Assembly: GCA_963727805.1 (NCBI GenBank)
Contig: CAVSHF010000003.1
Location: 1,056,001 to 1,120,000, forward strand
Direction: 5' to 3'
DNA length: 64,000 nt
Origin: an uncultured Nitrospiraceae bacterium
GTDB taxonomy: Bacteria; Nitrospirota; Thermodesulfovibrionia; Thermodesulfovibrionales; Dissulfurispiraceae
How positions within the stretch are numbered: the stretch's first letter is position 1; the number at the start of each line of letters is the position of its first letter. Positions 1 to 64,000 of this stretch are shown here, piece by piece. The notes below the pieces were generated by a model. The model worked only from the letters and a program-made list of their open reading frames with translations. It made no database searches and was not told the origin of the DNA. The translations under genes were made by a program, and so were the position numbers.

Positions 1-577
1 AACAGCAAGGATAGTGAGCAGGATTCATCTAAAAAAACATGTCAGGTTTGTCGCCTTTACTCTTGAAGAACCACAGCCTCCGAGCGTTCATTTCCTGATA
101 GGAAGCAGGTATTTCGCCGAGCAGGCAAAGAAGGTGGGCGATAAGTACCAAGGAGTATTGATACTCGAATCGGTCGGGTATTCAAGCAACGAAAAGGGAA
201 GCCAGATTATACCTTCCTTTATCCGGATCAATGCGCCTGATATAGGTAACTTTCTTGGCGTCGTGGCTAACCGAGCGTCGGAATCTATTATGAAAGCTTT
301 TCAGAGTGCGGCAACTGAAAATGTGCCGGAACTCCTGGTAGCCACGTACAAAGCCCCTTTCTCCGGCTACCTTATGCCGGAAACGAGGTTCAGCGATCAT
401 TCACCGTTCTGGGACTGCGGCTACCCAGCCATCATGCTCACAGATACGGCGATGTTTAGGAATCCCTATTATCACACGGAGTATGACAGTGTGGATAAAC
501 TGGATTTTAATTTCATGTTAAATGTCACAAAGGCGGTTATCAGTTTCATCGTAAAATTTGCTGGTGGTCTTCAGTAG
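1..577 (+). CDS. M28 family metallopeptidase, 5'-truncated by the window edge
   Basis: Frame is open from base 2; motifs FTLEE, LESVG, SDHSPFW and YHTEYD are typical of M28 peptidases. Confidence 0.8.
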   Translation, partial: TARIVSRIHLKKHVRFVAFTLEEPQPPSVHFLIGSRYFAEQAKKVGDKYQGVLILESVGYSSNEKGSQIIPSFIRINAPDIGNFLGVVANRASESIMKAFQSAATENVPELLVATYKAPFSGYLMPETRFSDHSPFWDCGYPAIMLTDTAMFRNPYYHTEYDSVDKLDFNFMLNVTKAVISFIVKFAGGLQ

Positions 578-707
578 TGCTAAGGAGAAAGTCTCCCCCG
601 AACTGAGAAGCTCTTTCCCTCGGGTTTTATTGATAAATCAAGCTGTTTACTTTTCTTTTTGTGTGCTGATAAAATTCAGCAACATTTATATCAAAGGAGT
701 CATAAAC

Positions 708-1496
708 ATGAACAAGGTTGCCTCTGCAAAGAAAACTTCTCTGAAAAAAGCTGCTTCCAAAAAAATTGTTATTAAAAAGACTTCCTCAAAAAAACCTGCT
801 CTAAAGAAGTCTCTGGTAAAAAAGGCTGTTGCAAAAAAAGCTGTTGCAAAAAAAACGCCCGTAAGCAAAGCTGCTCAGAATAAACTTGCATCAAAAAAAG
901 CAACTCAGAAAAAGCGTGCCTCGAAGGCGAGAACTGCTAAAAAAACCGTCGCCCCGAAAAAAGCGGTAACCAGAAGCGTTCAAAAAAAGGCGGCATCCCC
1001 TAAAAAAGCTGCACCTCAGAGAGTGATCAAAAAGACCGTTCCGAAGGTGAAACCCCAAAAAACATTCGCGACAACTCCAATACCAACACTCAAGCCAAGA
1101 CGTAAAAAGTTAACTAAAACTTCGGAAGTAAAGAATGTCTCTCTGAAAAAAACAGCCTTAAAGCCCCCTGTTATCAAGCCCGCTAATATTGCTGCAAAGA
1201 AATCTCTATCCCGTAAGGAGTCACCCAAAAAGCGGGCTGCGGAAGTTATCCACGCCCAGACAGGAATGATGAGGGCAGTAATTCCTTCAACTGAGAAGAT
1301 GGTCCCTGAAAAGCATGTTTCATCGATAAAGACAGCAAAAGTGCACTCCCTCCGGGCAGTCCTTGCCAGGCTTTCCCAAGTACAAAAGCCCGTCATTAAA
1401 AGGACTGCTGATAATATTGCCGTATTAGCGCGTACTCCATTACCAAACGTTGGCGGCACCAAATTACCTTTTATGAAAAAGATCCGGCATACCTGA
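708..1496 (+). CDS. Lys/Ala-rich histone H1-like basic protein
   Basis: RBS AAGGAG at 694-699 before ATG 708; KKAVA/KKAA/PKK low-complexity repeats. Confidence 0.65.
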   Translation: MNKVASAKKTSLKKAASKKIVIKKTSSKKPALKKSLVKKAVAKKAVAKKTPVSKAAQNKLASKKATQKKRASKARTAKKTVAPKKAVTRSVQKKAASPKKAAPQRVIKKTVPKVKPQKTFATTPIPTLKPRRKKLTKTSEVKNVSLKKTALKPPVIKPANIAAKKSLSRKESPKKRAAEVIHAQTGMMRAVIPSTEKMVPEKHVSSIKTAKVHSLRAVLARLSQVQKPVIKRTADNIAVLARTPLPNVGGTKLPFMKKIRHT

Positions 1497-1499
1497 TTC

Positions 1500-2402
1500 A
1501 TGTTCTTCCAGCAGCTCATCAACGGTCTCACGCTCGGAAGCGTTTATGCGATCATTGCCCTCGGCTACACGATGGTCTATGGAATACTGGAGCTTATCAA
1601 TTTTGCCCACGGTGAAATCTATATGCTCGGAGCTTACCTTGGCATCATCCTCATGGGCTTTTTCACTGCATCGGGCTTGACCGGGCAGAGCCTCATCTTG
1701 TCTGTCGCATTGACCGTCATTCTCTCCATATTATTCTGTGCCATGTATGGCTTTACGATGGAAAAGATCGCTTACAAGCCTTTGAGGAACGCGCCCCGTC
1801 TGAGCCCTCTGATCAGTGCGATCGGCATATCAATATTTCTCCAGAATTATGTGATGCTCACCCAGGGAGCTACCGACAAGGTCTTTCCTTACCATCTTGG
1901 AGATACCGTCATCCATTTTCAGGAGGTGCAGATGACGATAACGCAAGTGCTGATTATCGCAATTTCTGCCCTGATGATGCTCCTCCTGCACCTTTTCATC
2001 TCTCGGACGAGAATCGGCAAGGCGATGAGGGCGACCTCGCAGGACATGACTATGGCCGCGCTCGTCGGCATCAATGTTGACAACATCATTTCTATTACTT
2101 TTGTTCTCGGCGCTATGCTTGCAGCCGTTGCAGGGGTTATGGTCGCCGTCTATTACGGTCTCGTTAATTATTCCATCGGATATATTGCGGGCATAAAGGC
2201 TTTCACGGCTGCCGTGCTCGGAGGTATTGGAAGCATCAGAGGCGCGATGCTCGGCGGGATCCTCCTGGGCCTGATGGAGAGCATGGGAGCAGCTTATGTC
2301 TCAACCGAATATAAGGACGCTGTCGCTTTCGTAATTCTGATTATCCTTCTGCTCATCAAGCCCTCGGGCATCTTTGGCCAGGATTTGCCGGAAAAGGTAT
2401 AG
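1500..2402 (+). CDS. livH: Branched-chain amino acid ABC transporter permease
   Basis: QQLINGLTLGSVYA, INFAHGE, GKAMRATSQD, KAFTAAVLGG motifs. Confidence 0.93.
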   Translation: MFFQQLINGLTLGSVYAIIALGYTMVYGILELINFAHGEIYMLGAYLGIILMGFFTASGLTGQSLILSVALTVILSILFCAMYGFTMEKIAYKPLRNAPRLSPLISAIGISIFLQNYVMLTQGATDKVFPYHLGDTVIHFQEVQMTITQVLIIAISALMMLLLHLFISRTRIGKAMRATSQDMTMAALVGINVDNIISITFVLGAMLAAVAGVMVAVYYGLVNYSIGYIAGIKAFTAAVLGGIGSIRGAMLGGILLGLMESMGAAYVSTEYKDAVAFVILIILLLIKPSGIFGQDLPEKV

Positions 2403-2413
2403 GCCTGACTGAC

Positions 2414-3523
2414 ATGAAAATACCTGCGTCACTGACTGGCCCCTTCCCGAGCATAATTATAGCCGCCCTCTGGGGATCAGTCATGTTTCTCCCCTTCAAA
2501 GGCCCGGGGCCTGCTCTCATGCTTTTCGCAGCGCTTGCTGCAGGCATGACCGGACTTTACTTCGTCAGCAGACTGGAGATATCCTTTCGTGCCCTTGCCG
2601 TAATACCGGAATTCCTGAGCCAATATCGTATCCCGGCAACTGCTACCCTGATACTGCTTTTTACTGTATTCCCTCTTATTCTTAACAACTATTACCTCGA
2701 TGTACTCATCATGGCGGGCATTTACTCCATACTCGCGATAGGCCTCAATGTCATCGTTGGATTCACAGGACTCCTTAATCTCGGGTTCGCCGCCTTTTAT
2801 GCCTGCGGAGCGTACACCTACGCCCTCCTCAACACGAAGCTAGGACTCGGCTTTTGGGTCTGTCTTCCACTTTCGGCGGGATTCACTTCGTTGATAGGCC
2901 TGCTTCTCGCCGTGCCTGCCCTGCGGCTCAGAGGAGACTACCTTGCCATTGTGACGCTCGGGTTTGGTGAGATCATGCGACTTATCCTCAACAACTGGGA
3001 CAGCCTTACACACGGGCCAAACGGCATAACGGGCATCGAACCTCCTGTGATTGCAAACGTCTCCTTCAGCAACATGAAATACTATTATTATCTCGTATTT
3101 ATCATTCTTCTACTGTCGCTGGCAATCATAAAAAGGGTTGAAATCTCACGCTTCGGTAGAGCCTGGAAAGCGATTAAGGAAAATGAGATTGCCGCTTCCA
3201 CAATCGGGATCAACACCACCAAATATAAGCTTTTTGCCTTTGCCTTTGGTACGTTCTGGGGCGGAACGGCCGGAATACTTTTTGCAGCCAAGATGCAGTT
3301 CGTCTCTCCGGAGAGCTTCACCTTTATCGAATCCGTGCTCATCCTGAGCATGGTCATCCTCGGAGGTCTCGGCAATACTTACGGAGCCGTGCTTGGGGCC
3401 TTCCTGCTCGTGCTACTGCCGGAAGCGCTTCGCGAAGTACAGTTATACCGGATGCTGCTTTTGGGGATCGGCCTAGTCCTTCTCATGAGGTTCAGGCCTC
3501 AGGGCCTGATGGGGGTTAAATAG
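2414..3523 (+). CDS. livM: Branched-chain amino acid ABC transporter permease
   Basis: LRLRGDYLAIVTLGFGE, GRAWKAIKENE, VILGGLG motifs. Confidence 0.92.
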   Translation: MKIPASLTGPFPSIIIAALWGSVMFLPFKGPGPALMLFAALAAGMTGLYFVSRLEISFRALAVIPEFLSQYRIPATATLILLFTVFPLILNNYYLDVLIMAGIYSILAIGLNVIVGFTGLLNLGFAAFYACGAYTYALLNTKLGLGFWVCLPLSAGFTSLIGLLLAVPALRLRGDYLAIVTLGFGEIMRLILNNWDSLTHGPNGITGIEPPVIANVSFSNMKYYYYLVFIILLLSLAIIKRVEISRFGRAWKAIKENEIAASTIGINTTKYKLFAFAFGTFWGGTAGILFAAKMQFVSPESFTFIESVLILSMVILGGLGNTYGAVLGAFLLVLLPEALREVQLYRMLLLGIGLVLLMRFRPQGLMGVK

Positions 3524-3524
3524 C

Positions 3525-4292
3525 TTGTACATTCTTGCCACAAAAGAGGTGAGCAAGCATTTCGGCGGTATCAAGGCTGTCGAAGGAGTAAGTTTCAAGA
3601 TAAAGAGCAATTCCATTGCAAGCATTATCGGCCCCAATGGCGCCGGCAAGACGACGCTATTCAACTGCCTTACGGGAATTACCAAACCATCGAAAGGTCA
3701 GATACATTTCATGGACAGGAACATCTCAGGCCTGCCGCCCCATGAGGTAGCTAAACTGGGCATCGCGCGGACGTTCCAGAATATCAGGATTTTCCCTGAC
3801 ATGACCGTCATCGAAAATGTAATGGTAGCCCAGCATGGTCGCATACGCTATGGCCTGCTGAGCGCCATCCTCCGTAGCAGTAAATTCAGATTGCGTGAAT
3901 CCTCTATAAAAGAAAAAGCTTATGAATTTCTCGAACTCACCGGACTTCAAGACTTTGCCGGAACGCACGCAGGCAAGTTGCCTTACGGCAGCCGGAGAAG
4001 GCTCGAAATAGCACGTGCTCTCGCAACCGAGCCGCAGATCATTCTTCTGGATGAGCCGACCGCCGGAATGAATCCGTCCGAGACGCAGGATGTAATGAAC
4101 CTGATCAAAACGATCCGGGAACTCGGAAAGACAGTCATTATCATTGAGCACGACATGCGTCTGGTCATGGGCATTTCGGACTGGATAGTCGTCCTTGACC
4201 ATGGTGTCAAGATCGCCGAAGGGCCTCCCGAAAAAGTCAAGCATGATCCTCTCGTTATAGAAGCCTATCTTGGAAAGGAAATGTCGCACTGA
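3525..4292 (+). CDS. livG: Branched-chain amino acid ABC transporter ATPase
   Basis: Walker A GPNGAGKTT, ARTFQNIR, LLDEPTAG; TTG start. Confidence 0.92.
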   Translation: MYILATKEVSKHFGGIKAVEGVSFKIKSNSIASIIGPNGAGKTTLFNCLTGITKPSKGQIHFMDRNISGLPPHEVAKLGIARTFQNIRIFPDMTVIENVMVAQHGRIRYGLLSAILRSSKFRLRESSIKEKAYEFLELTGLQDFAGTHAGKLPYGSRRRLEIARALATEPQIILLDEPTAGMNPSETQDVMNLIKTIRELGKTVIIIEHDMRLVMGISDWIVVLDHGVKIAEGPPEKVKHDPLVIEAYLGKEMSH

Positions 4293-4293
4293 T

Positions 4294-4992
4294 ATGCTCA
4301 TTTTGCGTTCGATACATACATCTTACGGCCCGATTAAAGCGCTGAAAGGAATAGATATGGAGGTCCGCAAAGGTGAAATCGTTTGTCTGCTGGGAAGCAA
4401 TGGTGCCGGCAAAACAACGACCCTCATGACGATTTCCGGTATCTTGCGACCCGATGCCGGTGATATCACCTTCGAAGGCGAAACATTAGTTACACTGTCA
4501 GCGGACAAGATTGTGCGCAAAGGGATATGTCAGGTCCCCGAAGGCAGGAGGATATTCCAGAAGCTCACGATCCGGGGGAACCTCGAAATGGGGGCTTTCA
4601 GCGATCCCGGTAGCTTCGCTAGAAACCTCGAGACGGTCTATTCACTTTTTCCGATCCTCAGGGAACGCGCGAGTCAAATGGGTGGGACCCTGAGCGGTGG
4701 CGAGCAACAGATGCTCGCCATCGGCCGGGCCCTCATGGCCAACCCCAAACTCCTGCTGCTGGATGAGCCATCCCTCGGCCTTGCTCCCATTATGGTAAAT
4801 AAGATTTTCAGGACCATCCAGGAAATCAGCAAAGGGGGCATAACAGTGCTACTCGTAGAACAGAATGCCAGGGCCGCCTTAAGGCTATCCCATCGGGGAT
4901 ACGTGCTCGAAAACGGGACTATAAAATTGAGCGGGACGGGAGAACAACTTCTCGGAAATGAAGAGGTCAGAAAGGCTTATTTGGGCGTGTAA
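4294..4992 (+). CDS. livF: Branched-chain amino acid ABC transporter ATPase
   Basis: GSNGAGKTT, VPEGRRIF, LSGGEQQML, LDEPSLGLAP. Confidence 0.92.
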   Translation: MLILRSIHTSYGPIKALKGIDMEVRKGEIVCLLGSNGAGKTTTLMTISGILRPDAGDITFEGETLVTLSADKIVRKGICQVPEGRRIFQKLTIRGNLEMGAFSDPGSFARNLETVYSLFPILRERASQMGGTLSGGEQQMLAIGRALMANPKLLLLDEPSLGLAPIMVNKIFRTIQEISKGGITVLLVEQNARAALRLSHRGYVLENGTIKLSGTGEQLLGNEEVRKAYLGV

Positions 4993-5102
4993 CGTTGATG
5001 GTGTAGTCTCGTTCCTCTGTCTCGTCTAACCTCATTTTTCCCTTTCCACAAGCTTGTATGCTGATTTGACTTTTCCACCCATCATCTTAAAAAATATATT
5101 TT

Positions 5103-6071
5103 ATGATCAATGAGTTTGAATCAAAAATCCTCTCAGGCCAATCGTTGACGATGATGGATGCCACTGTTCTGGCGGCAACACTTCCCGAATCCTTGCCCGA
5201 TCTCTTCTCTGCGGCTGAGAGGATCAGGAAAAGATTCTTCGGGGATACTGTAGACCTCTGCACTATCGTCAATGCCAAGTCCGGCGCCTGCCCAGAGGAT
5301 TGTTACTACTGTGCCCAATCATCGAATAACAAATCGGCAATTGATATATTTCCCTTAATCGGCAGAAACGCGATATTAAGAAAGGCTGCTGAGGCTAAGA
5401 AAAGTGGCGTGCGAAGATTCAGTATTGTCACAAGCGGCAGAAAACCAGGCAAAAAGGAGCTAAGAGAGATAGCCGGGACCTTTGGGGAAATAAGAAAAAT
5501 GGGCCTCCGTACCTGTGCTTCCTTAGGCCTGCTTGACAGGGATGAACTCAGCTATCTGAGAGACCATGGACTCGAACGTTATCATAACAATATCGAGACA
5601 TCGGAGAGATTTTTCCCTTTTATCTGTACAACCCACCGTTTCGCAGAAAAGCTCGAGACTATCGAGGCAGCTCGGTCCATTGGGCTTTCACTCTGTTCGG
5701 GCGGCATCTTCGGAATGGGAGAGACTTGGCAGGATAGGATCGACCTCGCTTTGACCGTACAGGCGCTCGACGTCGATTCTGTTCCAATCAATTTTCTCAA
5801 TCCTATCAAAGGCACTCGCTTAGACCATCTTCCTCCCCTAGCACTCGATGAGGCGTTGAAGGTGATAAGCATTGTCAGGTTTATTCTCCCGCAAAAGGAG
5901 ATAAGAGTCTGCGGTGGCAGAATGCAGACCCTTGGGAATCTTCATGCACTGATCTTCAAAGCGGGGGCCGACTCTGTCATGACAGGAAATTACTTGGTAA
6001 CCACAGGCAGAACGTTCGACGATGACCTGGAGATGCTCAAAGAGGAAGGACTGCAGCTCCGAACCGACTGA
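5103..6071 (+). CDS. bioB: Biotin synthase (radical SAM)
   Basis: NAKSGACPEDCYYCAQS CxxxCxxC motif, YHNNIET, CSGGIFGMGE, SVPINFL, GNYL. Confidence 0.95.
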   Translation: MINEFESKILSGQSLTMMDATVLAATLPESLPDLFSAAERIRKRFFGDTVDLCTIVNAKSGACPEDCYYCAQSSNNKSAIDIFPLIGRNAILRKAAEAKKSGVRRFSIVTSGRKPGKKELREIAGTFGEIRKMGLRTCASLGLLDRDELSYLRDHGLERYHNNIETSERFFPFICTTHRFAEKLETIEAARSIGLSLCSGGIFGMGETWQDRIDLALTVQALDVDSVPINFLNPIKGTRLDHLPPLALDEALKVISIVRFILPQKEIRVCGGRMQTLGNLHALIFKAGADSVMTGNYLVTTGRTFDDDLEMLKEEGLQLRTD

Positions 6072-6142
6072 TTTCTTTCAGAACTCCGCATATCGAAACA
6101 CGACTGGATCGGCGATTTGAAACTAGTCGAATCTCCTGATAC

Positions 6143-6158
6143 GGTGATCTGAGTCACA
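6143..6158 (+). promoter_or_regulatory. Crp-type binding site at a class II promoter position
   Basis: GGTGA-N6-TCACA (9/10 to TGTGA-N6-TCACA); -10 TACAAT at 6180-6185 puts the site centre near -41.5. Confidence 0.6.
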
Positions 6159-6218
6159 TGAAAAACCCCATGAAACACTTACAATTATATCAGGTAGACT
6201 AGAAAAAGGAGGCACGTC

Positions 6219-6491
6219 ATGTTGAAGATACTCAAGATAGTCATCGCTGCATGGATCATCTTCGCATTTATCGCCGTCGCCAATAATGGCGGGTACAAGA
6301 TCAGGGCAATGGAAGGGGATACGCACAAAGTTGTAAGCAAGACGATCAACATCGTAGCCGATAAGGCTGACAGCCTCAAGGATCAGGCCGATACTGCAAA
6401 GGATAATGTCAAGCGCCTTACGGGAGCGAAAAAAGAGGTAGCACAGACTGACGAAACGCTGTTGCCGGTAAAGAAGTCAAAAATCAGATAG
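6219..6491 (+). CDS. Small secreted or membrane-anchored hypothetical protein
   Basis: RBS AAGGAGG, N-terminal hydrophobic segment, coiled-coil-like C-terminus. Confidence 0.7.
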   Translation: MLKILKIVIAAWIIFAFIAVANNGGYKIRAMEGDTHKVVSKTINIVADKADSLKDQADTAKDNVKRLTGAKKEVAQTDETLLPVKKSKIR

Positions 6492-6512
6492 AAATTTTTC
6501 AGCGCACCTTTT

Positions 6513-6550
6513 CCCCGTAGAGATCGCACAATACGATATTTTCTGCGGGG
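6513..6550. terminator. Putative bidirectional terminator hairpin
   Basis: CCCCGTAGA...TCTGCGGGG imperfect stem between convergent genes. Confidence 0.45.
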
Positions 6551-6553
6551 GCT

Positions 6554-7240
6554 TTATAACCCCTTATTGAGAAATCCCTTAACCAGCTCGTCAGTAAATC
6601 GCTGCTCAAGATCTATTTGGGGACCGAAAAATTTTCTTTTTTCCCTTAGCAGTTCATTTATCCCCTTGACATCGTATCCCTCGTCGGGAACATTTGCCTC
6701 GAGATTCGGAGTGATGATGAAGAGTCGCTCCCTTCCGATTACCACCCTCCAGCAATGTCCCTCCTTGTCCTCTAACTCGAGGATAACCTGAGCATGATAA
6801 AGATTCTGGACCAAATTGGCATGAGCAACGAGAAACGCGTTCCGGTCAAGATGACGGGATTCAAAGATACGGTGCCAACGGGGGTGATAAAATCTAAGCG
6901 TTCCCGAGGTTCCCGGGCCTGTACCTTCCGACGGAACGATCTCAAAGTCGAACTGTACTAAATCCAGGTAAGCCTTGTTGCCTCGGCCAGCAGGATAGTG
7001 TTCGAGCCATACGATTTTATTTTCAGAGACCCCGGACAGGTAATCGGCGTAAATTTGCGACGCGATCCGATCACAGACATTCGTAATGGACAGAGCATTG
7101 TTATCGCTCCGTTCGGTAAGCACCACGCACCGCACTTCATTGTCATATTCGACGATATCGAGGTCACAGAAAAAGGTAGCTTCTTTTGATGCAAAATGGC
7201 CCATTTTGTAGTGGAATGGTCCGCTATAGATAACCCGCAT
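6554..7240 (-). CDS. Hypothetical protein
   Basis: 228-aa ORF with RBS GGAGG; no motif I can assign. Confidence 0.7.
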   Translation of the reverse strand: MRVIYSGPFHYKMGHFASKEATFFCDLDIVEYDNEVRCVVLTERSDNNALSITNVCDRIASQIYADYLSGVSENKIVWLEHYPAGRGNKAYLDLVQFDFEIVPSEGTGPGTSGTLRFYHPRWHRIFESRHLDRNAFLVAHANLVQNLYHAQVILELEDKEGHCWRVVIGRERLFIITPNLEANVPDEGYDVKGINELLREKRKFFGPQIDLEQRFTDELVKGFLNKGL

Positions 7241-7529
7241 ATGCCATCCTCCGATCCGACCGGCCTAATATGACTGAAAAGCTAATACCTTAAGTGTATT
7301 ATTTTACCATACTTTGTATAATATCATTTGTCAAATGCTTCGATTTAAATTACAGCACAACACCTACCCATCCACCACTCTGATGGTTTTTTGAAGCACA
7401 GATGACTCTAAGTAAATAAGCGAGCCTTATCTTGGTGAAACTCCTCTTGCTTTTGTCTGCTTGATTTTGTGTTATTATTTAACTAAAGATTAATGAAGCA
7501 GTGGTATTCCTTTTAATTGGGGGTGATTA

Positions 7530-8240
7530 ATGGCAACTACAATAAAAAGTAAAAACGCAAAGATCCTTAACCTCCTCAGATACATACCTTTTTTCGAGGG
7601 GCTTTCCGAAAAGGAATTTTTCGATTTGAAGCATATATTCGTAGAAAGAAATTATGCGAGGAATAAAACCATCCTCCTCGAAGAAGATACCCTTAATTAC
7701 ATGTACATAATCCTTTCAGGGAAGGTGAAGGTAGTGCATTCCGGCCTGGACGGCAAGGAACACATCGTCGCCATTCACAAAAAAGGAGATTTCTTCGGCG
7801 AAATGGCCCTCCTTGACGGTAAGACATCTCCCGCCACTGTGGTGGCCCTCGAAGACACATTAATTGCGATTATCTCAAAAAAGGACTTTGAAAAGTACTT
7901 ACTGAAAAACGACAAAGTATTGAGGCAGACCGTCTCGATCCTCTGCTCCCGGTTGCGAGAGGCATGGATGATGATCAAGGTCTTAAGCCTGCCCAATGCA
8001 GAGGACAGGGTCAGAGCTGTGATTAAGATCCTCAGCAATTATTATGGGTTCAAGGATGCACGAGGAACTATCCTCAGTTCCAACCTCACGCACCAGAATA
8101 TCGCCGATTATTCGCTTGTCTCACGTGAGACCGTCACCAGACTGATGAACCGCTTGGCAAAAGAGGGCGAGATCGAAATTCTTGAAAACAGGGACATCGT
8201 TTTGAAACCTTCTTTTACACAAAAGATGCTTGAACTGTAA
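7530..8240 (+). CDS. Crp/Fnr family transcriptional regulator
   Basis: cNMP-binding GDFFGEMAL; HTH LTHQNIA...SRETVTR. Confidence 0.92.
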   Translation: MATTIKSKNAKILNLLRYIPFFEGLSEKEFFDLKHIFVERNYARNKTILLEEDTLNYMYIILSGKVKVVHSGLDGKEHIVAIHKKGDFFGEMALLDGKTSPATVVALEDTLIAIISKKDFEKYLLKNDKVLRQTVSILCSRLREAWMMIKVLSLPNAEDRVRAVIKILSNYYGFKDARGTILSSNLTHQNIADYSLVSRETVTRLMNRLAKEGEIEILENRDIVLKPSFTQKMLEL

Positions 8241-8488
8241 CCGTTGTCACCATTCATCGGGCTGTTCTACCATATGCTTTAATTAGAAATCCTGACGGAG
8301 CACTATTATGGTTGAGGTCCTCTGAATTCTCATGATACATGTCCCTCAGCTCACCAGTGCCTATGCTTTGCCGTCCGGTGCCTAAGACACCCTAATCACC
8401 TTATGCATCAATGCAGCTATCTTAAAAGCATCAAGCTACAACCTTCCCGTGATGCACGAATCTTCATTTATTTGTATTATAATCACCT

Positions 8489-9265
8489 ATGTGGAACATA
8501 CGCATGAGAGCCTCAAAACAGGCGAAAAGTGGGAAATCAGGTGCGGAAATTCCGACTGAAATTCACATTTCAGGCGCAGAGGGAATTTATGAAGAGCCTG
8601 ATATATCAAAAATATGCTCGGAACTCATACGCCGCGCGTTGTTCCACCAGCGGGGAAGACCTGACAGGATTGTCCTCACCGTTGAAGAGATAAAAGAAAG
8701 TCCACTAAAAATCTCTCTCCTACCGATCAGAACACTCGAATGTATTTCTCCTGAGATAGCGTGGGAGGTGATCGTTCAGCACATGATGGAACATGGTGTT
8801 TCGGTTCAGGCGTTGAAGACCGCTTTCAACGTCCTGAAATCCGAAAAGACCATGAGGGGTGCTGCGCTTATAACAGTAAAAACGGGCAGGCGCCGGGAAA
8901 CAGACAGGGAAAGAGGGATCAGAGTATCCCGCCTAGGCATGGATAAGACATCTGAAAAAAAACTGGCGCGCAAACTCTCAGCCCTGCACATAAATAATCC
9001 TACCGTCAAAGAAGCCTTTATCCTCGCTTCCAAGGTTGCTTCATGCAAGGATGTCGTTGCCGAAGTCTGCATCTCCGATGATCCCAATTACACAACCGGA
9101 TACATAGCTTCCCGCACAACTGGGTATCTGAGAATACCCAACATCAAGAAGCCCGGTGAGTTGCACGGCGGAAGGGTCTTCTTTGTCAGAGAAAATTTCG
9201 GCAAGCAAAAAGTCATAGACTACCTTGAACGAAGATCGGTGCTCCTGGTATGCACCCATGAGTAA
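8489..9265 (+). CDS. bioW: 6-carboxyhexanoate-CoA ligase
   Basis: IRMRAS, HISGAE, RGIRVS, EAFILASKV, CISDDPNYTTGY, GGRVF motifs; bioB nearby. Confidence 0.9.
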   Translation: MWNIRMRASKQAKSGKSGAEIPTEIHISGAEGIYEEPDISKICSELIRRALFHQRGRPDRIVLTVEEIKESPLKISLLPIRTLECISPEIAWEVIVQHMMEHGVSVQALKTAFNVLKSEKTMRGAALITVKTGRRRETDRERGIRVSRLGMDKTSEKKLARKLSALHINNPTVKEAFILASKVASCKDVVAEVCISDDPNYTTGYIASRTTGYLRIPNIKKPGELHGGRVFFVRENFGKQKVIDYLERRSVLLVCTHE

Positions 9266-10250
9266 AAGAATCGTAATTATCGGTAATCCCGTGGCTGGCG
9301 GCGGTGCAAGAGAAAAGATATCCAAAGCTTTTTCCATTCTCAAGGCTGCGGGACACAATGCTGAAGTGAAGTTGACCTCCCAAAAAGGCGATGCTGAATC
9401 ATTTGCCCGTGAAGAATCCGCACGATCCGACACCCTGGTTATCGCCGCGGGAGGCGACGGCACATACAATGAAGTGGCCAACGGACTTCTCCATTCAGAC
9501 ACCCCCCTTGCCATCCTCCCGTTGGGCACGACATCAGTTCTCGCAAGGGAATTAGGCATTCCACTGAATACTGAGAAAGCCCTTGAAGTAGCCCTGAACG
9601 GCCGGATCGAGAAGGTCCATCTGGGGAGGATTTCATGGAATCCGTACTCACTTCCCTTTGCCAAAGAGGCGACGAAGAGTATTGAACCTGCTCGTCACTT
9701 TTTGTTGATGGCCGGTATCGGATATGATGGGAGCGCAGTATATGGCGTCAATGAAATGCTTAAAAAATATTCCGGCAAGCTAGCTTATATATTAAGCGGC
9801 CTCTGCTCCATCGTTAATTATCATCCGGATCCGCTTATATTACGTGCTGAGATCGGACATCGGGACAATATCGAAGGAGGAATGTTCCGTATTCAGAGGA
9901 AATACTGCTCAGTGACCGATGATTCACTACACTCTAGTGGATATACCGTTATTGTGAGCAAGGCTGCCTGTTATGGTGGAGACATGAAAATAACGCCGGA
10001 CGCGAGCTTAGCATCGCCTTTTCTCTATGTCTTTGTTGGGCACAAAAAGGGAAGGCTCAATCTTATTCGGCATTTGGCCGCCATAATTGCCGGAAGAACA
10101 CTTACCCTGAAGGATATCAGCTATTTCAGGACGGACGAAATCACGATCGAAGGCAATAGCCACATCCAGCTCGATGGTGACTACGCCGGGACAACACCCG
10201 TGAAAATCGACGTTGTACGCAATGCCCTAAATCTTATAGTGCCTAAATAA
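9258..10250 (+). CDS. Diacylglycerol kinase family lipid kinase
   Basis: NPVAG, AGGDGT, LPLGT, QLDGD motifs; overlaps the bioW stop. Confidence 0.9.
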   Translation: MSKRIVIIGNPVAGGGAREKISKAFSILKAAGHNAEVKLTSQKGDAESFAREESARSDTLVIAAGGDGTYNEVANGLLHSDTPLAILPLGTTSVLARELGIPLNTEKALEVALNGRIEKVHLGRISWNPYSLPFAKEATKSIEPARHFLLMAGIGYDGSAVYGVNEMLKKYSGKLAYILSGLCSIVNYHPDPLILRAEIGHRDNIEGGMFRIQRKYCSVTDDSLHSSGYTVIVSKAACYGGDMKITPDASLASPFLYVFVGHKKGRLNLIRHLAAIIAGRTLTLKDISYFRTDEITIEGNSHIQLDGDYAGTTPVKIDVVRNALNLIVPK

Positions 10251-10254
10251 ATAG

Positions 10255-10944
10255 TTATTGGGGGTTAACAATCGACCTCAGCGCTCCAAGGTTCCTAATA
10301 ACAATCTTGCCGCTCACATCCTTAATGAGTCCCGATTTTCTAAATCTGCTCAGGACCCTGATCGATGTCTCGACGGTAGTCCCTACCATCTCCGCAATAT
10401 CCTGCTTAGTAAGTCGCATTGCAATCGCAATCTCTCCCGCAGTGGACTTTTCGCCAGTCTTTTCTGCGAGTTTCAAAAGGAGGGCTGCAATCCGCGATTC
10501 TACCCGTTCGAGGGCGACATTTTTTAGCGTATCGTGAAGTTCTCGGACACGTTCGCCTAAATTGGCGGTAATATCATACATGATGTTCGGAAACCTTTCG
10601 ATGATACGCATCAGGTTATGGCGGGATATCCGGTTTGTTTCACAATCCCGCATCGCAATGGCGTTTGCCGGATATGGAAAGCCCTTTAAAACTGCAAAAC
10701 CTCCAAAAAATTCACCTGGAGATAGTAGCTCAATGATGATTTCCTTGCCATCATGGGATAACTTTGTGATCTTCACCTCCCCGTCAAAAAGAACGTAGAA
10801 CCAGTTCGAGGGGTCTCCTTCGGAAAAAATCGTCTCTTTCTTGCGAAAAGATTTTCGCTCGATGTAGGAACCAATCTCACCAATTTCTTCTTCGCTGAGT
10901 CCGGAGAATAAGGGTATCTGCCTAAGATATTTATTGTCAGTCAT
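10255..10944 (-). CDS. Crp/Fnr family transcriptional regulator
   Basis: cNMP-like domain; HTH LTKQDIAEMVGTTVETSIR; start placed at MTDNK. Confidence 0.9.
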   Translation of the reverse strand: MTDNKYLRQIPLFSGLSEEEIGEIGSYIERKSFRKKETIFSEGDPSNWFYVLFDGEVKITKLSHDGKEIIIELLSPGEFFGGFAVLKGFPYPANAIAMRDCETNRISRHNLMRIIERFPNIMYDITANLGERVRELHDTLKNVALERVESRIAALLLKLAEKTGEKSTAGEIAIAMRLTKQDIAEMVGTTVETSIRVLSRFRKSGLIKDVSGKIVIRNLGALRSIVNPQ

Positions 10945-11357
10945 TTTAGTAATGCATAATCCTGAATGGATAGTTTCTGAGCAGTTATCCCGATGCCTCA
11001 ATTAATATAAATCAATGAGTTATAATAGTCAATATCATTGAAATCATTTGTCAAGCCAATTTAGAAATGTCTTCTTTTTCACAAAAATAGAAACCTCGAC
11101 AGTAAAACGCCAATTGTTTTCGCCGCTGTCATTGCAAATCTTTTCTCTTATACGATTCTTGCTTTCATGGATGATTAGCGCTAGATCGATAATAATCGTC
11201 TTTACTTCCAGACACTCAAGGCGGTTATCTCAGACGTGAGGCCTTATTCCTGAAGTCATCTTCAGAATGACATTTTAAGGAATTATCCAGCTTTAAAATG
11301 AGAAAACTATCAGGGAATAATTATTCAAATTAGGGTAAGGTAAGATTAGTATGACAA

Positions 11358-11909
11358 CTACTGACCACCATCTCTGCCACTGCCGCTGCTCATCAATTTC
11401 TTTTCCACATCATCATAAAGTTTTATATGTACTTCAACATTACTCTTGTCCTGTAGAAAATAATTGATATACATTACATCCTGTCTTCCGAATGTGATCT
11501 GTCTGTAAAAAGGTCTCACTTCGTATCCGATAATTTCGGAATTGTAGGTAAGTATCTTGCTTATCCAGGACTCCATAAAATCAGGATGCCAGCTGACGAA
11601 TCTCTCCGCCGTTTCTAAGGCCTCCTTGGCCGGCAGGTCTTTTATGACCCGATAGTCGAATGCAGGCGCAAAAATATCAAAAGTATATCCGCTGTCCTTC
11701 CGAACGAGGAATGCCACAGTAGCAATATCATCATAATGGTTTGCACCGTACAATATCACCGTAAAGTTGCCTGTTATCCCAGTCTTATCCGCGAGCTGCG
11801 TCTTAAGATAGTTCTGATTAAGAGAGCACGCTCCGCATAAGAGAGCGAATAAAACAACGGAGGCGGCAATGAGCATTGTACCAACTCGTCGCATATAAAT
11901 ATGATACAA
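11358..11909 (-). CDS. Putative lipoprotein
   Basis: Hydrophobic signal ending in a lipobox-like CGAC; exact start uncertain. Confidence 0.65.
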   Translation of the reverse strand: MYHIYMRRVGTMLIAASVVLFALLCGACSLNQNYLKTQLADKTGITGNFTVILYGANHYDDIATVAFLVRKDSGYTFDIFAPAFDYRVIKDLPAKEALETAERFVSWHPDFMESWISKILTYNSEIIGYEVRPFYRQITFGRQDVMYINYFLQDKSNVEVHIKLYDDVEKKLMSSGSGRDGGQ

Positions 11910-12242
11910 ATTTATATTCCAACAAGCAAATCCCGCATCATTTCATCCTGAATAAACAAAGAAAAGCTGTCAGCCTTTCATTCATCCATATTTTCTGAAG
12001 AGATATGAGAGTGCTCGTTTGCTTCTGGGTTTGACACTAGTCCGTCCAACTCCTTGCGAAACTGAACAGCTTCATCGGGAGTGAGATATAGCTGAGGTCC
12101 TCGGACTGAATTCTGTTTATGAATATCAAGCATTCTCATGATAGGCTACTAAAATAATTGCACATAGCCAGATAGTAGTGGATCTGGTTGCGCTGTCTGA
12201 CCCGACGCATTGCAATTATTAAATATCGAGTTTCGCCCGGCT

Positions 12243-13583
12243 CTATCCGATCTGCCCGCTTTTGGTGCTGCTCTGCACAGCATGGTACAAGCGTTCCACC
12301 AAGGCCTGATTGTATCCATGTGAGGTCATGTTGGCGATAATGCGTCCTCTGATGGGCAAGCCGAGGAGATAGAGGTCTCCGATCAGGTCCAATATCTTGT
12401 GGCGCACGAATTCGTCAGGATAACGAAGCTCCGTATTGATGACCTTGCCGTCGTAAAGAATGATGTGGGAATGAAGATATCCGCCGCCGACCTTTCCAAG
12501 CTTCTGGGCCATCTCGATATTCTCAAAGGTGTTGAAGGAGCGGGCAGGGGCTATCTCCTTTACAAAAGATTCGCTTTCAGGATTGAATGTAAGAATCTGT
12601 TCGCCTATAGGTAGCGGATAGTCAACCCTCATCGATATTTCGAACCCCTCAAAGGGCTCCGCATAGAGATGCTTTTCGCGCGGCTCCTCGTGTCCCACTC
12701 CTATCTTGCGGCGAATGACCGCAACCTTGGTGAAGGCAGGCTGTTCATCTATCCCTGCCTCTTCTATGAGGTCGCAGAAATCCTTGGCGGACCCATCTAT
12801 GTTCGGTATCTCCGCTTCAACCTTTATGAGCACGTTGGTTATGCCGTACATGGAAAGAACTGCCATCAGATGTTCAACGGTGCGCACCCGCTGCCTACCG
12901 TTGTTCAGGGTGGTAGAATTGGCAAAGAAGGTCTTCGATGCGGCAGTCTGGGTAAAATCCTCAAGGGAAGTGATATGTCCACGGATGTTATGGCCGTCAA
13001 GAGTTTGAAAGATGATCCCTTCGTTGATCCCGAGAGGACTCAGAATGACACCGGTGTTCCGGCCGCTCAGGAGCCCTATCCCGTTCAGGAGCACATTTCC
13101 TCTGAGTGTGCGCTGAGGCATAGGGGAATCCACTACTTCCACCATCCCCGCCTGCACCGAGAGGTCGGCACTGACGATCTCAAGCTCGGTATCCGAGGGC
13201 AAGGTCGCGCCGCTTCTGGAAGACCGGTGCTTAAGGGCGGACGCCACCTTATCGAGTAAAACTTCCAGATGTAGGGGTTTTTCCAGAAAATCGTAGGCTC
13301 CGGCCTTTATGGCGGCAACTGCCGCCTCGATACCGGCATGTCCGCTCATCATGATGACGGGGAGCTCGGGGCAGCGTTCATGCAGTCGTTTCAGGATTTG
13401 CATGCCGTCCATACTCGGGAGCCAGATATCCAACAGGACGAGAGAGGGCTCCATGGTGTCGAGCCTCTGCCACAAGCTGTCAGCATCCGTAAATACGACG
13501 GTCTGATACCCCTCGTCCTTCAGGATGTCCGCTATGGTGGAACAGATGGAAGATTCGTCGTCTACTATATAAATAGGGTTCAT
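12243..13583 (-). CDS. lpxC: Receiver domain fused to UDP-3-O-acyl-GlcNAc deacetylase
   Basis: N-terminal REC (VDDE, LLDIW, MSG, EKP); C-terminal LpxC (QRTL, TVEHL, DGSA, APARSF, HKILDLIGD, SH). Confidence 0.9.
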   Translation of the reverse strand: MNPIYIVDDESSICSTIADILKDEGYQTVVFTDADSLWQRLDTMEPSLVLLDIWLPSMDGMQILKRLHERCPELPVIMMSGHAGIEAAVAAIKAGAYDFLEKPLHLEVLLDKVASALKHRSSRSGATLPSDTELEIVSADLSVQAGMVEVVDSPMPQRTLRGNVLLNGIGLLSGRNTGVILSPLGINEGIIFQTLDGHNIRGHITSLEDFTQTAASKTFFANSTTLNNGRQRVRTVEHLMAVLSMYGITNVLIKVEAEIPNIDGSAKDFCDLIEEAGIDEQPAFTKVAVIRRKIGVGHEEPREKHLYAEPFEGFEISMRVDYPLPIGEQILTFNPESESFVKEIAPARSFNTFENIEMAQKLGKVGGGYLHSHIILYDGKVINTELRYPDEFVRHKILDLIGDLYLLGLPIRGRIIANMTSHGYNQALVERLYHAVQSSTKSGQIG

Positions 13584-13803
13584 ATAAGACACCTGATGTT
13601 CCTCTCGGTCTGAATTGAGGATAGAGTAAAACAATAAAGGACGATTGTCAAGGACATGCTGTTTGCGCCTGTACCAGGATAATCAAGATACCACATATCG
13701 TTTCTGAAGACGCCCATAATGATTTTGCCAGATCCGTTAGCAGTATCAGGTCCATTTATTTAATACGATAACCCCAAGTTTTGTAATGACCGGTGCGGTT
13801 AGG

Positions 13804-14997
13804 TCAATACATAGATCCTTTATCAACCTTTCGATTTTCCCCTAGAGGGAAATAGAGTAAAAAAGCGGAGCCTCTTTCAGGGGCGCTGTTGACGGAGATT
13901 AAACCTCCGTGGTCCTCCATAATCTTCTTCGCGAGCGACAGTCCAAGACCAACACTCCTCTTCGATATCTTTGTGGTGAAAAAAGGTTCGAATATCTTAT
14001 CGATGACTTCCGGTGGAATTCCTGCGCTGGTGTCCCTGATTTCAACTACTGCATATTGTTGCGATTCCACCGATCTCATGGAAGTGGATACGAACAGTTC
14101 GCCCCCCTGTGGCATAGCTTCGACGGCATTGGTAATCAGATTGCCGATTGCCTGCTTGGTCTGCTCCTTGTCGAGCATAATATCAGGGCTATCAGAGAAC
14201 GTGGTTTTAATAGTTATGTCGTGTTCCTTACACACTTCCTTATAGCTGTTGAGTACTTCATCAATAACGGCATGAAGATTATGTCTTTCGAGATGAGGCA
14301 CAGCCATTCTTGAATAATCCAGGACATCCTTCAGTGTCTGTTCGAGGCCCAGCACCTCTGCGACGATAGCGCCTGCATATTCTTTTTCCATTGTTCCATC
14401 TTTCAGTACAGAGAGCAAACGCCTTGCAAATCCCCCGACTGAGGTCAGGGGATTTCTTAGCTCATGAGCAACATTCGCCGATATCCGACCGAGGGCCGCC
14501 AGCTTTTCACTTTGCGCGAGTTGTTCCTGGATATCGACGTACTCGGTTATGTCCCTGACGGCTGCAGTAACGAGCAAGCCTTCATAAGTCTGAAGAGGAC
14601 TCAGACTAATATCGGCCCTGAATTCAGATCCATCCTTTCTTAACCCGAAGATTTTGGTACCAGACCCCATTGTGCGGACGCGAGGACTCGAAAAAAAATC
14701 CATGACATTTTTTTTATGACGATGCCTGAAACGTTCCGGGATGAGGATATCTAATGTCTTGCCAGTCAATTCGTCCGAGGCATAGCCGAAAAGCCTTTCG
14801 GTCTGGGCATTGATCATAACAATTGCGTTATCGCTGCTGATGAAAATCATCGCATCTGGCGCAGCTGCAAGAAGCTCTTTGTAGCGCCTCTGAATTCGTT
14901 GGAATTCAACCTCGCAGGTCTCCAGCTCATTGAGCTTGTGACGCATATCATCAAGTTCCTGCACCAGCTGGTCTTTTGATTTACAGATATCGTTCAT
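13804..14997 (-). CDS. Cytoplasmic PAS-domain sensor histidine kinase
   Basis: PAS domain; H-box AHELRNPL; N-box NLITNA; FEPFFTTK; GLGL. Confidence 0.92.
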   Translation of the reverse strand: MNDICKSKDQLVQELDDMRHKLNELETCEVEFQRIQRRYKELLAAAPDAMIFISSDNAIVMINAQTERLFGYASDELTGKTLDILIPERFRHRHKKNVMDFFSSPRVRTMGSGTKIFGLRKDGSEFRADISLSPLQTYEGLLVTAAVRDITEYVDIQEQLAQSEKLAALGRISANVAHELRNPLTSVGGFARRLLSVLKDGTMEKEYAGAIVAEVLGLEQTLKDVLDYSRMAVPHLERHNLHAVIDEVLNSYKEVCKEHDITIKTTFSDSPDIMLDKEQTKQAIGNLITNAVEAMPQGGELFVSTSMRSVESQQYAVVEIRDTSAGIPPEVIDKIFEPFFTTKISKRSVGLGLSLAKKIMEDHGGLISVNSAPERGSAFLLYFPLGENRKVDKGSMY

Positions 14998-15143
14998 CGT
15001 TCATGCGGTCTCCTTAGTGAGATGATTACTGGGTTCCCTGCTGGCAGTATCGGCAGCGGACAGCCGCCATTTGCGATTATGAGACATCTCGTTTACTTCA
15101 GATTCCTAATAAGATGCTAGGAATTTGCTTTTCAGGAGCGTAT

Positions 15144-15488
15144 TCATTTGCATTGCTTGACACATTGACTTGCATCTCCTTCAGCACTGCAAGACTGTCC
15201 GACTGCATAACAATAGTTTTTCTCGTCCTTGGAGCAGCCACAAATAACCGTGTCGGCAGCAACGGTCTTATCTTCGCTGCTTTCATGAGTCCGTGTCGAA
15301 CATGTCGTGTTTTGTATATCCCACGATCCATCATTACACTTATACCCATAACCGGACTGGCAGGTGAATGATCCCGAAGAGTAGAGAACTCCGTTATATT
15401 TGCAATTCTCCATGGCCCATCCTGTGCCGGTAATCAGACTCACAACAGCAATCAATATTACTCCCCTGATAAGTTTGTTGCAGTTCAT
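15144..15488 (-). CDS. Small secreted cysteine-rich protein
   Basis: RBS GGAGG, signal peptide ending GWA, 10 Cys in the mature part. Confidence 0.7.
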   Translation of the reverse strand: MNCNKLIRGVILIAVVSLITGTGWAMENCKYNGVLYSSGSFTCQSGYGYKCNDGSWDIQNTTCSTRTHESSEDKTVAADTVICGCSKDEKNYCYAVGQSCSAEGDASQCVKQCK

Positions 15489-15715
15489 AATTCATTCCTC
15501 CCTGTTCGCTCTCTTACCGCAGATATTTCTCAAGCCGTCCATGAGCACCTTGAAACCCTGCCTTGTTACAAATGTGACAACCCGCGGCCATATTAAAATG
15601 ATAACGAAGGATTTGCGCAAAAGATAGCATCTTCCCAACTGCGATGGCCGGATGAGATATTCTGTATACAGATTAGAATGCGTATTCCAAATTTTTTGGA
15701 CACTGCTTCAGAACA

Positions 15716-15851
15716 TGAACCCTCTCAGCCGGGCTAAGCCCGGAGGTTCAGGCCTCTGGCATAGCCTGCTATGCCCTTTGCCGTTGTTGGTCCTTGATAT
15801 ATCTCCAAATGACTTCTTCGTCTACCTTGCCTACTGTTTCAGCAAAATAGC
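15716..15851 (-). mobile_element. tnpA: IS200/IS605 remnant: tnpA 3' fragment plus end hairpin
   Basis: Minus strand reads YFAETVGKVDEEVIWRYIKDQQRQRA* (Y1 transposase C-terminus), followed by hairpin CCGGGCTTAGCCCGG. Confidence 0.75.
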
Positions 15852-16387
15852 GGCCATGCATACTACGGGGCGAAAGCTGTGGGACTGGAAACTACGTCTT
15901 TCAACAACAATCCTTCCTAAAGTTAACGCCTGCTAAAGACGGTCACTCCGCACTGCTGGAGCGTTGACATGAGTGCTGCTTTTCAAGGGAAAAATTCGAG
16001 ATCGCGATCAGGTCTAAAGGTAGGTTTTACAAAAACTGTAGCCTCAGCGCTCGATGTCGACCCAATCCATCACAGTGTAGTTTCTGGCTGAGATTTAGTG
16101 GGCACACAAGACAAAGGAAAGCGGTTATACTTAAAATAGGCATGTTGTATAAGGAGAGAGATAGCTATTATGTGCTGAAAAAGGGATAGTTTAGTTTACT
16201 TGCTTTTTTCATCGTTTGCGAAGAATATATCCACATGTAGCCCCAAGAAACTCTAAAGCTATATCCAGTGATAGATACTGCAAAGTAAAAGTAATAGATA
16301 TTATACCTCACACTCCGAGCACAGCAATGAACCAATGAAAAAAGCACAAGTTTTCGGTATCAGTCTTGATTTATGGAGGGAGCTGAC

Positions 16388-17032
16388 ATGAGTATATCAA
16401 ATGGTTGAGAGGGATTTCTCAGCAAAAGGCGTATCGAAACGCTCACTGATGGTATCTTTGCGATCTCGATGACTTTGCTGGTGCTGGATATGAGGGTACC
16501 GCACATACTAGCGCAGGCAGCACTGGAACTCAGAGTGTATGACCTTTGGCCCAAGTTCCTCATATATGTGCTAAGCTTCGTGATATGCGCTGTTTTCTGG
16601 GTCAGTCATAGTATCCAGTTTCATTACATCAGATGTGCTGACCGCATTTTCTTTTGGATTAATATTCTGTTCATGATGTGTGTCGCCTTCATTCCTTTTT
16701 CAACCCATCTCCTTAGCGAGCACATAGAACAGCGGTTTGCAGTAATATTTTATGGCTGTCATCTTATGGCAATCTGGATTTGTCTGTATATCCACTGGTA
16801 CTATGCGACCAGCGGTCTCAGACTGGTTGATAAAAATATTGATGCGCGTATTATAGGGGCAGTATCCATGCGAATACTCGTTGCTCCTATTATCTATCTG
16901 CTTGCCATTGGTTTTTCTTTCCTAAGCACGGGATTAAGCATAGCACTGTATGCGTTTATCGTCATTCTGCACATTTTGCCTGGTCGTATCAACCGTTATT
17001 TGGTTTCATCAAAAAACATAGAATCTGAGTAA
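16388..17032 (+). pseudogene. TMEM175-family K+ channel with an in-frame TGA at codon 7
   Basis: RBS and ATG at 16388, TGA at 16406-16408, then in-frame RIETLTDGIFAISMTLL signature and FWVSH. Confidence 0.7.
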
Positions 17033-17395
17033 TATTATTAACATACCCTATAAAAAAATATTGTCGATAAGGAAACAGGGAGATCCGGAACGTGGGACCG
17101 AGTTTAGCCTTTCAAACTGCTAATATTATATATATAAGAACTGGATTTAAGTATGCTCAGAGAATGTCAGGATAGGGCAAAAAAGTAATAATATATCTGG
17201 AGTGTTTTTCTTGATAACCATTTCAGCATAATTCTATAATGCATCGAGTCCAACTTATAAAAAACCGCAGGTAAAGCCTCCAGAACGAAAACCCGCTGCT
17301 CCTGCAGGCAGTCCAGATCCTAAAGAAGAAAAGAAACCTGCTAGGCCTGCTGAGAAAGAGAAGCCTGAAGAACCTTAAGGATAATCAAATCATGC

Positions 17396-17423
17396 CATAA
17401 GGGAAATGAGACATTCCCTTATG
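17396..17423. terminator. Hairpin, possible terminator
   Basis: CATAAGGGAA...TTCCCTTATG 10-bp stem. Confidence 0.4.
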
Positions 17424-17580
17424 ACATCTAATAAATGTCAATAAAGAGTCCTGGATTGTAAGAAGATGATATTGACAATGGGATATTTTGCACTTGTATC
17501 TCGGCATACAGATCGTTTCCCGGGGATCAGGAATATCGCGGCAATTTTTTCTGCCGAAATACACTTGTCTGATTGATAAA

Positions 17581-17616
17581 TCACAGGGGGCACTTTCTGA
17601 TGGGATCCCCCTGTGA
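17581..17616 (-). terminator. Putative terminator downstream of cooS
   Basis: TCACAGGGGG...CCCCCTGTGA 10-bp stem just after the cooS stop. Confidence 0.5.
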
Positions 17617-17654
17617 GTCTAAAACTTTTTCCGCAATGAAAGATATCAAATCAG

Positions 17655-19529
17655 TTAGGTGATCAGACCTAACCCCTTTCTCTTTTCTGTAATATGATTT
17701 ATTATGAGTTCGGCCGCTCTTGCGGGGTCTGGCTCCACTGCAAAACAAGCGCCGAATACATCGTTCAACCCGGAGGTAGCAAGTTCGGTGATTTTTTTGC
17801 TTCCTGCAATAGGGGGCATAACACCGAGTACGGTAAATATCCCACTGGCCATGGCATAAAAGGCGATTGTCGCTGCCTTTTCGGAATACCATTCGGGGGC
17901 TGCCCCTGCTAGAGGTAATTTGTCTATGTCAACACCTATGGCATTGGCCAGTGCGCATGCAATGACGATTATTCTGGAATTGTCGACGCACGAGCCGACA
18001 TGTAGTGACGGCGGAATATTGAGAAGCCCACATATCTCTTTGAGTCCCGGCCCTGCCAACTCTTTCGCTTCCGGCACCTGAAGCCCGGCCTTGCCAGCTG
18101 CGACATTTACGCATCCTGTCGTGAGTACCAAGATGTCATTTGCTATAAGAAGTTTGATCAGTTCGACATGACCATAATCCTGTTTTATCTTCGGGTTGTT
18201 GCAACCCACAACGCCAACCGCACCCTTTATCTTGCCGGCCTTAATGGCATCAATCAATGGCGTCAAGCTACCGCCAAGCGCACCCACGATGGATTCCACT
18301 GAAAATCCAGTCATATTCTTTACCGGCGATGTAGGAATATATACTTTGTCCTTATTCCGCCGTGCAAAATTCTCTACTGACTCCTTTACTATCCTGAATG
18401 CCTGTTCTTTGGCATTCTCCGGAGTGAATTCAACATGCTCCATAAATGGGAACTTGGCCTTATCGGATGTCGAATAGAGCTTGGTATGATAGCACTGGGC
18501 AACCTGTCCCAAAGATGGCATGATGCATTGGTAGTCGACGATAATGGATTCTACAGCTCCGGTAACCATGGTTAATTCTGTCATCAGGTGGTTTCCAGCC
18601 ATGGGTATCTTTTTCCGCATCATCAACTCATTACCGGTGCAGCAGAGGCCCGCGAGATTGATGCCTTTTGCGCCCTTCAATTTGGCAAGCTTAAGCATCT
18701 CTTTGTCTTCAACAGCCAATCCAACCATTTCGGACACCACAGGGCTATGCCCGTGAACTAAAATGTTGACCTGGTCCTCTTTGAGGACACCCAGGTTGAC
18801 TTCAGAAAAGCCCGGTTGGGGTGTGCCGAAGATGATATCGGACAGGTCCGTACCTATCATAGATCCACCGTAACCGTCCGCAAGACTGTTTCTGACAGCA
18901 TGCAACAGGATTGAGACATAATCGTTATCAACGCCCATATGAGTACGGTGCATTGTCTCTGATGTCTCTCTGTCTATGCCTCGTGGAATTACTTTCAGCT
19001 TTTTCCACAATTCAAGCCGCTGTTGCGGTGCCCTATTAATCAGAGTGATCCTTTCCTTTTTCATCCCATAATCTTCCATCATGGCTTCCGCAAGACGTTT
19101 AGCAATAACCTCGTTGCCAAGGCCGTTGATATCAATGCTGTATTCAGCAGCCAACTGCTTGAGCTTACCGGCATCCCTGATCGAGTATCCGGGCGCCTTC
19201 CCCTGGCCTATCTTATACAGAACTTCAACCAGATCGCGTCCATGATCCGAGTGTGATGCGGCCCCAGCAGCGATCATTCGCGCCAGATTCCTAGCAACCA
19301 TAATCTCTGCATCTGCCCCGCAAACCCCGTATCTTGGGCCTTCCCCGAATGGATCAATGCGGCATGGTCCCATAACGCATATTCGGCATGACACGCCCAG
19401 TTCGCAATATCCACACTGAGGCTCCTGTTTCTTGAATCTGTCCCAGACGGTTTCCACTCCGTCTTCACGCGCTTTTCTGATTGTCAGCTGGGCGTCTTTG
19501 CATATCGAAAGATTCGCGTATTCACTCAT
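17655..19529 (-). CDS. cooS: Anaerobic Ni-containing carbon monoxide dehydrogenase, catalytic subunit
   Basis: B-cluster CRICVMGPC...C; C-cluster ligands HGH, CCTGNE, DYQC, GCNN, TGC, GSCVD; HSDH and SEKA catalytic residues. Confidence 0.96.
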   Translation of the reverse strand: MSEYANLSICKDAQLTIRKAREDGVETVWDRFKKQEPQCGYCELGVSCRICVMGPCRIDPFGEGPRYGVCGADAEIMVARNLARMIAAGAASHSDHGRDLVEVLYKIGQGKAPGYSIRDAGKLKQLAAEYSIDINGLGNEVIAKRLAEAMMEDYGMKKERITLINRAPQQRLELWKKLKVIPRGIDRETSETMHRTHMGVDNDYVSILLHAVRNSLADGYGGSMIGTDLSDIIFGTPQPGFSEVNLGVLKEDQVNILVHGHSPVVSEMVGLAVEDKEMLKLAKLKGAKGINLAGLCCTGNELMMRKKIPMAGNHLMTELTMVTGAVESIIVDYQCIMPSLGQVAQCYHTKLYSTSDKAKFPFMEHVEFTPENAKEQAFRIVKESVENFARRNKDKVYIPTSPVKNMTGFSVESIVGALGGSLTPLIDAIKAGKIKGAVGVVGCNNPKIKQDYGHVELIKLLIANDILVLTTGCVNVAAGKAGLQVPEAKELAGPGLKEICGLLNIPPSLHVGSCVDNSRIIVIACALANAIGVDIDKLPLAGAAPEWYSEKAATIAFYAMASGIFTVLGVMPPIAGSKKITELATSGLNDVFGACFAVEPDPARAAELIINHITEKRKGLGLIT

Positions 19530-20125
19530 GACTGCATCCTCCTTAATTCTTCCAATCTGTGTTTGTATCCCTTTAAAGACTGGTATGCGCCTTTCTCTTG
19601 CTCACCTGTTCTTATGCCCCGGTAGACCAGTGTCGACAGTTCGTCTGTATCCCTGTCCATTACCTTGTTGTAGTCTTCGAATAGGAGGGCGCCGACCTTG
19701 CAGACATCTACGCAGGCTGGGACTCTGCCTTCTTTCTGACGTGTGATGCACTGATCGCATTTATGGGCTGCCGTTTTATTGTTGGGATAGAGATGATACC
19801 TTACGACGCCGAAGGGACAGGCCATGGCGCACATGCCACAGTTGATGCAACGATCGGGGTTGATTAAAACTGTACCGGTCGAAGGCTCTCTAAATATGGC
19901 CTTTGTGAGACATGCCATCTCACAGGGCGCGGGGTCGCAATGCCTGCACTTATTCGGAAAAGGATCTTTGTTTCTAGATAACCCAATATGAATGCGGGGC
20001 CTGGACAGGACCGATTCATAAGGTGCTGAATAAGGCGAACCGCTTTTCGAGTGAGCAACGGCGCATGCGAAACGGCATTGAAGGCATCCCACGCAGCGCT
20101 CGGGTTTTACGACAACCACTTTCAT
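19526..20125 (-). CDS. cooF: CooF-like 4x[4Fe-4S] ferredoxin
   Basis: Four Cys clusters (CVGCLQC, CRHCDPAPC, CINCGMC, KCDQC); RBS AAGGAGG; overlaps the cooS start. Confidence 0.88.
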   Translation of the reverse strand: MKVVVVKPERCVGCLQCRFACAVAHSKSGSPYSAPYESVLSRPRIHIGLSRNKDPFPNKCRHCDPAPCEMACLTKAIFREPSTGTVLINPDRCINCGMCAMACPFGVVRYHLYPNNKTAAHKCDQCITRQKEGRVPACVDVCKVGALLFEDYNKVMDRDTDELSTLVYRGIRTGEQEKGAYQSLKGYKHRLEELRRMQS

Positions 20126-20136
20126 AAAAGCCTCCT

Positions 20137-21354
20137 TCATAAAGGGTAAAGTATGTCGGATATGCTGACCTCATTATCAACAATCTTCTGAGGATCGGCA
20201 TTAAGCGGCATGCCCTTTTTGATCAGATTTATATAGGTCCCTGCATCATCCGGACAATTGAAAAAGGCCATGCCGACAAGGATATTGTCTTTAACCGCCA
20301 GTTTCCGAAATTGTTTTAAATGCGGGAAATTCCTCTCAAATATGGTTGCCCCGGAGCCTTCCGTCATTACGCCTCCGGAGATGAGATGGAATGAATGGGT
20401 CTTGAGACTGTTCATCCCGATGCTTCCCTGATAAGGGACATCTCCACCCAACATATTCAAGGCTGCAAAATAACCCTGCTCAACTGCTACGGGCCAGAGC
20501 GCATTAATCCACGGCAACCGTCGGGCAACATCCATGGTCTCGCAGCAATCCCCCGCCGCATAAACACCCTCTGCCGATGTCTCCAGAAATTCATTGGTCA
20601 TGATTCCAAGGTCAACCTTTATTCCCGCTTTGCGAGCAATCTCGACCCTCGGCTTAACTCCTTTCCCGACGACTACGACATCGCTGACCAGTTCTGCACC
20701 TGATTTAAGTGCAACCACAACCCTATCTTCTTTCATATTAATGTCCGCGATATTGTCTTGCGTACGCACGCCAATGCCGGATTCACGGATCTCTTTTTCG
20801 ATAGATCGCGCAGATTTTTCATCCAATACCAGTGAAAGGGGATAAGGGGATGAAACAATCATCTCGACTTTGACGTTGCGCTCTATCAATCCATAAGCGG
20901 TCTTTATCCCCACAAACCCGCCGCCTAGCACTGTCGCCCTGTCTTTGACATATCGTTCGAGTTTCTTCGCATCACTCATGTAGCGCAGAGTGAAAATCTT
21001 CTTCTCCTCGTCACAATAATTCGGTTTTATAGCGTTGGCGCCTGTAGCGACAAGAACTTTGTCGTAGCTTATTTCCCTGCCGCCCGACATCGTAAGAACC
21101 TTCCTGCTTGCATCTATGGCTTCCACTTTTTCGCCAAAGATGAATTTTACATTGTCAGGATATTTCGCAACGTCCGATATATACATCTGATCTTCACGGA
21201 CAATCCTACCGAGATAATGCGTAAGTGCGCATCTGCAGTATGGAGAGTATTTTTCTTCTGATATAGCGGTTACAATCACCTGAGGGGAGAATTTCAGGAG
21301 GGTATCGAGGCAGGAAAGCCCTGCAGCACTCAGGCCTATGATGACAGCATGCAT
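20137..21354 (-). CDS. FAD/NAD(P)-dependent oxidoreductase (FNOR)
   Basis: IIGLSAAG, ATGA, GGGFVG, YAAGD motifs; first gene of the FNOR-cooF-cooS operon. Confidence 0.9.
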   Translation of the reverse strand: MHAVIIGLSAAGLSCLDTLLKFSPQVIVTAISEEKYSPYCRCALTHYLGRIVREDQMYISDVAKYPDNVKFIFGEKVEAIDASRKVLTMSGGREISYDKVLVATGANAIKPNYCDEEKKIFTLRYMSDAKKLERYVKDRATVLGGGFVGIKTAYGLIERNVKVEMIVSSPYPLSLVLDEKSARSIEKEIRESGIGVRTQDNIADINMKEDRVVVALKSGAELVSDVVVVGKGVKPRVEIARKAGIKVDLGIMTNEFLETSAEGVYAAGDCCETMDVARRLPWINALWPVAVEQGYFAALNMLGGDVPYQGSIGMNSLKTHSFHLISGGVMTEGSGATIFERNFPHLKQFRKLAVKDNILVGMAFFNCPDDAGTYINLIKKGMPLNADPQKIVDNEVSISDILYPL

Positions 21355-21754
21355 ACTACAATCTCCTTTCAATACAAAAGCGTTATGACTTACATACGAA
21401 GGGAATTGATTGCAGAAGCTTTCTCGCGAATCAGAAAGACCGTCGTTATAGTCTTCTTTGTTCTATTTACGGTCATCATTTAGCCCCCCACAATTAAAGT
21501 ATACCGCAGTACAAAGTAAAATTAAAGGCCAGAACACCAGGCACTGATTTGCTGCTATATTTGTGAGGAGTTGATCTGTAAATAAGCACTTTCCTGGTAT
21601 ACCCAGATGTGGTTACTTGAACTGCACAACCAGACTGTTTATTATAGGGCAACCCATGCGATGTGACCGCTCATGTAGGTAAACCAAAAAAAGAGGCAAG
21701 AATAAACCAGCCTTGCCTCTTTGATCATGCTCATACCGCGTTGTTTCTATTTTT

Positions 21755-21867
21755 TGCTATGGGCCCGTCGTCAGCCATACCGAAAGATATAACTGTATCG
21801 ACATCTGGATTCCACATGGCGTTGTGATCGGTGTCAATATACCATGTCCCATTCTGAAATACTCCAC
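21755..21867 (-). pseudogene. Fragment of a surface-protein repeat
   Basis: Minus strand reads GVFQNGTWYIDTDHNAMWNPDVDTVISFGMADDGPIA, resembling GVFRNGxWYLD...FG..GD.P repeats; no start codon. Confidence 0.5.
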
Positions 21868-22202
21868 CCGATACGGCAGTAACATTGAAAATAATGGTGA
21901 CCGTTTCTGCTTATCCTTCACAATTTTAAAGGTGTTTGTTCCGGAAAGCTATGGAGTCAGGCTAACTGATTCATCCCATGTGCAGGTAATGACATGGGAT
22001 ATACAACACACAGCGTTCGACCTGAAACAATAAGCGGCGCAATGGGGCCACGTGTTTGTTTGGCGGGAATAAACAAACAGACAGAGGCATAGATCTGGCG
22101 CCTCCGCCTCTTTGACTTTGTCGTGATTTCAATTATAATAAAAAATACATTACAGCCGCCGCTCTATATAGCGCGGTAGAACATCAATCGGAGGCAAAAG
22201 AC

Positions 22203-22673
22203 ATGTTACCCAGTAAAATATACCTTCTTTCAGTACCTGCCTTCCTGTTAGCCGTGATGCTAGCTTGCGGAATAACAACAAGCGAAGGCGCAGAAAAAGG
22301 TAAGACCAAATGCCAAATGAAATTTCATCTTCACGGCTGGTCAGCTCTATACGAAACGGCCGAAGGAAGCGGGGCCATTACCTGTAGCAATGGGCAATCC
22401 GGCAATATCGTGTTAAAAGTCACGGGCGGCGGTCTTACAGCGGGCAGATACAAACTGCAGGGAAGAGGAGAATTTACTAATGTTTCTAATATTAGCGAGC
22501 TCTACGGTACATATGCCGCAGCTGAAGCCCACGCAGGCGCCGTGCAATCGGCAGACGCACAGGTTGTCTCCAAAGGTGACGTATCTCTGGCTATTACCGC
22601 AAAAGGCAGTGGGTTCAATCTGGGAGTAGGCTTCAGCGCATTCAAGATCGAGGCGGCGACTAAAGGCCATTAA
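22203..22673 (+). CDS. Secreted Gly-rich hypothetical protein
   Basis: RBS GGAGG, signal peptide, two Cys, beta-rich Gly/Ala pattern. Confidence 0.75.
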   Translation: MLPSKIYLLSVPAFLLAVMLACGITTSEGAEKGKTKCQMKFHLHGWSALYETAEGSGAITCSNGQSGNIVLKVTGGGLTAGRYKLQGRGEFTNVSNISELYGTYAAAEAHAGAVQSADAQVVSKGDVSLAITAKGSGFNLGVGFSAFKIEAATKGH

Positions 22674-23011
22674 AATTAATCTAGAAAAGCTGAATTGTTG
22701 ATACGATTGCGAGATAAACCGCCATCAAATCCGGGAAATGGAAGCCTGGTAAGAAGTCAGTAAGCTTTGGGATGGAAGAAATAAAATAACGGCGAGACAG
22801 ATCGTGAAAAGTGTTATTAGCCGATTCGCTCATTCCACTGCAGTACTAATACGATCGCTACAGGAATTAAACGGTTTAATTCATGAAGGAGTGCTGCGAA
22901 AAGACTCTTCTCCAGACCATGAAGCTTTCGCCCATAATATGCATGGCCGTTTTGCCGAGATTTAGTTGGGTGTCGAATGCAGTTTTTAAAAAAGCGAAAG
23001 GAGGCAACAAA

Positions 23012-23434
23012 ATGAAAACATTATTTTTTGGAACGATGCTTTTAGTGTTGATGTTTCTAGTTCCTATGCCAACAATGGCAGGGGTAGCAATAGGTGTTGG
23101 GGTTGCCCTTCCACCACCCATCGTAGTTGAGACACCTCCAGCAGTAGTAGCTCTACCTGCTGCCCCTGGTGTTTACGTTGCTCCTGATGTCGATGTAGAC
23201 CTCTATTTCTGGAATGGATGGTGGTGGCGCCCTTGGGGAGGTCATTGGTATCGTTCACGGTATTACGACCACGGATGGGGTTACTTTAGAAACGTTCCAA
23301 GATTTTATAGCCGTGTAAATCCGGGGTGGAGAGGATATTACAGAAGTCATAATTGGAACGGTCGCCCGTGGAACTATCAGCGGATTCCTCATCATGAATT
23401 TGTACATGGGCATTACGGGCATTACAGGCGTTAA
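23012..23434 (+). CDS. Secreted Pro/Trp/Tyr/Arg-rich protein (WXXGXW-like)
   Basis: RBS AAGGAGG, signal peptide, PPP, YFWNGWWWRPWGGHWYRS. Confidence 0.8.
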   Translation: MKTLFFGTMLLVLMFLVPMPTMAGVAIGVGVALPPPIVVETPPAVVALPAAPGVYVAPDVDVDLYFWNGWWWRPWGGHWYRSRYYDHGWGYFRNVPRFYSRVNPGWRGYYRSHNWNGRPWNYQRIPHHEFVHGHYGHYRR

Positions 23435-23442
23435 TTAAGTTT

Positions 23443-23476
23443 AAGATATCCCGCAGTTTCTGCCGGGGGGTATCTT
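23443..23476 (+). terminator. Hairpin after the stop codon
   Basis: AAGATATCCC...GGGGTATCTT imperfect stem. Confidence 0.4.
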
Positions 23477-23558
23477 GTAGCATCGGGGTGCAGGGGAGTC
23501 GGAGCAAAGCGAAGACACCTGCCGTCTGAAGTGCCATGCTTTTGTCGGAGTTACTTGT

Positions 23559-23680
23559 TGAACACCTCATTCCTCAGCGATGCGGACTAAGGTGTGTTAC
23601 AAGGAAACACTCTCCAAAGCAACCATGAAAGTTATTTAGTGAATCCCCGAAATCCTAGTACTGGTAAAATCGATAGTCAG
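23559..23680 (+). repeat. Dispersed repeat, copy A
   Basis: Shares an identical 21-mer CCTAGTACTGGTAAAATCGAT (23654-23674) with 45094-45114; upstream blocks also align. Confidence 0.7.
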
Positions 23681-24108
23681 TAGGAATTAACCTTCCGTAT
23701 ATGCACCGATTCTAAAATAGGGTTCCTGCCGATTCTGGCGTCTTTCTTCCATACACAAAAGGTTCCAAAAGTCTGTTATTTTACCGATTCTCCCGATAAA
23801 ATGGCCTCTTTGAGCGTGTCAAAGAGACCTTCCGCCTTCTCCTGAACCTGATTATTGGGAAGCCCTGAATTTTCGCGCAAGAGATTTACGATATCAGACT
23901 TGGGCATAGAGAGTTCTAAACTCAGTTGGCTGCTTTTGTCGAGGGGACTGTGATCACTGTCATGAAGCAGCCGTAATATCCCTTCACAGCCTGTAGTTCT
24001 TGTGTTGATATAATGTAATCAATATTGATTTCAAGGGGCTATGTGGTCAAAATGAGAACCTTTAATGCGTTAACAGGTTATATTCACAGATATAGGCAAC
24101 AAGTTCCA

Positions 24109-25305
24109 ATGTCTCTTTTGTCACCGCAATATTTATTATTTCGCAAAACAAAGAAATGTATTTCTCTTGTATGTACTTCTTTAATATCGTTTTTTATTCT
24201 ATCCACAATAAGTGCAAGTCAAGCTTCAGTTTCCGATGTCGTTTTAAATCAGAAAAAAGCCGTTGTCAGTATTTATGTCGGCGGTCAAGACAAAGTGACA
24301 AGCATCGCTGGCAGTGGATTTATCATCGACAGCGATGGGATAGTGGTAACGAATTACCATGTTATTTCTTCGTCAATCAAGAATAATGGAAGTTCTATTT
24401 TAGTTAGGACATACACAAAAGCATATTATGTAATTGAAGACATATTAGCTTTTGATGAGGAGAGTGATCTGGCTATTCTTAAACTTGCAGCTTCCGAGCT
24501 TCCTGCGACCAGGCTTGCAGTCAAATATCAACCGAAGCAAGGAGAACAGATTGTTGTTATCGGGAGTTCCCTTGGATTAGAAACGACTGTGACGAATGGT
24601 ATCATTAGCCGTATCCGAGGCAAGAGCCAGTTGCTTCAAATCACTGCTGCCATTTCACCCGGAAGTAGCGGAAGCCCTGTTTTTAATACCAAGGGAGAAG
24701 TTATAGGAGTGGCAACATTTTTATTAAAGGGTGGTCAAAGCCTTAACTTTGCTGTTCCAGTCTCGTTAGTTCAAGACTTGGTCAAATATCCCCCAAAAAG
24801 AAGAAAATCCGGAGGCAGCGCTCAGACTCATCCATCAACTACAATTGATGACTACAAACCCAAATCCGACCCCACTCAACCTCAAAAAAACACTGCTCAG
24901 CCTCAAACATCCATCCCGTCAGCTTGGTCATTTTTTTCAATGAGTGCTGATAAAGATGCAGCCTTGTTTTATAATCCTAAGTCAGTTCACACATCTGGGA
25001 ATAAAGTAGAACTTATGGTAAAGTGGATTCATCTTCAGAAACAGGGGCCCACGTATTCCAATTCCCAGAAGATTCTTAAACAGGCACTAGGGGAATATAA
25101 TTATACGCTTTCTTATGGTATTGGCTCGTTCACATTCGATTGTGTTAGCCGCATAGGAACCGAAACAAAAGAGATTTACTATAATTCTGAAGGCTCTATA
25201 ATTTTTACATATGTGCCAGCACAACCAGTTTCTAGGTATTTTGCGTCTGACACGATCTACGGCAATTTGATGACGATAGTTTGCACAAAGCTGACCTCCC
25301 CCTGA
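24109..25305 (+). CDS. Trypsin-like (S1C) serine protease with a C-terminal extra domain
   Basis: Catalytic triad TNYHV, DLAIL, GSSGSP; Pro/Gln/Thr linker; no obvious PDZ domain; start uncertain. Confidence 0.85.
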   Translation: MSLLSPQYLLFRKTKKCISLVCTSLISFFILSTISASQASVSDVVLNQKKAVVSIYVGGQDKVTSIAGSGFIIDSDGIVVTNYHVISSSIKNNGSSILVRTYTKAYYVIEDILAFDEESDLAILKLAASELPATRLAVKYQPKQGEQIVVIGSSLGLETTVTNGIISRIRGKSQLLQITAAISPGSSGSPVFNTKGEVIGVATFLLKGGQSLNFAVPVSLVQDLVKYPPKRRKSGGSAQTHPSTTIDDYKPKSDPTQPQKNTAQPQTSIPSAWSFFSMSADKDAALFYNPKSVHTSGNKVELMVKWIHLQKQGPTYSNSQKILKQALGEYNYTLSYGIGSFTFDCVSRIGTETKEIYYNSEGSIIFTYVPAQPVSRYFASDTIYGNLMTIVCTKLTSP

Positions 25306-25790
25306 CTGGCAACAACTTCTTCCTCTGCATCATAAAACGCTAATCAGAGTTTCCTTGCAGAAGAGCAAGACTTAAGATAGCTTGATAATCTCCCACATAA
25401 CCAAACCCACGGCAAAGAACCTCTCAATGTGCTCCGTATCGGAGAGTTCAATGCTGTAAATCTTCTGAGCGATGCGATCAACATACTAGCCTACTATGGT
25501 CTGATTTGATGTTTCGATGTCGCTGGCGATTGAACTGATTTTAGTCATTGCTCCTCCTCTTTCTCCTTGAAAAAGCAGGATTCATAATGACCTTCAGTAG
25601 CCTTAAGAATCAATGAATCTTGTTACGTATAGCACCAAGCAGTCCTCATTTAGGCAACAATAGAGGGAATGAGGCTTTTGCAAAATAATCAGCTATTTCT
25701 CGGATGTGTCAGTCGAAATATCCTGCCTGTTCGGAAGGCGATATTCCGGACAGAGAACCGAGTATCAGCCAAAGCGACTCTCCTATAATG

Positions 25791-27218
25791 TTAGACGGCA
25801 ATCCAAGTTAAATAGGGATACCCTATAACAAGGAATGCGATCAGAAAGATCCCACCAAAGATCAGTCCAAGACGCCAGAAATCTTTACTAGGTATATATC
25901 CGCTTCCATAGTAAATAGGCGACGGACCAGTCGCAAATGGTGTAATTATCCCCATAATGCCGAGAGAATAGCAAAACATCAAAGCGAGCAATCTAATCGG
26001 CATCCCCGGGATAGCCATTGCGGCCGCCAAGAATACAGGCAATAGAGCAGCGACATGTGCCGTTATACTAGCGAACATGTAATGAACGATGAAGAAGATC
26101 GCGACAAAGAGGAGCATAGCCGCAAGAACGGGAATACCTTTCATGGCTCCGGCGGTAAGGACGGCAAACCAGTCTAGGAATTTCACCAATTTGAGGCCAT
26201 CGGCCAAGGTTACGAGTGTGGCAAACCAGGCAAGCACGTTCCAGGCCTGCTTATTGCCTATGACGTCATCCCACGAAATAATGCCTGTCAGAATCATAGC
26301 GCACAGCACAATAAGAGCTGCCATGGTAGCATCGAGATTGAACCAGTCGCCACCGAAAATCCAGAGCGTAAGAGCAGCAATGGCCAAGAGCGCCATAATC
26401 ACCTCTTTGCTGCTTATTTTGCCTAATTTCGATAATTCCTCAGCTGCCCATACAGGCACATCATTGCTGACTTTTACACCCGGTGGATAAATCTTATAGA
26501 TCAGATATGGGGTCACCGCAAAAAGAAACAAGCCGACTGGCAGGAATCCCTTAACCCATTCCGTCCATGAGATGCTTACGGATGCAGTTTTTTTGACAAG
26601 TTCTATAGCTAGAAGATTGGGCGCCAAGGCAGTTAGAAACATGGAGCTTGTTATGCAAGTAGTCGCAAGCGCCGTCCACATAAGATAGGAGCCTATTTTC
26701 CCGGCTGTCTCGCCAGGTTGGGAATCATAAAGTGGGGGTATGTTCTTGATAATCGGGAAGATCGTCCCTCCGCTGCGGGCTGTGTTAGATGGAGTAAATG
26801 GCGCAAGTATCAAGTCGGCCATGGCTATAGCATAACCGAGCCCAAGTGTTTTCTTTCCTAGAGCCCTGACAAGCAGCAGCGCGAGCCGACGTCCCAAGCC
26901 CGTTTTCTCATATCCCTTAGCAAACATAAATGCTATAAAAATAAGCCATACCGTACTATTGCTGAAACCGGAAAGCGCCCATTTCAAGGAGTCGGCAGGC
27001 TTGGGAGTCACGAGAAGCAAAGCACCAGCTACGGTGACGCCGAAAAGTCCCACCGCGGCCGCCGGTATTGGTTCCAAGATCAGGGCTGCGATTGCGGTAC
27101 TGAACACTGCAAAATAGTACCATGCATTCGGCTGCAAGCCCTGGGGTACTGGAATTAGGCAAATGACCACCCCAATCAACAACGGTACGATGAATTTCAA
27201 ATACTGCCTTTTTTCCAT
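25791..27218 (-). CDS. DASS family di/tricarboxylate anion permease (CitT/TtdT-like)
   Basis: TGLGRRLAL, PSNTARSGG, TALAPN, FASITAH motifs; many TM helices. Confidence 0.92.
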   Translation of the reverse strand: MEKRQYLKFIVPLLIGVVICLIPVPQGLQPNAWYYFAVFSTAIAALILEPIPAAAVGLFGVTVAGALLLVTPKPADSLKWALSGFSNSTVWLIFIAFMFAKGYEKTGLGRRLALLLVRALGKKTLGLGYAIAMADLILAPFTPSNTARSGGTIFPIIKNIPPLYDSQPGETAGKIGSYLMWTALATTCITSSMFLTALAPNLLAIELVKKTASVSISWTEWVKGFLPVGLFLFAVTPYLIYKIYPPGVKVSNDVPVWAAEELSKLGKISSKEVIMALLAIAALTLWIFGGDWFNLDATMAALIVLCAMILTGIISWDDVIGNKQAWNVLAWFATLVTLADGLKLVKFLDWFAVLTAGAMKGIPVLAAMLLFVAIFFIVHYMFASITAHVAALLPVFLAAAMAIPGMPIRLLALMFCYSLGIMGIITPFATGPSPIYYGSGYIPSKDFWRLGLIFGGIFLIAFLVIGYPYLTWIAV

Positions 27219-27468
27219 TTTCCCCTCCAATAGTATTTTGAAATCATACCCTCAAAGACAACTTTTAAAGAAATCCCCAATAGCCAAGCAAATTTAGAAC
27301 CAAATCGAAGGATTCCTATGAATAAGCTTAGCAGCATATCCGGGCAGAGTCTACAAATATTTTAGAAGCATGCATAATTCCGAGATACGTATAGAAGAAT
27401 TTGCCGAGAGTATTATGAATACACTGTAGCGAGCAGAAATAAGCAGGGTTCTTTGCAGGTTAGCACCA

Positions 27469-27980
27469 AGACCCTATGATTAAAAAGCAGAAGACAAGCC
27501 CCCCGATCGGGTATGTTGTATCGGGAAAGATTCAACAAACCGACAGAAGGAGGACTATTCATGAATAAGAATCGCAAACTTAATTTTGAGGGTCACAGAT
27601 TTACGTTGGGATGGATGTTCATAGGAATATCTGGAGCATTAGTATTCTTACTGATGCGTTTGAACACAAGACCTTTACGCAGCCTCCTGAGGTAGGCACA
27701 TTGGTGAATTGTCTCAAGCGCATTTTTCTTGGCACAGCATACAAATCGGTTTATGAAGCCGGCTACTGTGGTTTCTGAATTAACGATCGTCTGCAAGAAC
27801 ATGGTATTCCGTGCCTTGTAATCCGGCCGATGTACCTACGAAGGACAACGAGCGAACAAAGAAAACCGACCGAGTGGACTGCCGCAAGCTGGCAAGAAGT
27901 TTCAGAAGCGGAGAGATTGAGGGCATATTTATCCCTTCCCGGCCGAAGGTGGAGGACCGCAGCTTTATCAGAACACGATC
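27469..27980 (+). pseudogene. Degenerate IS110-family transposase 5' remnant, copy 1
   Basis: ATG 27561; frameshifted IYVGMDVH, YEAGYCG, NPADVP, KKTDRVDCRKLA; highly similar to 40704-41165. Confidence 0.8.
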
Positions 27981-28107
27981 ACTTGTGACACATTTTTTCG
28001 GAAATCAACACCTCTGGCAAAATGTCCTCAGTGTTTGATAATTATTGAGAGCGACCTCCGTTGGATGTGATAATTGTATGGCATTCAAAAACTGGAAGGA
28101 GGCCGCT

Positions 28108-29133
28108 ATGACATTTTACTGTGGAATCGATTTGCATACCAAGAAATCCCAACTCTGTATTATTGACAAGGACGGGAAAAAGGTAAAGGAGGGTAATCTC
28201 AACAATGATCTTTCGGTCATTTTTGAATTTCTAGAACCCTTCGGTAGGGATGTACATATTGCGATTGAATGCACCATAAATTGGTATTGGATTGTGGATG
28301 GACTTAAGGACAAGGGCTATGACGTAAGGCTTGCACATACATTGGGTCTGTACATGATAACAGGGGCGAAGGTAAAGACTGACAGAAGAGACGCATTTAA
28401 GTTGGCAAAACTTCTCAGGATGGGTGAACTCCCGGAGGCGTATATTTATCCCAAGGAGAAAAGACCATTGAGAGACCGCTTAAGGAGAAGGGCAGGCCTT
28501 GTTCATGAGCGTGCCGAATGCTATTCGAGCTTGAGGGTACAGTTCATAAAGTATAACCTGAACACCATGAGCGGTAGCGAGTTGAAGAAGCTCTTACCTG
28601 CAGATCTTCATATTATGCCGATCCCTCAGCAAGTGAAGGATTACTGCGTCATGATACTGGAGAGAATCGACCTGCTATCCAACCAGATTGACAAGCTCGA
28701 TACTGGGTTAAAAGACATCACGTTAGAAGATCCCAGATTCAAGCTTCTGTTAACGTTGCCCGGCGTAATGTACGTGCTTGGATTGACGATCTATTACGAG
28801 ATAGGAGACATCAGCAGATTCAGAGATGTCAGGCAGTTTGCATCCTATTGTCGTTTGGTGCCGGGTGTATCTCAGTCCTCCGACACAGTAAAGAGAGGGA
28901 AGGGAAAGAAGCAGGGGAATCATTATTTGAAGTTTGCATTTACCCAAGCCGCCAATATTGCGGTCAGGTATTATCCGAAGCTCAGAAAGTTCAGGGACCA
29001 ACATGCCAACAGAAGGAAGGGCAGTGCGGCTACGATGGTGGCCAACTGCATTCTGGCTCACAAAATAGCCAACGCTACGTTTCATATGTTGAAGGAAGGG
29101 GTCCCTTTTGACGAGGCAAAGCTTTTCGGCTGA
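28108..29133 (+). CDS. IS110-family DEDD transposase/recombinase
   Basis: GIDLH, AIECT, KTDRRDA, LVPGVSQSS, GNHYLK motifs; RBS AAGGAGG. Confidence 0.95.
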   Translation: MTFYCGIDLHTKKSQLCIIDKDGKKVKEGNLNNDLSVIFEFLEPFGRDVHIAIECTINWYWIVDGLKDKGYDVRLAHTLGLYMITGAKVKTDRRDAFKLAKLLRMGELPEAYIYPKEKRPLRDRLRRRAGLVHERAECYSSLRVQFIKYNLNTMSGSELKKLLPADLHIMPIPQQVKDYCVMILERIDLLSNQIDKLDTGLKDITLEDPRFKLLLTLPGVMYVLGLTIYYEIGDISRFRDVRQFASYCRLVPGVSQSSDTVKRGKGKKQGNHYLKFAFTQAANIAVRYYPKLRKFRDQHANRRKGSAATMVANCILAHKIANATFHMLKEGVPFDEAKLFG

Positions 29134-29420
29134 TGGGTGGCGGTAATACCCGCCTGATAAGTGGGCTCATAAGCCCGAGTGTTTGATTGGTAGCCGCCAT
29201 CTGTCTTTAAAAAAATGGAGGTGTTTTGACATTGTCTGCCCTGGCCGGTAGCTCCACGATAACTGATGCTGCCCTGTGCAGACATCGACTGCATTTGCTG
29301 AATGAGGCTGGTCAGGAACCGATAACTTTCTGGTGCCGCAGAGCAAGCTTCATTGCCCTGCAAGGGAGTAATCCCACAGAGCCCGTATGGATGTTTGATG
29401 CAGATAATGGTTCTGCATCG
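29131..29420 (+). ncRNA. Predicted seek/bridge RNA
   Basis: Stem-enclosed loop with CCTGATAA (29153-29160), hairpin GGGCT/AGCCC and AGTGTTTGAT (29178-29187, identical to left flank 28030-28039); ATGGATGT (29387-29394) equals the right end; RNA ends approximate. Confidence 0.7.
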
Positions 29421-29948
29421 TTTTCAGAAAGACGAGACAGATTATTCATGTCAAAGGACTTCTAATGATATACGGTCTTAGGAATAAAAGACTGTCGGCA
29501 TACTTTTTTCTCTTGACACGGTCGCTCTCAATGGATGTTTTCAGGTGGCACCACCATTTCCCATCGACGAGCGCTGGTCTCGCCTTCGGGAAGAAAGCTT
29601 GTGTAATAAACCATATATCTGTGGCGATGACTGTAAATAGTACAGCTCAGTGTTCGCTGCTCATTGTCACCTGAAACCCCACGCGTTTGAGCAATTGAAT
29701 AGCGCGTGAATTTTGATTGTAACGTTTCGTTCCCGCAATTTACGAGGGGTCTTCCTTTCTCTGAACACCATAGGAAGGTCGTCCACATAAATGATGACAA
29801 ATTTTATCAGATCAGCTCACTGATTACCGCATCATGAACTAACTAATTGCTACGACACGAGTGCATGGAACGGTTTACAAGCTGTTCCCAAAAGTGTATA
29901 TTTCTAATAGCAGCCATCCAGAAACGCATCTCATCTCTAGGAGGTTTT

Positions 29949-30305
29949 ATGGATAAAATCCTGACACATTCAAATTTCGGAAGACTTGAAGACTTTATTA
30001 AGATGGCAAAAACAGGTGCGACAGTAAATGCGTCCATCGATCTTCAGAAACGATCCGTGATGCCGAAGATTCACCCTGATGATAATGAGATGAAAGGTGA
30101 ATCGGAAATGTATCTGCTTTCTGCCATTTTTACCTTCAAATACGGCAACGAGGAGAGAAAGGTATCCAAGGTATATCTGCTGGGGTCTGCCGGGGAATCA
30201 GGTGAAGATTCAAGAGTGTATAAGAATATAACCAATGCGCGGCTAAAGGAAGATTATAAAAGGCTAAAAAACGCTAATATATCGATCGAGGAAATATATT
30301 TTTAA
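29949..30305 (+). CDS. Hypothetical protein
   Basis: RBS AGGAGG before ATG 29949; 118 aa. Confidence 0.7.
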   Translation: MDKILTHSNFGRLEDFIKMAKTGATVNASIDLQKRSVMPKIHPDDNEMKGESEMYLLSAIFTFKYGNEERKVSKVYLLGSAGESGEDSRVYKNITNARLKEDYKRLKNANISIEEIYF

Positions 30306-30775
30306 AAACTGTTTCTAAGCAACGGATAATCCTTTAATTCGAGACTTGACCAAATGCAAAAATGATCCGGCGGGAACTTCCATTCACTTTGATCCCTATT
30401 CGTCGGTAAGAGTTTTGAACTTCAGGCATTCTATGAAGCAGTCGCTTTGAACGAAACGATAAATCTAACTGAGTATCAGCGATAAATCAAGCAAGCGTAT
30501 ACTGAATTCGCCCGGCGATACGGGCATATAATAGGACATTACTGCAGGTTCCTTTGCATCGGCGTCGAAACTGAGATCGTTACCATCATCGTTAAGACGC
30601 TTTATTTATCACGATAATCATGGGGGCGCATCTCACGTCCAGTGGAGTATAGAACTGGCGCGCCCGTTTAGGTAGAGGTTCGTATTCTCGGTTTCTCGCC
30701 GTTCCATTTGCGAGTCTCACAGTGGAATGTATTCACATGAGGATGTCACACCGCACATCTAAACAGACAGTATGC

Positions 30776-31324
30776 TCAATCTTCAAATATCATTGCAAAT
30801 TTCCTAGCTTCAACAAGTTTGGAGACGCACTGACTCGAGGGGTAAAAGACGATCACATTCTTTCTTCCGAATTTGATTGCCTCATCTTTGTTTAGTGTAA
30901 AGACATCGATCGTCCTCCCCTTGATCAATCTGCCTGTATCTTCTGCTATCCCCCAACCAAGACCGGAGACAAATACCAACGACCCTAAAGGTATTACCTC
31001 TGGATCCACCGCTACTGTCCTGAGGTGGGACGGAGTTGTCATCGTCTTGGTCTGCCCATATTGTGCCCATTTCCCGCAACTCTGCTTGCTGCTCTCATAA
31101 GCAGTTGCTACGAAAATTTCTTTGACCATGCAAGGCGGGATAAACGCTTCCATGTCCTTTTGGTCCTTCAGCAACAATTGCCGTTCAATTGTCAGCGAGT
31201 GAACATAATACCCTAGGACTGCGAATACTGTAATCGCAGCTATGGCTAACGATATGAGAACCCCTTTAAGCCGTTTAACTCTTCCCTTTTGTCTGATAAT
31301 TTGTCTGCAATAGTGACATTGCAT
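30776..31324 (-). CDS. 3D-domain protein (cell wall related) with a membrane anchor
   Basis: ATAY, VAVDP, IPLGS, AEDTG, IKG, IDVF motifs. Confidence 0.85.
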   Translation of the reverse strand: MQCHYCRQIIRQKGRVKRLKGVLISLAIAAITVFAVLGYYVHSLTIERQLLLKDQKDMEAFIPPCMVKEIFVATAYESSKQSCGKWAQYGQTKTMTTPSHLRTVAVDPEVIPLGSLVFVSGLGWGIAEDTGRLIKGRTIDVFTLNKDEAIKFGRKNVIVFYPSSQCVSKLVEARKFAMIFED

Positions 31325-32284
31325 GTGAGTCCCCCGTGTACGCCCTGATTATAAGATTTTTTGCGCTGGTCTGATTTTCGGCTCTAAAGAAGTCTTCCTA
31401 CTTCAAGCTTATACAACAGTAAAAACTTAATATGTCACCACAAATTGTATTGTGTAGGCATAAAATATTAGTTGCCTGATAGGTCAGGACAATACGTTTT
31501 GTACAGGAACTTAACACCAAGCGAACTATATTCCCGATAGTACTTCATACAATTATGATTAGGTCGACTACTGTGATGTACTGTGAAAAAGTTAGTCTGC
31601 GAATAGCACCTGATACACCACACTTTTGTTAAATTATAGACGATAATTATGTCAAAAAATCGTCTCGGATAACCGACAAGCTTTAAATCTTTAGATTTGG
31701 TGACGCCCGTCACAGCAATCCAGAGGGACTGACCTCCACGACAAAACAAAGAGGCGCATAGCCGCAGCGCAAATGGATTCAAGGAGCAGCGTGCGCTCAC
31801 AAAGGAAAAATCTGTTTCGCTCATTTGTATTTACAGATGTCAAAGATTTCTCCAGGAACTTCGCACTGGAGCAGCTAGATCCAAAAAGCACACGATGGAA
31901 GAACGAATGAACAAATTCGGGCAACTTGTAAAGTTACAGGATGACCTTCCCCGAGTATTTCTGTTTGTACATCTCCGCAGATTCAGGGTACCCGCTGGTG
32001 CGTCTAACTCTGAGCAGTTGATACAATGAATACCGATTTTTTCCAAAGGCGTTGATTTGCGATTCAATAATCAAATGTTGATCGTTTTCGAAGTCTGACC
32101 TATTGGGGTCCGAGGCTCGGCCGAATTATTTTTGTTATTGCATCACCGCCACTTTATGAAAAATACCATGTCCAATTTGTCACTCCCAGAAAGATAACTA
32201 GGGCGAGAAAGATTATGCACTAAAAGAGGATTAATATCCGTGGTATAAAAACCCTTCGGAATACATTTAAATTCCAAGTAGTTA

Positions 32285-32312
32285 TGGTCGGAGCGATCCG
32301 ATTTGAACGGAT
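32285..32312 (-). other. tRNA-Pro 3'-end fragment, att-core-like site 1
   Basis: Minus strand ATCCG-TTCAAAT-CGGAT-CGCTCCG-A-CCA forms a T-arm, acceptor strand and CCA; the 5' half of the tRNA is absent. Confidence 0.7.
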
Positions 32313-32585
32313 TTTCGCCCTGCCATTCTTTTCTTATATTTAAATATGTTATGCCATCTTAAAGCCCTAAAATCGGTGGAGTGGACGTAGAGTGGACTGG
32401 ACGTTGATCGCATGACAAAAACTATGTGTTAGTGGCCTTAAAATCGCTTTGGTGAGGATCTGTCGCCCAAAAGTACCTACTGATGATGACCATCGACGCT
32501 GCCGGCATCAGATATGGTGATTTGCGAAAATAACTGCTACAGAAGAATCCGTCCAACATTTTGACCTTTGATGGACAACGCATAC

Positions 32586-32629
32586 TTGACAAACATCAGT
32601 TCGGAAAGTAAAGTAGTTGCATATACAAC
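32586..32629 (+). promoter_or_regulatory. Sigma70 promoter plus putative MarR operator
   Basis: TTGACA-17-TAAAGT followed by near-palindrome GTTGCATATACAAC (32616-32629). Confidence 0.7.
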
Positions 32630-32641
32630 ACTAGAGCAGGC

Positions 32642-33100
32642 ATGGACGAAAAACAGACATTAAAACTTATCGAAACAGTGGGCCGGGAGTGCCTTGCTGG
32701 TCGTGTACGCAAGCTCAGTCGCGTGATCACCGGAATATATGACAGGACCATGCAGCCCCATGGGATCAAAGTTAACCAGGCAGGCATCTTGATCATGCTC
32801 TCTCTCGTCGAGAAACCGACGGCTGGCGATATATGCCGATATTTTCAGATGGAAAAATCAACAGTCAGCCGCAACGTCGAACGCATGAGGAAACAGGGCT
32901 GGATAGAAGCCAGCGAAGGAGAGGGGACTCTTTCTCAGGTACTCACGGTCACTCCGAAAGGGAAAAAGATGCTGGCTGATATTTATGGAAAATGGGAAAA
33001 GGCCCAGAGAGAGGTGTCCGAATTGCTGGGCGAAGATGGTGTGAAGGCGATCCACATCCTGACTGGCCGCCTCTCAGAACCAAAGGAGAGAGAGAAATAA
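32642..33100 (+). CDS. MarR family transcriptional regulator
   Basis: Winged HTH MEKSTVSRNVERM..QGWI; LTVTPKG. Confidence 0.9.
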   Translation: MDEKQTLKLIETVGRECLAGRVRKLSRVITGIYDRTMQPHGIKVNQAGILIMLSLVEKPTAGDICRYFQMEKSTVSRNVERMRKQGWIEASEGEGTLSQVLTVTPKGKKMLADIYGKWEKAQREVSELLGEDGVKAIHILTGRLSEPKEREK

Positions 33101-33120
33101 GACATTTTTTTGGATTAGAG

Positions 33121-33134
33121 GTTGCATATACACC
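33121..33134 (+). promoter_or_regulatory. Second copy of the putative MarR operator
   Basis: GTTGCATATACACC, 13/14 identical to 32616-32629, just upstream of ATG 33148. Confidence 0.65.
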
Positions 33135-33147
33135 CAAGGGAGACGGC

Positions 33148-34488
33148 ATGCAAAATCTGAATGGGCACCCAGCAGTAAAACGCTATTATGAAAAGAAGGG
33201 TGGAAGCAAAGGTGTCAATATGGCGTCCAAGCTCAGTCATAACGACATCCGGCGGATGTGTCTTGAATTCGGCGCTGACGACATAGGTTTTGTAGAGATC
33301 GATAGACCGGAGCTTGACGATCAGCGAGACGATATCCTGAAGATGTTTCCATGGACAAAATCATTGGTGAGTTTTGTCGGACGACTCAACCGGGAAAACC
33401 TGAGAAGCCCAGCCCGCTCTGTATCAAGCTTGGAACTGAATAAGGTCAGCGATAAACTTGAAGATACGTCTCACAAATTGGTGGCCTATCTGGAACGCAT
33501 TGGGGTGAAAAGCGTCGCACCTGCTGTAGGGTTCCCAATGGAAATGGACCAATGGCTTGGAAAGATATTTGTTGTTTCTCACAAACCGGTCGCAGTAGCG
33601 GCTGGACTCGGGCAGATGGGACTGCATCGTAGTGTTATACATCCGGTCTTCGGCAGTTTTGTGTTGCTCAACACTGTGCTAATCGAAGCAGCTATGGACG
33701 AATATAACGCTCCACTTGATTACAATCCCTGTCTCGGATGCAGACTCTGTTCAGCCGCCTGTCCCACTGGCGCAATCGAGCCGGACGGCTATTATAACCC
33801 TGCAAACTGCATGACACACACTTACCGGGAACTGATCGGAGGCTTTACTGACTGGGTCGAAAATATCGCGAACAGTAAAAACTCGTGTGATTATAGAAGC
33901 AAGGTGAGCGATGCCGAGACCGTATCCATGTGGCAGAGTCTGGCGAATGGGCCGTGTTACAAGTCCGTCTATTGTATGGCGGTATGCCCAGCTGGAGAGG
34001 ATGTTATGCCTGAGTTTCTTACTGACAGGAAGAAATATATAAAAGACGTCGTAAAGCCGCTGCAGGATAAGGAAGAGACAGTCTATGTCCTTCCAGGCTC
34101 CGATGCCGAAAGTCACGTGCTCCGCGCGTTCCCCCACAAAAAAATTAAGCGTGTTAATAACGGCGTCAGGCCGCCTTCAATCAAGTCCTTCCTCGGCGCC
34201 ATCCCAATAGCGTTTCAACGTAATAAGTCGGCAGGGATTGATGCCACTTATCACTTCACTTTTTCAGGAGAAGAACATGTATCGGCAACAGTCACTATTA
34301 CTAACAAAACCGTAACTGTCAAAAAAGGACATGAAGGCGTTGCTGATATTCACATAAAGGCCGACAGCAGTGCTTGGTTGAGGGTGCTGCATAAAGACAG
34401 CCCGATGCTAAAAGAAATTGTTTTCAGGAACATACGGGTCAAGGGACCGATAAGGCTGTTGAAGGCATTCGGGAACTGTTTCGCATAG
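33148..34488 (+). CDS. QueG/reductive dehalogenase-like Fe-S protein with a C-terminal SCP2 domain
   Basis: GADDIG, SHKPVAVAAGLGQMG, CLGCRLCSAACP, C...CMAVCP; SCP2-like C-terminus (IRVKG). Confidence 0.8.
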   Translation: MQNLNGHPAVKRYYEKKGGSKGVNMASKLSHNDIRRMCLEFGADDIGFVEIDRPELDDQRDDILKMFPWTKSLVSFVGRLNRENLRSPARSVSSLELNKVSDKLEDTSHKLVAYLERIGVKSVAPAVGFPMEMDQWLGKIFVVSHKPVAVAAGLGQMGLHRSVIHPVFGSFVLLNTVLIEAAMDEYNAPLDYNPCLGCRLCSAACPTGAIEPDGYYNPANCMTHTYRELIGGFTDWVENIANSKNSCDYRSKVSDAETVSMWQSLANGPCYKSVYCMAVCPAGEDVMPEFLTDRKKYIKDVVKPLQDKEETVYVLPGSDAESHVLRAFPHKKIKRVNNGVRPPSIKSFLGAIPIAFQRNKSAGIDATYHFTFSGEEHVSATVTITNKTVTVKKGHEGVADIHIKADSSAWLRVLHKDSPMLKEIVFRNIRVKGPIRLLKAFGNCFA

Positions 34489-34526
34489 AAATGTTTCAAT
34501 AATGTCCAGATTGCTTATGTGCATTC

Positions 34527-34613
34527 TAAGTAGTACAGTGGTCGGTTCTCAATAACACCTGATAATCATCGAAGTTACCGGTACTAGGAATTTAGTGATT
34601 CCTAGAAAAAATA
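34527..34613 (-). repeat. Dispersed repeat, copy C
   Basis: Reverse complement aligns with 45067-45160 (CCTAGTAC, CGATGA, CAGGT, GAGAACCGACCA, CTGTACTACTTA). Confidence 0.75.
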
Positions 34614-34854
34614 TTGCATGATGATACTTGTGATATTACAATTTGCATTGAATCATTGATCAGCCGACAATTATATATATATCTGCTCGGCACAAGGAAT
34701 AAAATAATCATCGGGCAATAATTAGCGTTCCCTCTTTTTATTCCCAGGCTAAGGTAAGGAATAACCCCCTCTTTGGCAACCTGCCATCTCTTGTTATACT
34801 TACAAACATAAGATTCCGGACTACCACGATCATTACTTCAAGAGGAGGATATTT

Positions 34855-35487
34855 ATGGCTCGTTTACTTTATATTGAGGCTTCGCCAAGAAAAGACCGTT
34901 CAGCTTCCATCGAAGTTGCCAAGGCCTTTATTGAAGCCTACAAGGTTTCGCATCAGGGTGATGTCATTGATACTATAGATCTCTGGAAGGCAGACCTGCC
35001 GCCTTTTGACGGCGATACAGTCAACGCTAAATACTCGATCCTTCATGGCCAGCCGAAGACCCCTGCTGAGGAGAAGGCATGGAAGGCGATCGAGCGGATC
35101 ATAGCTGATTTCAAATCAGCGGACAAGTACCTTTTTTCGCTGCCGATGTGGAATTTCGGCATCCCGTACAAGCTGAAACATTATATAGATATACTTGTCC
35201 AGCCGTCCTATACATTTTCTTACTCCCCCGCGGAAGGCTATAAGGGCATGGTGACAGGCAAACCGGTAGCGATAGCGTATGCCCGAGGAGGCTCTTATCC
35301 AAAGGGTACGCCCGAGATGTCTTACGATTTCCAGATACCCTACTTCCAACTGGTACTCGGCTTTATCGGGTTCACAGATGTTAAGCAGATAGTGGTCGAA
35401 CCGATGCTCATGGCCGAACCTCGTCAGAAACAGGATATCATGGAAGTCGCGCGGAAAGAGGCCCGGTTCATAGCTCAAAATTTCTGA
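34855..35487 (+). CDS. azoR: FMN-dependent NADH-azoreductase
   Basis: ASPR..RSAS, PMWNFGIP..LKHYID, ARGG, LGFIG motifs. Confidence 0.9.
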   Translation: MARLLYIEASPRKDRSASIEVAKAFIEAYKVSHQGDVIDTIDLWKADLPPFDGDTVNAKYSILHGQPKTPAEEKAWKAIERIIADFKSADKYLFSLPMWNFGIPYKLKHYIDILVQPSYTFSYSPAEGYKGMVTGKPVAIAYARGGSYPKGTPEMSYDFQIPYFQLVLGFIGFTDVKQIVVEPMLMAEPRQKQDIMEVARKEARFIAQNF

Positions 35488-35794
35488 AGATATGATAGCT
35501 GTACATTGATCATTCTGCATAACAAAGAGGGAGCGCTTTGAGTCGGGCTACGGTGTTAGACATGCAAACGTGTATTTATAAGTTATAATGAAAAGAGAAG
35601 TGCGTTGTTACTTAGGATGCAAATCTTCGATAGTTTCTTATGATACTCAGCATCTGACCAGCTTTATGAAGGGTGCAGCATAGGACGCTTGGCCGAGCAA
35701 GACCTCTCAGAATTACCTTTTAAACGAAGCACCTATGCCTTTCATGGCAGCCTAGCGATTGCTGTGATGATCTGAGGTAGATGCTAACACATAC

Positions 35795-35838
35795 TAATAA
35801 TCGAGAGGGACCTCAGTATCATAAAATCGATGATTAGC
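35795..35838 (+). repeat. Dispersed repeat, copy D (core only)
   Basis: AATCG-N27-TGATT with TAAAATCGATGA. Confidence 0.5.
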
Positions 35839-36127
35839 AAAATAATTTGGTATTCCCAGGCAATTCTGACAAGGCGTGATGCTTCCTAGACGCAGCGTGG
35901 CTGACATGCTTGTGAGCTCTACTATTATAGATTGAACTTGATAATTAAGCGCCTTCTCCAAATTCTCTGGGAGTCATTAATCTCAAAATAGTTGTTTGAT
36001 TGAAAGGCTGGCCGTTCAGTGATATTCTGTAACAAGAAGGGAAGCTCCCGCAACAGAGACTAAAATATTTGCGCGGTAGCAGTTATATGCATTAATACAC
36101 AACATGCATGAGAAAGGAGAACAGAGC

Positions 36128-36448
36128 ATGAAATACTTAGTGATCGGTTCTGGAGGACCTGGGTTTGCCAATTCAGAAGAAGCAGTCAGTGTGCTTCAGG
36201 AAATAATACTTCCAAGTTTTGATAAACTCATTGGGCTTGAGAAAAAGAAAAAAATCCTTGCTGGTGGACTCCCTGTGGGAGATAGGGCATTCGTGTTCAT
36301 AGCTGAAGCAGCTTCGAACGAAGAATTAGATCAACTGCTTCGAGAGCTTCCTATGTGGGGCGCTTTAGATTGGGAAGTCACCCCCCTTCAAACATTCGCC
36401 GGCAGAGCAGCCCAAGAAAGAAATATAGTCAGAGAACTTAAGAAGTAG
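36128..36448 (+). CDS. Muconolactone isomerase-like small protein
   Basis: EAASNEELDQLLRELPMW...EVTPL motif; RBS AAGGAG. Confidence 0.7.
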   Translation: MKYLVIGSGGPGFANSEEAVSVLQEIILPSFDKLIGLEKKKKILAGGLPVGDRAFVFIAEAASNEELDQLLRELPMWGALDWEVTPLQTFAGRAAQERNIVRELKK

Positions 36449-36456
36449 CGATCCCC

Positions 36457-36490
36457 AAACGGGGATGCGGTTCTGACTGTATCCCCGTTT
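36457..36490 (+). terminator. Terminator hairpin
   Basis: AAACGGGGATGCGG...CTGTATCCCCGTTT directly after the stop. Confidence 0.6.
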
Positions 36491-36523
36491 AGGTCTGTTA
36501 GGCTGTGATGCAGAAATGACAAT

Positions 36524-36589
36524 ACCTGATAGTTCTCACCGAGGACACATCGTCAAAGATGTTGAGTTCCCCAATAATGTGTCACAAAT
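36524..36589 (-). repeat. Dispersed repeat, copy E
   Basis: Reverse complement aligns with 27983-28033 (TTGTGACACATT, TCAACA, TGTCCTC.GTG) and ends in TATCAGGT. Confidence 0.6.
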
Positions 36590-37249
36590 GGTTTGCGGTG
36601 TGCATACCGTCAAGAGACATGATACATTCTTACACTGTCCAAGAAGAGCTTTTGGCAAAGTTTCAGAGAAGGTTGGATCAAAGGACTGGCCTTCTCCTCT
36701 TCGCATATGCCATACATCTGAAGCACGAGTAAGGGTAACATAGAGTGACATACTGTAACCACAGCCGCACAGACCCTAACGAGTGAACGCCTTGTCAGAG
36801 GAAGTCTTCATTTACTGATGAGGCGTTCACCTGCAGACTAGTTTCAAAAAGTAGTTTAACTTTTTCCCCTGCAGTGTCTTCACGCTTGTAACCTTCTGCT
36901 TATCTTTTTCGTCTAACCATATTAATAGCAGATATACTGTCATTGGAGGAAGTGTAATGAGGGGGCCAAATCGTTTTTCAGTACTTACTGTCGCAGTTTC
37001 GTTGGAATTAGAAGACTCTGAAACGAACCATTGAAGGTTGAGACAATAGATAAAGAGAGAGGGTATAATTACGTCCCTCGAAGGGCACGCGCCTTTTTAA
37101 GGTCTTGTAAATCAAGCTTTTTTCCCCAATTCGCACTCACAATGTTTCGCTTTGTTTGCAAAGGAGAAAAGGATCGAGAGGGACGAGGAGGCCTTTTGAT
37201 GCGAAAGGTGCATCAAAAAGAGTATCAACTTTGTAAACGGGAGAGAAAA

Positions 37250-37722
37250 ATGGCAAGATACATAAGAACGTTGTGCTTATTGGTTGTTGGTGCACTGCTT
37301 TTAGTCTTAATAGGAGCTGCAACCCGAAGTGAGACGGGGGTAAATGTAAATATAATCTCCCATCCATCGGGTTTACTGCTCGGCCCGACTTGGTTGTGAT
37401 ACCTGGAACGTATGTTTGCATTGTCCCTGATGTTGCTGCATATGTTCTATTTTTTTAAGACTACTGGTGGCGGCCTCATGAAGGGCACTGGTACAGATCC
37501 TGGGACTATAAAGGATTGTGGGGGCACATCGAGCCTGGGAGGTTTCCCAATGGATTGAGAGCACTGCCACAGGACTATCGCCATCGTTTATCGTCTGGAT
37601 ACGAACGTTTGCACAATGGCGACATGCAAAAGAACTGGATAAAATGGGAGAAGGAATAACATTGGGACAGACGAGATGAGCAAGACCGCGTAGGACGGGA
37701 TGAACAAAGAGGCTGGTATTAA
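37250..37722 (+). pseudogene. Degenerate homologue of the Trp/Tyr-rich secreted protein at 23012
   Basis: Signal peptide, one frameshift, then VIPGTYV..VPDV..LFF*DYWWRPHEGHWYRS with two internal stops. Confidence 0.75.
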
Positions 37723-37793
37723 ACTTACAAAAAAGAAAGCCGAGTTTGATGCTTTTCCATCATCCTGCTCACAAAACATGAGGAGAAACACTT

Positions 37794-39824
37794 TTGAGAA
37801 GCCTTATTATTCGTAAACTGGTTATTCAAACTGCGCTAGGAATATCACTCATACTCCTGATTCTCGGGGTATCCCGATTCCTTATGCTATTCAACTTCGG
37901 AAATGCTTCTGTACTTGCAGGCCACAGCAATGACCTGATTCGAATGTTCTTTCGCGGATCGCGCTTTGACCTACGTGTGGCGACAATAGCTCACGCGCCA
38001 TTTTTGCTATTGGGATTTCTCTTATTACCATGGACCTCGCTTGCCCAGTCTTACATAAAGAAATTACATTATGTTGCTGCGTTGCTTGGACTGGCGGCCT
38101 TTGTGGCAGCGGTTTTCAATTATTATTACTATGCGACCTACGGAAGTTATTTCAACGTATTCATTTTTGGTCTGGTTGAGGAGGAAACCCATTCCGTCCT
38201 AATAAATATATGGGATGACTACCCCATACTTCGCTTCATTGCCAGTACGTTTTTTTTAGGATTTATATTCGAACGCACCATGAAGTGGCTGTGGAATAGG
38301 CTGGATAAGCAAGCATGGCAACCATGGTCGAAAATCTCAACGACCATATTTACCGTCATTATTATTCTTTGTTATGCAGTAGGCACTCGCGGCTCCGTAG
38401 GCACATTTCCATTACGAAGAGATGATGCCCAAGTCTCAAATCTCCAACTTATTAATATGGTAACACCAAATGCTGTGGTGGCACTGAGTTGGGCGATATC
38501 GGATCATAGAAAGGACAGCCGTTATCCGATAGCAGAAGACAATGAAGGACAAAAACTTTTTTCTAAATTCCTTGGATACTCAATACCAAAGAGTGAGGTT
38601 ACCTTGCAGCAGTTTGCCGATCGCACTCCGAAAAATCTTTACCTTGAACAGCACCCTCCACATGTTGTCTTTGCCGTCATGGAAAGCCTGAGCAATCATT
38701 TGTTAACCTATGACGCTCCTCCCAGAAGAGACCTTCTTGGTGCGTGGCGAAAGTACTGGCAGAGTGATTACACTTTCAGACGTTTTGTGTCGGATGGAAA
38801 TGGCACCATGGACTCGTTAGCTCGCTTGCTGGTTTCGAGCCCCGTAAAAAACATCGGTCAATCAAGGGCGCAACGTACACCTTTTGAAAGTAATCTTGTG
38901 CGACCCTACAAGGTTAAGGGATACCGCACTATTTTTATCACGTCAGGTAGCGGTTCCTGGTGTAATCTGTCCTCATTTCTAAAACATCTTGGCTTCGATG
39001 AAGTTATTGAGCAGAACGATCTTGTCAATCGCTATTCTGCAGCAAAGCTGGGCACATGGGGTACATTTGACGAATTCAGTTTTCGTTATGCAGAGGAGCG
39101 TTTGGAGGAAGCAGACAAAAAGGGAGAAAAGTTATTCATTATGATTTTGAGTATCACGAATCACCCACCGTATGCGGTCCCCTCTAGCTTTAAACAACCT
39201 CCCCATGAATTGGATGAGTCGATGCGTCAACGACTTTCTGCACTTTCTCCTAATATTGACCTCATGATTGCAACTTTCCAGTATGCAAATGATTCAATCG
39301 GCCACTTCATACAACAGATTGAAAAAAAAGGTATTGGAGATCATACCATGATAGCCGTAACTGGTGACCACAATATGCGCGTCATTGGCTACCCTGATCC
39401 AAAAGAATGTGTATTGCAATACTCAGTACCCTTCTTTCTTCATGTTCCACATAAATACCAACAACAATTACCAGGACTTGTATATGACCCAAAGCGCGTT
39501 GGTAGCCATAAGGACATCATGCCAACGCTGTATGCTTTGAGTCTTTCAGATACCCCTTATTATCGCAGAGGGGTCAATCTACTGGCAAAAAATGTCAGTT
39601 CACCTTGGTATTTCGCATACAATGAAGCGATCGGACTTTCCGAGGAGGGAGCTTATCCACTTACAGGGCAGCCTGCGTTCTATCCCTGGCGAGACGGGAC
39701 TGGCTTGATGGTTGTGGCTGGTGGAAATTTAGACAGTGAACATCGAAGAGAGTTTGATCGAATCATGTCTTACAAATCACTCTTGCGTTGGCAGTTGAAT
39801 CGCCAAGTGAATCGTCAACCGTAA
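37794..39824 (+). CDS. LTA synthase / phosphoglycerol transferase (sulfatase superfamily)
   Basis: N-terminal TM helices; VMES, GT, TNHPPY, GDH, SHKDIMPTL motifs. Confidence 0.88.
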   Translation: MRSLIIRKLVIQTALGISLILLILGVSRFLMLFNFGNASVLAGHSNDLIRMFFRGSRFDLRVATIAHAPFLLLGFLLLPWTSLAQSYIKKLHYVAALLGLAAFVAAVFNYYYYATYGSYFNVFIFGLVEEETHSVLINIWDDYPILRFIASTFFLGFIFERTMKWLWNRLDKQAWQPWSKISTTIFTVIIILCYAVGTRGSVGTFPLRRDDAQVSNLQLINMVTPNAVVALSWAISDHRKDSRYPIAEDNEGQKLFSKFLGYSIPKSEVTLQQFADRTPKNLYLEQHPPHVVFAVMESLSNHLLTYDAPPRRDLLGAWRKYWQSDYTFRRFVSDGNGTMDSLARLLVSSPVKNIGQSRAQRTPFESNLVRPYKVKGYRTIFITSGSGSWCNLSSFLKHLGFDEVIEQNDLVNRYSAAKLGTWGTFDEFSFRYAEERLEEADKKGEKLFIMILSITNHPPYAVPSSFKQPPHELDESMRQRLSALSPNIDLMIATFQYANDSIGHFIQQIEKKGIGDHTMIAVTGDHNMRVIGYPDPKECVLQYSVPFFLHVPHKYQQQLPGLVYDPKRVGSHKDIMPTLYALSLSDTPYYRRGVNLLAKNVSSPWYFAYNEAIGLSEEGAYPLTGQPAFYPWRDGTGLMVVAGGNLDSEHRREFDRIMSYKSLLRWQLNRQVNRQP

Positions 39825-40290
39825 CGTATTTGGCGATTCGCTGCTATGAAGACGGCGCAGTTTTGAGTCGCCCCCAGATTATTTTCTACCCAGCAATATA
39901 TTCAGGATACTTCTCCACGATTGTTTGCTATGAGTTATTATTTCCCCAAAGGCAATTTCGGAGTAAGCTGCAGCGCATGAAGTGAGCTGTTAATCAACGC
40001 CTTCGATTGCCCCGCCACCGACGTTCATCTTTGACCTGGGCTATTCTTAACTACTTTCTTTAAAAGACTCGTGTTTTTTGTGCATTAGGTGTTTACTTGC
40101 CTGGAAAAGCGCGCTGCCTATAGGTATGTTAAAAATGAGAAGGCAGCTCAGCAGGAAATTATGCATCAGTGGGGTCATGACAATGTACGAACTCAGAAGC
40201 ATTATATTGTCGACAATTAGGATGGTTACCCACGTGGCACCTGCGTGGCTTAAAATAACGCTTGCAAAACCATTGAATTACATGGGCTTT

Positions 40291-40318
40291 TGGTCGGAGC
40301 GAGCCGATTTGAACGGAT
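40291..40318 (-). other. tRNA-Pro 3'-end fragment, att-core-like site 2
   Basis: 27/28 identical to 32285-32312 and in the same orientation. Confidence 0.7.
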
Positions 40319-40378
40319 AATGTCTTGTCTAATTTAGCTTTTTTGCAAGTACTTAGTAAGATTACATAGTGCCATATT

Positions 40379-40400
40379 TACATCCGTGGTACATCCGTGG
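40379..40400 (+). repeat. 11-bp tandem repeat, possible integrase arm-type sites
   Basis: TACATCCGTGG x2, about 60 bp from the tRNA fragment. Confidence 0.5.
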
Positions 40401-40703
40401 ATGCTATTTCCCGCTAAGGAATTCAAACCGCCCCACTCTACTAATCTATGCGCAAATTAGCACACAAAAAAGTTTAAGCCGAAGGCGATTCAACGAATTA
40501 CATTATGGGGGGTATTACCTTTTTTGCTAATTTTTTACATTTTGCAGGCAATCTCTGCCCAAACGTAGACTTTCGATTACGTAACTTTTCACCGTATAGT
40601 CGCAATAACTCACAATAACCGAGCCTGACAGTTTTCTGTCACCGGTGAGATATTTTTTCAGAAATTATTATCAATTGAAAGCCTCTTCGTATTATTTACG
40701 TGC

Positions 40704-41165
40704 AGACCCTATGATTAAAAAGTAGAAGACAATCCCCCAATCGGGTATGTAGTATCTGGACAGAAGCAACAAACCGACAGAAGGAGGACTTGTCATGAAT
40801 AAGATTAGCAAACTCAGTTCTAAGGGTCAACAGATTTATGTTGGGATGCATGTTCATAAGAAGAGCTGGAGCATAAGTATTCTTACGGATAAGTTTGAAC
40901 ATAAGACTTTTACGCAACTTCCTGGGTAGGCACACTGGTGAATTATCTCAAGCACAATTTTCCCGGCGCGTCATATAAATCGGTTTATGAAGCTGGCTAC
41001 TGTGGTTTCTGGCTTCACGATCGCCTGCAAGAGCGCGGGTTATAGTCAATCCGGCCGATGTACCTACGAAGGACAAGGAACAGACAAAGAAAACCGATCA
41101 AGTGGACTGCCGCAAGCTGGCAAGAAGTCTCGGGAACGGAGAGATTGAGGGCATATATGTCCCCT
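40704..41165 (+). pseudogene. Degenerate IS110-family transposase 5' remnant, copy 2
   Basis: ATG 40795; QIYVGMHVHKKSW, YEAGYCGFW, KKTDQVDCRKLA with frameshifts; truncated. Confidence 0.8.
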
Positions 41166-41490
41166 ATAAGGCGCATCATTTGACTGCCCTTCTCAACTGT
41201 TCGCCCTCGGGAAGCATGCTGAACGTGTTAACCTCCGTATCTCCAGTTGATTAAATGTCATATATCGACATTGGGTGCTTGAAGAAAATCCAAAAGGAGT
41301 GTCCGATGCACTCATGAACTTTCTGTGATACCTGAAGAAACCAAATCACACAGAAAGGACAAAGAAGGAAAGAAGGAACGAAAATAGGGGGAGATAAGAA
41401 TATTGAAGGAAACGTATAATTGTATACGGGTTGAGTAGTTCTTAGCATTAAGACTTTTACAATACGATGAAGTTGCAAAGGAGGTTTAAA

Positions 41491-42027
41491 ATGAAGAGAC
41501 TTACGTCGTTCACGATTATAATTCTCTTAGGTCTCGTACTCTGTCCTCTAACGGCCAGCGCAGGAGAGTACCAGAAAGGTGCGGTTACCCACTCCGGAGA
41601 CTTTGAAAAGATGAAAGGTTTAGTGGGCGTGTGGGAGGGGAAAGGAGACATGGGCAAGGGAATGGATAGCATCAAGGCAACCTATGAGCTTACTTCAGCC
41701 GGAAACGCCATTGTTGAGCGGCTCTTTGTTGGGCAACCCCATGAGATGGTCACTGTCTATCACGATTTTAAGGGAAAGTTGAGCATGACCCACTACTGCT
41801 CTCTAGGAAACCAGCCCCATATGGATCTCATGAATCCCGGCGAGAACACGATGATGTTCGTCCTGTCTAAGAAGAATCCCAACCTTTCGTCGGTGAAAGA
41901 GACTCATATGCATGCGCTTAAAATTTCGATGGGCAGCAAGGATAGCATCACCCAGACGTGGACGCTCTATGAAAAGGGAAAGAAGAAATCAGATACCGTG
42001 ATCAACTTGGTGCGCACAAAAGCCTGA
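41491..42027 (+). CDS. Secreted hypothetical protein
   Basis: RBS AAGGAGG, signal peptide, EMVTVYH...THYCSLGNQP, HMH. Confidence 0.8.
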   Translation: MKRLTSFTIIILLGLVLCPLTASAGEYQKGAVTHSGDFEKMKGLVGVWEGKGDMGKGMDSIKATYELTSAGNAIVERLFVGQPHEMVTVYHDFKGKLSMTHYCSLGNQPHMDLMNPGENTMMFVLSKKNPNLSSVKETHMHALKISMGSKDSITQTWTLYEKGKKKSDTVINLVRTKA

Positions 42028-42526
42028 GAGATTTTTGATATTTGTAAGTCAGCCAGGGGTTCTGTTGCAAGAAATCTGAGTGAAGAGGTTGCCGTCGCTT
42101 TATTGTGCTTCGACGTAAGTCGTGCCTCTGGAGAAACTCGTCGCCCAAGTTGCAATTCGTTCCAAAGGTCCGCAAGCAGCAAACTGCCGAAACTGCTAGC
42201 TTTTTTTACCGTTATCCTCAATAGTCAATAAATCCTGAAATAGCGGTGGAGTGGCTGTAACTGCCCTCGGCAGGTCTTTCCAAAGGCGTTTATTTCCGAA
42301 TGAACTGTTGCTAAAGTTTCGGTCTTCTGAAAGTGCGTAGTTGTCGGTGCACCAAACATCCAGAAGGAGCTGCCCGCCACTGATAGTTACGGGGCGAACA
42401 TCTCGCTTCTATCGATCCAGATCGCTGCGTGTTGCAAGAATTCACTCGCCGAAGCAGCGCCGATAGATTATTTCGAAGATAATCATCAGATTGCCGATAT
42501 TGGCGGCACTGATGGTTTTCAGTCAA

Positions 42527-43723
42527 CTATACAGCAGCCACCTCCTTTTTAAACGGCATTCTGTGTGTAAGCATAGAAAAGATCACTCTTATTAGCTTGT
42601 GAGAGGTCGCCATTAATGCTTTCATCGGAGGCAATCCCTCAGCCTTCCTTCTGAGATAATATTGTCTGAATATATTGTCAGACCTCACTGCACAAAGTGT
42701 CATTATATGGACGACGCGCCTCAGATGACGATTTCCTCGTTTTGATATTTTACTTGGCCCCACATGATTCCCTGACTGGTGTGTAGATGGATCAAGCCCC
42801 ATGAAAGCAATCAAACTCTTATATGATTTGAAGTTGGACAACTCTCCGATCTCCGCCAAAAAGCTGCATCCAGTTATGTTTTTTACTCCATCGAGAGTTT
42901 TAATGATCTCAAGATCTTCGATCCGCATTGCCTGACACGCTTCTACCAATGCCTCGGTAATCTTCTCGCACTTTTCCTGAAGATACAGGATCGTGGTTGC
43001 CTTCTCAGAGACAATAAGCTCCTTTGCTCTACCGGCTGAGCCCACCGAGCGCTTTGCCGCAGCAATAAGATCGTCGGCACTAATCTGCACTCTCTTGCGC
43101 TTCTCCCCGGGACAGATGAGAGCTTTGTCGATATCTCTCCTCTTTGCCTCGCGAACTAATCTGGCGGAGGGGTACTGTCTCAGAAAGTTCAGCATCGTCT
43201 CCGTGTAAATATTCTTGCGTAGTGTCTCAAACTCAGGGAAAGTGTTCTGCAGTAACCGTTTGAGGTCATTCTTCATTGATGCGATCATCCATGACTGAGA
43301 CTCCCGCTCCCTGGCCAGATCCCTCAAGTCCTGTGCATCCTGGGACGCAGTTACCGCGCAAAGCTTCTTTTCATTGCTCAGAAGAAACTGCGCTATGGTC
43401 ATAGCATCCTTCTTATCTGTCTTGGTCTTCCTCAATGATCCCTGAACAAATCTGGATATCAGAAGCGGATTGACTACCGCACAACGAAATCCCTCCGCGC
43501 ATAGAAAGGAAAAGAGGTTGATATGATAACAGCCGGTGGACTCCATTGCTACAGCAATATCATCCATGTTCTCAGTGCAGCCCTTAAGCGCAGCCCGAAG
43601 CTCTGTAAACCCTGCTGAGTCCATTGAGAACCTTAAGTAAAAAAGCTTCTTTTCGTTACTATCAATGCCCTGGGCAGTCGAGTACTCTTTTGCCGCATCG
43701 ATGCCTACAAATACCTTGCTCAT
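42527..43723 (-). CDS. IS110-family DEDD transposase/recombinase
   Basis: GIDAA, MESTGCY, KTDKKDA, GLDP..HQSG, ISKRGN motifs. Confidence 0.95.
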   Translation of the reverse strand: MSKVFVGIDAAKEYSTAQGIDSNEKKLFYLRFSMDSAGFTELRAALKGCTENMDDIAVAMESTGCYHINLFSFLCAEGFRCAVVNPLLISRFVQGSLRKTKTDKKDAMTIAQFLLSNEKKLCAVTASQDAQDLRDLARERESQSWMIASMKNDLKRLLQNTFPEFETLRKNIYTETMLNFLRQYPSARLVREAKRRDIDKALICPGEKRKRVQISADDLIAAAKRSVGSAGRAKELIVSEKATTILYLQEKCEKITEALVEACQAMRIEDLEIIKTLDGVKNITGCSFLAEIGELSNFKSYKSLIAFMGLDPSTHQSGNHVGPSKISKRGNRHLRRVVHIMTLCAVRSDNIFRQYYLRRKAEGLPPMKALMATSHKLIRVIFSMLTHRMPFKKEVAAV

Positions 43724-43744
43724 CTCCAAGCACCTCCCGCATAG

Positions 43745-43915
43745 GATATTAGGCAGGAATGCCTCCCAACCATATCTCCATCTTTACAAGAGCTCATCGC
43801 CCGATCAACTTATCATGGTTTTGGGAGACAGGGGACTGACTGAAAAAAGGATTCTATGACCCTGTAGAAAGCACGTCCTCCTGCCTCTTTATGAACGGTT
43901 AACAACCGTCCATAT
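43745..43915 (-). ncRNA. Predicted bridge RNA
   Basis: 5' hairpin, then a loop with TTTCTAC and TTTTCAGT matching both flanks, then a loop with AGTTGA and GGAG matching the element ends; RNA ends approximate. Confidence 0.72.
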
Positions 43916-44413
43916 TCTGGTTATACCATATTTGATGTGTAGGAGTAGAAACCTCGCCGTGGTGCGATTCTCGATGACACCTGAAAAGGTTCAGTTTGGC
44001 TGCGTTGTCGAGACTATCGATTCCCAAAAGGTAACTATCAGCATTTTAGCCAGTTTCTCACATTGCTTCCCTTAACCCTCGCATGCCTTTTATAAAACTT
44101 AGTGGCCTTTTTATAATGCCGCGATGCTAAAAAAAGCGACAGCTAAAAGCTGTTCGCGGGAAAGCTAGTTAGGCAATCCCAAGTATTGAATTAGCTCACA
44201 GAGCCCATTTCTTTTAGAAGCCGAACAAATTAGTAATTACCACTGTCCAGCGATAGGAATATCCGTAAGAATTCCATACGCAAAGCAGGCATCTTTGGTT
44301 AAGTCACCCGGCGCGCCACACCCATCTCACGTGTTTCTTGGCAATGTGAACGCCATCTTCTTCTATGTGGTCCTTGCATTGTAAGTTGATGCATTGGCGC
44401 TTTATACTAAGAC

Positions 44414-44848
44414 ATGGAACCTCATATAACAGATATTACACATGTCATTCAACTTGCAGTAGCGCCGGTCTTCCTTCTTACCGCTATTGCGACGCTTATT
44501 ACGGCCCTGAACAATCGGCTGGGTCGCATTGTCGATCGTAGACGCGTCCTGCAGGACCACTTGCGGAATCTTTCCGGCGCAGAGGCTGAGGGAATAGAGA
44601 CAGAGCTTCAGCGGCAAAGGCACCGAGGCAAGTTAATCTACTTCTCAATCTTCTCCGCTGTCTTGGGTGGATTATTGATATGCCTAGTAGTGGCGGGCGC
44701 ATTCCTTGGTGCGTTGTCGAGGGTCGACTTGTCGAAGGAGATAGCTGTTCTCTTCGTTCTTGCAATGTTTGCTCTGATCGTGTGCCTCGGGATATTTTTG
44801 CGAGAGGTTTATTTAGCAGTTTCGGGCGGAAGCAGCATCTATCGATAG
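44414..44848 (+). CDS. DUF2721-like membrane protein
   Basis: IQLAVAPVFLL...NRLGRIVDR...FLREV pattern; 3 TM helices. Confidence 0.8.
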   Translation: MEPHITDITHVIQLAVAPVFLLTAIATLITALNNRLGRIVDRRRVLQDHLRNLSGAEAEGIETELQRQRHRGKLIYFSIFSAVLGGLLICLVVAGAFLGALSRVDLSKEIAVLFVLAMFALIVCLGIFLREVYLAVSGGSSIYR

Positions 44849-44997
44849 AGTGAATGTTAATTTCTGAGTATTTTCTGAAAACGATGTCCGCTGATTGTTA
44901 TAGCAGAAAATCTGTAGCAGATTCCGCTTCCCGAAATTCCAGATTATTAGCGGAAACAAACAGCCGGAGAGAGTCGTCCGCCCCGTTTAGTCCTTGG

Positions 44998-45160
44998 TGA
45001 ACACTGTATTTCTCAGCGAGTCAGATCAAGGCGTGTCATAAGGAGGCAATCGACGTTGCGTCAATGATAGTTTTTTTTGGTAATCACGATATGCCTAGTA
45101 CTGGTAAAATCGATGACTTTCAGGTCACATCGAGAACCGACCACCGCGCTGTACTACTTA
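44998..45160 (+). repeat. Dispersed repeat, copy F (longest)
   Basis: Aligns with copy A on its left, copy C on its right, and with copy G. Confidence 0.75.
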
Positions 45161-45253
45161 TATATCCCTTTTTTTTGGGGGCTCGGTTGGAAAGTCTTCG
45201 ATGCCAAAGCCTGATATACTGAAGATATTCAAATGAATTAGATAACCGGGAGA

Positions 45254-45709
45254 ATGATAATGTTCGGCGAGATCCCCCTTAATTATGAACTGCAGCTTCT
45301 CATTCTCGTGATTGCCCTCGGCAAGGCTTATAACACCCTGGATGTTGCACACATTGAACGACTCCTTGACGACGATATCAAGTACGCAAGTCAGCAGGTT
45401 TTTTCTCCTCTTAAAGGCAAGGAGGCCGTGCTTGATTACCTGAGAAAAAAGTTCGATACGCTGAGAAACACCCCGGGATCAGAACTTTTTGCCGAGATAG
45501 GTTTTATGGGTAGCCAGGAGCGTGAATACATTAAGGCTGCTTTCGCGACAGAAGGTCAACCCTGCCTGATCCTATCGCAGGGCGGGAAGGAGAGAAAACT
45601 GGCGGTTGTGCTGGTCGAGGGACTAAAAGGTAAAATTAGCGATGTCCAACTATGCACGGTTGCACCGCATTGGTCCCAGGTGCAGGGCACCGGCGAATAT
45701 CCGGTGTAG
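45254..45709 (+). CDS. Hypothetical protein, possibly NTF2/SnoaL-like
   Basis: LLDDDIKY...LKGKEAVLDY pattern. Confidence 0.6.
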   Translation: MIMFGEIPLNYELQLLILVIALGKAYNTLDVAHIERLLDDDIKYASQQVFSPLKGKEAVLDYLRKKFDTLRNTPGSELFAEIGFMGSQEREYIKAAFATEGQPCLILSQGGKERKLAVVLVEGLKGKISDVQLCTVAPHWSQVQGTGEYPV

Positions 45710-45829
45710 TCAGGTGTTATTCACAGGCTAAATTCCTCACAGACCCTGGTTTATTATTGTCAAGTACTTTACCTTCCCCTTCTATGGGAACTTATTGGAT
45801 ATCGCATTATATGTTCCTTATGCTTAATT

Positions 45830-45990
45830 GATGTAGCACCTTGCCCAACACTGGTGATTTGAGGGTCTCTACAGAGCCCTAACCTTGCTTCATTGAGACT
45901 AAGATGCAAGCGGGGAGTTATGCATGCTACGAATGAGGGTCGGCTCAGCCGCCTTTGGGTCTGTGATGATAATCTCCCCGCCCTATGCGC
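45830..45990 (-). ncRNA. Predicted bridge/seek RNA
   Basis: Loop with TCACAGACCC and TTCGTAGC matching the two flanks, closed by stem GCGGGGAG/CTCCCCGC; second loop AGCAAGGTT matches the circle junction; RNA ends approximate. Confidence 0.78.
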
Positions 45991-46001
45991 CAAAGTATGA
46001 C

Positions 46002-47258
46002 TTATGCGGCCTCCTGTAACAATGTTATTGAGAAGTCTTTTCTGTACACGCTTTGATCACGCACGATGGCGAATATGATTCCAAGAAGTTTCCTTGCAAC
46101 GGCGATCAAAGCTTTGATCTTGGGCATTCCACGCTGGAGGTACTGTTGATATGGATGATGCATTATTCCTCCTCGGCGAACTGCATTGAGTGCGGCAAAG
46201 AACAAGAGTTTACGCAGAAGTGGGCGGCCTCGCTTGGATATGCGCCGTTTTCCCTGATGTTTACCCGAACTGATCTCATACAGGTCCAGGCCAGCGAGCT
46301 TCAGAATCTCTGAGAGGGTTCTAAACTTACGAAAATCACCAACCTCACCAATAAGACCGGCAGCTGTGACCTCCTTGATACCCTTGATCGACAGGATCGA
46401 ATCACTGTATGGGATCTGTTTCAGGTAATAGGCCATCTCTTTTTCCAGACTCTCGGTAAAGGACTCAGCTGCATCCATGATAACAAGAAGCTCTCGCATC
46501 TCACGGATAATGCTTGCCATGCCTTCAGTCACGCCCACAGATGTTTGGGCAGCCTCAAAGAGGGCCTTAGCACGGTCTTCCTTGAGTTTTCCACGGCTTA
46601 TCTTTCTGAGTGTGTTGGTCAAATTATCAAGACCATACTCGACAATATCCTTTGGTGCCGGACACTGCTTAAGTAGATATCGGGAGCTTAATATTTTCAT
46701 ATCCTTCATGACATGCAAGAATTCCGGGAAGACGATCGCAACCAGACTGTGGAGTTGATTCACTGAAGCCACAAAACGCTCATTGCTCCTCTCCCTGGCC
46801 TGTGTGAGCCTCCGAAGCTCTGCAGCCGGACCTTCCGGTATCACAACTGTCAGGGCGTGGCCGAGAGCCATGATATCGGCAATGACCTTCGGGTCTTTCT
46901 GATCGGTCTTATTCGGCGAATTGCCCTGCAAATCCTTCACCCTCTTAGTGTGCATAGGGTTAACCTGTACCATATGAACTCCTCTTGCGCGCATGAAATG
47001 CACCAAAGGCTCTGCGAACGAACCAGTAGATTCGTATCCAAACACAATGTTATCAAGATTATAGAGATTCTTGGCATGCAACACTTGGTTCCAGAACTCT
47101 TGAAAACCACCGCCGTTGTTCCAGAAAGCAAAAGGCTTCACATCGGTTCCGTCCGGACAGCGCCAGTACCCAAAATGTTTGTCTTTGCTCATATCAACAC
47201 TCACGATCAGGGTTTGTCCGTTGACTACTTTAATCTTTTTTGTTTTAATCTTATTCAT
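46002..47258 (-). CDS. IS110-family DEDD transposase/recombinase
   Basis: SVDMSK, YESTG, KTDQKD, AGLDL..SSG, ISKRGR motifs. Confidence 0.95.
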   Translation of the reverse strand: MNKIKTKKIKVVNGQTLIVSVDMSKDKHFGYWRCPDGTDVKPFAFWNNGGGFQEFWNQVLHAKNLYNLDNIVFGYESTGSFAEPLVHFMRARGVHMVQVNPMHTKRVKDLQGNSPNKTDQKDPKVIADIMALGHALTVVIPEGPAAELRRLTQARERSNERFVASVNQLHSLVAIVFPEFLHVMKDMKILSSRYLLKQCPAPKDIVEYGLDNLTNTLRKISRGKLKEDRAKALFEAAQTSVGVTEGMASIIREMRELLVIMDAAESFTESLEKEMAYYLKQIPYSDSILSIKGIKEVTAAGLIGEVGDFRKFRTLSEILKLAGLDLYEISSGKHQGKRRISKRGRPLLRKLLFFAALNAVRRGGIMHHPYQQYLQRGMPKIKALIAVARKLLGIIFAIVRDQSVYRKDFSITLLQEAA

Positions 47259-47519
47259 GGCTATACTCCTTTCTTTGGTTCGGATTTAACCAACTCGCCA
47301 ATTGGCTCCAAATCAAGAAAGAGTATAGCCTTTTTAAATGGCCATCACTACCCTTCTTAAATATAGCAAGCTACGAACCCACGTCTTCAAATACATGACC
47401 AAGGTAATGCAGCGTCTTCATTAATGAAGGCTGTCTGCTCATAGCGCCCACAACCCGGCGTATCCGGGACTGCGGTTTAAAGAAACATGCAGCTAGCTGC
47501 GATTTTGTGGCAATCTACA

Positions 47520-47675
47520 GTACTGCGCCGGCAAAGACCGATAGCTTCAATGGTGCGGATCTGCCCGTCTCATAGCGTGGTCCTGGGTCACGTCTGCGAC
47601 ATTGGTGAGTCCGGCTATGCCAGACATCCCGTTTGAGAGATTGATCAGAGTGACGTACCCGTACCGGCGTAGCAT
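47520..47675 (+). ncRNA. Predicted bridge RNA
   Basis: CTCATAG (47569-47575) equals left flank plus core; TTGAGAG (47633-47639) equals right end plus core; enclosing stems present. Confidence 0.55.
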
Positions 47676-47699
47676 TCTGGTGAGATAACGGAGGGAACT

Positions 47700-49046
47700 G
47701 TGGGAAGAAGACATCGTGCTTTGACATTGAAGCATCCAAATGCTGCTGGTATCGATGTAGGTGCAGAAAGCCATTTTGTGGCAGTACCGCCAGATCGGGA
47801 CGATGAACCGGTACGGGAGTTCAGGAGTTTTACTGAAGATTTACACCGCATAGCGCAGTGGTTGTCTAACTGTGGAGTGGACATAGTGGCGATGGAGTCC
47901 ACGGGGGTCTACTGGATATCGTTGTATGAGTTCTTAGAGTCAAAAGGATTCACGGTATATCTGGTGAATGCGCGACATGTCAAAAATGTTTCTGGTCGCA
48001 AATCGGATGTATTGGATTGTCAATGGATACAGCAGTTGATGAGTTATGGGCTTTTGTCGGGTGCCTTTAGGCCTGCAGATGAGATATGCGCATTGAGAGC
48101 AGTGTCACGGCAAAGGGAGATGCTTCTTAAGTATCAATCTCAGCATGTACAGCACATGCAGAAGGCTCTTGCGCAGATGAATATTCAGATAGTCAATGTT
48201 ATTGCAGATATCGTAGGGGAGACTGGACAAAAGATAGTGAGAGCAATAATCGCTGGAGAGCGTGACCCCTATAAGCTTGCAAGCCTGAGGAACTACCGAG
48301 TAAAAGCGAGCGAGGAAGAGATAGCAAAATCATTGCAAGGCAACTGGCGTCAAGAGCATTTGTTTGCACTTAAACAGGCCGTTGCATTATTTGATGCATA
48401 CTCGGAGCAGCTTCGTCAGTGTGATTGCCAGCTCCAGAAGATGCTTCAGGAACTGAAGCGGTATGATGGAGAGCCTACATCTATATATAGTAAAGCGAGA
48501 TCTCGCAAAAAGAACGAGCCTCAGTTTGATTTGAGGTCATATCTGGTAGGGATGTGCGGAGTGGATTTGACCCGCATTGATGGAATAGAGGTAACGACTG
48601 CGTTGAAAATAATGTCGGAGGTGGGTCCGGATCTGTCGCGGTTTCCATCCGTAAAGCACTTCACTTCATGGCTGGGTATATGTCCTGGCACTAAGATATC
48701 TGGTGGAAAGAAATTATCCGGGAAATCCAGAGCTGGCGCTAACCGTGCAGCTCAGGCGTTAAGATTAGCCGCTCATGCATTACGTGCGAGCAAGTCGGCA
48801 TTGGGAGCCTACTATCGTCGTCTATGCTCCAGATTAGACAAAGCCAAAGCAATTACAGCTGCTGCACATAAATTGGCCCGACTAGTTTATACAATGCTTA
48901 CAAGGGGAACAGAATATGTGGACAAGGGGCAGGAATACTACGAAGAACGTTATCGACAGCGTGTTGTCCATAACTTGAACAAAAAGGCTGCGGCTATGGG
49001 TTTCGTTCTTATGCCGGCTCCGGAGAAGGCCTGTGGAATGCCATGA
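47700..49046 (+). CDS. IS110-family DEDD transposase/recombinase
   Basis: GIDVG, MESTGVYW, RKSDVLD, WLGICP..KISGG motifs; GTG start with RBS GGAGG. Confidence 0.95.
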   Translation: MGRRHRALTLKHPNAAGIDVGAESHFVAVPPDRDDEPVREFRSFTEDLHRIAQWLSNCGVDIVAMESTGVYWISLYEFLESKGFTVYLVNARHVKNVSGRKSDVLDCQWIQQLMSYGLLSGAFRPADEICALRAVSRQREMLLKYQSQHVQHMQKALAQMNIQIVNVIADIVGETGQKIVRAIIAGERDPYKLASLRNYRVKASEEEIAKSLQGNWRQEHLFALKQAVALFDAYSEQLRQCDCQLQKMLQELKRYDGEPTSIYSKARSRKKNEPQFDLRSYLVGMCGVDLTRIDGIEVTTALKIMSEVGPDLSRFPSVKHFTSWLGICPGTKISGGKKLSGKSRAGANRAAQALRLAAHALRASKSALGAYYRRLCSRLDKAKAITAAAHKLARLVYTMLTRGTEYVDKGQEYYEERYRQRVVHNLNKKAAAMGFVLMPAPEKACGMP

Positions 49047-49212
49047 GATTTAAAGCTGTTTCTTGAGAGAAGATTGGGTTTGAGGATGGCACCTGTTATA
49101 ACGACATTACAGCATACTACGCGGGGGTAGACACGGGATTAGAAAAGTCTTGCTTTTTTAACATAGAAGTAATTATTTGGGATGGGAATCCTGTGTGCTC
49201 TGAAGGTAATAA

Positions 49213-49294
49213 GCGGAAATCATCGCGGCTGTTTCGGCACCACAGTGGAGTGGCTAACTAGCGCTACCATTTTTATCGATGGCATTGTACTACT
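49213..49294 (+). repeat. Dispersed repeat, copy H (diverged)
   Basis: GGAAATCATCG, ACCATTT..ATCGA (as at 29551-29568) and TGTACTACT blocks. Confidence 0.45.
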
Positions 49295-49563
49295 CAAAGC
49301 AGAAGACATCCGCACTCAATAAGGGTATTTGTTCAGCATATCTCTGACTTAACTTAATAGATCTCTAGTTAGTATCGGTTTGAAGGCGAAATCCATATTT
49401 CCCCCGACAAAGCTTTCCTGATTTATTTTGTCGGCAGTGTAGCTCTACAGAGATGAGGATAAAATGCCGGATATGAGCTATAATGGAAGCAATTGCATGT
49501 ATTGTCATACTCCGAATACGTGGACAGTGGAAGAAAGTGCCCTAAGTCTCTGCAGTCAGTGTC

Positions 49564-50625
49564 ATGAGTACCGGGGCCCTCGGACTTTCGTTCATATATT
49601 CTGATGAATCTATGAACCTCCCTCAGGACATAGCTTTTCTCATTTCCTCTTATTGGGGAATGTATGTTGTCCAAACCGTTATTCATTCCGCCATAGCCTC
49701 GATGCTCGTTGAGTGTGCGTTTCTCGCATGGACTATTCGGACGCCGCATGTGAAACAGTGGTTTCGTTTCATAGTTATTTTTTTGCCAATTGTCTCGTTT
49801 CCTCTTTACCAGCTTATGTTCCCTCGCAGAGGTGATGTATATTTCAGGATGGAAAGTTTGCTCGACAGTAATAGATGGTTTTTCATCGGGCAGTGGGGCA
49901 GCATCTCAGTGCTTGCTGTGTTCGCTTTTATGCTGGCGATTACCTCTGTTATATTCATCATTCAGGAGCTCGTGCCTATCTTCTCCCACATTCTGGAGCA
50001 AAGACATGCAGCCAACCAATCGGAGCCTGATGAGGTAGAGACAACCATGTCGCGGAAAGTGACGGAAGCACTTAAGGGGCTACCACTTGATGAGAGGTTC
50101 GTCCAGGTCATCGATGATGAAGACCTCGCGCTCTTCTCGTCTACCGGTCTGAAGCCGATGATTCATATCTCGACTGGGTTGATCGAAGCCTTTACCACTG
50201 AACATCTGCATGTGGCCTTAGCCCATGAAATCGCCCATATTCAGAGAAGCAAAAAACCCGTCCTTATTTTTGCCTATATCCTCAGGGTAATTGTTTTCTT
50301 CAACCCCATTGCTATGATTGAGTTCAGAAGGCTCGCTCACGAGGAGGAAAAAGTATGCGACGACATCGCAATTGCACTGACTGGCCAGCCCGAGAAACTC
50401 TCCGAAGCGATTGAAATGCTGCGGCCGACGCCCGAGGATTATGACGTCGACACGAGTCGGGGGGCAGAGCGTCTTGTGTCGACGCTTGAGCATTACAGTC
50501 ACGACGTCCTGCTGAAAAGTAGGGCATTAAGGATAAGAAATAGCAGCCAAGAAGTTCCCCTCTGGGGGGTTCCGTTTATAGTGACAGTAGCTCTTATTGT
50601 GAGCATCAACTATTTTATTGTATAA
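49564..50625 (+). CDS. M56/M48-like membrane zinc metallopeptidase (BlaR1 N-terminal type)
   Basis: ISTGL, HEIAH, FFNP, EEEKVCDD motifs; TM helices; true start may be 49609. Confidence 0.85.
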   Translation: MSTGALGLSFIYSDESMNLPQDIAFLISSYWGMYVVQTVIHSAIASMLVECAFLAWTIRTPHVKQWFRFIVIFLPIVSFPLYQLMFPRRGDVYFRMESLLDSNRWFFIGQWGSISVLAVFAFMLAITSVIFIIQELVPIFSHILEQRHAANQSEPDEVETTMSRKVTEALKGLPLDERFVQVIDDEDLALFSSTGLKPMIHISTGLIEAFTTEHLHVALAHEIAHIQRSKKPVLIFAYILRVIVFFNPIAMIEFRRLAHEEEKVCDDIAIALTGQPEKLSEAIEMLRPTPEDYDVDTSRGAERLVSTLEHYSHDVLLKSRALRIRNSSQEVPLWGVPFIVTVALIVSINYFIV

Positions 50626-50626
50626 A

Positions 50627-51178
50627 ATGGAAAATCAGGAAAACAAAATAGTAAAAATAATGCGAGGTCTGCTTTGGATGATCCTCGCTACCGCGGGAGT
50701 AGTAGGGCTTCTGGTTACAGCAAACCGACTGCCTTTTTTTATGCAGGAGGATTTCCCGAGACAGTTCGCTAGCCTTGATGAGGCGAAACACGTTATCGGG
50801 CTCGATAACGCCCTCATCCCTGCTTATTTCCCGGAAAGAATCTCCTGGCCCCCATCTTTTATCTTTGGGCAGAAGAGACCTGACAAGGTTCTTGTGATGG
50901 AATTTAAGGATACACTATCAGGAACCCCCACGTTGATTATAATCCAATCTTCAACGACGCGTAGCCTCACTCAGTACCAGAGGATAAGGCTCGCCGTAGT
51001 GAAACAGGAGACGGAATACGGGCTCAAAGGCAAGAAAGCTCTCCTTCAGATCGGTACATGCGATAATACATTGCCCTGCAGCCAGATCACCTGGCAGGAT
51101 GGGGGAGAGCGCTGCACAGTACTTCTCATGTCTTCCCCCTTTGAAGTCATAAAAATAGCCGAAAGCATGATCCACTGA
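50627..51178 (+). CDS. Membrane-anchored periplasmic hypothetical protein
   Basis: Single N-terminal TM, IPAYFP motif; coupled to the peptidase gene. Confidence 0.75.
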   Translation: MENQENKIVKIMRGLLWMILATAGVVGLLVTANRLPFFMQEDFPRQFASLDEAKHVIGLDNALIPAYFPERISWPPSFIFGQKRPDKVLVMEFKDTLSGTPTLIIIQSSTTRSLTQYQRIRLAVVKQETEYGLKGKKALLQIGTCDNTLPCSQITWQDGGERCTVLLMSSPFEVIKIAESMIH

Positions 51179-51236
51179 GTATCTGTCTGTCTTTTTATTC
51201 GGCTGCACCTCGCTACTTTCTCCTCTGCGACTAAGA

Positions 51237-51264
51237 ACTATTTCCTATCAATATGGGAAGTAGT
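51237..51264. promoter_or_regulatory. Inverted repeat, candidate regulator site for the redox operon
   Basis: ACTATTTCCTA-N6-TGGGAAGTAGT (9/11) with TATAAT at 51271-51276. Confidence 0.4.
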
Positions 51265-51426
51265 GCCAATTATAATCCTTTATTGGAAATGGTACGCTTG
51301 AATTAAGAAAAGGGAACAGGTGGGTGGAACAATGCTTATGAACGGTTATTTGAAGAGGCTAAAGCCCTCAGGAATGGATCAGGGGCGAGTGAATATAAAC
51401 TGCATAAGATAATGAGGAGGTGTAAG

Positions 51427-51819
51427 ATGTTTCTCTACAAAGGTGGACATTCGGTTAAAAAGGGTACGTATTGGGAATCCGAGAAAAATGAGAAAATAGT
51501 ACTGAAAGAAAGTGGTTTTCTGCCCGGAGGCGATAAGGATCTATATTTCAGGCTTCCGGAAAGCTATTTCTTAATCCCTCTGTTTCTGTTAGGCCTGGCA
51601 CTGTCGATGGCTTTTCCCTACGGCGTAGGATTTGTGGCGTTTCTCGGTCTAATAGCTCTGACCGGCGCAATCTATGCCGCAGGGTTCGCAAGTATTAAAC
51701 TCTTTAAGGAAATGTTAGGTAAAACAGCGACTTTTGGGTATGTGCCTACCACTGCATATATGACCGGTAAAAAGACAAAGAAGATCAAGAAAGACGAATC
51801 ATCGGAAGAAGAAAAATAG
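51427..51819 (+). CDS. Small membrane protein, tandem paralogue 1
   Basis: KGG..VKKGTYW, LPG, LPESY, 2 TM, FGYVP..AY.TG, Lys-rich tail; RBS GAGGAGG. Confidence 0.85.
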   Translation: MFLYKGGHSVKKGTYWESEKNEKIVLKESGFLPGGDKDLYFRLPESYFLIPLFLLGLALSMAFPYGVGFVAFLGLIALTGAIYAAGFASIKLFKEMLGKTATFGYVPTTAYMTGKKTKKIKKDESSEEEK

Positions 51820-51858
51820 AGTCTTTAAGGGATTCGGGCATAAGCGAGGAGGTATAAA

Positions 51859-52260
51859 ATGTTTCTATTCAAAGGTGGGCAAGCGGTAAAGAAAGGCACT
51901 TATTGGGGTGCCGGGACGACAGGTAAGATAGTCCTGAAGGATAACGAATATCTGCCCGGTGCCGAGCGGGAAGTGTATTTCAAACTTCCGGAAAGTTACA
52001 TCCTGATTCTGCCAATGCTGCTTGCCCTCGGGCTTCCCATGGTCATCCCCGTTCGTACAGAGTTCATGATGATTGCGCTTGTCGTCGCCACTATTTTGGC
52101 GTTCTATGTGGCAGGAATGGGCTTTTCCGTGCTCATCAAGAAAATGCTTGGCAAGACCGCGACATTCGGGTATGCGCCGACTACCTCATACCTGGCGGGG
52201 AACAAGATGAAAAAGACGAGGAAGGAAAGCTTGTCTGAAGAGGAAAACAGGAGAGGGTAG
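51859..52260 (+). CDS. Small membrane protein, tandem paralogue 2
   Basis: Same motifs as paralogue 1. Confidence 0.85.
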   Translation: MFLFKGGQAVKKGTYWGAGTTGKIVLKDNEYLPGAEREVYFKLPESYILILPMLLALGLPMVIPVRTEFMMIALVVATILAFYVAGMGFSVLIKKMLGKTATFGYAPTTSYLAGNKMKKTRKESLSEEENRRG

Positions 52261-52331
52261 TGACACATTTTGCATCGGTTAAAGCACTGCCTACTGAAAC
52301 AATGGAATCAGTTGAAAAGAGGTGAACAAAA

Positions 52332-52748
52332 ATGATCATTCATCATGGTGGAACGGCTGCAACAAAGGGATGGTATTGGAGTCCCATGGATGGCGGGCGA
52401 GTCGATATGCGGGACAATGGCATACTTCCAGGGGATACGACTTGCAGTTACCTTAAGATGTCTCCGCTAATTCTTCTTCTCATCGCGCCTCTGTTTGGAA
52501 TGACTTTTACATTCTTCCTGCCGCTCTTTGGGATCGGGGTATTGTTTATCTTATGTTTGCTTCCCGTATTGGGTGTTTGTTCAGCGGTAACCACAACTGC
52601 GCTTCGGGTTTGCGATGGGATTACCGGCAGGCGCGCTACTGCTAGAAAGCAGGTTTCTTTCGTCAGTTTAAGTCCATCGAGAGCGTCTTTTACAGGTGCT
52701 ATGAGGAAGAAGAAAAGCGTTCAAAAGGCAGTTAGAAAGGCAAAATGA
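52332..52748 (+). CDS. Small membrane protein, tandem paralogue 3 (divergent)
   Basis: HGG...KGWYW, GILPGD...YLK, TM helices, SP..ASFTG, Lys-rich tail. Confidence 0.8.
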   Translation: MIIHHGGTAATKGWYWSPMDGGRVDMRDNGILPGDTTCSYLKMSPLILLLIAPLFGMTFTFFLPLFGIGVLFILCLLPVLGVCSAVTTTALRVCDGITGRRATARKQVSFVSLSPSRASFTGAMRKKKSVQKAVRKAK

Positions 52749-52759
52749 GGAGGTGTAAA

Positions 52760-53152
52760 ATGTACATTTACAGGGGCGGGCAAATAGTAGAAGAAGGAAC
52801 ATATGTGGAATCAGCAAAACATGGGAAAGTCATATTAAAAGCAGACGGCTTCCTTCCCGGGACGGATAAAGAAGTGTATTTCAAGCTTCCGGAAAGCTAT
52901 CTCCTGATCCCTGTGCTTCTGTTCGGCCTTGTCCTTTCGATGGCTTTTCCCTATGGCATCGGCGTAATGATCTTTGCCGTGTTGTTTGCCATCCACAATA
53001 TATTGTTCTCGCTTGTTTCCGCTGGCGAGGAATTACTGGGGGGCTTGTTTGCACACTTTACCGCGGGATACAAACCAAACATGTCCTTTTTTTCTGGAAA
53101 TTCTAAAAAGCTGAAGAAGCGCAAAGCAAGAGATACAAAAAAAGAAGGATAG
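52760..53152 (+). CDS. Small membrane protein, tandem paralogue 4
   Basis: RGG..VEEGTY, FLPG, FKLPESY, SMAFPYG, GYKP..SFFSG. Confidence 0.85.
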   Translation: MYIYRGGQIVEEGTYVESAKHGKVILKADGFLPGTDKEVYFKLPESYLLIPVLLFGLVLSMAFPYGIGVMIFAVLFAIHNILFSLVSAGEELLGGLFAHFTAGYKPNMSFFSGNSKKLKKRKARDTKKEG

Positions 53153-53200
53153 TTTTGGTGCTACCTTGGTAGCCACAGGAAATAAACAGGAGGTGCTGAT

Positions 53201-53599
53201 ATGCACACATTATTTGATTTTATCAGCAGTGTCAACGGAATCCAGTATGCGCTGGCGCTTGTCTTCATGTTCGGATTCATCATTTTTAGTGAGTTATTGA
53301 AGCCAAAGCCGTTCCAAGGATTGGTCAAGGCAGCAGCGGAAGATATCGGATTCATAAAGGCCCAAGGCAAGGGTAAAGCATTGGGGTTGATTAAGGCCAC
53401 AGCAATGGCACCGCTCTATGCACTGTTCTATCTCGCGGCCGTACCGGTCCTCTTCGTGCATGGGATCGCTGTGCTTTTTGGGAAGGTAATCGTTGCAACG
53501 ACCGCAGTCGGGTGGAGCCCTGTACATGCTTATTTCGCAGGTCGCGGGAAGGGGAAAAAAGCACGAGGTAAAGCCCCCGATCAGCACGCTTCGGAATAG
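53201..53599 (+). CDS. Small membrane protein with an HmcD-like N-terminus and the paralogue-type C-terminus
   Basis: HTLFDF....GIQY plus TM; C-terminal GWSP..AYFAG and basic tail. Confidence 0.75.
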   Translation: MHTLFDFISSVNGIQYALALVFMFGFIIFSELLKPKPFQGLVKAAAEDIGFIKAQGKGKALGLIKATAMAPLYALFYLAAVPVLFVHGIAVLFGKVIVATTAVGWSPVHAYFAGRGKGKKARGKAPDQHASE

Positions 53600-53622
53600 G
53601 TATCGGGAAGGAGGCAATAAGG

Positions 53623-54087
53623 ATGAATATAAGGGCCTTTAGAAAATGCCGGCTTCCAGCCTGCATAGTCATTGCGTTGCTTGGAATATTGCTCCTCAAA
53701 GCGATGCCCGGGATGGTCGAAGCAATGGACATACCGGGCACAATCGTCATCGATCATATCCAAAAGCAATACAGCCCAGTAACCTTTGATCATACAATGC
53801 ATGCGGGACTGGCAGAAAATTGTGGAAAGTGCCACCACCAGCACAGCGAGAAAACAATTGCTGTATGCAAAGAGTGCCATGCCTTGAATGCCGATGCCTT
53901 TAAAACATCAGTGAAAGAGGGTTTTCTGCCCTGCAGTGGATGCCATTCTGACTACTCTCCGGAAGCGCCTGGGATGCCTAGCCTGAAGGTAGCTTTTCAT
54001 AAGAAATGCTTTGAGTGCCATGTGGGGATAGGGGAACTCGGGTCGTCACCCCGGGGATGTGCTCAGACGTGCCATACCAAGAAGTAA
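53623..54087 (+). CDS. Class III cytochrome c3 family protein
   Basis: Signal peptide, FDH..H, four CxxCH plus one CxxxCH. Confidence 0.9.
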   Translation: MNIRAFRKCRLPACIVIALLGILLLKAMPGMVEAMDIPGTIVIDHIQKQYSPVTFDHTMHAGLAENCGKCHHQHSEKTIAVCKECHALNADAFKTSVKEGFLPCSGCHSDYSPEAPGMPSLKVAFHKKCFECHVGIGELGSSPRGCAQTCHTKK

Positions 54088-54126
54088 ATATAATCTACAA
54101 ATTTAAAAAGGGATAAGGTCACTATC

Positions 54127-55125
54127 ATGTATAAGAAAAAAAAAGGACAACCAATAGAAAGCATGGAGGATAACCCATCGCAGCAATCGTCCAGTGCATC
54201 TCGCGGACTCTCCAGGAGGAGCTTCCTGTCGGTATCACTGCTGACGGGATGTTCTGCATTAGGTCTTTCCAAGCAAGCTGGGGCATTGAGCGAGTTCAAG
54301 GGGTGGCCCAAGAGCTATGGGATGTTAACGGATTTCACTGCATGTGTCGGCTGCCGGAGCTGCGAAGAAGCCTGCAACAAGGCCAATGGGATGCCTGCGC
54401 CGGACAAGCCATTCGATGACGACTCGGTTTTCAAGGAGTCCAGATGGCCTTCAGCCGCTGCCCTCACTGTGGTCAACCGGTTTGAAAACCCTAAAGACAC
54501 TTCCAGACCAATATACAGAAAGGTCCAGTGCAACCATTGCCTGGAACCTGCATGCGCCAGCGCATGTCCGATTCACGCATACACGAAGACACCAGAGGGT
54601 GCAGTAATCTACAATGAAGACCTCTGTTTTGGCTGCAGATACTGTGTAGTAGCATGCCCTTTTAACATACCTGGCTACAGTTACGATAGTGCGCTGGAAC
54701 CAAAAATTATAAAATGCACCCTCTGCCACGTGAGAGTTTCCAAAGGGCTGCTTCCGGCTTGTGCAGACGCATGTCCTGCCGGGGCGATCCTATACGGCAA
54801 AAGGGAAGAGCTGCTCAAAATAGCCCGCAAGAGGATCGAAGACAGCCCGGGGAAATATATTGACCATATTTATGGTGAGCGCGAGGTCGGAGGCACTTCC
54901 TGGCTCTATCTCTCCAGCGTGCCTTTTGAACAGCTCGGGTTTCCCTCCAACCTTCCGAAGAAGCCCCTCCTCGAACTTACGGAGGGGTACCTGTCTGCGG
55001 TGCCGGTTATTTTCACGACCTTCCCCGCCATATTCGGCTTAGTGTATAGTGCAATGAAGCAGCGAACAAAGAAGACAGGTAAAGAAGAGGACCACGGTCA
55101 TCTGAAGGAGAACGAAAATGAATAG
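54127..55125 (+). CDS. Tat-exported 4Fe-4S protein (HybA/HmcB-like)
   Basis: SRRSFL Tat motif, four Fe-S Cys clusters, YGEREVGGT, C-terminal TM. Confidence 0.9.
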   Translation: MYKKKKGQPIESMEDNPSQQSSSASRGLSRRSFLSVSLLTGCSALGLSKQAGALSEFKGWPKSYGMLTDFTACVGCRSCEEACNKANGMPAPDKPFDDDSVFKESRWPSAAALTVVNRFENPKDTSRPIYRKVQCNHCLEPACASACPIHAYTKTPEGAVIYNEDLCFGCRYCVVACPFNIPGYSYDSALEPKIIKCTLCHVRVSKGLLPACADACPAGAILYGKREELLKIARKRIEDSPGKYIDHIYGEREVGGTSWLYLSSVPFEQLGFPSNLPKKPLLELTEGYLSAVPVIFTTFPAIFGLVYSAMKQRTKKTGKEEDHGHLKENENE

Positions 55126-56374
55126 AGGCGGTGACTATACGGCCAAATCCCACACCTCTTCGGCCGGATTTACTGCATGGTTCATGAACAAACTGTTCAT
55201 GGGCATGAGCCCGTCTGAATACTCCAGGTCACTCATCACGCCTTTTAATCTGATTGCAGCATCGATCCTCGCCACTTCTTTGCCGATCTTTATCGCACGG
55301 TACGGCAAAGGGCTCGCTTCTGTCCTGGACGCCACAAACGAATATCCATGGGGACTCTTGCTCAGCTGGGGTATTTTTGCCGGGGAGCCTCTTTTTGCCT
55401 GCGGCTTTGTGGTAGCGGCGGGCTACTATCTGTTCGGAATGAAGACCTACCGTCCGCTTGTGCGCATTGCGGTGCTGGGCGGAATGCTCGGTTATGCCTT
55501 CGCGGCTTCGTACCTGCTGATCGATCTTGGCCGGCCATGGCGAATCTATTATCCTATGCTTATGAATTTCGGACCGTCGTCTGTCCTTTTTGTCGTAGCT
55601 TGGCATGTAGCTCTGTATGTTACAGTTCAGTTTATGGAGTTTTCGCCGGCCATTCTTGAATGGCTGGGATCGAAGCGGCTTCATAAATGGGCTGTCTCCG
55701 TCACCGTGGCACTTATTATAGGTGGTGTTATCCTTTCTACCGTGCACCAGTCGGCACTCGGCGCCATGTACCTCATTACACCGGGCAAACTCCATCCGCT
55801 GTGGTACACCTCGCACCTCCCGCTGCTGTTTTTCAGTTCTGCTGTTTATGCGGCAATGGCGTTTGCGATAATCCTTTCTTTCGTCGCTGTACACTATTTC
55901 AGAGACAGGTGTGATACTGAGTTCATTTCAAACATCCCCGCAGTCACGCTGAGTCTGGGTAAAGGGGCTGCTGTGGCGATGTACATCTATTTTGCCTTGA
56001 AGGTCATAGCACTGGCTCAGGATAACCGATGGGAATTCCTGCTCACCCCTTTCGGCTACTGGTACCTGGTGGAGCTGTTAGGTTTTGTTGCGGTGCCCAT
56101 GGCACTTTTTTCGATTGCAGTAAAAACGGAAAGCCTCACACTGGTTCGTTTCGCTTCACTATGGGCAGTGCTTGGGATCGTGTTGAACAGGGTTAACGTC
56201 AATCTGATCTCCTTCAACTGGAACCTGCCCGGACACTTTGAACGCATCATTCCGTCATCGGGCGAGGTCATTATGATCCTGGCGATGGTCACGCTGCACA
56301 TTCTTGTATTCAGGTGGATATTGAACAGGTTTCCGGTGACGAAGGAATTACCCGAATACAAGGGGTCACATTGA
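55118..56374 (+). CDS. NrfD/PsrC family membrane subunit (HybB/HmcC-like)
   Basis: PWGL, DLGRPW, STVHQSALG, KLHPLW, LNRVN motifs. Confidence 0.92.
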   Translation: MNRGGDYTAKSHTSSAGFTAWFMNKLFMGMSPSEYSRSLITPFNLIAASILATSLPIFIARYGKGLASVLDATNEYPWGLLLSWGIFAGEPLFACGFVVAAGYYLFGMKTYRPLVRIAVLGGMLGYAFAASYLLIDLGRPWRIYYPMLMNFGPSSVLFVVAWHVALYVTVQFMEFSPAILEWLGSKRLHKWAVSVTVALIIGGVILSTVHQSALGAMYLITPGKLHPLWYTSHLPLLFFSSAVYAAMAFAIILSFVAVHYFRDRCDTEFISNIPAVTLSLGKGAAVAMYIYFALKVIALAQDNRWEFLLTPFGYWYLVELLGFVAVPMALFSIAVKTESLTLVRFASLWAVLGIVLNRVNVNLISFNWNLPGHFERIIPSSGEVIMILAMVTLHILVFRWILNRFPVTKELPEYKGSH

Positions 56375-56381
56375 CCCGGCT

Positions 56382-57851
56382 ATGACACGCGTACCAAAGG
56401 AAGACGGTTTGAGAATAACGGTCTGCTTGTTAGGGGTCCTGTTCATTCTCTGCCTGTCGCTTCCTGCCTTGGCGTTAAATGAACAGAAAAAAGCAGAGAA
56501 TGGGGGGAACAAGTACTGCCTTGACTGTCACAGCAGTAAAGAGGCAGTGAAAACGTTCTCAGATGGGAGCTCCATCTCCACCTACGTCGATCCTCATGCT
56601 TTCAATAAGTCTGTCCACGGGACGCTTTCCTGCATGGCGTGTCATCAGGAGTTTTCCGAGAGGCAACATCCCGATCGCGGCTTCAGAGACAGGCTCCAAT
56701 ACCAAATTATGACGTCTCGCAGATGCCGTGACTGCCATCCCGATACGGCGATAAAATCAAGGCCCATTCATGTGGCGTTGTTAAAGAAGGAAAAGATTGG
56801 GGAGGCAATCGTCTGCACGACTTGTCATAGCGCCCATGCGGTTGTCCGCGTCTCTGCAGGCAATGTCGTTACATCCGAGGACAAGTATTGTATGGGCTGC
56901 CATGACCATGAAGGAAAGATGGGATTCATCAATGGAGAGGCTGTTCCGACGCGTGTGAAGACTGCCGAAATATCGGATTCCCCACACAGGGATATCGGCT
57001 GCTCAGATTGCCACTTTGGGTTTTCGGCATCGGACCATCCACAAAAAAAGTTCAGATCCGAGAGGGAGTACCGGCAATCGTCCGCAGAAATCTGCCGTCG
57101 TTGCCATTACGATAAGTATGCAAAGGTGTCGGAAGGCATACACTATGCAATGCTGAATGTGGGAAGGCTGGATGCGCCCACCTGTGTTGATTGCCATGGA
57201 ACGCATGCAATCTCATCACCTGCACAGAACCGGCTTGCGATAGTCGCAAAATGCGCGGCATGCCACAATGCGGTTTATGTTGCGTACTCTAAGAGTGTCC
57301 ATGGTAGCGCGCTGTTTAATGATAATAATAGGGATGTCGCGATTTGTACCGACTGCCATTCTTCCCACAGCATCCAGGACCCCGCCACGTCCGATTTCCA
57401 TGATTACATTCCCGATAAATGTAGCACCTGCCATTCGAATGCTGTGATTATGGGCAAGTACGGACTCTCTACAGAGGTGGTGAAGACCTATCTTTCTGAT
57501 TTTCACGGCATGACGCTCAGCCTTTACCGGAGTGAGACGAGACGGCGTTACAGCCCACCGCCTGCCATGGCTGTCTGCACGGACTGCCACGGGACACACG
57601 ATATTGCCCGCGTTTCGGGCTCCGACATGACGGTGATGAAGAGCAAGCTTCTTAAACGGTGCAGCTCATGTCACTCCGGAGCAACCGAGAACTTTCCCGA
57701 CGCGTGGCTCTCACATTATACGCCGAGTTTCAAGGTCGCACCCATGATTTTCATCACAGAAAAATTTTACAAAATTATGTTGCCGCTTACTGTTGTCGGC
57801 ATACTATTTCTGGTGCTGCTGGACATCTGGCGGTACCTTAAAAACAGGTAG
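56382..57851 (+). CDS. Multiheme cytochrome c (13 CxxCH) with a C-terminal membrane anchor
   Basis: 13 CxxCH counted; signal peptide; C-terminal TM. Confidence 0.92.
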   Translation: MTRVPKEDGLRITVCLLGVLFILCLSLPALALNEQKKAENGGNKYCLDCHSSKEAVKTFSDGSSISTYVDPHAFNKSVHGTLSCMACHQEFSERQHPDRGFRDRLQYQIMTSRRCRDCHPDTAIKSRPIHVALLKKEKIGEAIVCTTCHSAHAVVRVSAGNVVTSEDKYCMGCHDHEGKMGFINGEAVPTRVKTAEISDSPHRDIGCSDCHFGFSASDHPQKKFRSEREYRQSSAEICRRCHYDKYAKVSEGIHYAMLNVGRLDAPTCVDCHGTHAISSPAQNRLAIVAKCAACHNAVYVAYSKSVHGSALFNDNNRDVAICTDCHSSHSIQDPATSDFHDYIPDKCSTCHSNAVIMGKYGLSTEVVKTYLSDFHGMTLSLYRSETRRRYSPPPAMAVCTDCHGTHDIARVSGSDMTVMKSKLLKRCSSCHSGATENFPDAWLSHYTPSFKVAPMIFITEKFYKIMLPLTVVGILFLVLLDIWRYLKNR

Positions 57852-57863
57852 AGAGAGGACGCT

Positions 57864-58541
57864 ATGGCTTCCAGAGAAGTGTCAAACAATGAGGAGCAGC
57901 TGAGGCGGTTCAGTACCTATCGGATCATCGAGCATGTAGCGCTCATCATGCTGTTTTGCGCTCTGGCACTGACAGGACTTCCCCAGAAGTTTTACTATCT
58001 GACCATTTCGCAGTCTATTATTATCATCCTGGGGGGAATTGACATTCTGCGGTTCATGCACCATCTTGCAGGAGCGCTATTTACAGTACTCGTTGTACAA
58101 CACATTATTGTTAATTTTGCGGGTGTTATGTTCCGTGGGTGGCAGCCCGCTATGCTCATCACATTTCAGGACGCCCGTGACGCCTTTCACAATGTCAGGT
58201 ATTACCTGGGACTGGGTGACAGACCGGCGCTCTGCGGCAGGTATTCATACAAAGAAAAGTGTATTTATTGGCTCGTCCTTTTGGGGGGTATCCAGATGAT
58301 AATAACGGGCTTTGTCCTTTGGTTTCCGGTTACCCTGACAAAATTCCTGCCGGGACTGTTTGTCCCCCTTTCAAAAAGTGTCCACACCAGCGAGGCGATG
58401 CTGATTTTTCTCCTCATAGTTACCTGGCACATCTATGACTCCATATTAAGCCCAGACGTATTCCCTCTCAATAAGAGCATTTTTACAGGATATATTACAA
58501 AAAAACAGATGAAACAGCGCCAGATGCTGGAAATGCCATAG
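57864..58541 (+). CDS. FdnI-type cytochrome b subunit
   Basis: RRFS..RI.H, LTGLP, GRYSY.EK..YW, HTSEA...WH; His ligands in TM helices. Confidence 0.88.
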   Translation: MASREVSNNEEQLRRFSTYRIIEHVALIMLFCALALTGLPQKFYYLTISQSIIIILGGIDILRFMHHLAGALFTVLVVQHIIVNFAGVMFRGWQPAMLITFQDARDAFHNVRYYLGLGDRPALCGRYSYKEKCIYWLVLLGGIQMIITGFVLWFPVTLTKFLPGLFVPLSKSVHTSEAMLIFLLIVTWHIYDSILSPDVFPLNKSIFTGYITKKQMKQRQMLEMP

Positions 58542-58621
58542 GGTGCGGAGATGGGCAACGATGTATTGCCTGGACCACCCGTTTGACACAAAATAGCTGT
58601 TATGGTGTATTGTTTTAATTG

Positions 58622-60439
58622 ATGCAGAAAAAGATCCTTATCGTTCTCATTCTGAACATCATTGTGGTTTCGGTCACGCTGAGCGTTGTAAGTTATCTCT
58701 CGATCCACTCGAGCATTGATCGATCGCTGCAGAATAAGATTGCCTTTGCCAGGATCATCTCTAACTATGTTGAACTCTTGATGAGCAGAAGCCTTAACAG
58801 GCTCCAGGACATTGCCCGGTCTGAGAAGATAAATTTGAACGAAAATGACTGGGAGCCGAAGAGGAGGATGCTTCAGACCGCCTATAAATATTCGCTTTTC
58901 ACCGAGGGGGTATTCCTTCTTGATAAACACGGCAATAAACTGCTGACCTATCCCGCCGACATTGGGCATTTCGCTAATCTCACGTATATCCCCTCTGTTA
59001 ATCAAGTCCTCCAGTACGGGAAGCCCGTCATTTCGGATATCTATACGATCGAACCGAGTAAGAAAAAAGTGATATTCGTAATGACACCGCTCAAGGACAA
59101 GGAGGGAAATATTAGCGGTATTGCAGGTGGACTTATCAGCCCGACAAACGATATTTTACACAACCTCCTGCAGAGCGTTCTGACTGAACCGAACACCTAT
59201 GTGGATATAATAGATTCGAACGAAATCGTGGTCGCTTCCGACGATCCGGGGCATGTACTTCAGCACCATGACCATGGTTCCTCACTCAGCAAAATGATCA
59301 AGGAAGGGCAGGCCGGCATAGTGGAGTGCAAACATGGGTTTTCGCATCCAAATTCGGCAGTGAAGCCAATCGACCTTATTGCGGTCGTTCCCTTTCGCAT
59401 GGCCCCGTGGGCTGTCGTTTTGGGACAATCCGAGAAGGATATTTTCTCACCTGCAATAAACCTGCAAACGGATTTTATCATGCTCGTGCTCGTCTTTGCC
59501 GGCGCTTCTCTGCTGCTCTCAATCATCATGAGCAAGAAGATTGTCAGACCGCTTCAGTCTCTTATCTCCTCGGTAAACAGGATTGCCGAAGGTGATCTTG
59601 CAACGCCGGTGGGAAATGTGGGAAGCGATGAAATATTGAAGCTCAGCACGAGCTTTGACGATATGAGAGGACGGCTCTCTGATTCACTCGAGAAGATAAG
59701 TATCCAGAATGTCGAACTGGAAAACCGTGTCGCGATGAGGACCGAGGAGATTCGAGAGAGTAGAAAGAGGGTCCGGCACCTCCTGAAAAAGGTCATTTCA
59801 TCCCAGGAGGAGGAGCGAAGGAGAATTGCACGGGAACTCCATGATACCATACTGCAGGACGTATCGGCCTTTTTGATACAGCTTGACATCTGCAGGCTGC
59901 ACACTGAACTCATTACAGTGGAGAAGATAGACGAAATGAAGGGGATAACAATAGGAATTATTGACGGCATTCATAGAGTCATCGAGGACCTGAGGCCGTC
60001 GCTGCTGGATGATCTCGGCATCGACGCTGCCATCATGTGGCTATTGAACAAGCATCTTTCAGCAAAAGGGATTAATTTTTATCTCGATTTCAAATCCCCT
60101 CTGACCAGACGTCTGCCCCAGGAAGTCGAAATCCTGGTTTTCAGAATACTGCAAGAATCACTTGTCAACATAGCCCGCCATGCCAGGGCCGAGAATGTTT
60201 TCATTACCTCAGAAGTTAACGAGTCTCATCTGACGATCACCTTAGAAGATGATGGTACGGGATTCGATATCGATGCTTTGATGAAACTTCCGGTTGAAAC
60301 CGGCAGGGGCCTGGGACTGATGGGAATGAAGGAGAGGGCCAATCTGCTCGGCGGACACCTGATGATATACTCGCGTCCGGGCGAAGGAACCAGAGTATGC
60401 ATTGAGGTACCGTTGGAGGCACAAATAGAAAATGTCTAA
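58622..60439 (+). CDS. Cache-HAMP sensor histidine kinase (HisKA_3)
   Basis: 2 TM helices, EERRRIARELHD, LRP..LDDLG, QESLVNIARHA, DDG.GF, GLGL.GM.ER. Confidence 0.93.
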   Translation: MQKKILIVLILNIIVVSVTLSVVSYLSIHSSIDRSLQNKIAFARIISNYVELLMSRSLNRLQDIARSEKINLNENDWEPKRRMLQTAYKYSLFTEGVFLLDKHGNKLLTYPADIGHFANLTYIPSVNQVLQYGKPVISDIYTIEPSKKKVIFVMTPLKDKEGNISGIAGGLISPTNDILHNLLQSVLTEPNTYVDIIDSNEIVVASDDPGHVLQHHDHGSSLSKMIKEGQAGIVECKHGFSHPNSAVKPIDLIAVVPFRMAPWAVVLGQSEKDIFSPAINLQTDFIMLVLVFAGASLLLSIIMSKKIVRPLQSLISSVNRIAEGDLATPVGNVGSDEILKLSTSFDDMRGRLSDSLEKISIQNVELENRVAMRTEEIRESRKRVRHLLKKVISSQEEERRRIARELHDTILQDVSAFLIQLDICRLHTELITVEKIDEMKGITIGIIDGIHRVIEDLRPSLLDDLGIDAAIMWLLNKHLSAKGINFYLDFKSPLTRRLPQEVEILVFRILQESLVNIARHARAENVFITSEVNESHLTITLEDDGTGFDIDALMKLPVETGRGLGLMGMKERANLLGGHLMIYSRPGEGTRVCIEVPLEAQIENV

Positions 60440-61091
60440 AATACGCGTATTAATTGCAGATGATCATGCATTAGTGAGAGAGGGGATCTCTGCGCTCCTC
60501 AGGTTCTTCGATGATATTGAAGTAGTCGGAGAGGCGTCCGACGGCATTGAAGCCATTGATCGCGCCCGTGAACTTAAGCCCGACATTATCTTGATGGATG
60601 TCGGTATGCCCAGGCTCGGGGGCCTTGAAGCGACGATAGAGCTCAGGAAAACGAATCCGGAGATTAAGATAATAATACTAACCCAGTATGAAGACAGAGA
60701 GTATATCTCCCGTTTCCTGAAGGCAGGTGTTTCCGGGTATCTTCTCAAGAAAGCGGTAGGCAGCGAACTTGTCAATGCACTCAGGACAGTCCAGAAGGGA
60801 GAGTTCTATCTTTTTTCTTCGATAGCGGCAGAAGTGGTTGCAGGGTATCTTGGTCAAAACCGGGGATCAGGGGAAGAAGAACCTTATGAAAAGCTTACTG
60901 ACAGGGAGAAACAGGTTCTTAAGCTGATAGCCGAAGGGCTAAGTCATAAAGAGATTGCCGGATGTCTCAATATCAGTGTCAAAACGGTGATTGCACACCA
61001 GACAAACATATCGGAAAAACTGAATATACACAACCGTATGGGACTTGCCAAGTTTGCTATCCAGAAAGGAATAATAAAGCTCAAAACCTGA
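60432..61091 (+). CDS. NarL/FixJ family response regulator
   Basis: ADDH, LMD, GYLLK; LuxR HTH LTDREKQVL..IAEG. Confidence 0.95.
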   Translation: MSKIRVLIADDHALVREGISALLRFFDDIEVVGEASDGIEAIDRARELKPDIILMDVGMPRLGGLEATIELRKTNPEIKIIILTQYEDREYISRFLKAGVSGYLLKKAVGSELVNALRTVQKGEFYLFSSIAAEVVAGYLGQNRGSGEEEPYEKLTDREKQVLKLIAEGLSHKEIAGCLNISVKTVIAHQTNISEKLNIHNRMGLAKFAIQKGIIKLKT

Positions 61092-61331
61092 CTGATCAGT
61101 ACAGTACTGAGCAGTGCATAAAGATGGCCTGCCCGTGACTTTCTGCCATGAAAAAATATTCTTTGCATAAAATTGACGTTCTGAGGAGCCCGAGATGGCG
61201 GAATTCCTGTTTGTTTTAAGATCATAGTGTGCTTTGTTATGCTTTTTGATTCATTTCCAATCCGATATTTTCAAGTTCCATTACAAAGGGTCTGATTTAG
61301 CAGATTTATGAGAGAAATGCCATTTACCATC

Positions 61332-62132
61332 TTACATGTATGTTTCAGGCTCTTTCCGATTGAGACAGTTCAGGCTCAAACGTTCAGCCATCTGCCTTAT
61401 CCGCAAGTCCTCCATCCTTCTTGCACCGGCAGAACAGTTTTTTACGCACGCGCAGCATCTGATACACACGCTCCGGTTGGTTACCACCGTGTTTCCTACG
61501 GTAATCGCCGCCATCGGACAGGCCGATGCACACATTCCGCATTTCACGCATACTGCCTCTTGTGTAACAGGAGATATGTCTGATAGCAGCCCTCGTTCCT
61601 TATAGGGGAAGTTCCCCGGCACCTGAAGCGCGGGCATTTCCCCAAGTCTCTGCATATTCCTTATTTTCTCATGGATCTTCCTTCCGAATTCCTTCGCTTT
61701 CGTCAAATCTTCTAAGTCAGGCCGTCCGACCGCGATTGGCGCGGCGTTATTTGAGTATGAGTGCTCGCCGATAAAAGCTCCGGCGGCAAATGGTCTAAAC
61801 CCCATTTCTAAAGCAAGATCCCTTAATTCCAAAAGGGCATCTTCATAAGCTCTGCTTCCATACACCACGGCGATAACCGCCGGTGTGTCATTTCCTCTGA
61901 ATCGCCGCAACCTGGAGATCGCATCGGCTGGGAGCCGTCCACCGTATACAGGCACCCCTATGAGAGCTAACTCGGCATGCATTTCCACTGGCTTCCACAT
62001 TCTTGCATCCGGTGGTGTCAAATCAAAATGATCAATTGTGACAATCTGAACTCCTTGCGCAATGCCCTCTAGGACTTTCTTTGTCGTTTGAGTCGGGGAA
62101 AAGTAGATCAGTTTTGCTGAGGTGATATCCAT
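61332..62132 (-). CDS. EFR1-type flavodoxin-ferredoxin protein
   Basis: YFSPT.TT, PVYGGR, YG.RAYEDAL.E, GEHS, two CxxCxxCxxxC clusters. Confidence 0.85.
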   Translation of the reverse strand: MDITSAKLIYFSPTQTTKKVLEGIAQGVQIVTIDHFDLTPPDARMWKPVEMHAELALIGVPVYGGRLPADAISRLRRFRGNDTPAVIAVVYGSRAYEDALLELRDLALEMGFRPFAAGAFIGEHSYSNNAAPIAVGRPDLEDLTKAKEFGRKIHEKIRNMQRLGEMPALQVPGNFPYKERGLLSDISPVTQEAVCVKCGMCASACPMAAITVGNTVVTNRSVCIRCCACVKNCSAGARRMEDLRIRQMAERLSLNCLNRKEPETYM

Positions 62133-62241
62133 ATTTGTGCTCCTTAAAAAGTCGTATCTTAATATAAACCCCTAATCGGGAAGAAGCAAGATCGGGATAC
62201 TTGACATGACGCCCTCTTATTGATGAATATATAATTACTAA

Positions 62242-62262
62242 TGAAAATGGAAACCATTTGCA
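62242..62262. promoter_or_regulatory. Fur-family operator-like palindrome
   Basis: TGAAAATGG-AAA-CCATTTGCA (8/9) immediately before the regulator's ATG. Confidence 0.5.
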
Positions 62263-62267
62263 ATTAG

Positions 62268-62735
62268 ATGAATGATGAACAAAGAAATAAAGCTCGGCTG
62301 AGTGAGCAATTCAAACAATTTGGCTACAAAATGACCTCGGGTCGGGAAATAACAATCGACGTGCTAGCAGCGACGAATGATCACCTAAGCGCGGAAGATA
62401 TTTACCTCAAGGTCCATTCCGTAAACCCTTCAATCGGATTGACTAGTGTTTACAGGACGCTCGAACTCCTTGTGAATATGGGGATAGTCTCAAAGTTTGA
62501 CTTCGGTGACGGAAGAGCTAGGTACGAAATGGCAGAGGGCCCCAAGGGAGCGAAACACCATCACCATCTGGTGTGCACAGGGTGCGGGCGAATTGTCGAT
62601 TATTCTGATTTTCTCAGTGAGGAAACGGCCTTCTTCAAGAGTGTAGAGGGAGCATTGTCCAAAAAGTACGATTTCAGGATTACAAATCATCTTGTCCAGT
62701 TTTACGGACTGTGTGTTATATGCCAAAGAAAGTAG
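62268..62735 (+). CDS. Fur family transcriptional regulator
   Basis: HLSAEDIY, SVYRTL, HHHHLVCTGCG, C-terminal CVIC. Confidence 0.92.
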   Translation: MNDEQRNKARLSEQFKQFGYKMTSGREITIDVLAATNDHLSAEDIYLKVHSVNPSIGLTSVYRTLELLVNMGIVSKFDFGDGRARYEMAEGPKGAKHHHHLVCTGCGRIVDYSDFLSEETAFFKSVEGALSKKYDFRITNHLVQFYGLCVICQRK

Positions 62736-62813
62736 ATATGTCGTGCATAAACAAATTAGCAATCCTTGGTGGACTACTGCTTATTGAATAAGCGAGACCA
62801 GGTGCAGAGGAAA

Positions 62814-63035
62814 ATGACTAAATCGACAGTTATAGCTCTGACTTTTATCGCTATTGGGTGTCTGCTTGTAATCTATACAGTTTTGCTGCTAAACGATTTT
62901 CTTTGTTGCCGCATCATGCTTTTTTCAGATTACGGACGTTATAGTAATCAAATTTTGCCGGTCATACTTTGTGGATTGGCTGCTTTTTTGTTTGTTGGCT
63001 TGGGGTTCTGGATCATTACCAAGGGGGAAAAATGA
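62814..63035 (+). CDS. Small two-TM membrane protein
   Basis: RBS GAGG, two hydrophobic segments. Confidence 0.5.
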   Translation: MTKSTVIALTFIAIGCLLVIYTVLLLNDFLCCRIMLFSDYGRYSNQILPVILCGLAAFLFVGLGFWIITKGEK

Positions 63036-63184
63036 CTGAAAAGGAGGACTCGATTATCTTTACTGGAGGAGCTTATATCGAAAAGCGTCCAACTTGCTAA
63101 CAGCATTTCTATGACGGGAGGAAATTAAAATCGCAAAATAGATTGCGTCTACCGTCAAATCTTACTTGAAAGGAGGTGAAGAGA

Positions 63185-63442
63185 ATGAAGAAGGTAGTTA
63201 CCATGGTTATAGCAGTTATTTTTGTTATGGGTCTTGCCTCTTTCGGCTTTGCGGCGGGACTTGAGAAGTGTGACAAGTGCCACAAGGGCGAAAAGGCAGT
63301 AGACAAGATGGTTGAGAAGAAGAAAATCGCCACAGCTGCTGACCTCAAAAAGGCTTTAAGAGAAGGTCCGAAAGCTGGCTTGCACAAGTCGTTAACCGAC
63401 GAGGATCTGAAGGCAGCCGCAGCAGCTCTTAAACTGAAATAG
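63185..63442 (+). CDS. Small monoheme cytochrome c
   Basis: RBS AGGAGG, signal peptide, CDKCH, distal His. Confidence 0.8.
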   Translation: MKKVVTMVIAVIFVMGLASFGFAAGLEKCDKCHKGEKAVDKMVEKKKIATAADLKKALREGPKAGLHKSLTDEDLKAAAAALKLK

Positions 63443-63572
63443 GCTTTCCCAAATAAAGAGGCTCGCCATAACAAATATTCCATGGTGGGCCTTTTTATTC
63501 TTTCCCTTCATTCTTTGTATCCAGGTTAGGCGATGATAGCTTAAGGTTAGTAGGGACATCTCTATCGCGAGA

Positions 63573-63657
63573 CAAGAGACACTCGACGAAGTGGCCACGA
63601 TAGATTTTTTTCGGTAATCATCGATTCAGGCTTACTGTGGGCACTCATGATTATCAG
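63573..63657 (+). repeat. Dispersed repeat, copy G
   Basis: GATAG.TTTTTTT.GGTAATCA-N27-TGATTATCAG; upstream blocks match copies A and F. Confidence 0.6.
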
Positions 63658-63704
63658 AAGGCACTTGCGGTGCAATATATATACTTTTCTAACCAAATAG
63701 CATT

Positions 63705-64000
63705 TCAAGATGACTTTTCCCCAACTAGAAAATTATGGTATGGCAGAACAGCATGTTTTCTGATATTCATAAAACCACGGGCGCGCATCTGCTTCGCGAT
63801 TGTTTCTTCGGTTACCCTTATTTTAATGGGAGGTCCTTCGGGTGTTTCCTCCTTCTTCCAATCTATAATAATGAGCTTGCCACCGTCTTTCAATAGCCGC
63901 AGAGACTCTTTTATTACCACAACGGGTTCTTCAAGCTCATGGTGAAGGTTGATCATATAAACCAGGTCAGCTATGCTATCGGGCAGTGGGACTAAACTCT
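63705..64000 (-). CDS. Class I SAM-dependent methyltransferase, 5'-truncated by the window edge
   Basis: LPDSIADLV..HE, RLLKDGG.L.IIDW, GPP motifs. Confidence 0.8.
   Translation of the reverse strand, partial: SLVPLPDSIADLVYMINLHHELEEPVVVIKESLRLLKDGGKLIIIDWKKEETPEGPPIKIRVTEETIAKQMRARGFMNIRKHAVLPYHNFLVGEKSS

Follow-up and report, generated by a model that had tools for sequence, protein, structure and literature searches.

The window analysed here is a stretch of 64,000 nucleotides from an uncultured Nitrospiraceae bacterium, whose genome is denoted G000; its relatives (G003, G004 etc.) belong to a genus set of eight genomes. Part of the window is occupied by cargo modules, gene-free mini-modules and inserted mobile elements, together with copies of a repeat that we describe as a site. 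In each site, a 7-bp core separates a left from a right arm. The features are listed below with strand and, where available, nhmmer E-value or PWM score.

23554..23686, +: gene-free mini-module M, about 128 bp (nhmmer E 4.7e-25, PWM 35.7), with a right-type arm at its start, a degenerate left arm at 23632-23683 and the core at about 23680-23686
25420..25639, -: left-end remnant of a two-tyrosine-recombinase element; core CTTGGTG at 25633-25639, terminal CTATACGTAAC from 25632
27993..28037, +: left arm of a site that the IS1111-type element interrupts (IS-free site PWM 38.6)
28038..29535, +: IS1111-type element with 13-bp subterminal inverted repeats and transposase at 28108-29133; its 3' non-coding region carries predicted target guides (29153-29160, 29177-29185) and a donor guide (29387-29393)
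29538..29640, +: remaining left arm, core TCAGGTG (29541-29547) and mini-module U, gene-free and about 93 bp long, whose end is formed by a left arm of class 2 with its core (29634-29640)
29638..29680, -: segment S, about 33 bp long with a right-type arm at either end, plus an inverted site with core at 29668-29674
32477..32535, -: degenerate left arm and core, one end of the MarR/Fe-S module (nhmmer E 2e-5, PWM only 3.1)
32642..34488, +: cargo module, MarR regulator and 4Fe-4S/SCP2 protein
34528..34610, -: site with left arm 34559-34610, core TCAGGTG (34556-34562) and S-type right arm (PWM 54.6)
34855..35487, +: cargo module, flavodoxin-like fold protein
35791..35845, -: site, left arm and core (PWM 34.0)
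36104..36448, +: cargo module, muconolactone isomerase-like protein
36464..36577, -: site with left arm 36526-36577, core 36523-36529 and right arm (PWM 20.4)
42392..42522, +: mini-module M, its left arm cut at the core by the IS110-type element (IS-free site PWM 35.5)
42523..43944, -: IS110-type element with a non-coding region lying upstream of its transposase (42527-43729)
43945..43990, -: second half of the locus divided by the IS110-type element, made up of segment S and a site in inverted orientation (core at about 43978-43984)
44993..45160, +: mini-module M at 44993-45123 with the core at 45120-45126 and an S-type right arm (nhmmer E 9e-34, PWM 53.8)
63566..63660, +: incomplete M module, its left arm at 63606-63657 and its core reading TCAGAAG (PWM 44.9)

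Homology between G003 and the gene module upstream of the first mini-module stops at 23564, and at the degenerate arm 32477..32535 it stops inside the arm. Contigs from runs X1 and X4 depart from the window at 25633. The sites at 42522 (+, IS110-split), 29637 (+), 29671 (-) and 43981 (-), the degenerate one near 32480 (-, score 3.1) and the element-end remnant at 25632 (-) were absent from the original prediction. Seven of the eight copies it did list hold on the left-arm PWM, but the one at 49213 scores -11.8; the copy at 35795, given as plus, reads minus.

Size and distribution of the site family

The predicted repeat family is real and far larger than claimed, being genome- and genus-wide. 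An nhmmer search of the whole genome gave 54 matches at E<1e-3, while the best match in the reversed genome had an E-value of 0.27, and a PWM scan gave 64 matches versus none in the control. In total, G000 contains at least 111 sites (68 and 43 in two arm classes; reversed controls 0). We rely on these two numbers because a larger catalogue of 200 entries contains duplicates and off-register entries; a blast-derived set of 126 junctions was left out, as it contained mirror pseudo-junctions 46 bp off. The supposedly fixed AATCA-N27-TGATT core exists, but as a degenerate consensus, since just two exact matches (spacer of 27 or 28) exist in the window, against a chance mean of 0.30 (2 of 100 shuffles), and the motif constitutes only the left arm.

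Nearly every site in G000 is intergenic, in some cases downstream of the genes on both flanks, and the sites are spread across the terminus-proximal half of the chromosome. The family was found in six of the eight genus genomes, with a few sites each in G001, G005 and G006 and none in G007. Outside the genus it is almost absent. An order-wide model search of 150 other genomes, with 26 candidates scored per genome, revealed at least five genomes with one weak match each, and weak matches were present in two of five selected genomes. Plasmids and phages searched for the family gave no match. Exact-pattern scans returned one metagenome contig and no viral one, the pattern being too strict to judge distribution.

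Site anatomy and the probable point of exchange

The 7-bp core (variants TCAGGTG, TAAGTAG and CTTGGTG) lies at the right edge of the AATCA-N27-TGATT motif. Across it, left and right arms, each of several classes, assort independently: linkage between adjacent 10-bp blocks is -0.09 at the core versus about 0.5 at the N27 arm centre (64 sites). Likewise, among the 119 in-register sites of 216, pairs alike in both arms occur at a frequency of 0.0011, against 0.0010 expected under independence. At core positions 0 and +1, linkage with the right arm is only weak (0.60 and 0.47, compared with 0.38 and 0.43; 30 pairs). Conserved spacing around a decayed interior had been taken to suggest a protein-bound recombination site; the likely exchange point is instead the core at the right edge, not the interior. 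The linkage pattern also rules out exchange at the AGTACT centre, which does mark one site subtype. Of 121 segments between sites, 87 have direct site repeats and 34 have inverted pairs (21 R..R, 13 L..L). We regard the sites as probable attachment sites, where modules would be inserted, excised and rearranged by two tyrosine recombinases working as a pair.

It might be argued that the boxes are host-protein sites (IHF-like or for a regulator) or promoter parts arriving with genes, and that mobile elements simply gather in neutral intergenic repeats. ATCA is followed by TT after 5 nt in 44 of 60 arms, a spacing that we take to be that of the IHF consensus, and extended -10-like hexamers, judged by eye, are seen in right arms of the array at C3:790-797 kb. 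We regard this explanation as very improbable, since it accounts neither for the abrupt drop in linkage at the core, nor for gene-free modules in 20 or more copies and sites downstream of genes on both sides, nor for the register in which a recombinase element (see below) sits in the core.

Several other identities for the presumed attachment sites were examined. The mean folding z-score over 97 sites (-0.39 to +0.17) rules out attC-like folding, and mirror pairs are no more complementary than column frequencies predict. An Rfam RNA or tRNA origin was rejected (no Rfam match in the window). The best dif-like site is a single one, at the skew switch (C3:516986), and differs from the family. Controls for shuffled sequence, coding origin and IS ends, proposed together with the original prediction, were run and none told against it. 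Every frame contains stops in 16-22 of the 23 copies, with no mod-3 pattern, which excludes a decayed gene. Comparison with 11 multi-copy IS types gave three matches, on two sites directly adjoining an IS copy. Nor is the repeat the non-coding end of an IS110/IS1111 element: of the 54 copies, just two adjoin a transposase locus, and these two serve as the target. No strand bias relative to replication was detected (33 of 65 sites on the leading strand as deduced from GC skew, p=1.0). An integron integrase (TIGR02249) scored above the cut-off in two of the eight genus genomes, G005 and G007, where the true IntI is accompanied by an ordinary attC-like site, and in none of the site-rich G000, G003 and G004.

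Modules, inserted elements and candidate recombinases

The cores bound gene-free mini-modules and modules of one or two genes that are found in other contexts in relatives. In G003 the MarR/Fe-S module (85% identity) lies in a different context; homology begins at the core (TTATCAG), while the left arm differs and the core there reads TCAGTAG. Duplicated modules within G000 (C3:807286, C3:790714) also break at cores. Together with the loss of linkage, these cases support the predicted protein-type recombination site that delimits cargo modules. The alternative suggestion of a non-autonomous element fits the gene-free mini-modules, but these are parts of the same site system. Most of the 26 inspected segments shared by G003 and G000, and most of 21 duplicated segments, do not end at recognisable sites. 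Co-oriented site-gene-site arrays are present at C3:790-797 kb and C5:61-66 kb; elsewhere the orientation is mixed.

The same chains could in principle arise by one-way accretion, in which modules are non-autonomous elements inserted into earlier module ends and then decayed, leaving the sites as scars. Copies are indeed only about 70-85% alike, truncation or interruption affects many arms, no intact candidate enzyme is present in G000, and the flanking direct repeats of 87 of the 121 segments are what nesting or tandem insertion yields. We nevertheless find accretion improbable, given that arms of many classes assort independently, that inverted segments exist and that the spacing of the boxes is preserved in three genomes. 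Moreover, one contig from run X3 (a relative, depth 5.2) shows two modules of the window in an order that is permuted or circular: position 36463 is joined to 34608 with 110 letters between, matched by length only, against 111 expected if two window sites had swapped arms. Among contig joints, this one alone was used as evidence; runs X2-X4, with their small shares, were not used to judge habitat.

G003 offers a candidate for the recombinase: a 2.08-kb element located in family cores and encoding only two tyrosine recombinases. They are 340 and about 311 aa long, look intact and are 29% identical to each other; all other same-strand ORFs inside the element are at most 51 aa. The element gave 12 matches in G003, and the 11 copies with both ends have 11-bp terminal inverted repeats. 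In subgroup 1 the left cores vary and the right cores are fixed, as also in G200; subgroup 2 has CATGTCG on both sides. One empty site reconstructs a near copy of the window site at 34559. Flanks of the element match two or more places in G000 in 14 of 23 cases, compared to 22 of 200 intergenic controls. Furthermore, the terminal 11-mer also acts as an arm of gene-free modules: CTATACGTAAC follows a family core in such modules of G000 (C5:59808) and G003 (L265, L269). G000 itself has end remnants and no intact element, G004 has a fragment, and the element was not found in G001, G005 and G006.

With moderate confidence, we favour a cassette system other than an integron, driven by a pair of tyrosine recombinases that is probably the one of the relatives' 2.08-kb element. 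Strand exchange would take place in a 7-bp overlap, with mismatches tolerated on the left and the right 2-3 bp mostly kept (compare the element's own junctions). The donor core would be copied to the far end in 'footprint' style, and modules that carry no recombinase gene would be acted on in trans. At a distance of about 45 bp from the core, the outer boxes may play a helper role, one having IHF-like spacing. The system would be dormant in G000, as only element end remnants remain there.

Alternatively, the cassette system is real but its enzyme is another one, with the two-recombinase element a hitch-hiker matching the core. Possible agents are chromosomal XerC/XerD with helpers, the integron-integrase-like recombinase of the IS91-type element, or one that was unassembled or unrecognised. 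G000 has intact XerC/XerD and eight intact copies of the IS91-linked recombinase, but no intact two-recombinase element. This element occurs in 23 of 390 class genomes, mostly without the site family, and there multi-copy flanks were seen at only 2 of 29 ends (20-100 kb examined per genome); it thus does without the long arms and could be a hitch-hiker too. Even in G003 only 4 of 11 left flanks reach a main left-arm PWM score of 10, the outer boxes have no counterpart in the element ends, and the element's 11-mer does not resemble most arms of the family. On the other hand, the family includes that 11-mer among its arms, the dif-like site at C3:516986 is unlike the family, and G000 has no large serine recombinase. 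The IS91 candidate has an intrinsic target preference (AGTA^GNAC, unchanged in genomes without sites), both its ends are unlike the arms, and none of its eight copies scored on two arm PWMs, with ends mis-set by 3 nt in that test. We consider a different enzyme less likely than the recombinase pair.

Further recombinases were rejected as well. The single-gene L011 has its own, different ends and does not co-occur with sites, being present in site-free G007; L012 is what remains of a phage integrase, flanked by tRNA-like ends; and the small serine recombinases are of IS607 type with unrelated ends.

IS1111, IS110 and a group II intron all insert in family sites. The IS1111-type element, present in four copies in the genome, is assigned to its family by a predicted DEDD transposase, subterminal inverted repeats and a downstream non-coding region with target-matching stretches. 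Its predicted target guides, GAGTGTTTG and CCTGATAA, give the target GTGTTTG+TTATCAGG; the guides match the site as originally proposed, but an extra A had been wrongly included. The IS110-type element has eight related copies, whose guide stretches differ with the arm class targeted. Neither of two IS1111-C copies scored on the arm PWMs, with element ends mis-set in that test. Targeting by the IS1111-type element thus stands, but it is one of several hitch-hikers; for all of these insertions, RNA guides matching the site consensus would direct them to the sites.

Comparison with known systems

To our knowledge, integrons and Xer/pdif modules are the only well-established routes to accessory regions built from single-gene units. 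Tandem accretion of integrative elements and CIMEs produces chains of modules separated by attachment-site remnants. The chains described here are similar in this respect, yet the family is not anchored at one tRNA or gene end, occupies the terminus-proximal half and has many arm combinations in both orientations.

The pdif modules of Acinetobacter plasmids depend on XerC/XerD and on 28-bp sites made of a XerC arm, a 6-bp spacer and a XerD arm, TTATGTTAAAT, as described in PMC10132070. There too, small gene modules are delimited by short sites with two arms, present in either orientation, and dedicated IS target these sites. However, arms of the family are about 50 bp long with outer boxes, flank a 7-bp core and do not match the XerD arm; the sites are chromosomal, in over 100 copies of several arm classes and mostly in direct orientation.

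Integron arrays (attC, IntI) host IS1111-attC elements and IIC-attC introns (PMC3001079, PMC11187229). The family shares with them arrays in which sites and genes are co-oriented, cassettes without genes, a likely exchange point where a conserved arm ends, and targeting by both IS1111-type elements and a group II intron. It differs in having no hairpin or covariation, no replication strand bias and no IntI in three site-rich genomes.

As for the 2.08-kb element, SE, Tn554, GInts and RITs also combine several tyrosine recombinases with short terminal inverted repeats (PMC10214605, PMC3414803, PMC8138268), and 'footprint' copying of the donor core is known from SE and Tn554 elements (PMC10214605). 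Like such elements, the one here leaves the target core at its near end and carries the donor core to the far end. SE and Tn554 have one unusually large recombinase and helpers (Tfp/Srap or TnpC), whereas the element has only recombinases of ordinary size and no helper gene of substantial length. RITs comprise three tandem recombinases in about 3.5 kb with 28-34 bp repeats, against two genes, 2.08 kb and 11-bp repeats here. Unlike all four, the element targets a dispersed family that also bounds passenger modules, and the main texts of the three papers describe no such two-gene group or site network. For its relatives RIT and GInt, laboratory transposition is given as not demonstrated in PMC10214605.

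A broader and more tentative reading, which we hold to be possible rather than probable, is that of a new chromosome-wide cassette system. A two-recombinase transposon would have seeded hundreds of double-stranded mix-and-match sites, its enzymes would reshuffle accessory genes in trans, and the sites would be so dense that the guides of RNA-guided IS110/IS1111 elements and the intron have been re-programmed to the boxes, making an equivalent of the integron without IntI or folded attC. If so, this would be a third, genus-wide system alongside integrons and pdif modules, with double-stranded sites and a mismatch-tolerant 7-bp core, and it would provide a function for two-recombinase elements. 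The sites also represent a natural data set for guide evolution, in which several IS110-family lineages and an intron use different boxes of one site.

Anatomy and spread of the site family

The window occupies C3:1056001-1120000 of the source genome, G000. The original prediction described the repeat by a fixed AATCA-N27/28-TGATT core. The window contains just two literal occurrences of this core (chance mean 0.30), but the family itself stands when defined by a profile: a converged profile search seeded from the 44993 copy gave 54 matches in the genome at E<1e-3 (best E in the reversed genome 0.27). Seven of the eight copies initially listed score on the left-arm PWM (20.4-54.6), while the 49213 copy does not (-11.8); the 35795 copy, originally given as plus strand, is placed by the PWM on the minus strand.

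The pattern covers only the left arm; a complete site adds a right arm and, between the two, a 7-bp core. The main left arm (~52 bp; 68 copies in G000) consists of a T-tract, CGGAAATCA, 27 bp and TGATTTTCAG. A second class (43 copies; reversed control 0) terminates in GATTTTAAG, and further classes are also present. The right arms form families U, S, M, K and Q; the U arm (~45 bp) has a mirror-positioned copy of the same box at its end. Among 138 cores, the commonest are TCAGGTG (17), TAAGTAG (16), TCAGTAG (10), CTTGGTG (7) and GGAGGTG (5). In 44 of 60 arms, 5 nt separate ATCA from a downstream TT, the spacing of the IHF consensus, which we treat as a lead only.

The two arms assort freely. 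Over 64 sites, linkage from one 10-bp block to the next measures ~0.5 midway along the N27 arm and -0.09 at its TCAG end. Pairs of sites similar in both arms occur at a frequency of 0.0011, compared with 0.0010 under independence (119 in-register sites; the full set of 216 was drawn from G000 plus portions of G003-G006, other genomes of the genus). Only 3 of 68 junctions lie inside ORFs, compared with 65% of random points nearby, and the junctions show no replication bias (33/65).

Several known identities were rejected. We found no folding or covariation expected of hairpin-forming sites, no coding trace, no homology to the tested IS ends and no likeness to the dif-like site at C3:516986 (minus strand), which is located at the GC-skew switch. 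The whole window contains no Rfam match and no tRNA.

According to a sequence-only model, the family is present in six of eight genus genomes (59, 68, 29, 4, 3, 3, 0 and 0 matches). Beyond the genus there are single weak matches in 5 of 150 order genomes (strict filter) and weak matches in two of five selected genomes; plasmids and phages gave no match. An isolated good site of the repeat family, in a genome from another taxonomic family (L357:9509, genome G229), lies directly upstream of an ATP synthase operon.

Modules between sites

Consecutive junctions at most 4 kb apart, in a catalogue that includes some duplicates, delimit 87 segments with direct sites, 21 with two right arms and 13 with two left arms; 59 of these 121 segments are shorter than 200 bp. 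Arrays of co-oriented sites, each followed by one small gene, lie at C3:790-797 kb and C5:61-66 kb.

Some modules have relocated at cores. Two that are duplicated within G000 have their breakpoints in cores, at C3:807286 and C3:790714. The MarR/Fe-S module of the window has a copy of 85% identity in a different context in G003; the homologous stretch starts from TTATCAG of site 34559, whose left arm and core are different in the two genomes, and stops within the arm at 32500. In both G000 and G003, arms lie at either end of the recombinase module C5:27200-28957, and the DNA outside differs. In sequencing run X3, one contig (depth 5.2; 118 on the shorter side) connects 36463 with 34608 across 110 letters; an arm swap between sites 34559 and 36526 predicts 111. 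The majority of both the 26 segments shared by G003 and G000 and the 21 query segments from G000 duplications are without recognisable sites at their ends; movement by this route therefore does not account for all accessory DNA. We consider it probable that the sites are recombination sites bounding mobile modules.

In the C3:790-797 kb array, right arms contain extended -10-like hexamers directly upstream of genes and, judging from this sequence feature, cassettes may carry their own promoters. Elsewhere in G000, a site lies ~15 bp past the CCA end of a tRNA-Met-like gene (C3:2245860-2247400), with IS110, intron and IS1111 insertions nested in it. Window 51412-53152 contains four tandem paralogous genes (~135 aa each, the first without a Pfam match) upstream of a multiheme cytochrome/NrfD operon. 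Two remnants resembling tRNA 3' ends (attachment-site leftovers; window 32247-32312 and 40253-40318) are unrelated to the main family.

Mobile elements inserted in sites

The window element at ~28038-29535 is indeed of the IS1111 type, as it has the subterminal repeats and downstream non-coding region described for that family (PMC11187229, available text). Its proposed aim at the repeat also holds: the guide stretches match GTGTTTG and TTATCAGG. We removed elements in silico and scored the rebuilt sites (threshold 14 or more, reached by 6 of 150 intergenic controls). Scoring sites host six of eight IS110-A copies (best register at offset 0 or -1 in all eight), 2/4 IS1111-B, 2/3 IS110-D and seven of ten copies of an ORF-less 637-nt group II intron (Rfam RF01999 and RF00029), the latter at fixed offsets of 41 or 52-53. 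IS1111-C (0/2) and the IS91-type element (0/8) did not score, but their ends were placed inaccurately for scoring; TTATCAGGTG follows both IS1111-C copies, and 15 of 16 IS91 flanks have further copies in the genome. The IS91-type target AGTA^GNAC, however, is unchanged in genomes without family sites. By eye, IS110-A guide stretches vary with the arm class hit. Similar targeting is described, in the portions of the papers available, for attC sites by IS1111 elements and group II introns (PMC3001079) and for pdif sites by IS1202-family elements (PMC10132070).

The ten 637-nt introns (C3:611977-612614 and nine more) have two 1.8-kb relatives with a 360-aa ORF (C3:1126258-1128098 and C5:45109-46949), which could provide protein in trans. 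In one IS1111-B copy (C3:2248092-2248709) the last ~315 bp of the guide-RNA region are tandemly duplicated. Another IS110-family element is truncated at window 27469-27935 and 40704-41163 and complete at C4:1625-2895 and C5:1-1271; several copies are inserted after TCACAGAC. Two divergent IS110 elements make up window 45736-49174, and this 3.4-kb block is duplicated at C5:438085-441526 (98.7%).

A two-recombinase element as candidate enzyme source

Starting from a recombinase fragment beside a site in genome G004, we traced a 2.08-kb element that encodes a tandem pair of tyrosine recombinases of 340 and ~311 aa; they share 29% identity and, as judged by eye, have the catalytic residues. The element ends in perfect 11-bp inverted repeats. 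It has 12 matches in G003 and four in G200, a genome of the same class. The element lies in the family's own cores. Copies of G003 subgroup 1 all have CAGGGTG as right core, whereas their left cores vary: CAGAGTG, CAGGGTG, CTTGGTG (twice), TCAGGTG and GGAGGTG; subgroup 2 has CATGTCG at both sides. The empty site of locus L396 restores a near copy of window site 34559. Element flanks match at least two places in G000 in 14 of 23 cases (controls, 22/200); on the main PWM, however, a score of at least 10 is reached by only 4 of 11 left flanks. An arm is shared as well: the terminal 11-mer starts gene-free modules behind a family core (G000 C5:59808; G003 L265 and L269), and its variants occur in further such modules. 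The window has one trace:

Window 25632: left-end remnant of the two-recombinase element; contigs of two runs depart from the window sequence there.

We lean slightly towards this recombinase pair, or one closely related to it, as the enzyme. Against the pair, 23 of 390 class genomes contain the element, most of them without family sites; in those genomes multi-copy flanks were seen at only 2 of 29 ends (with limited DNA fetched per genome); G000 has no intact element; and the element arms are without outer boxes. If the pair is nevertheless the enzyme, it would act in trans, with strand exchange inside the 7-bp overlap; a helper protein would bind the outer boxes, and the system would be dormant in G000.

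The recombinases of G000 are XerC/XerD, eight IS91-linked recombinases, the single-gene element L011 and remnants; no large serine recombinase or IntI was found there. L011 (C5:27486-28460) is a tyrosine recombinase element of ~950 bp with its own short inverted ends (CAGACCC.GG-like), homologs L029-L035 and 131 relatives in genome_contigs, mostly Nitrospirota and Syntrophales. The IS91-family element (C3:887338-889906 and seven more copies), inserting at AGTA^GNAC, has an integron-integrase-like recombinase upstream, with relatives in 46 of 390 class genomes. Multi-gene recombinase islands resembling, by eye, GInt/gamma-mobile-trio elements (L370, G004:C184; L164, G003:C1) have an end that adjoins a family site. 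Integron integrases of ~460 aa occur in two genus genomes with few or no family sites (L354, G007:C6; L355, G005:C111), the former adjoined by an ordinary attC-like site.

The element shares the junction footprint pattern described for SE and Tn554 elements in the accessible part of PMC10214605, yet is without their large recombinase and helpers. The portions of PMC3414803 and PMC8138268 available give the RIT, BIM and Tn554 groups and no such pair. The literature surveyed, mainly abstracts with few subscription papers, contains no description of the site family, and look-ups by sequence returned nothing for the repeat. The system works similarly to pdif modules and to integron cassettes, yet tests of membership place it outside both.
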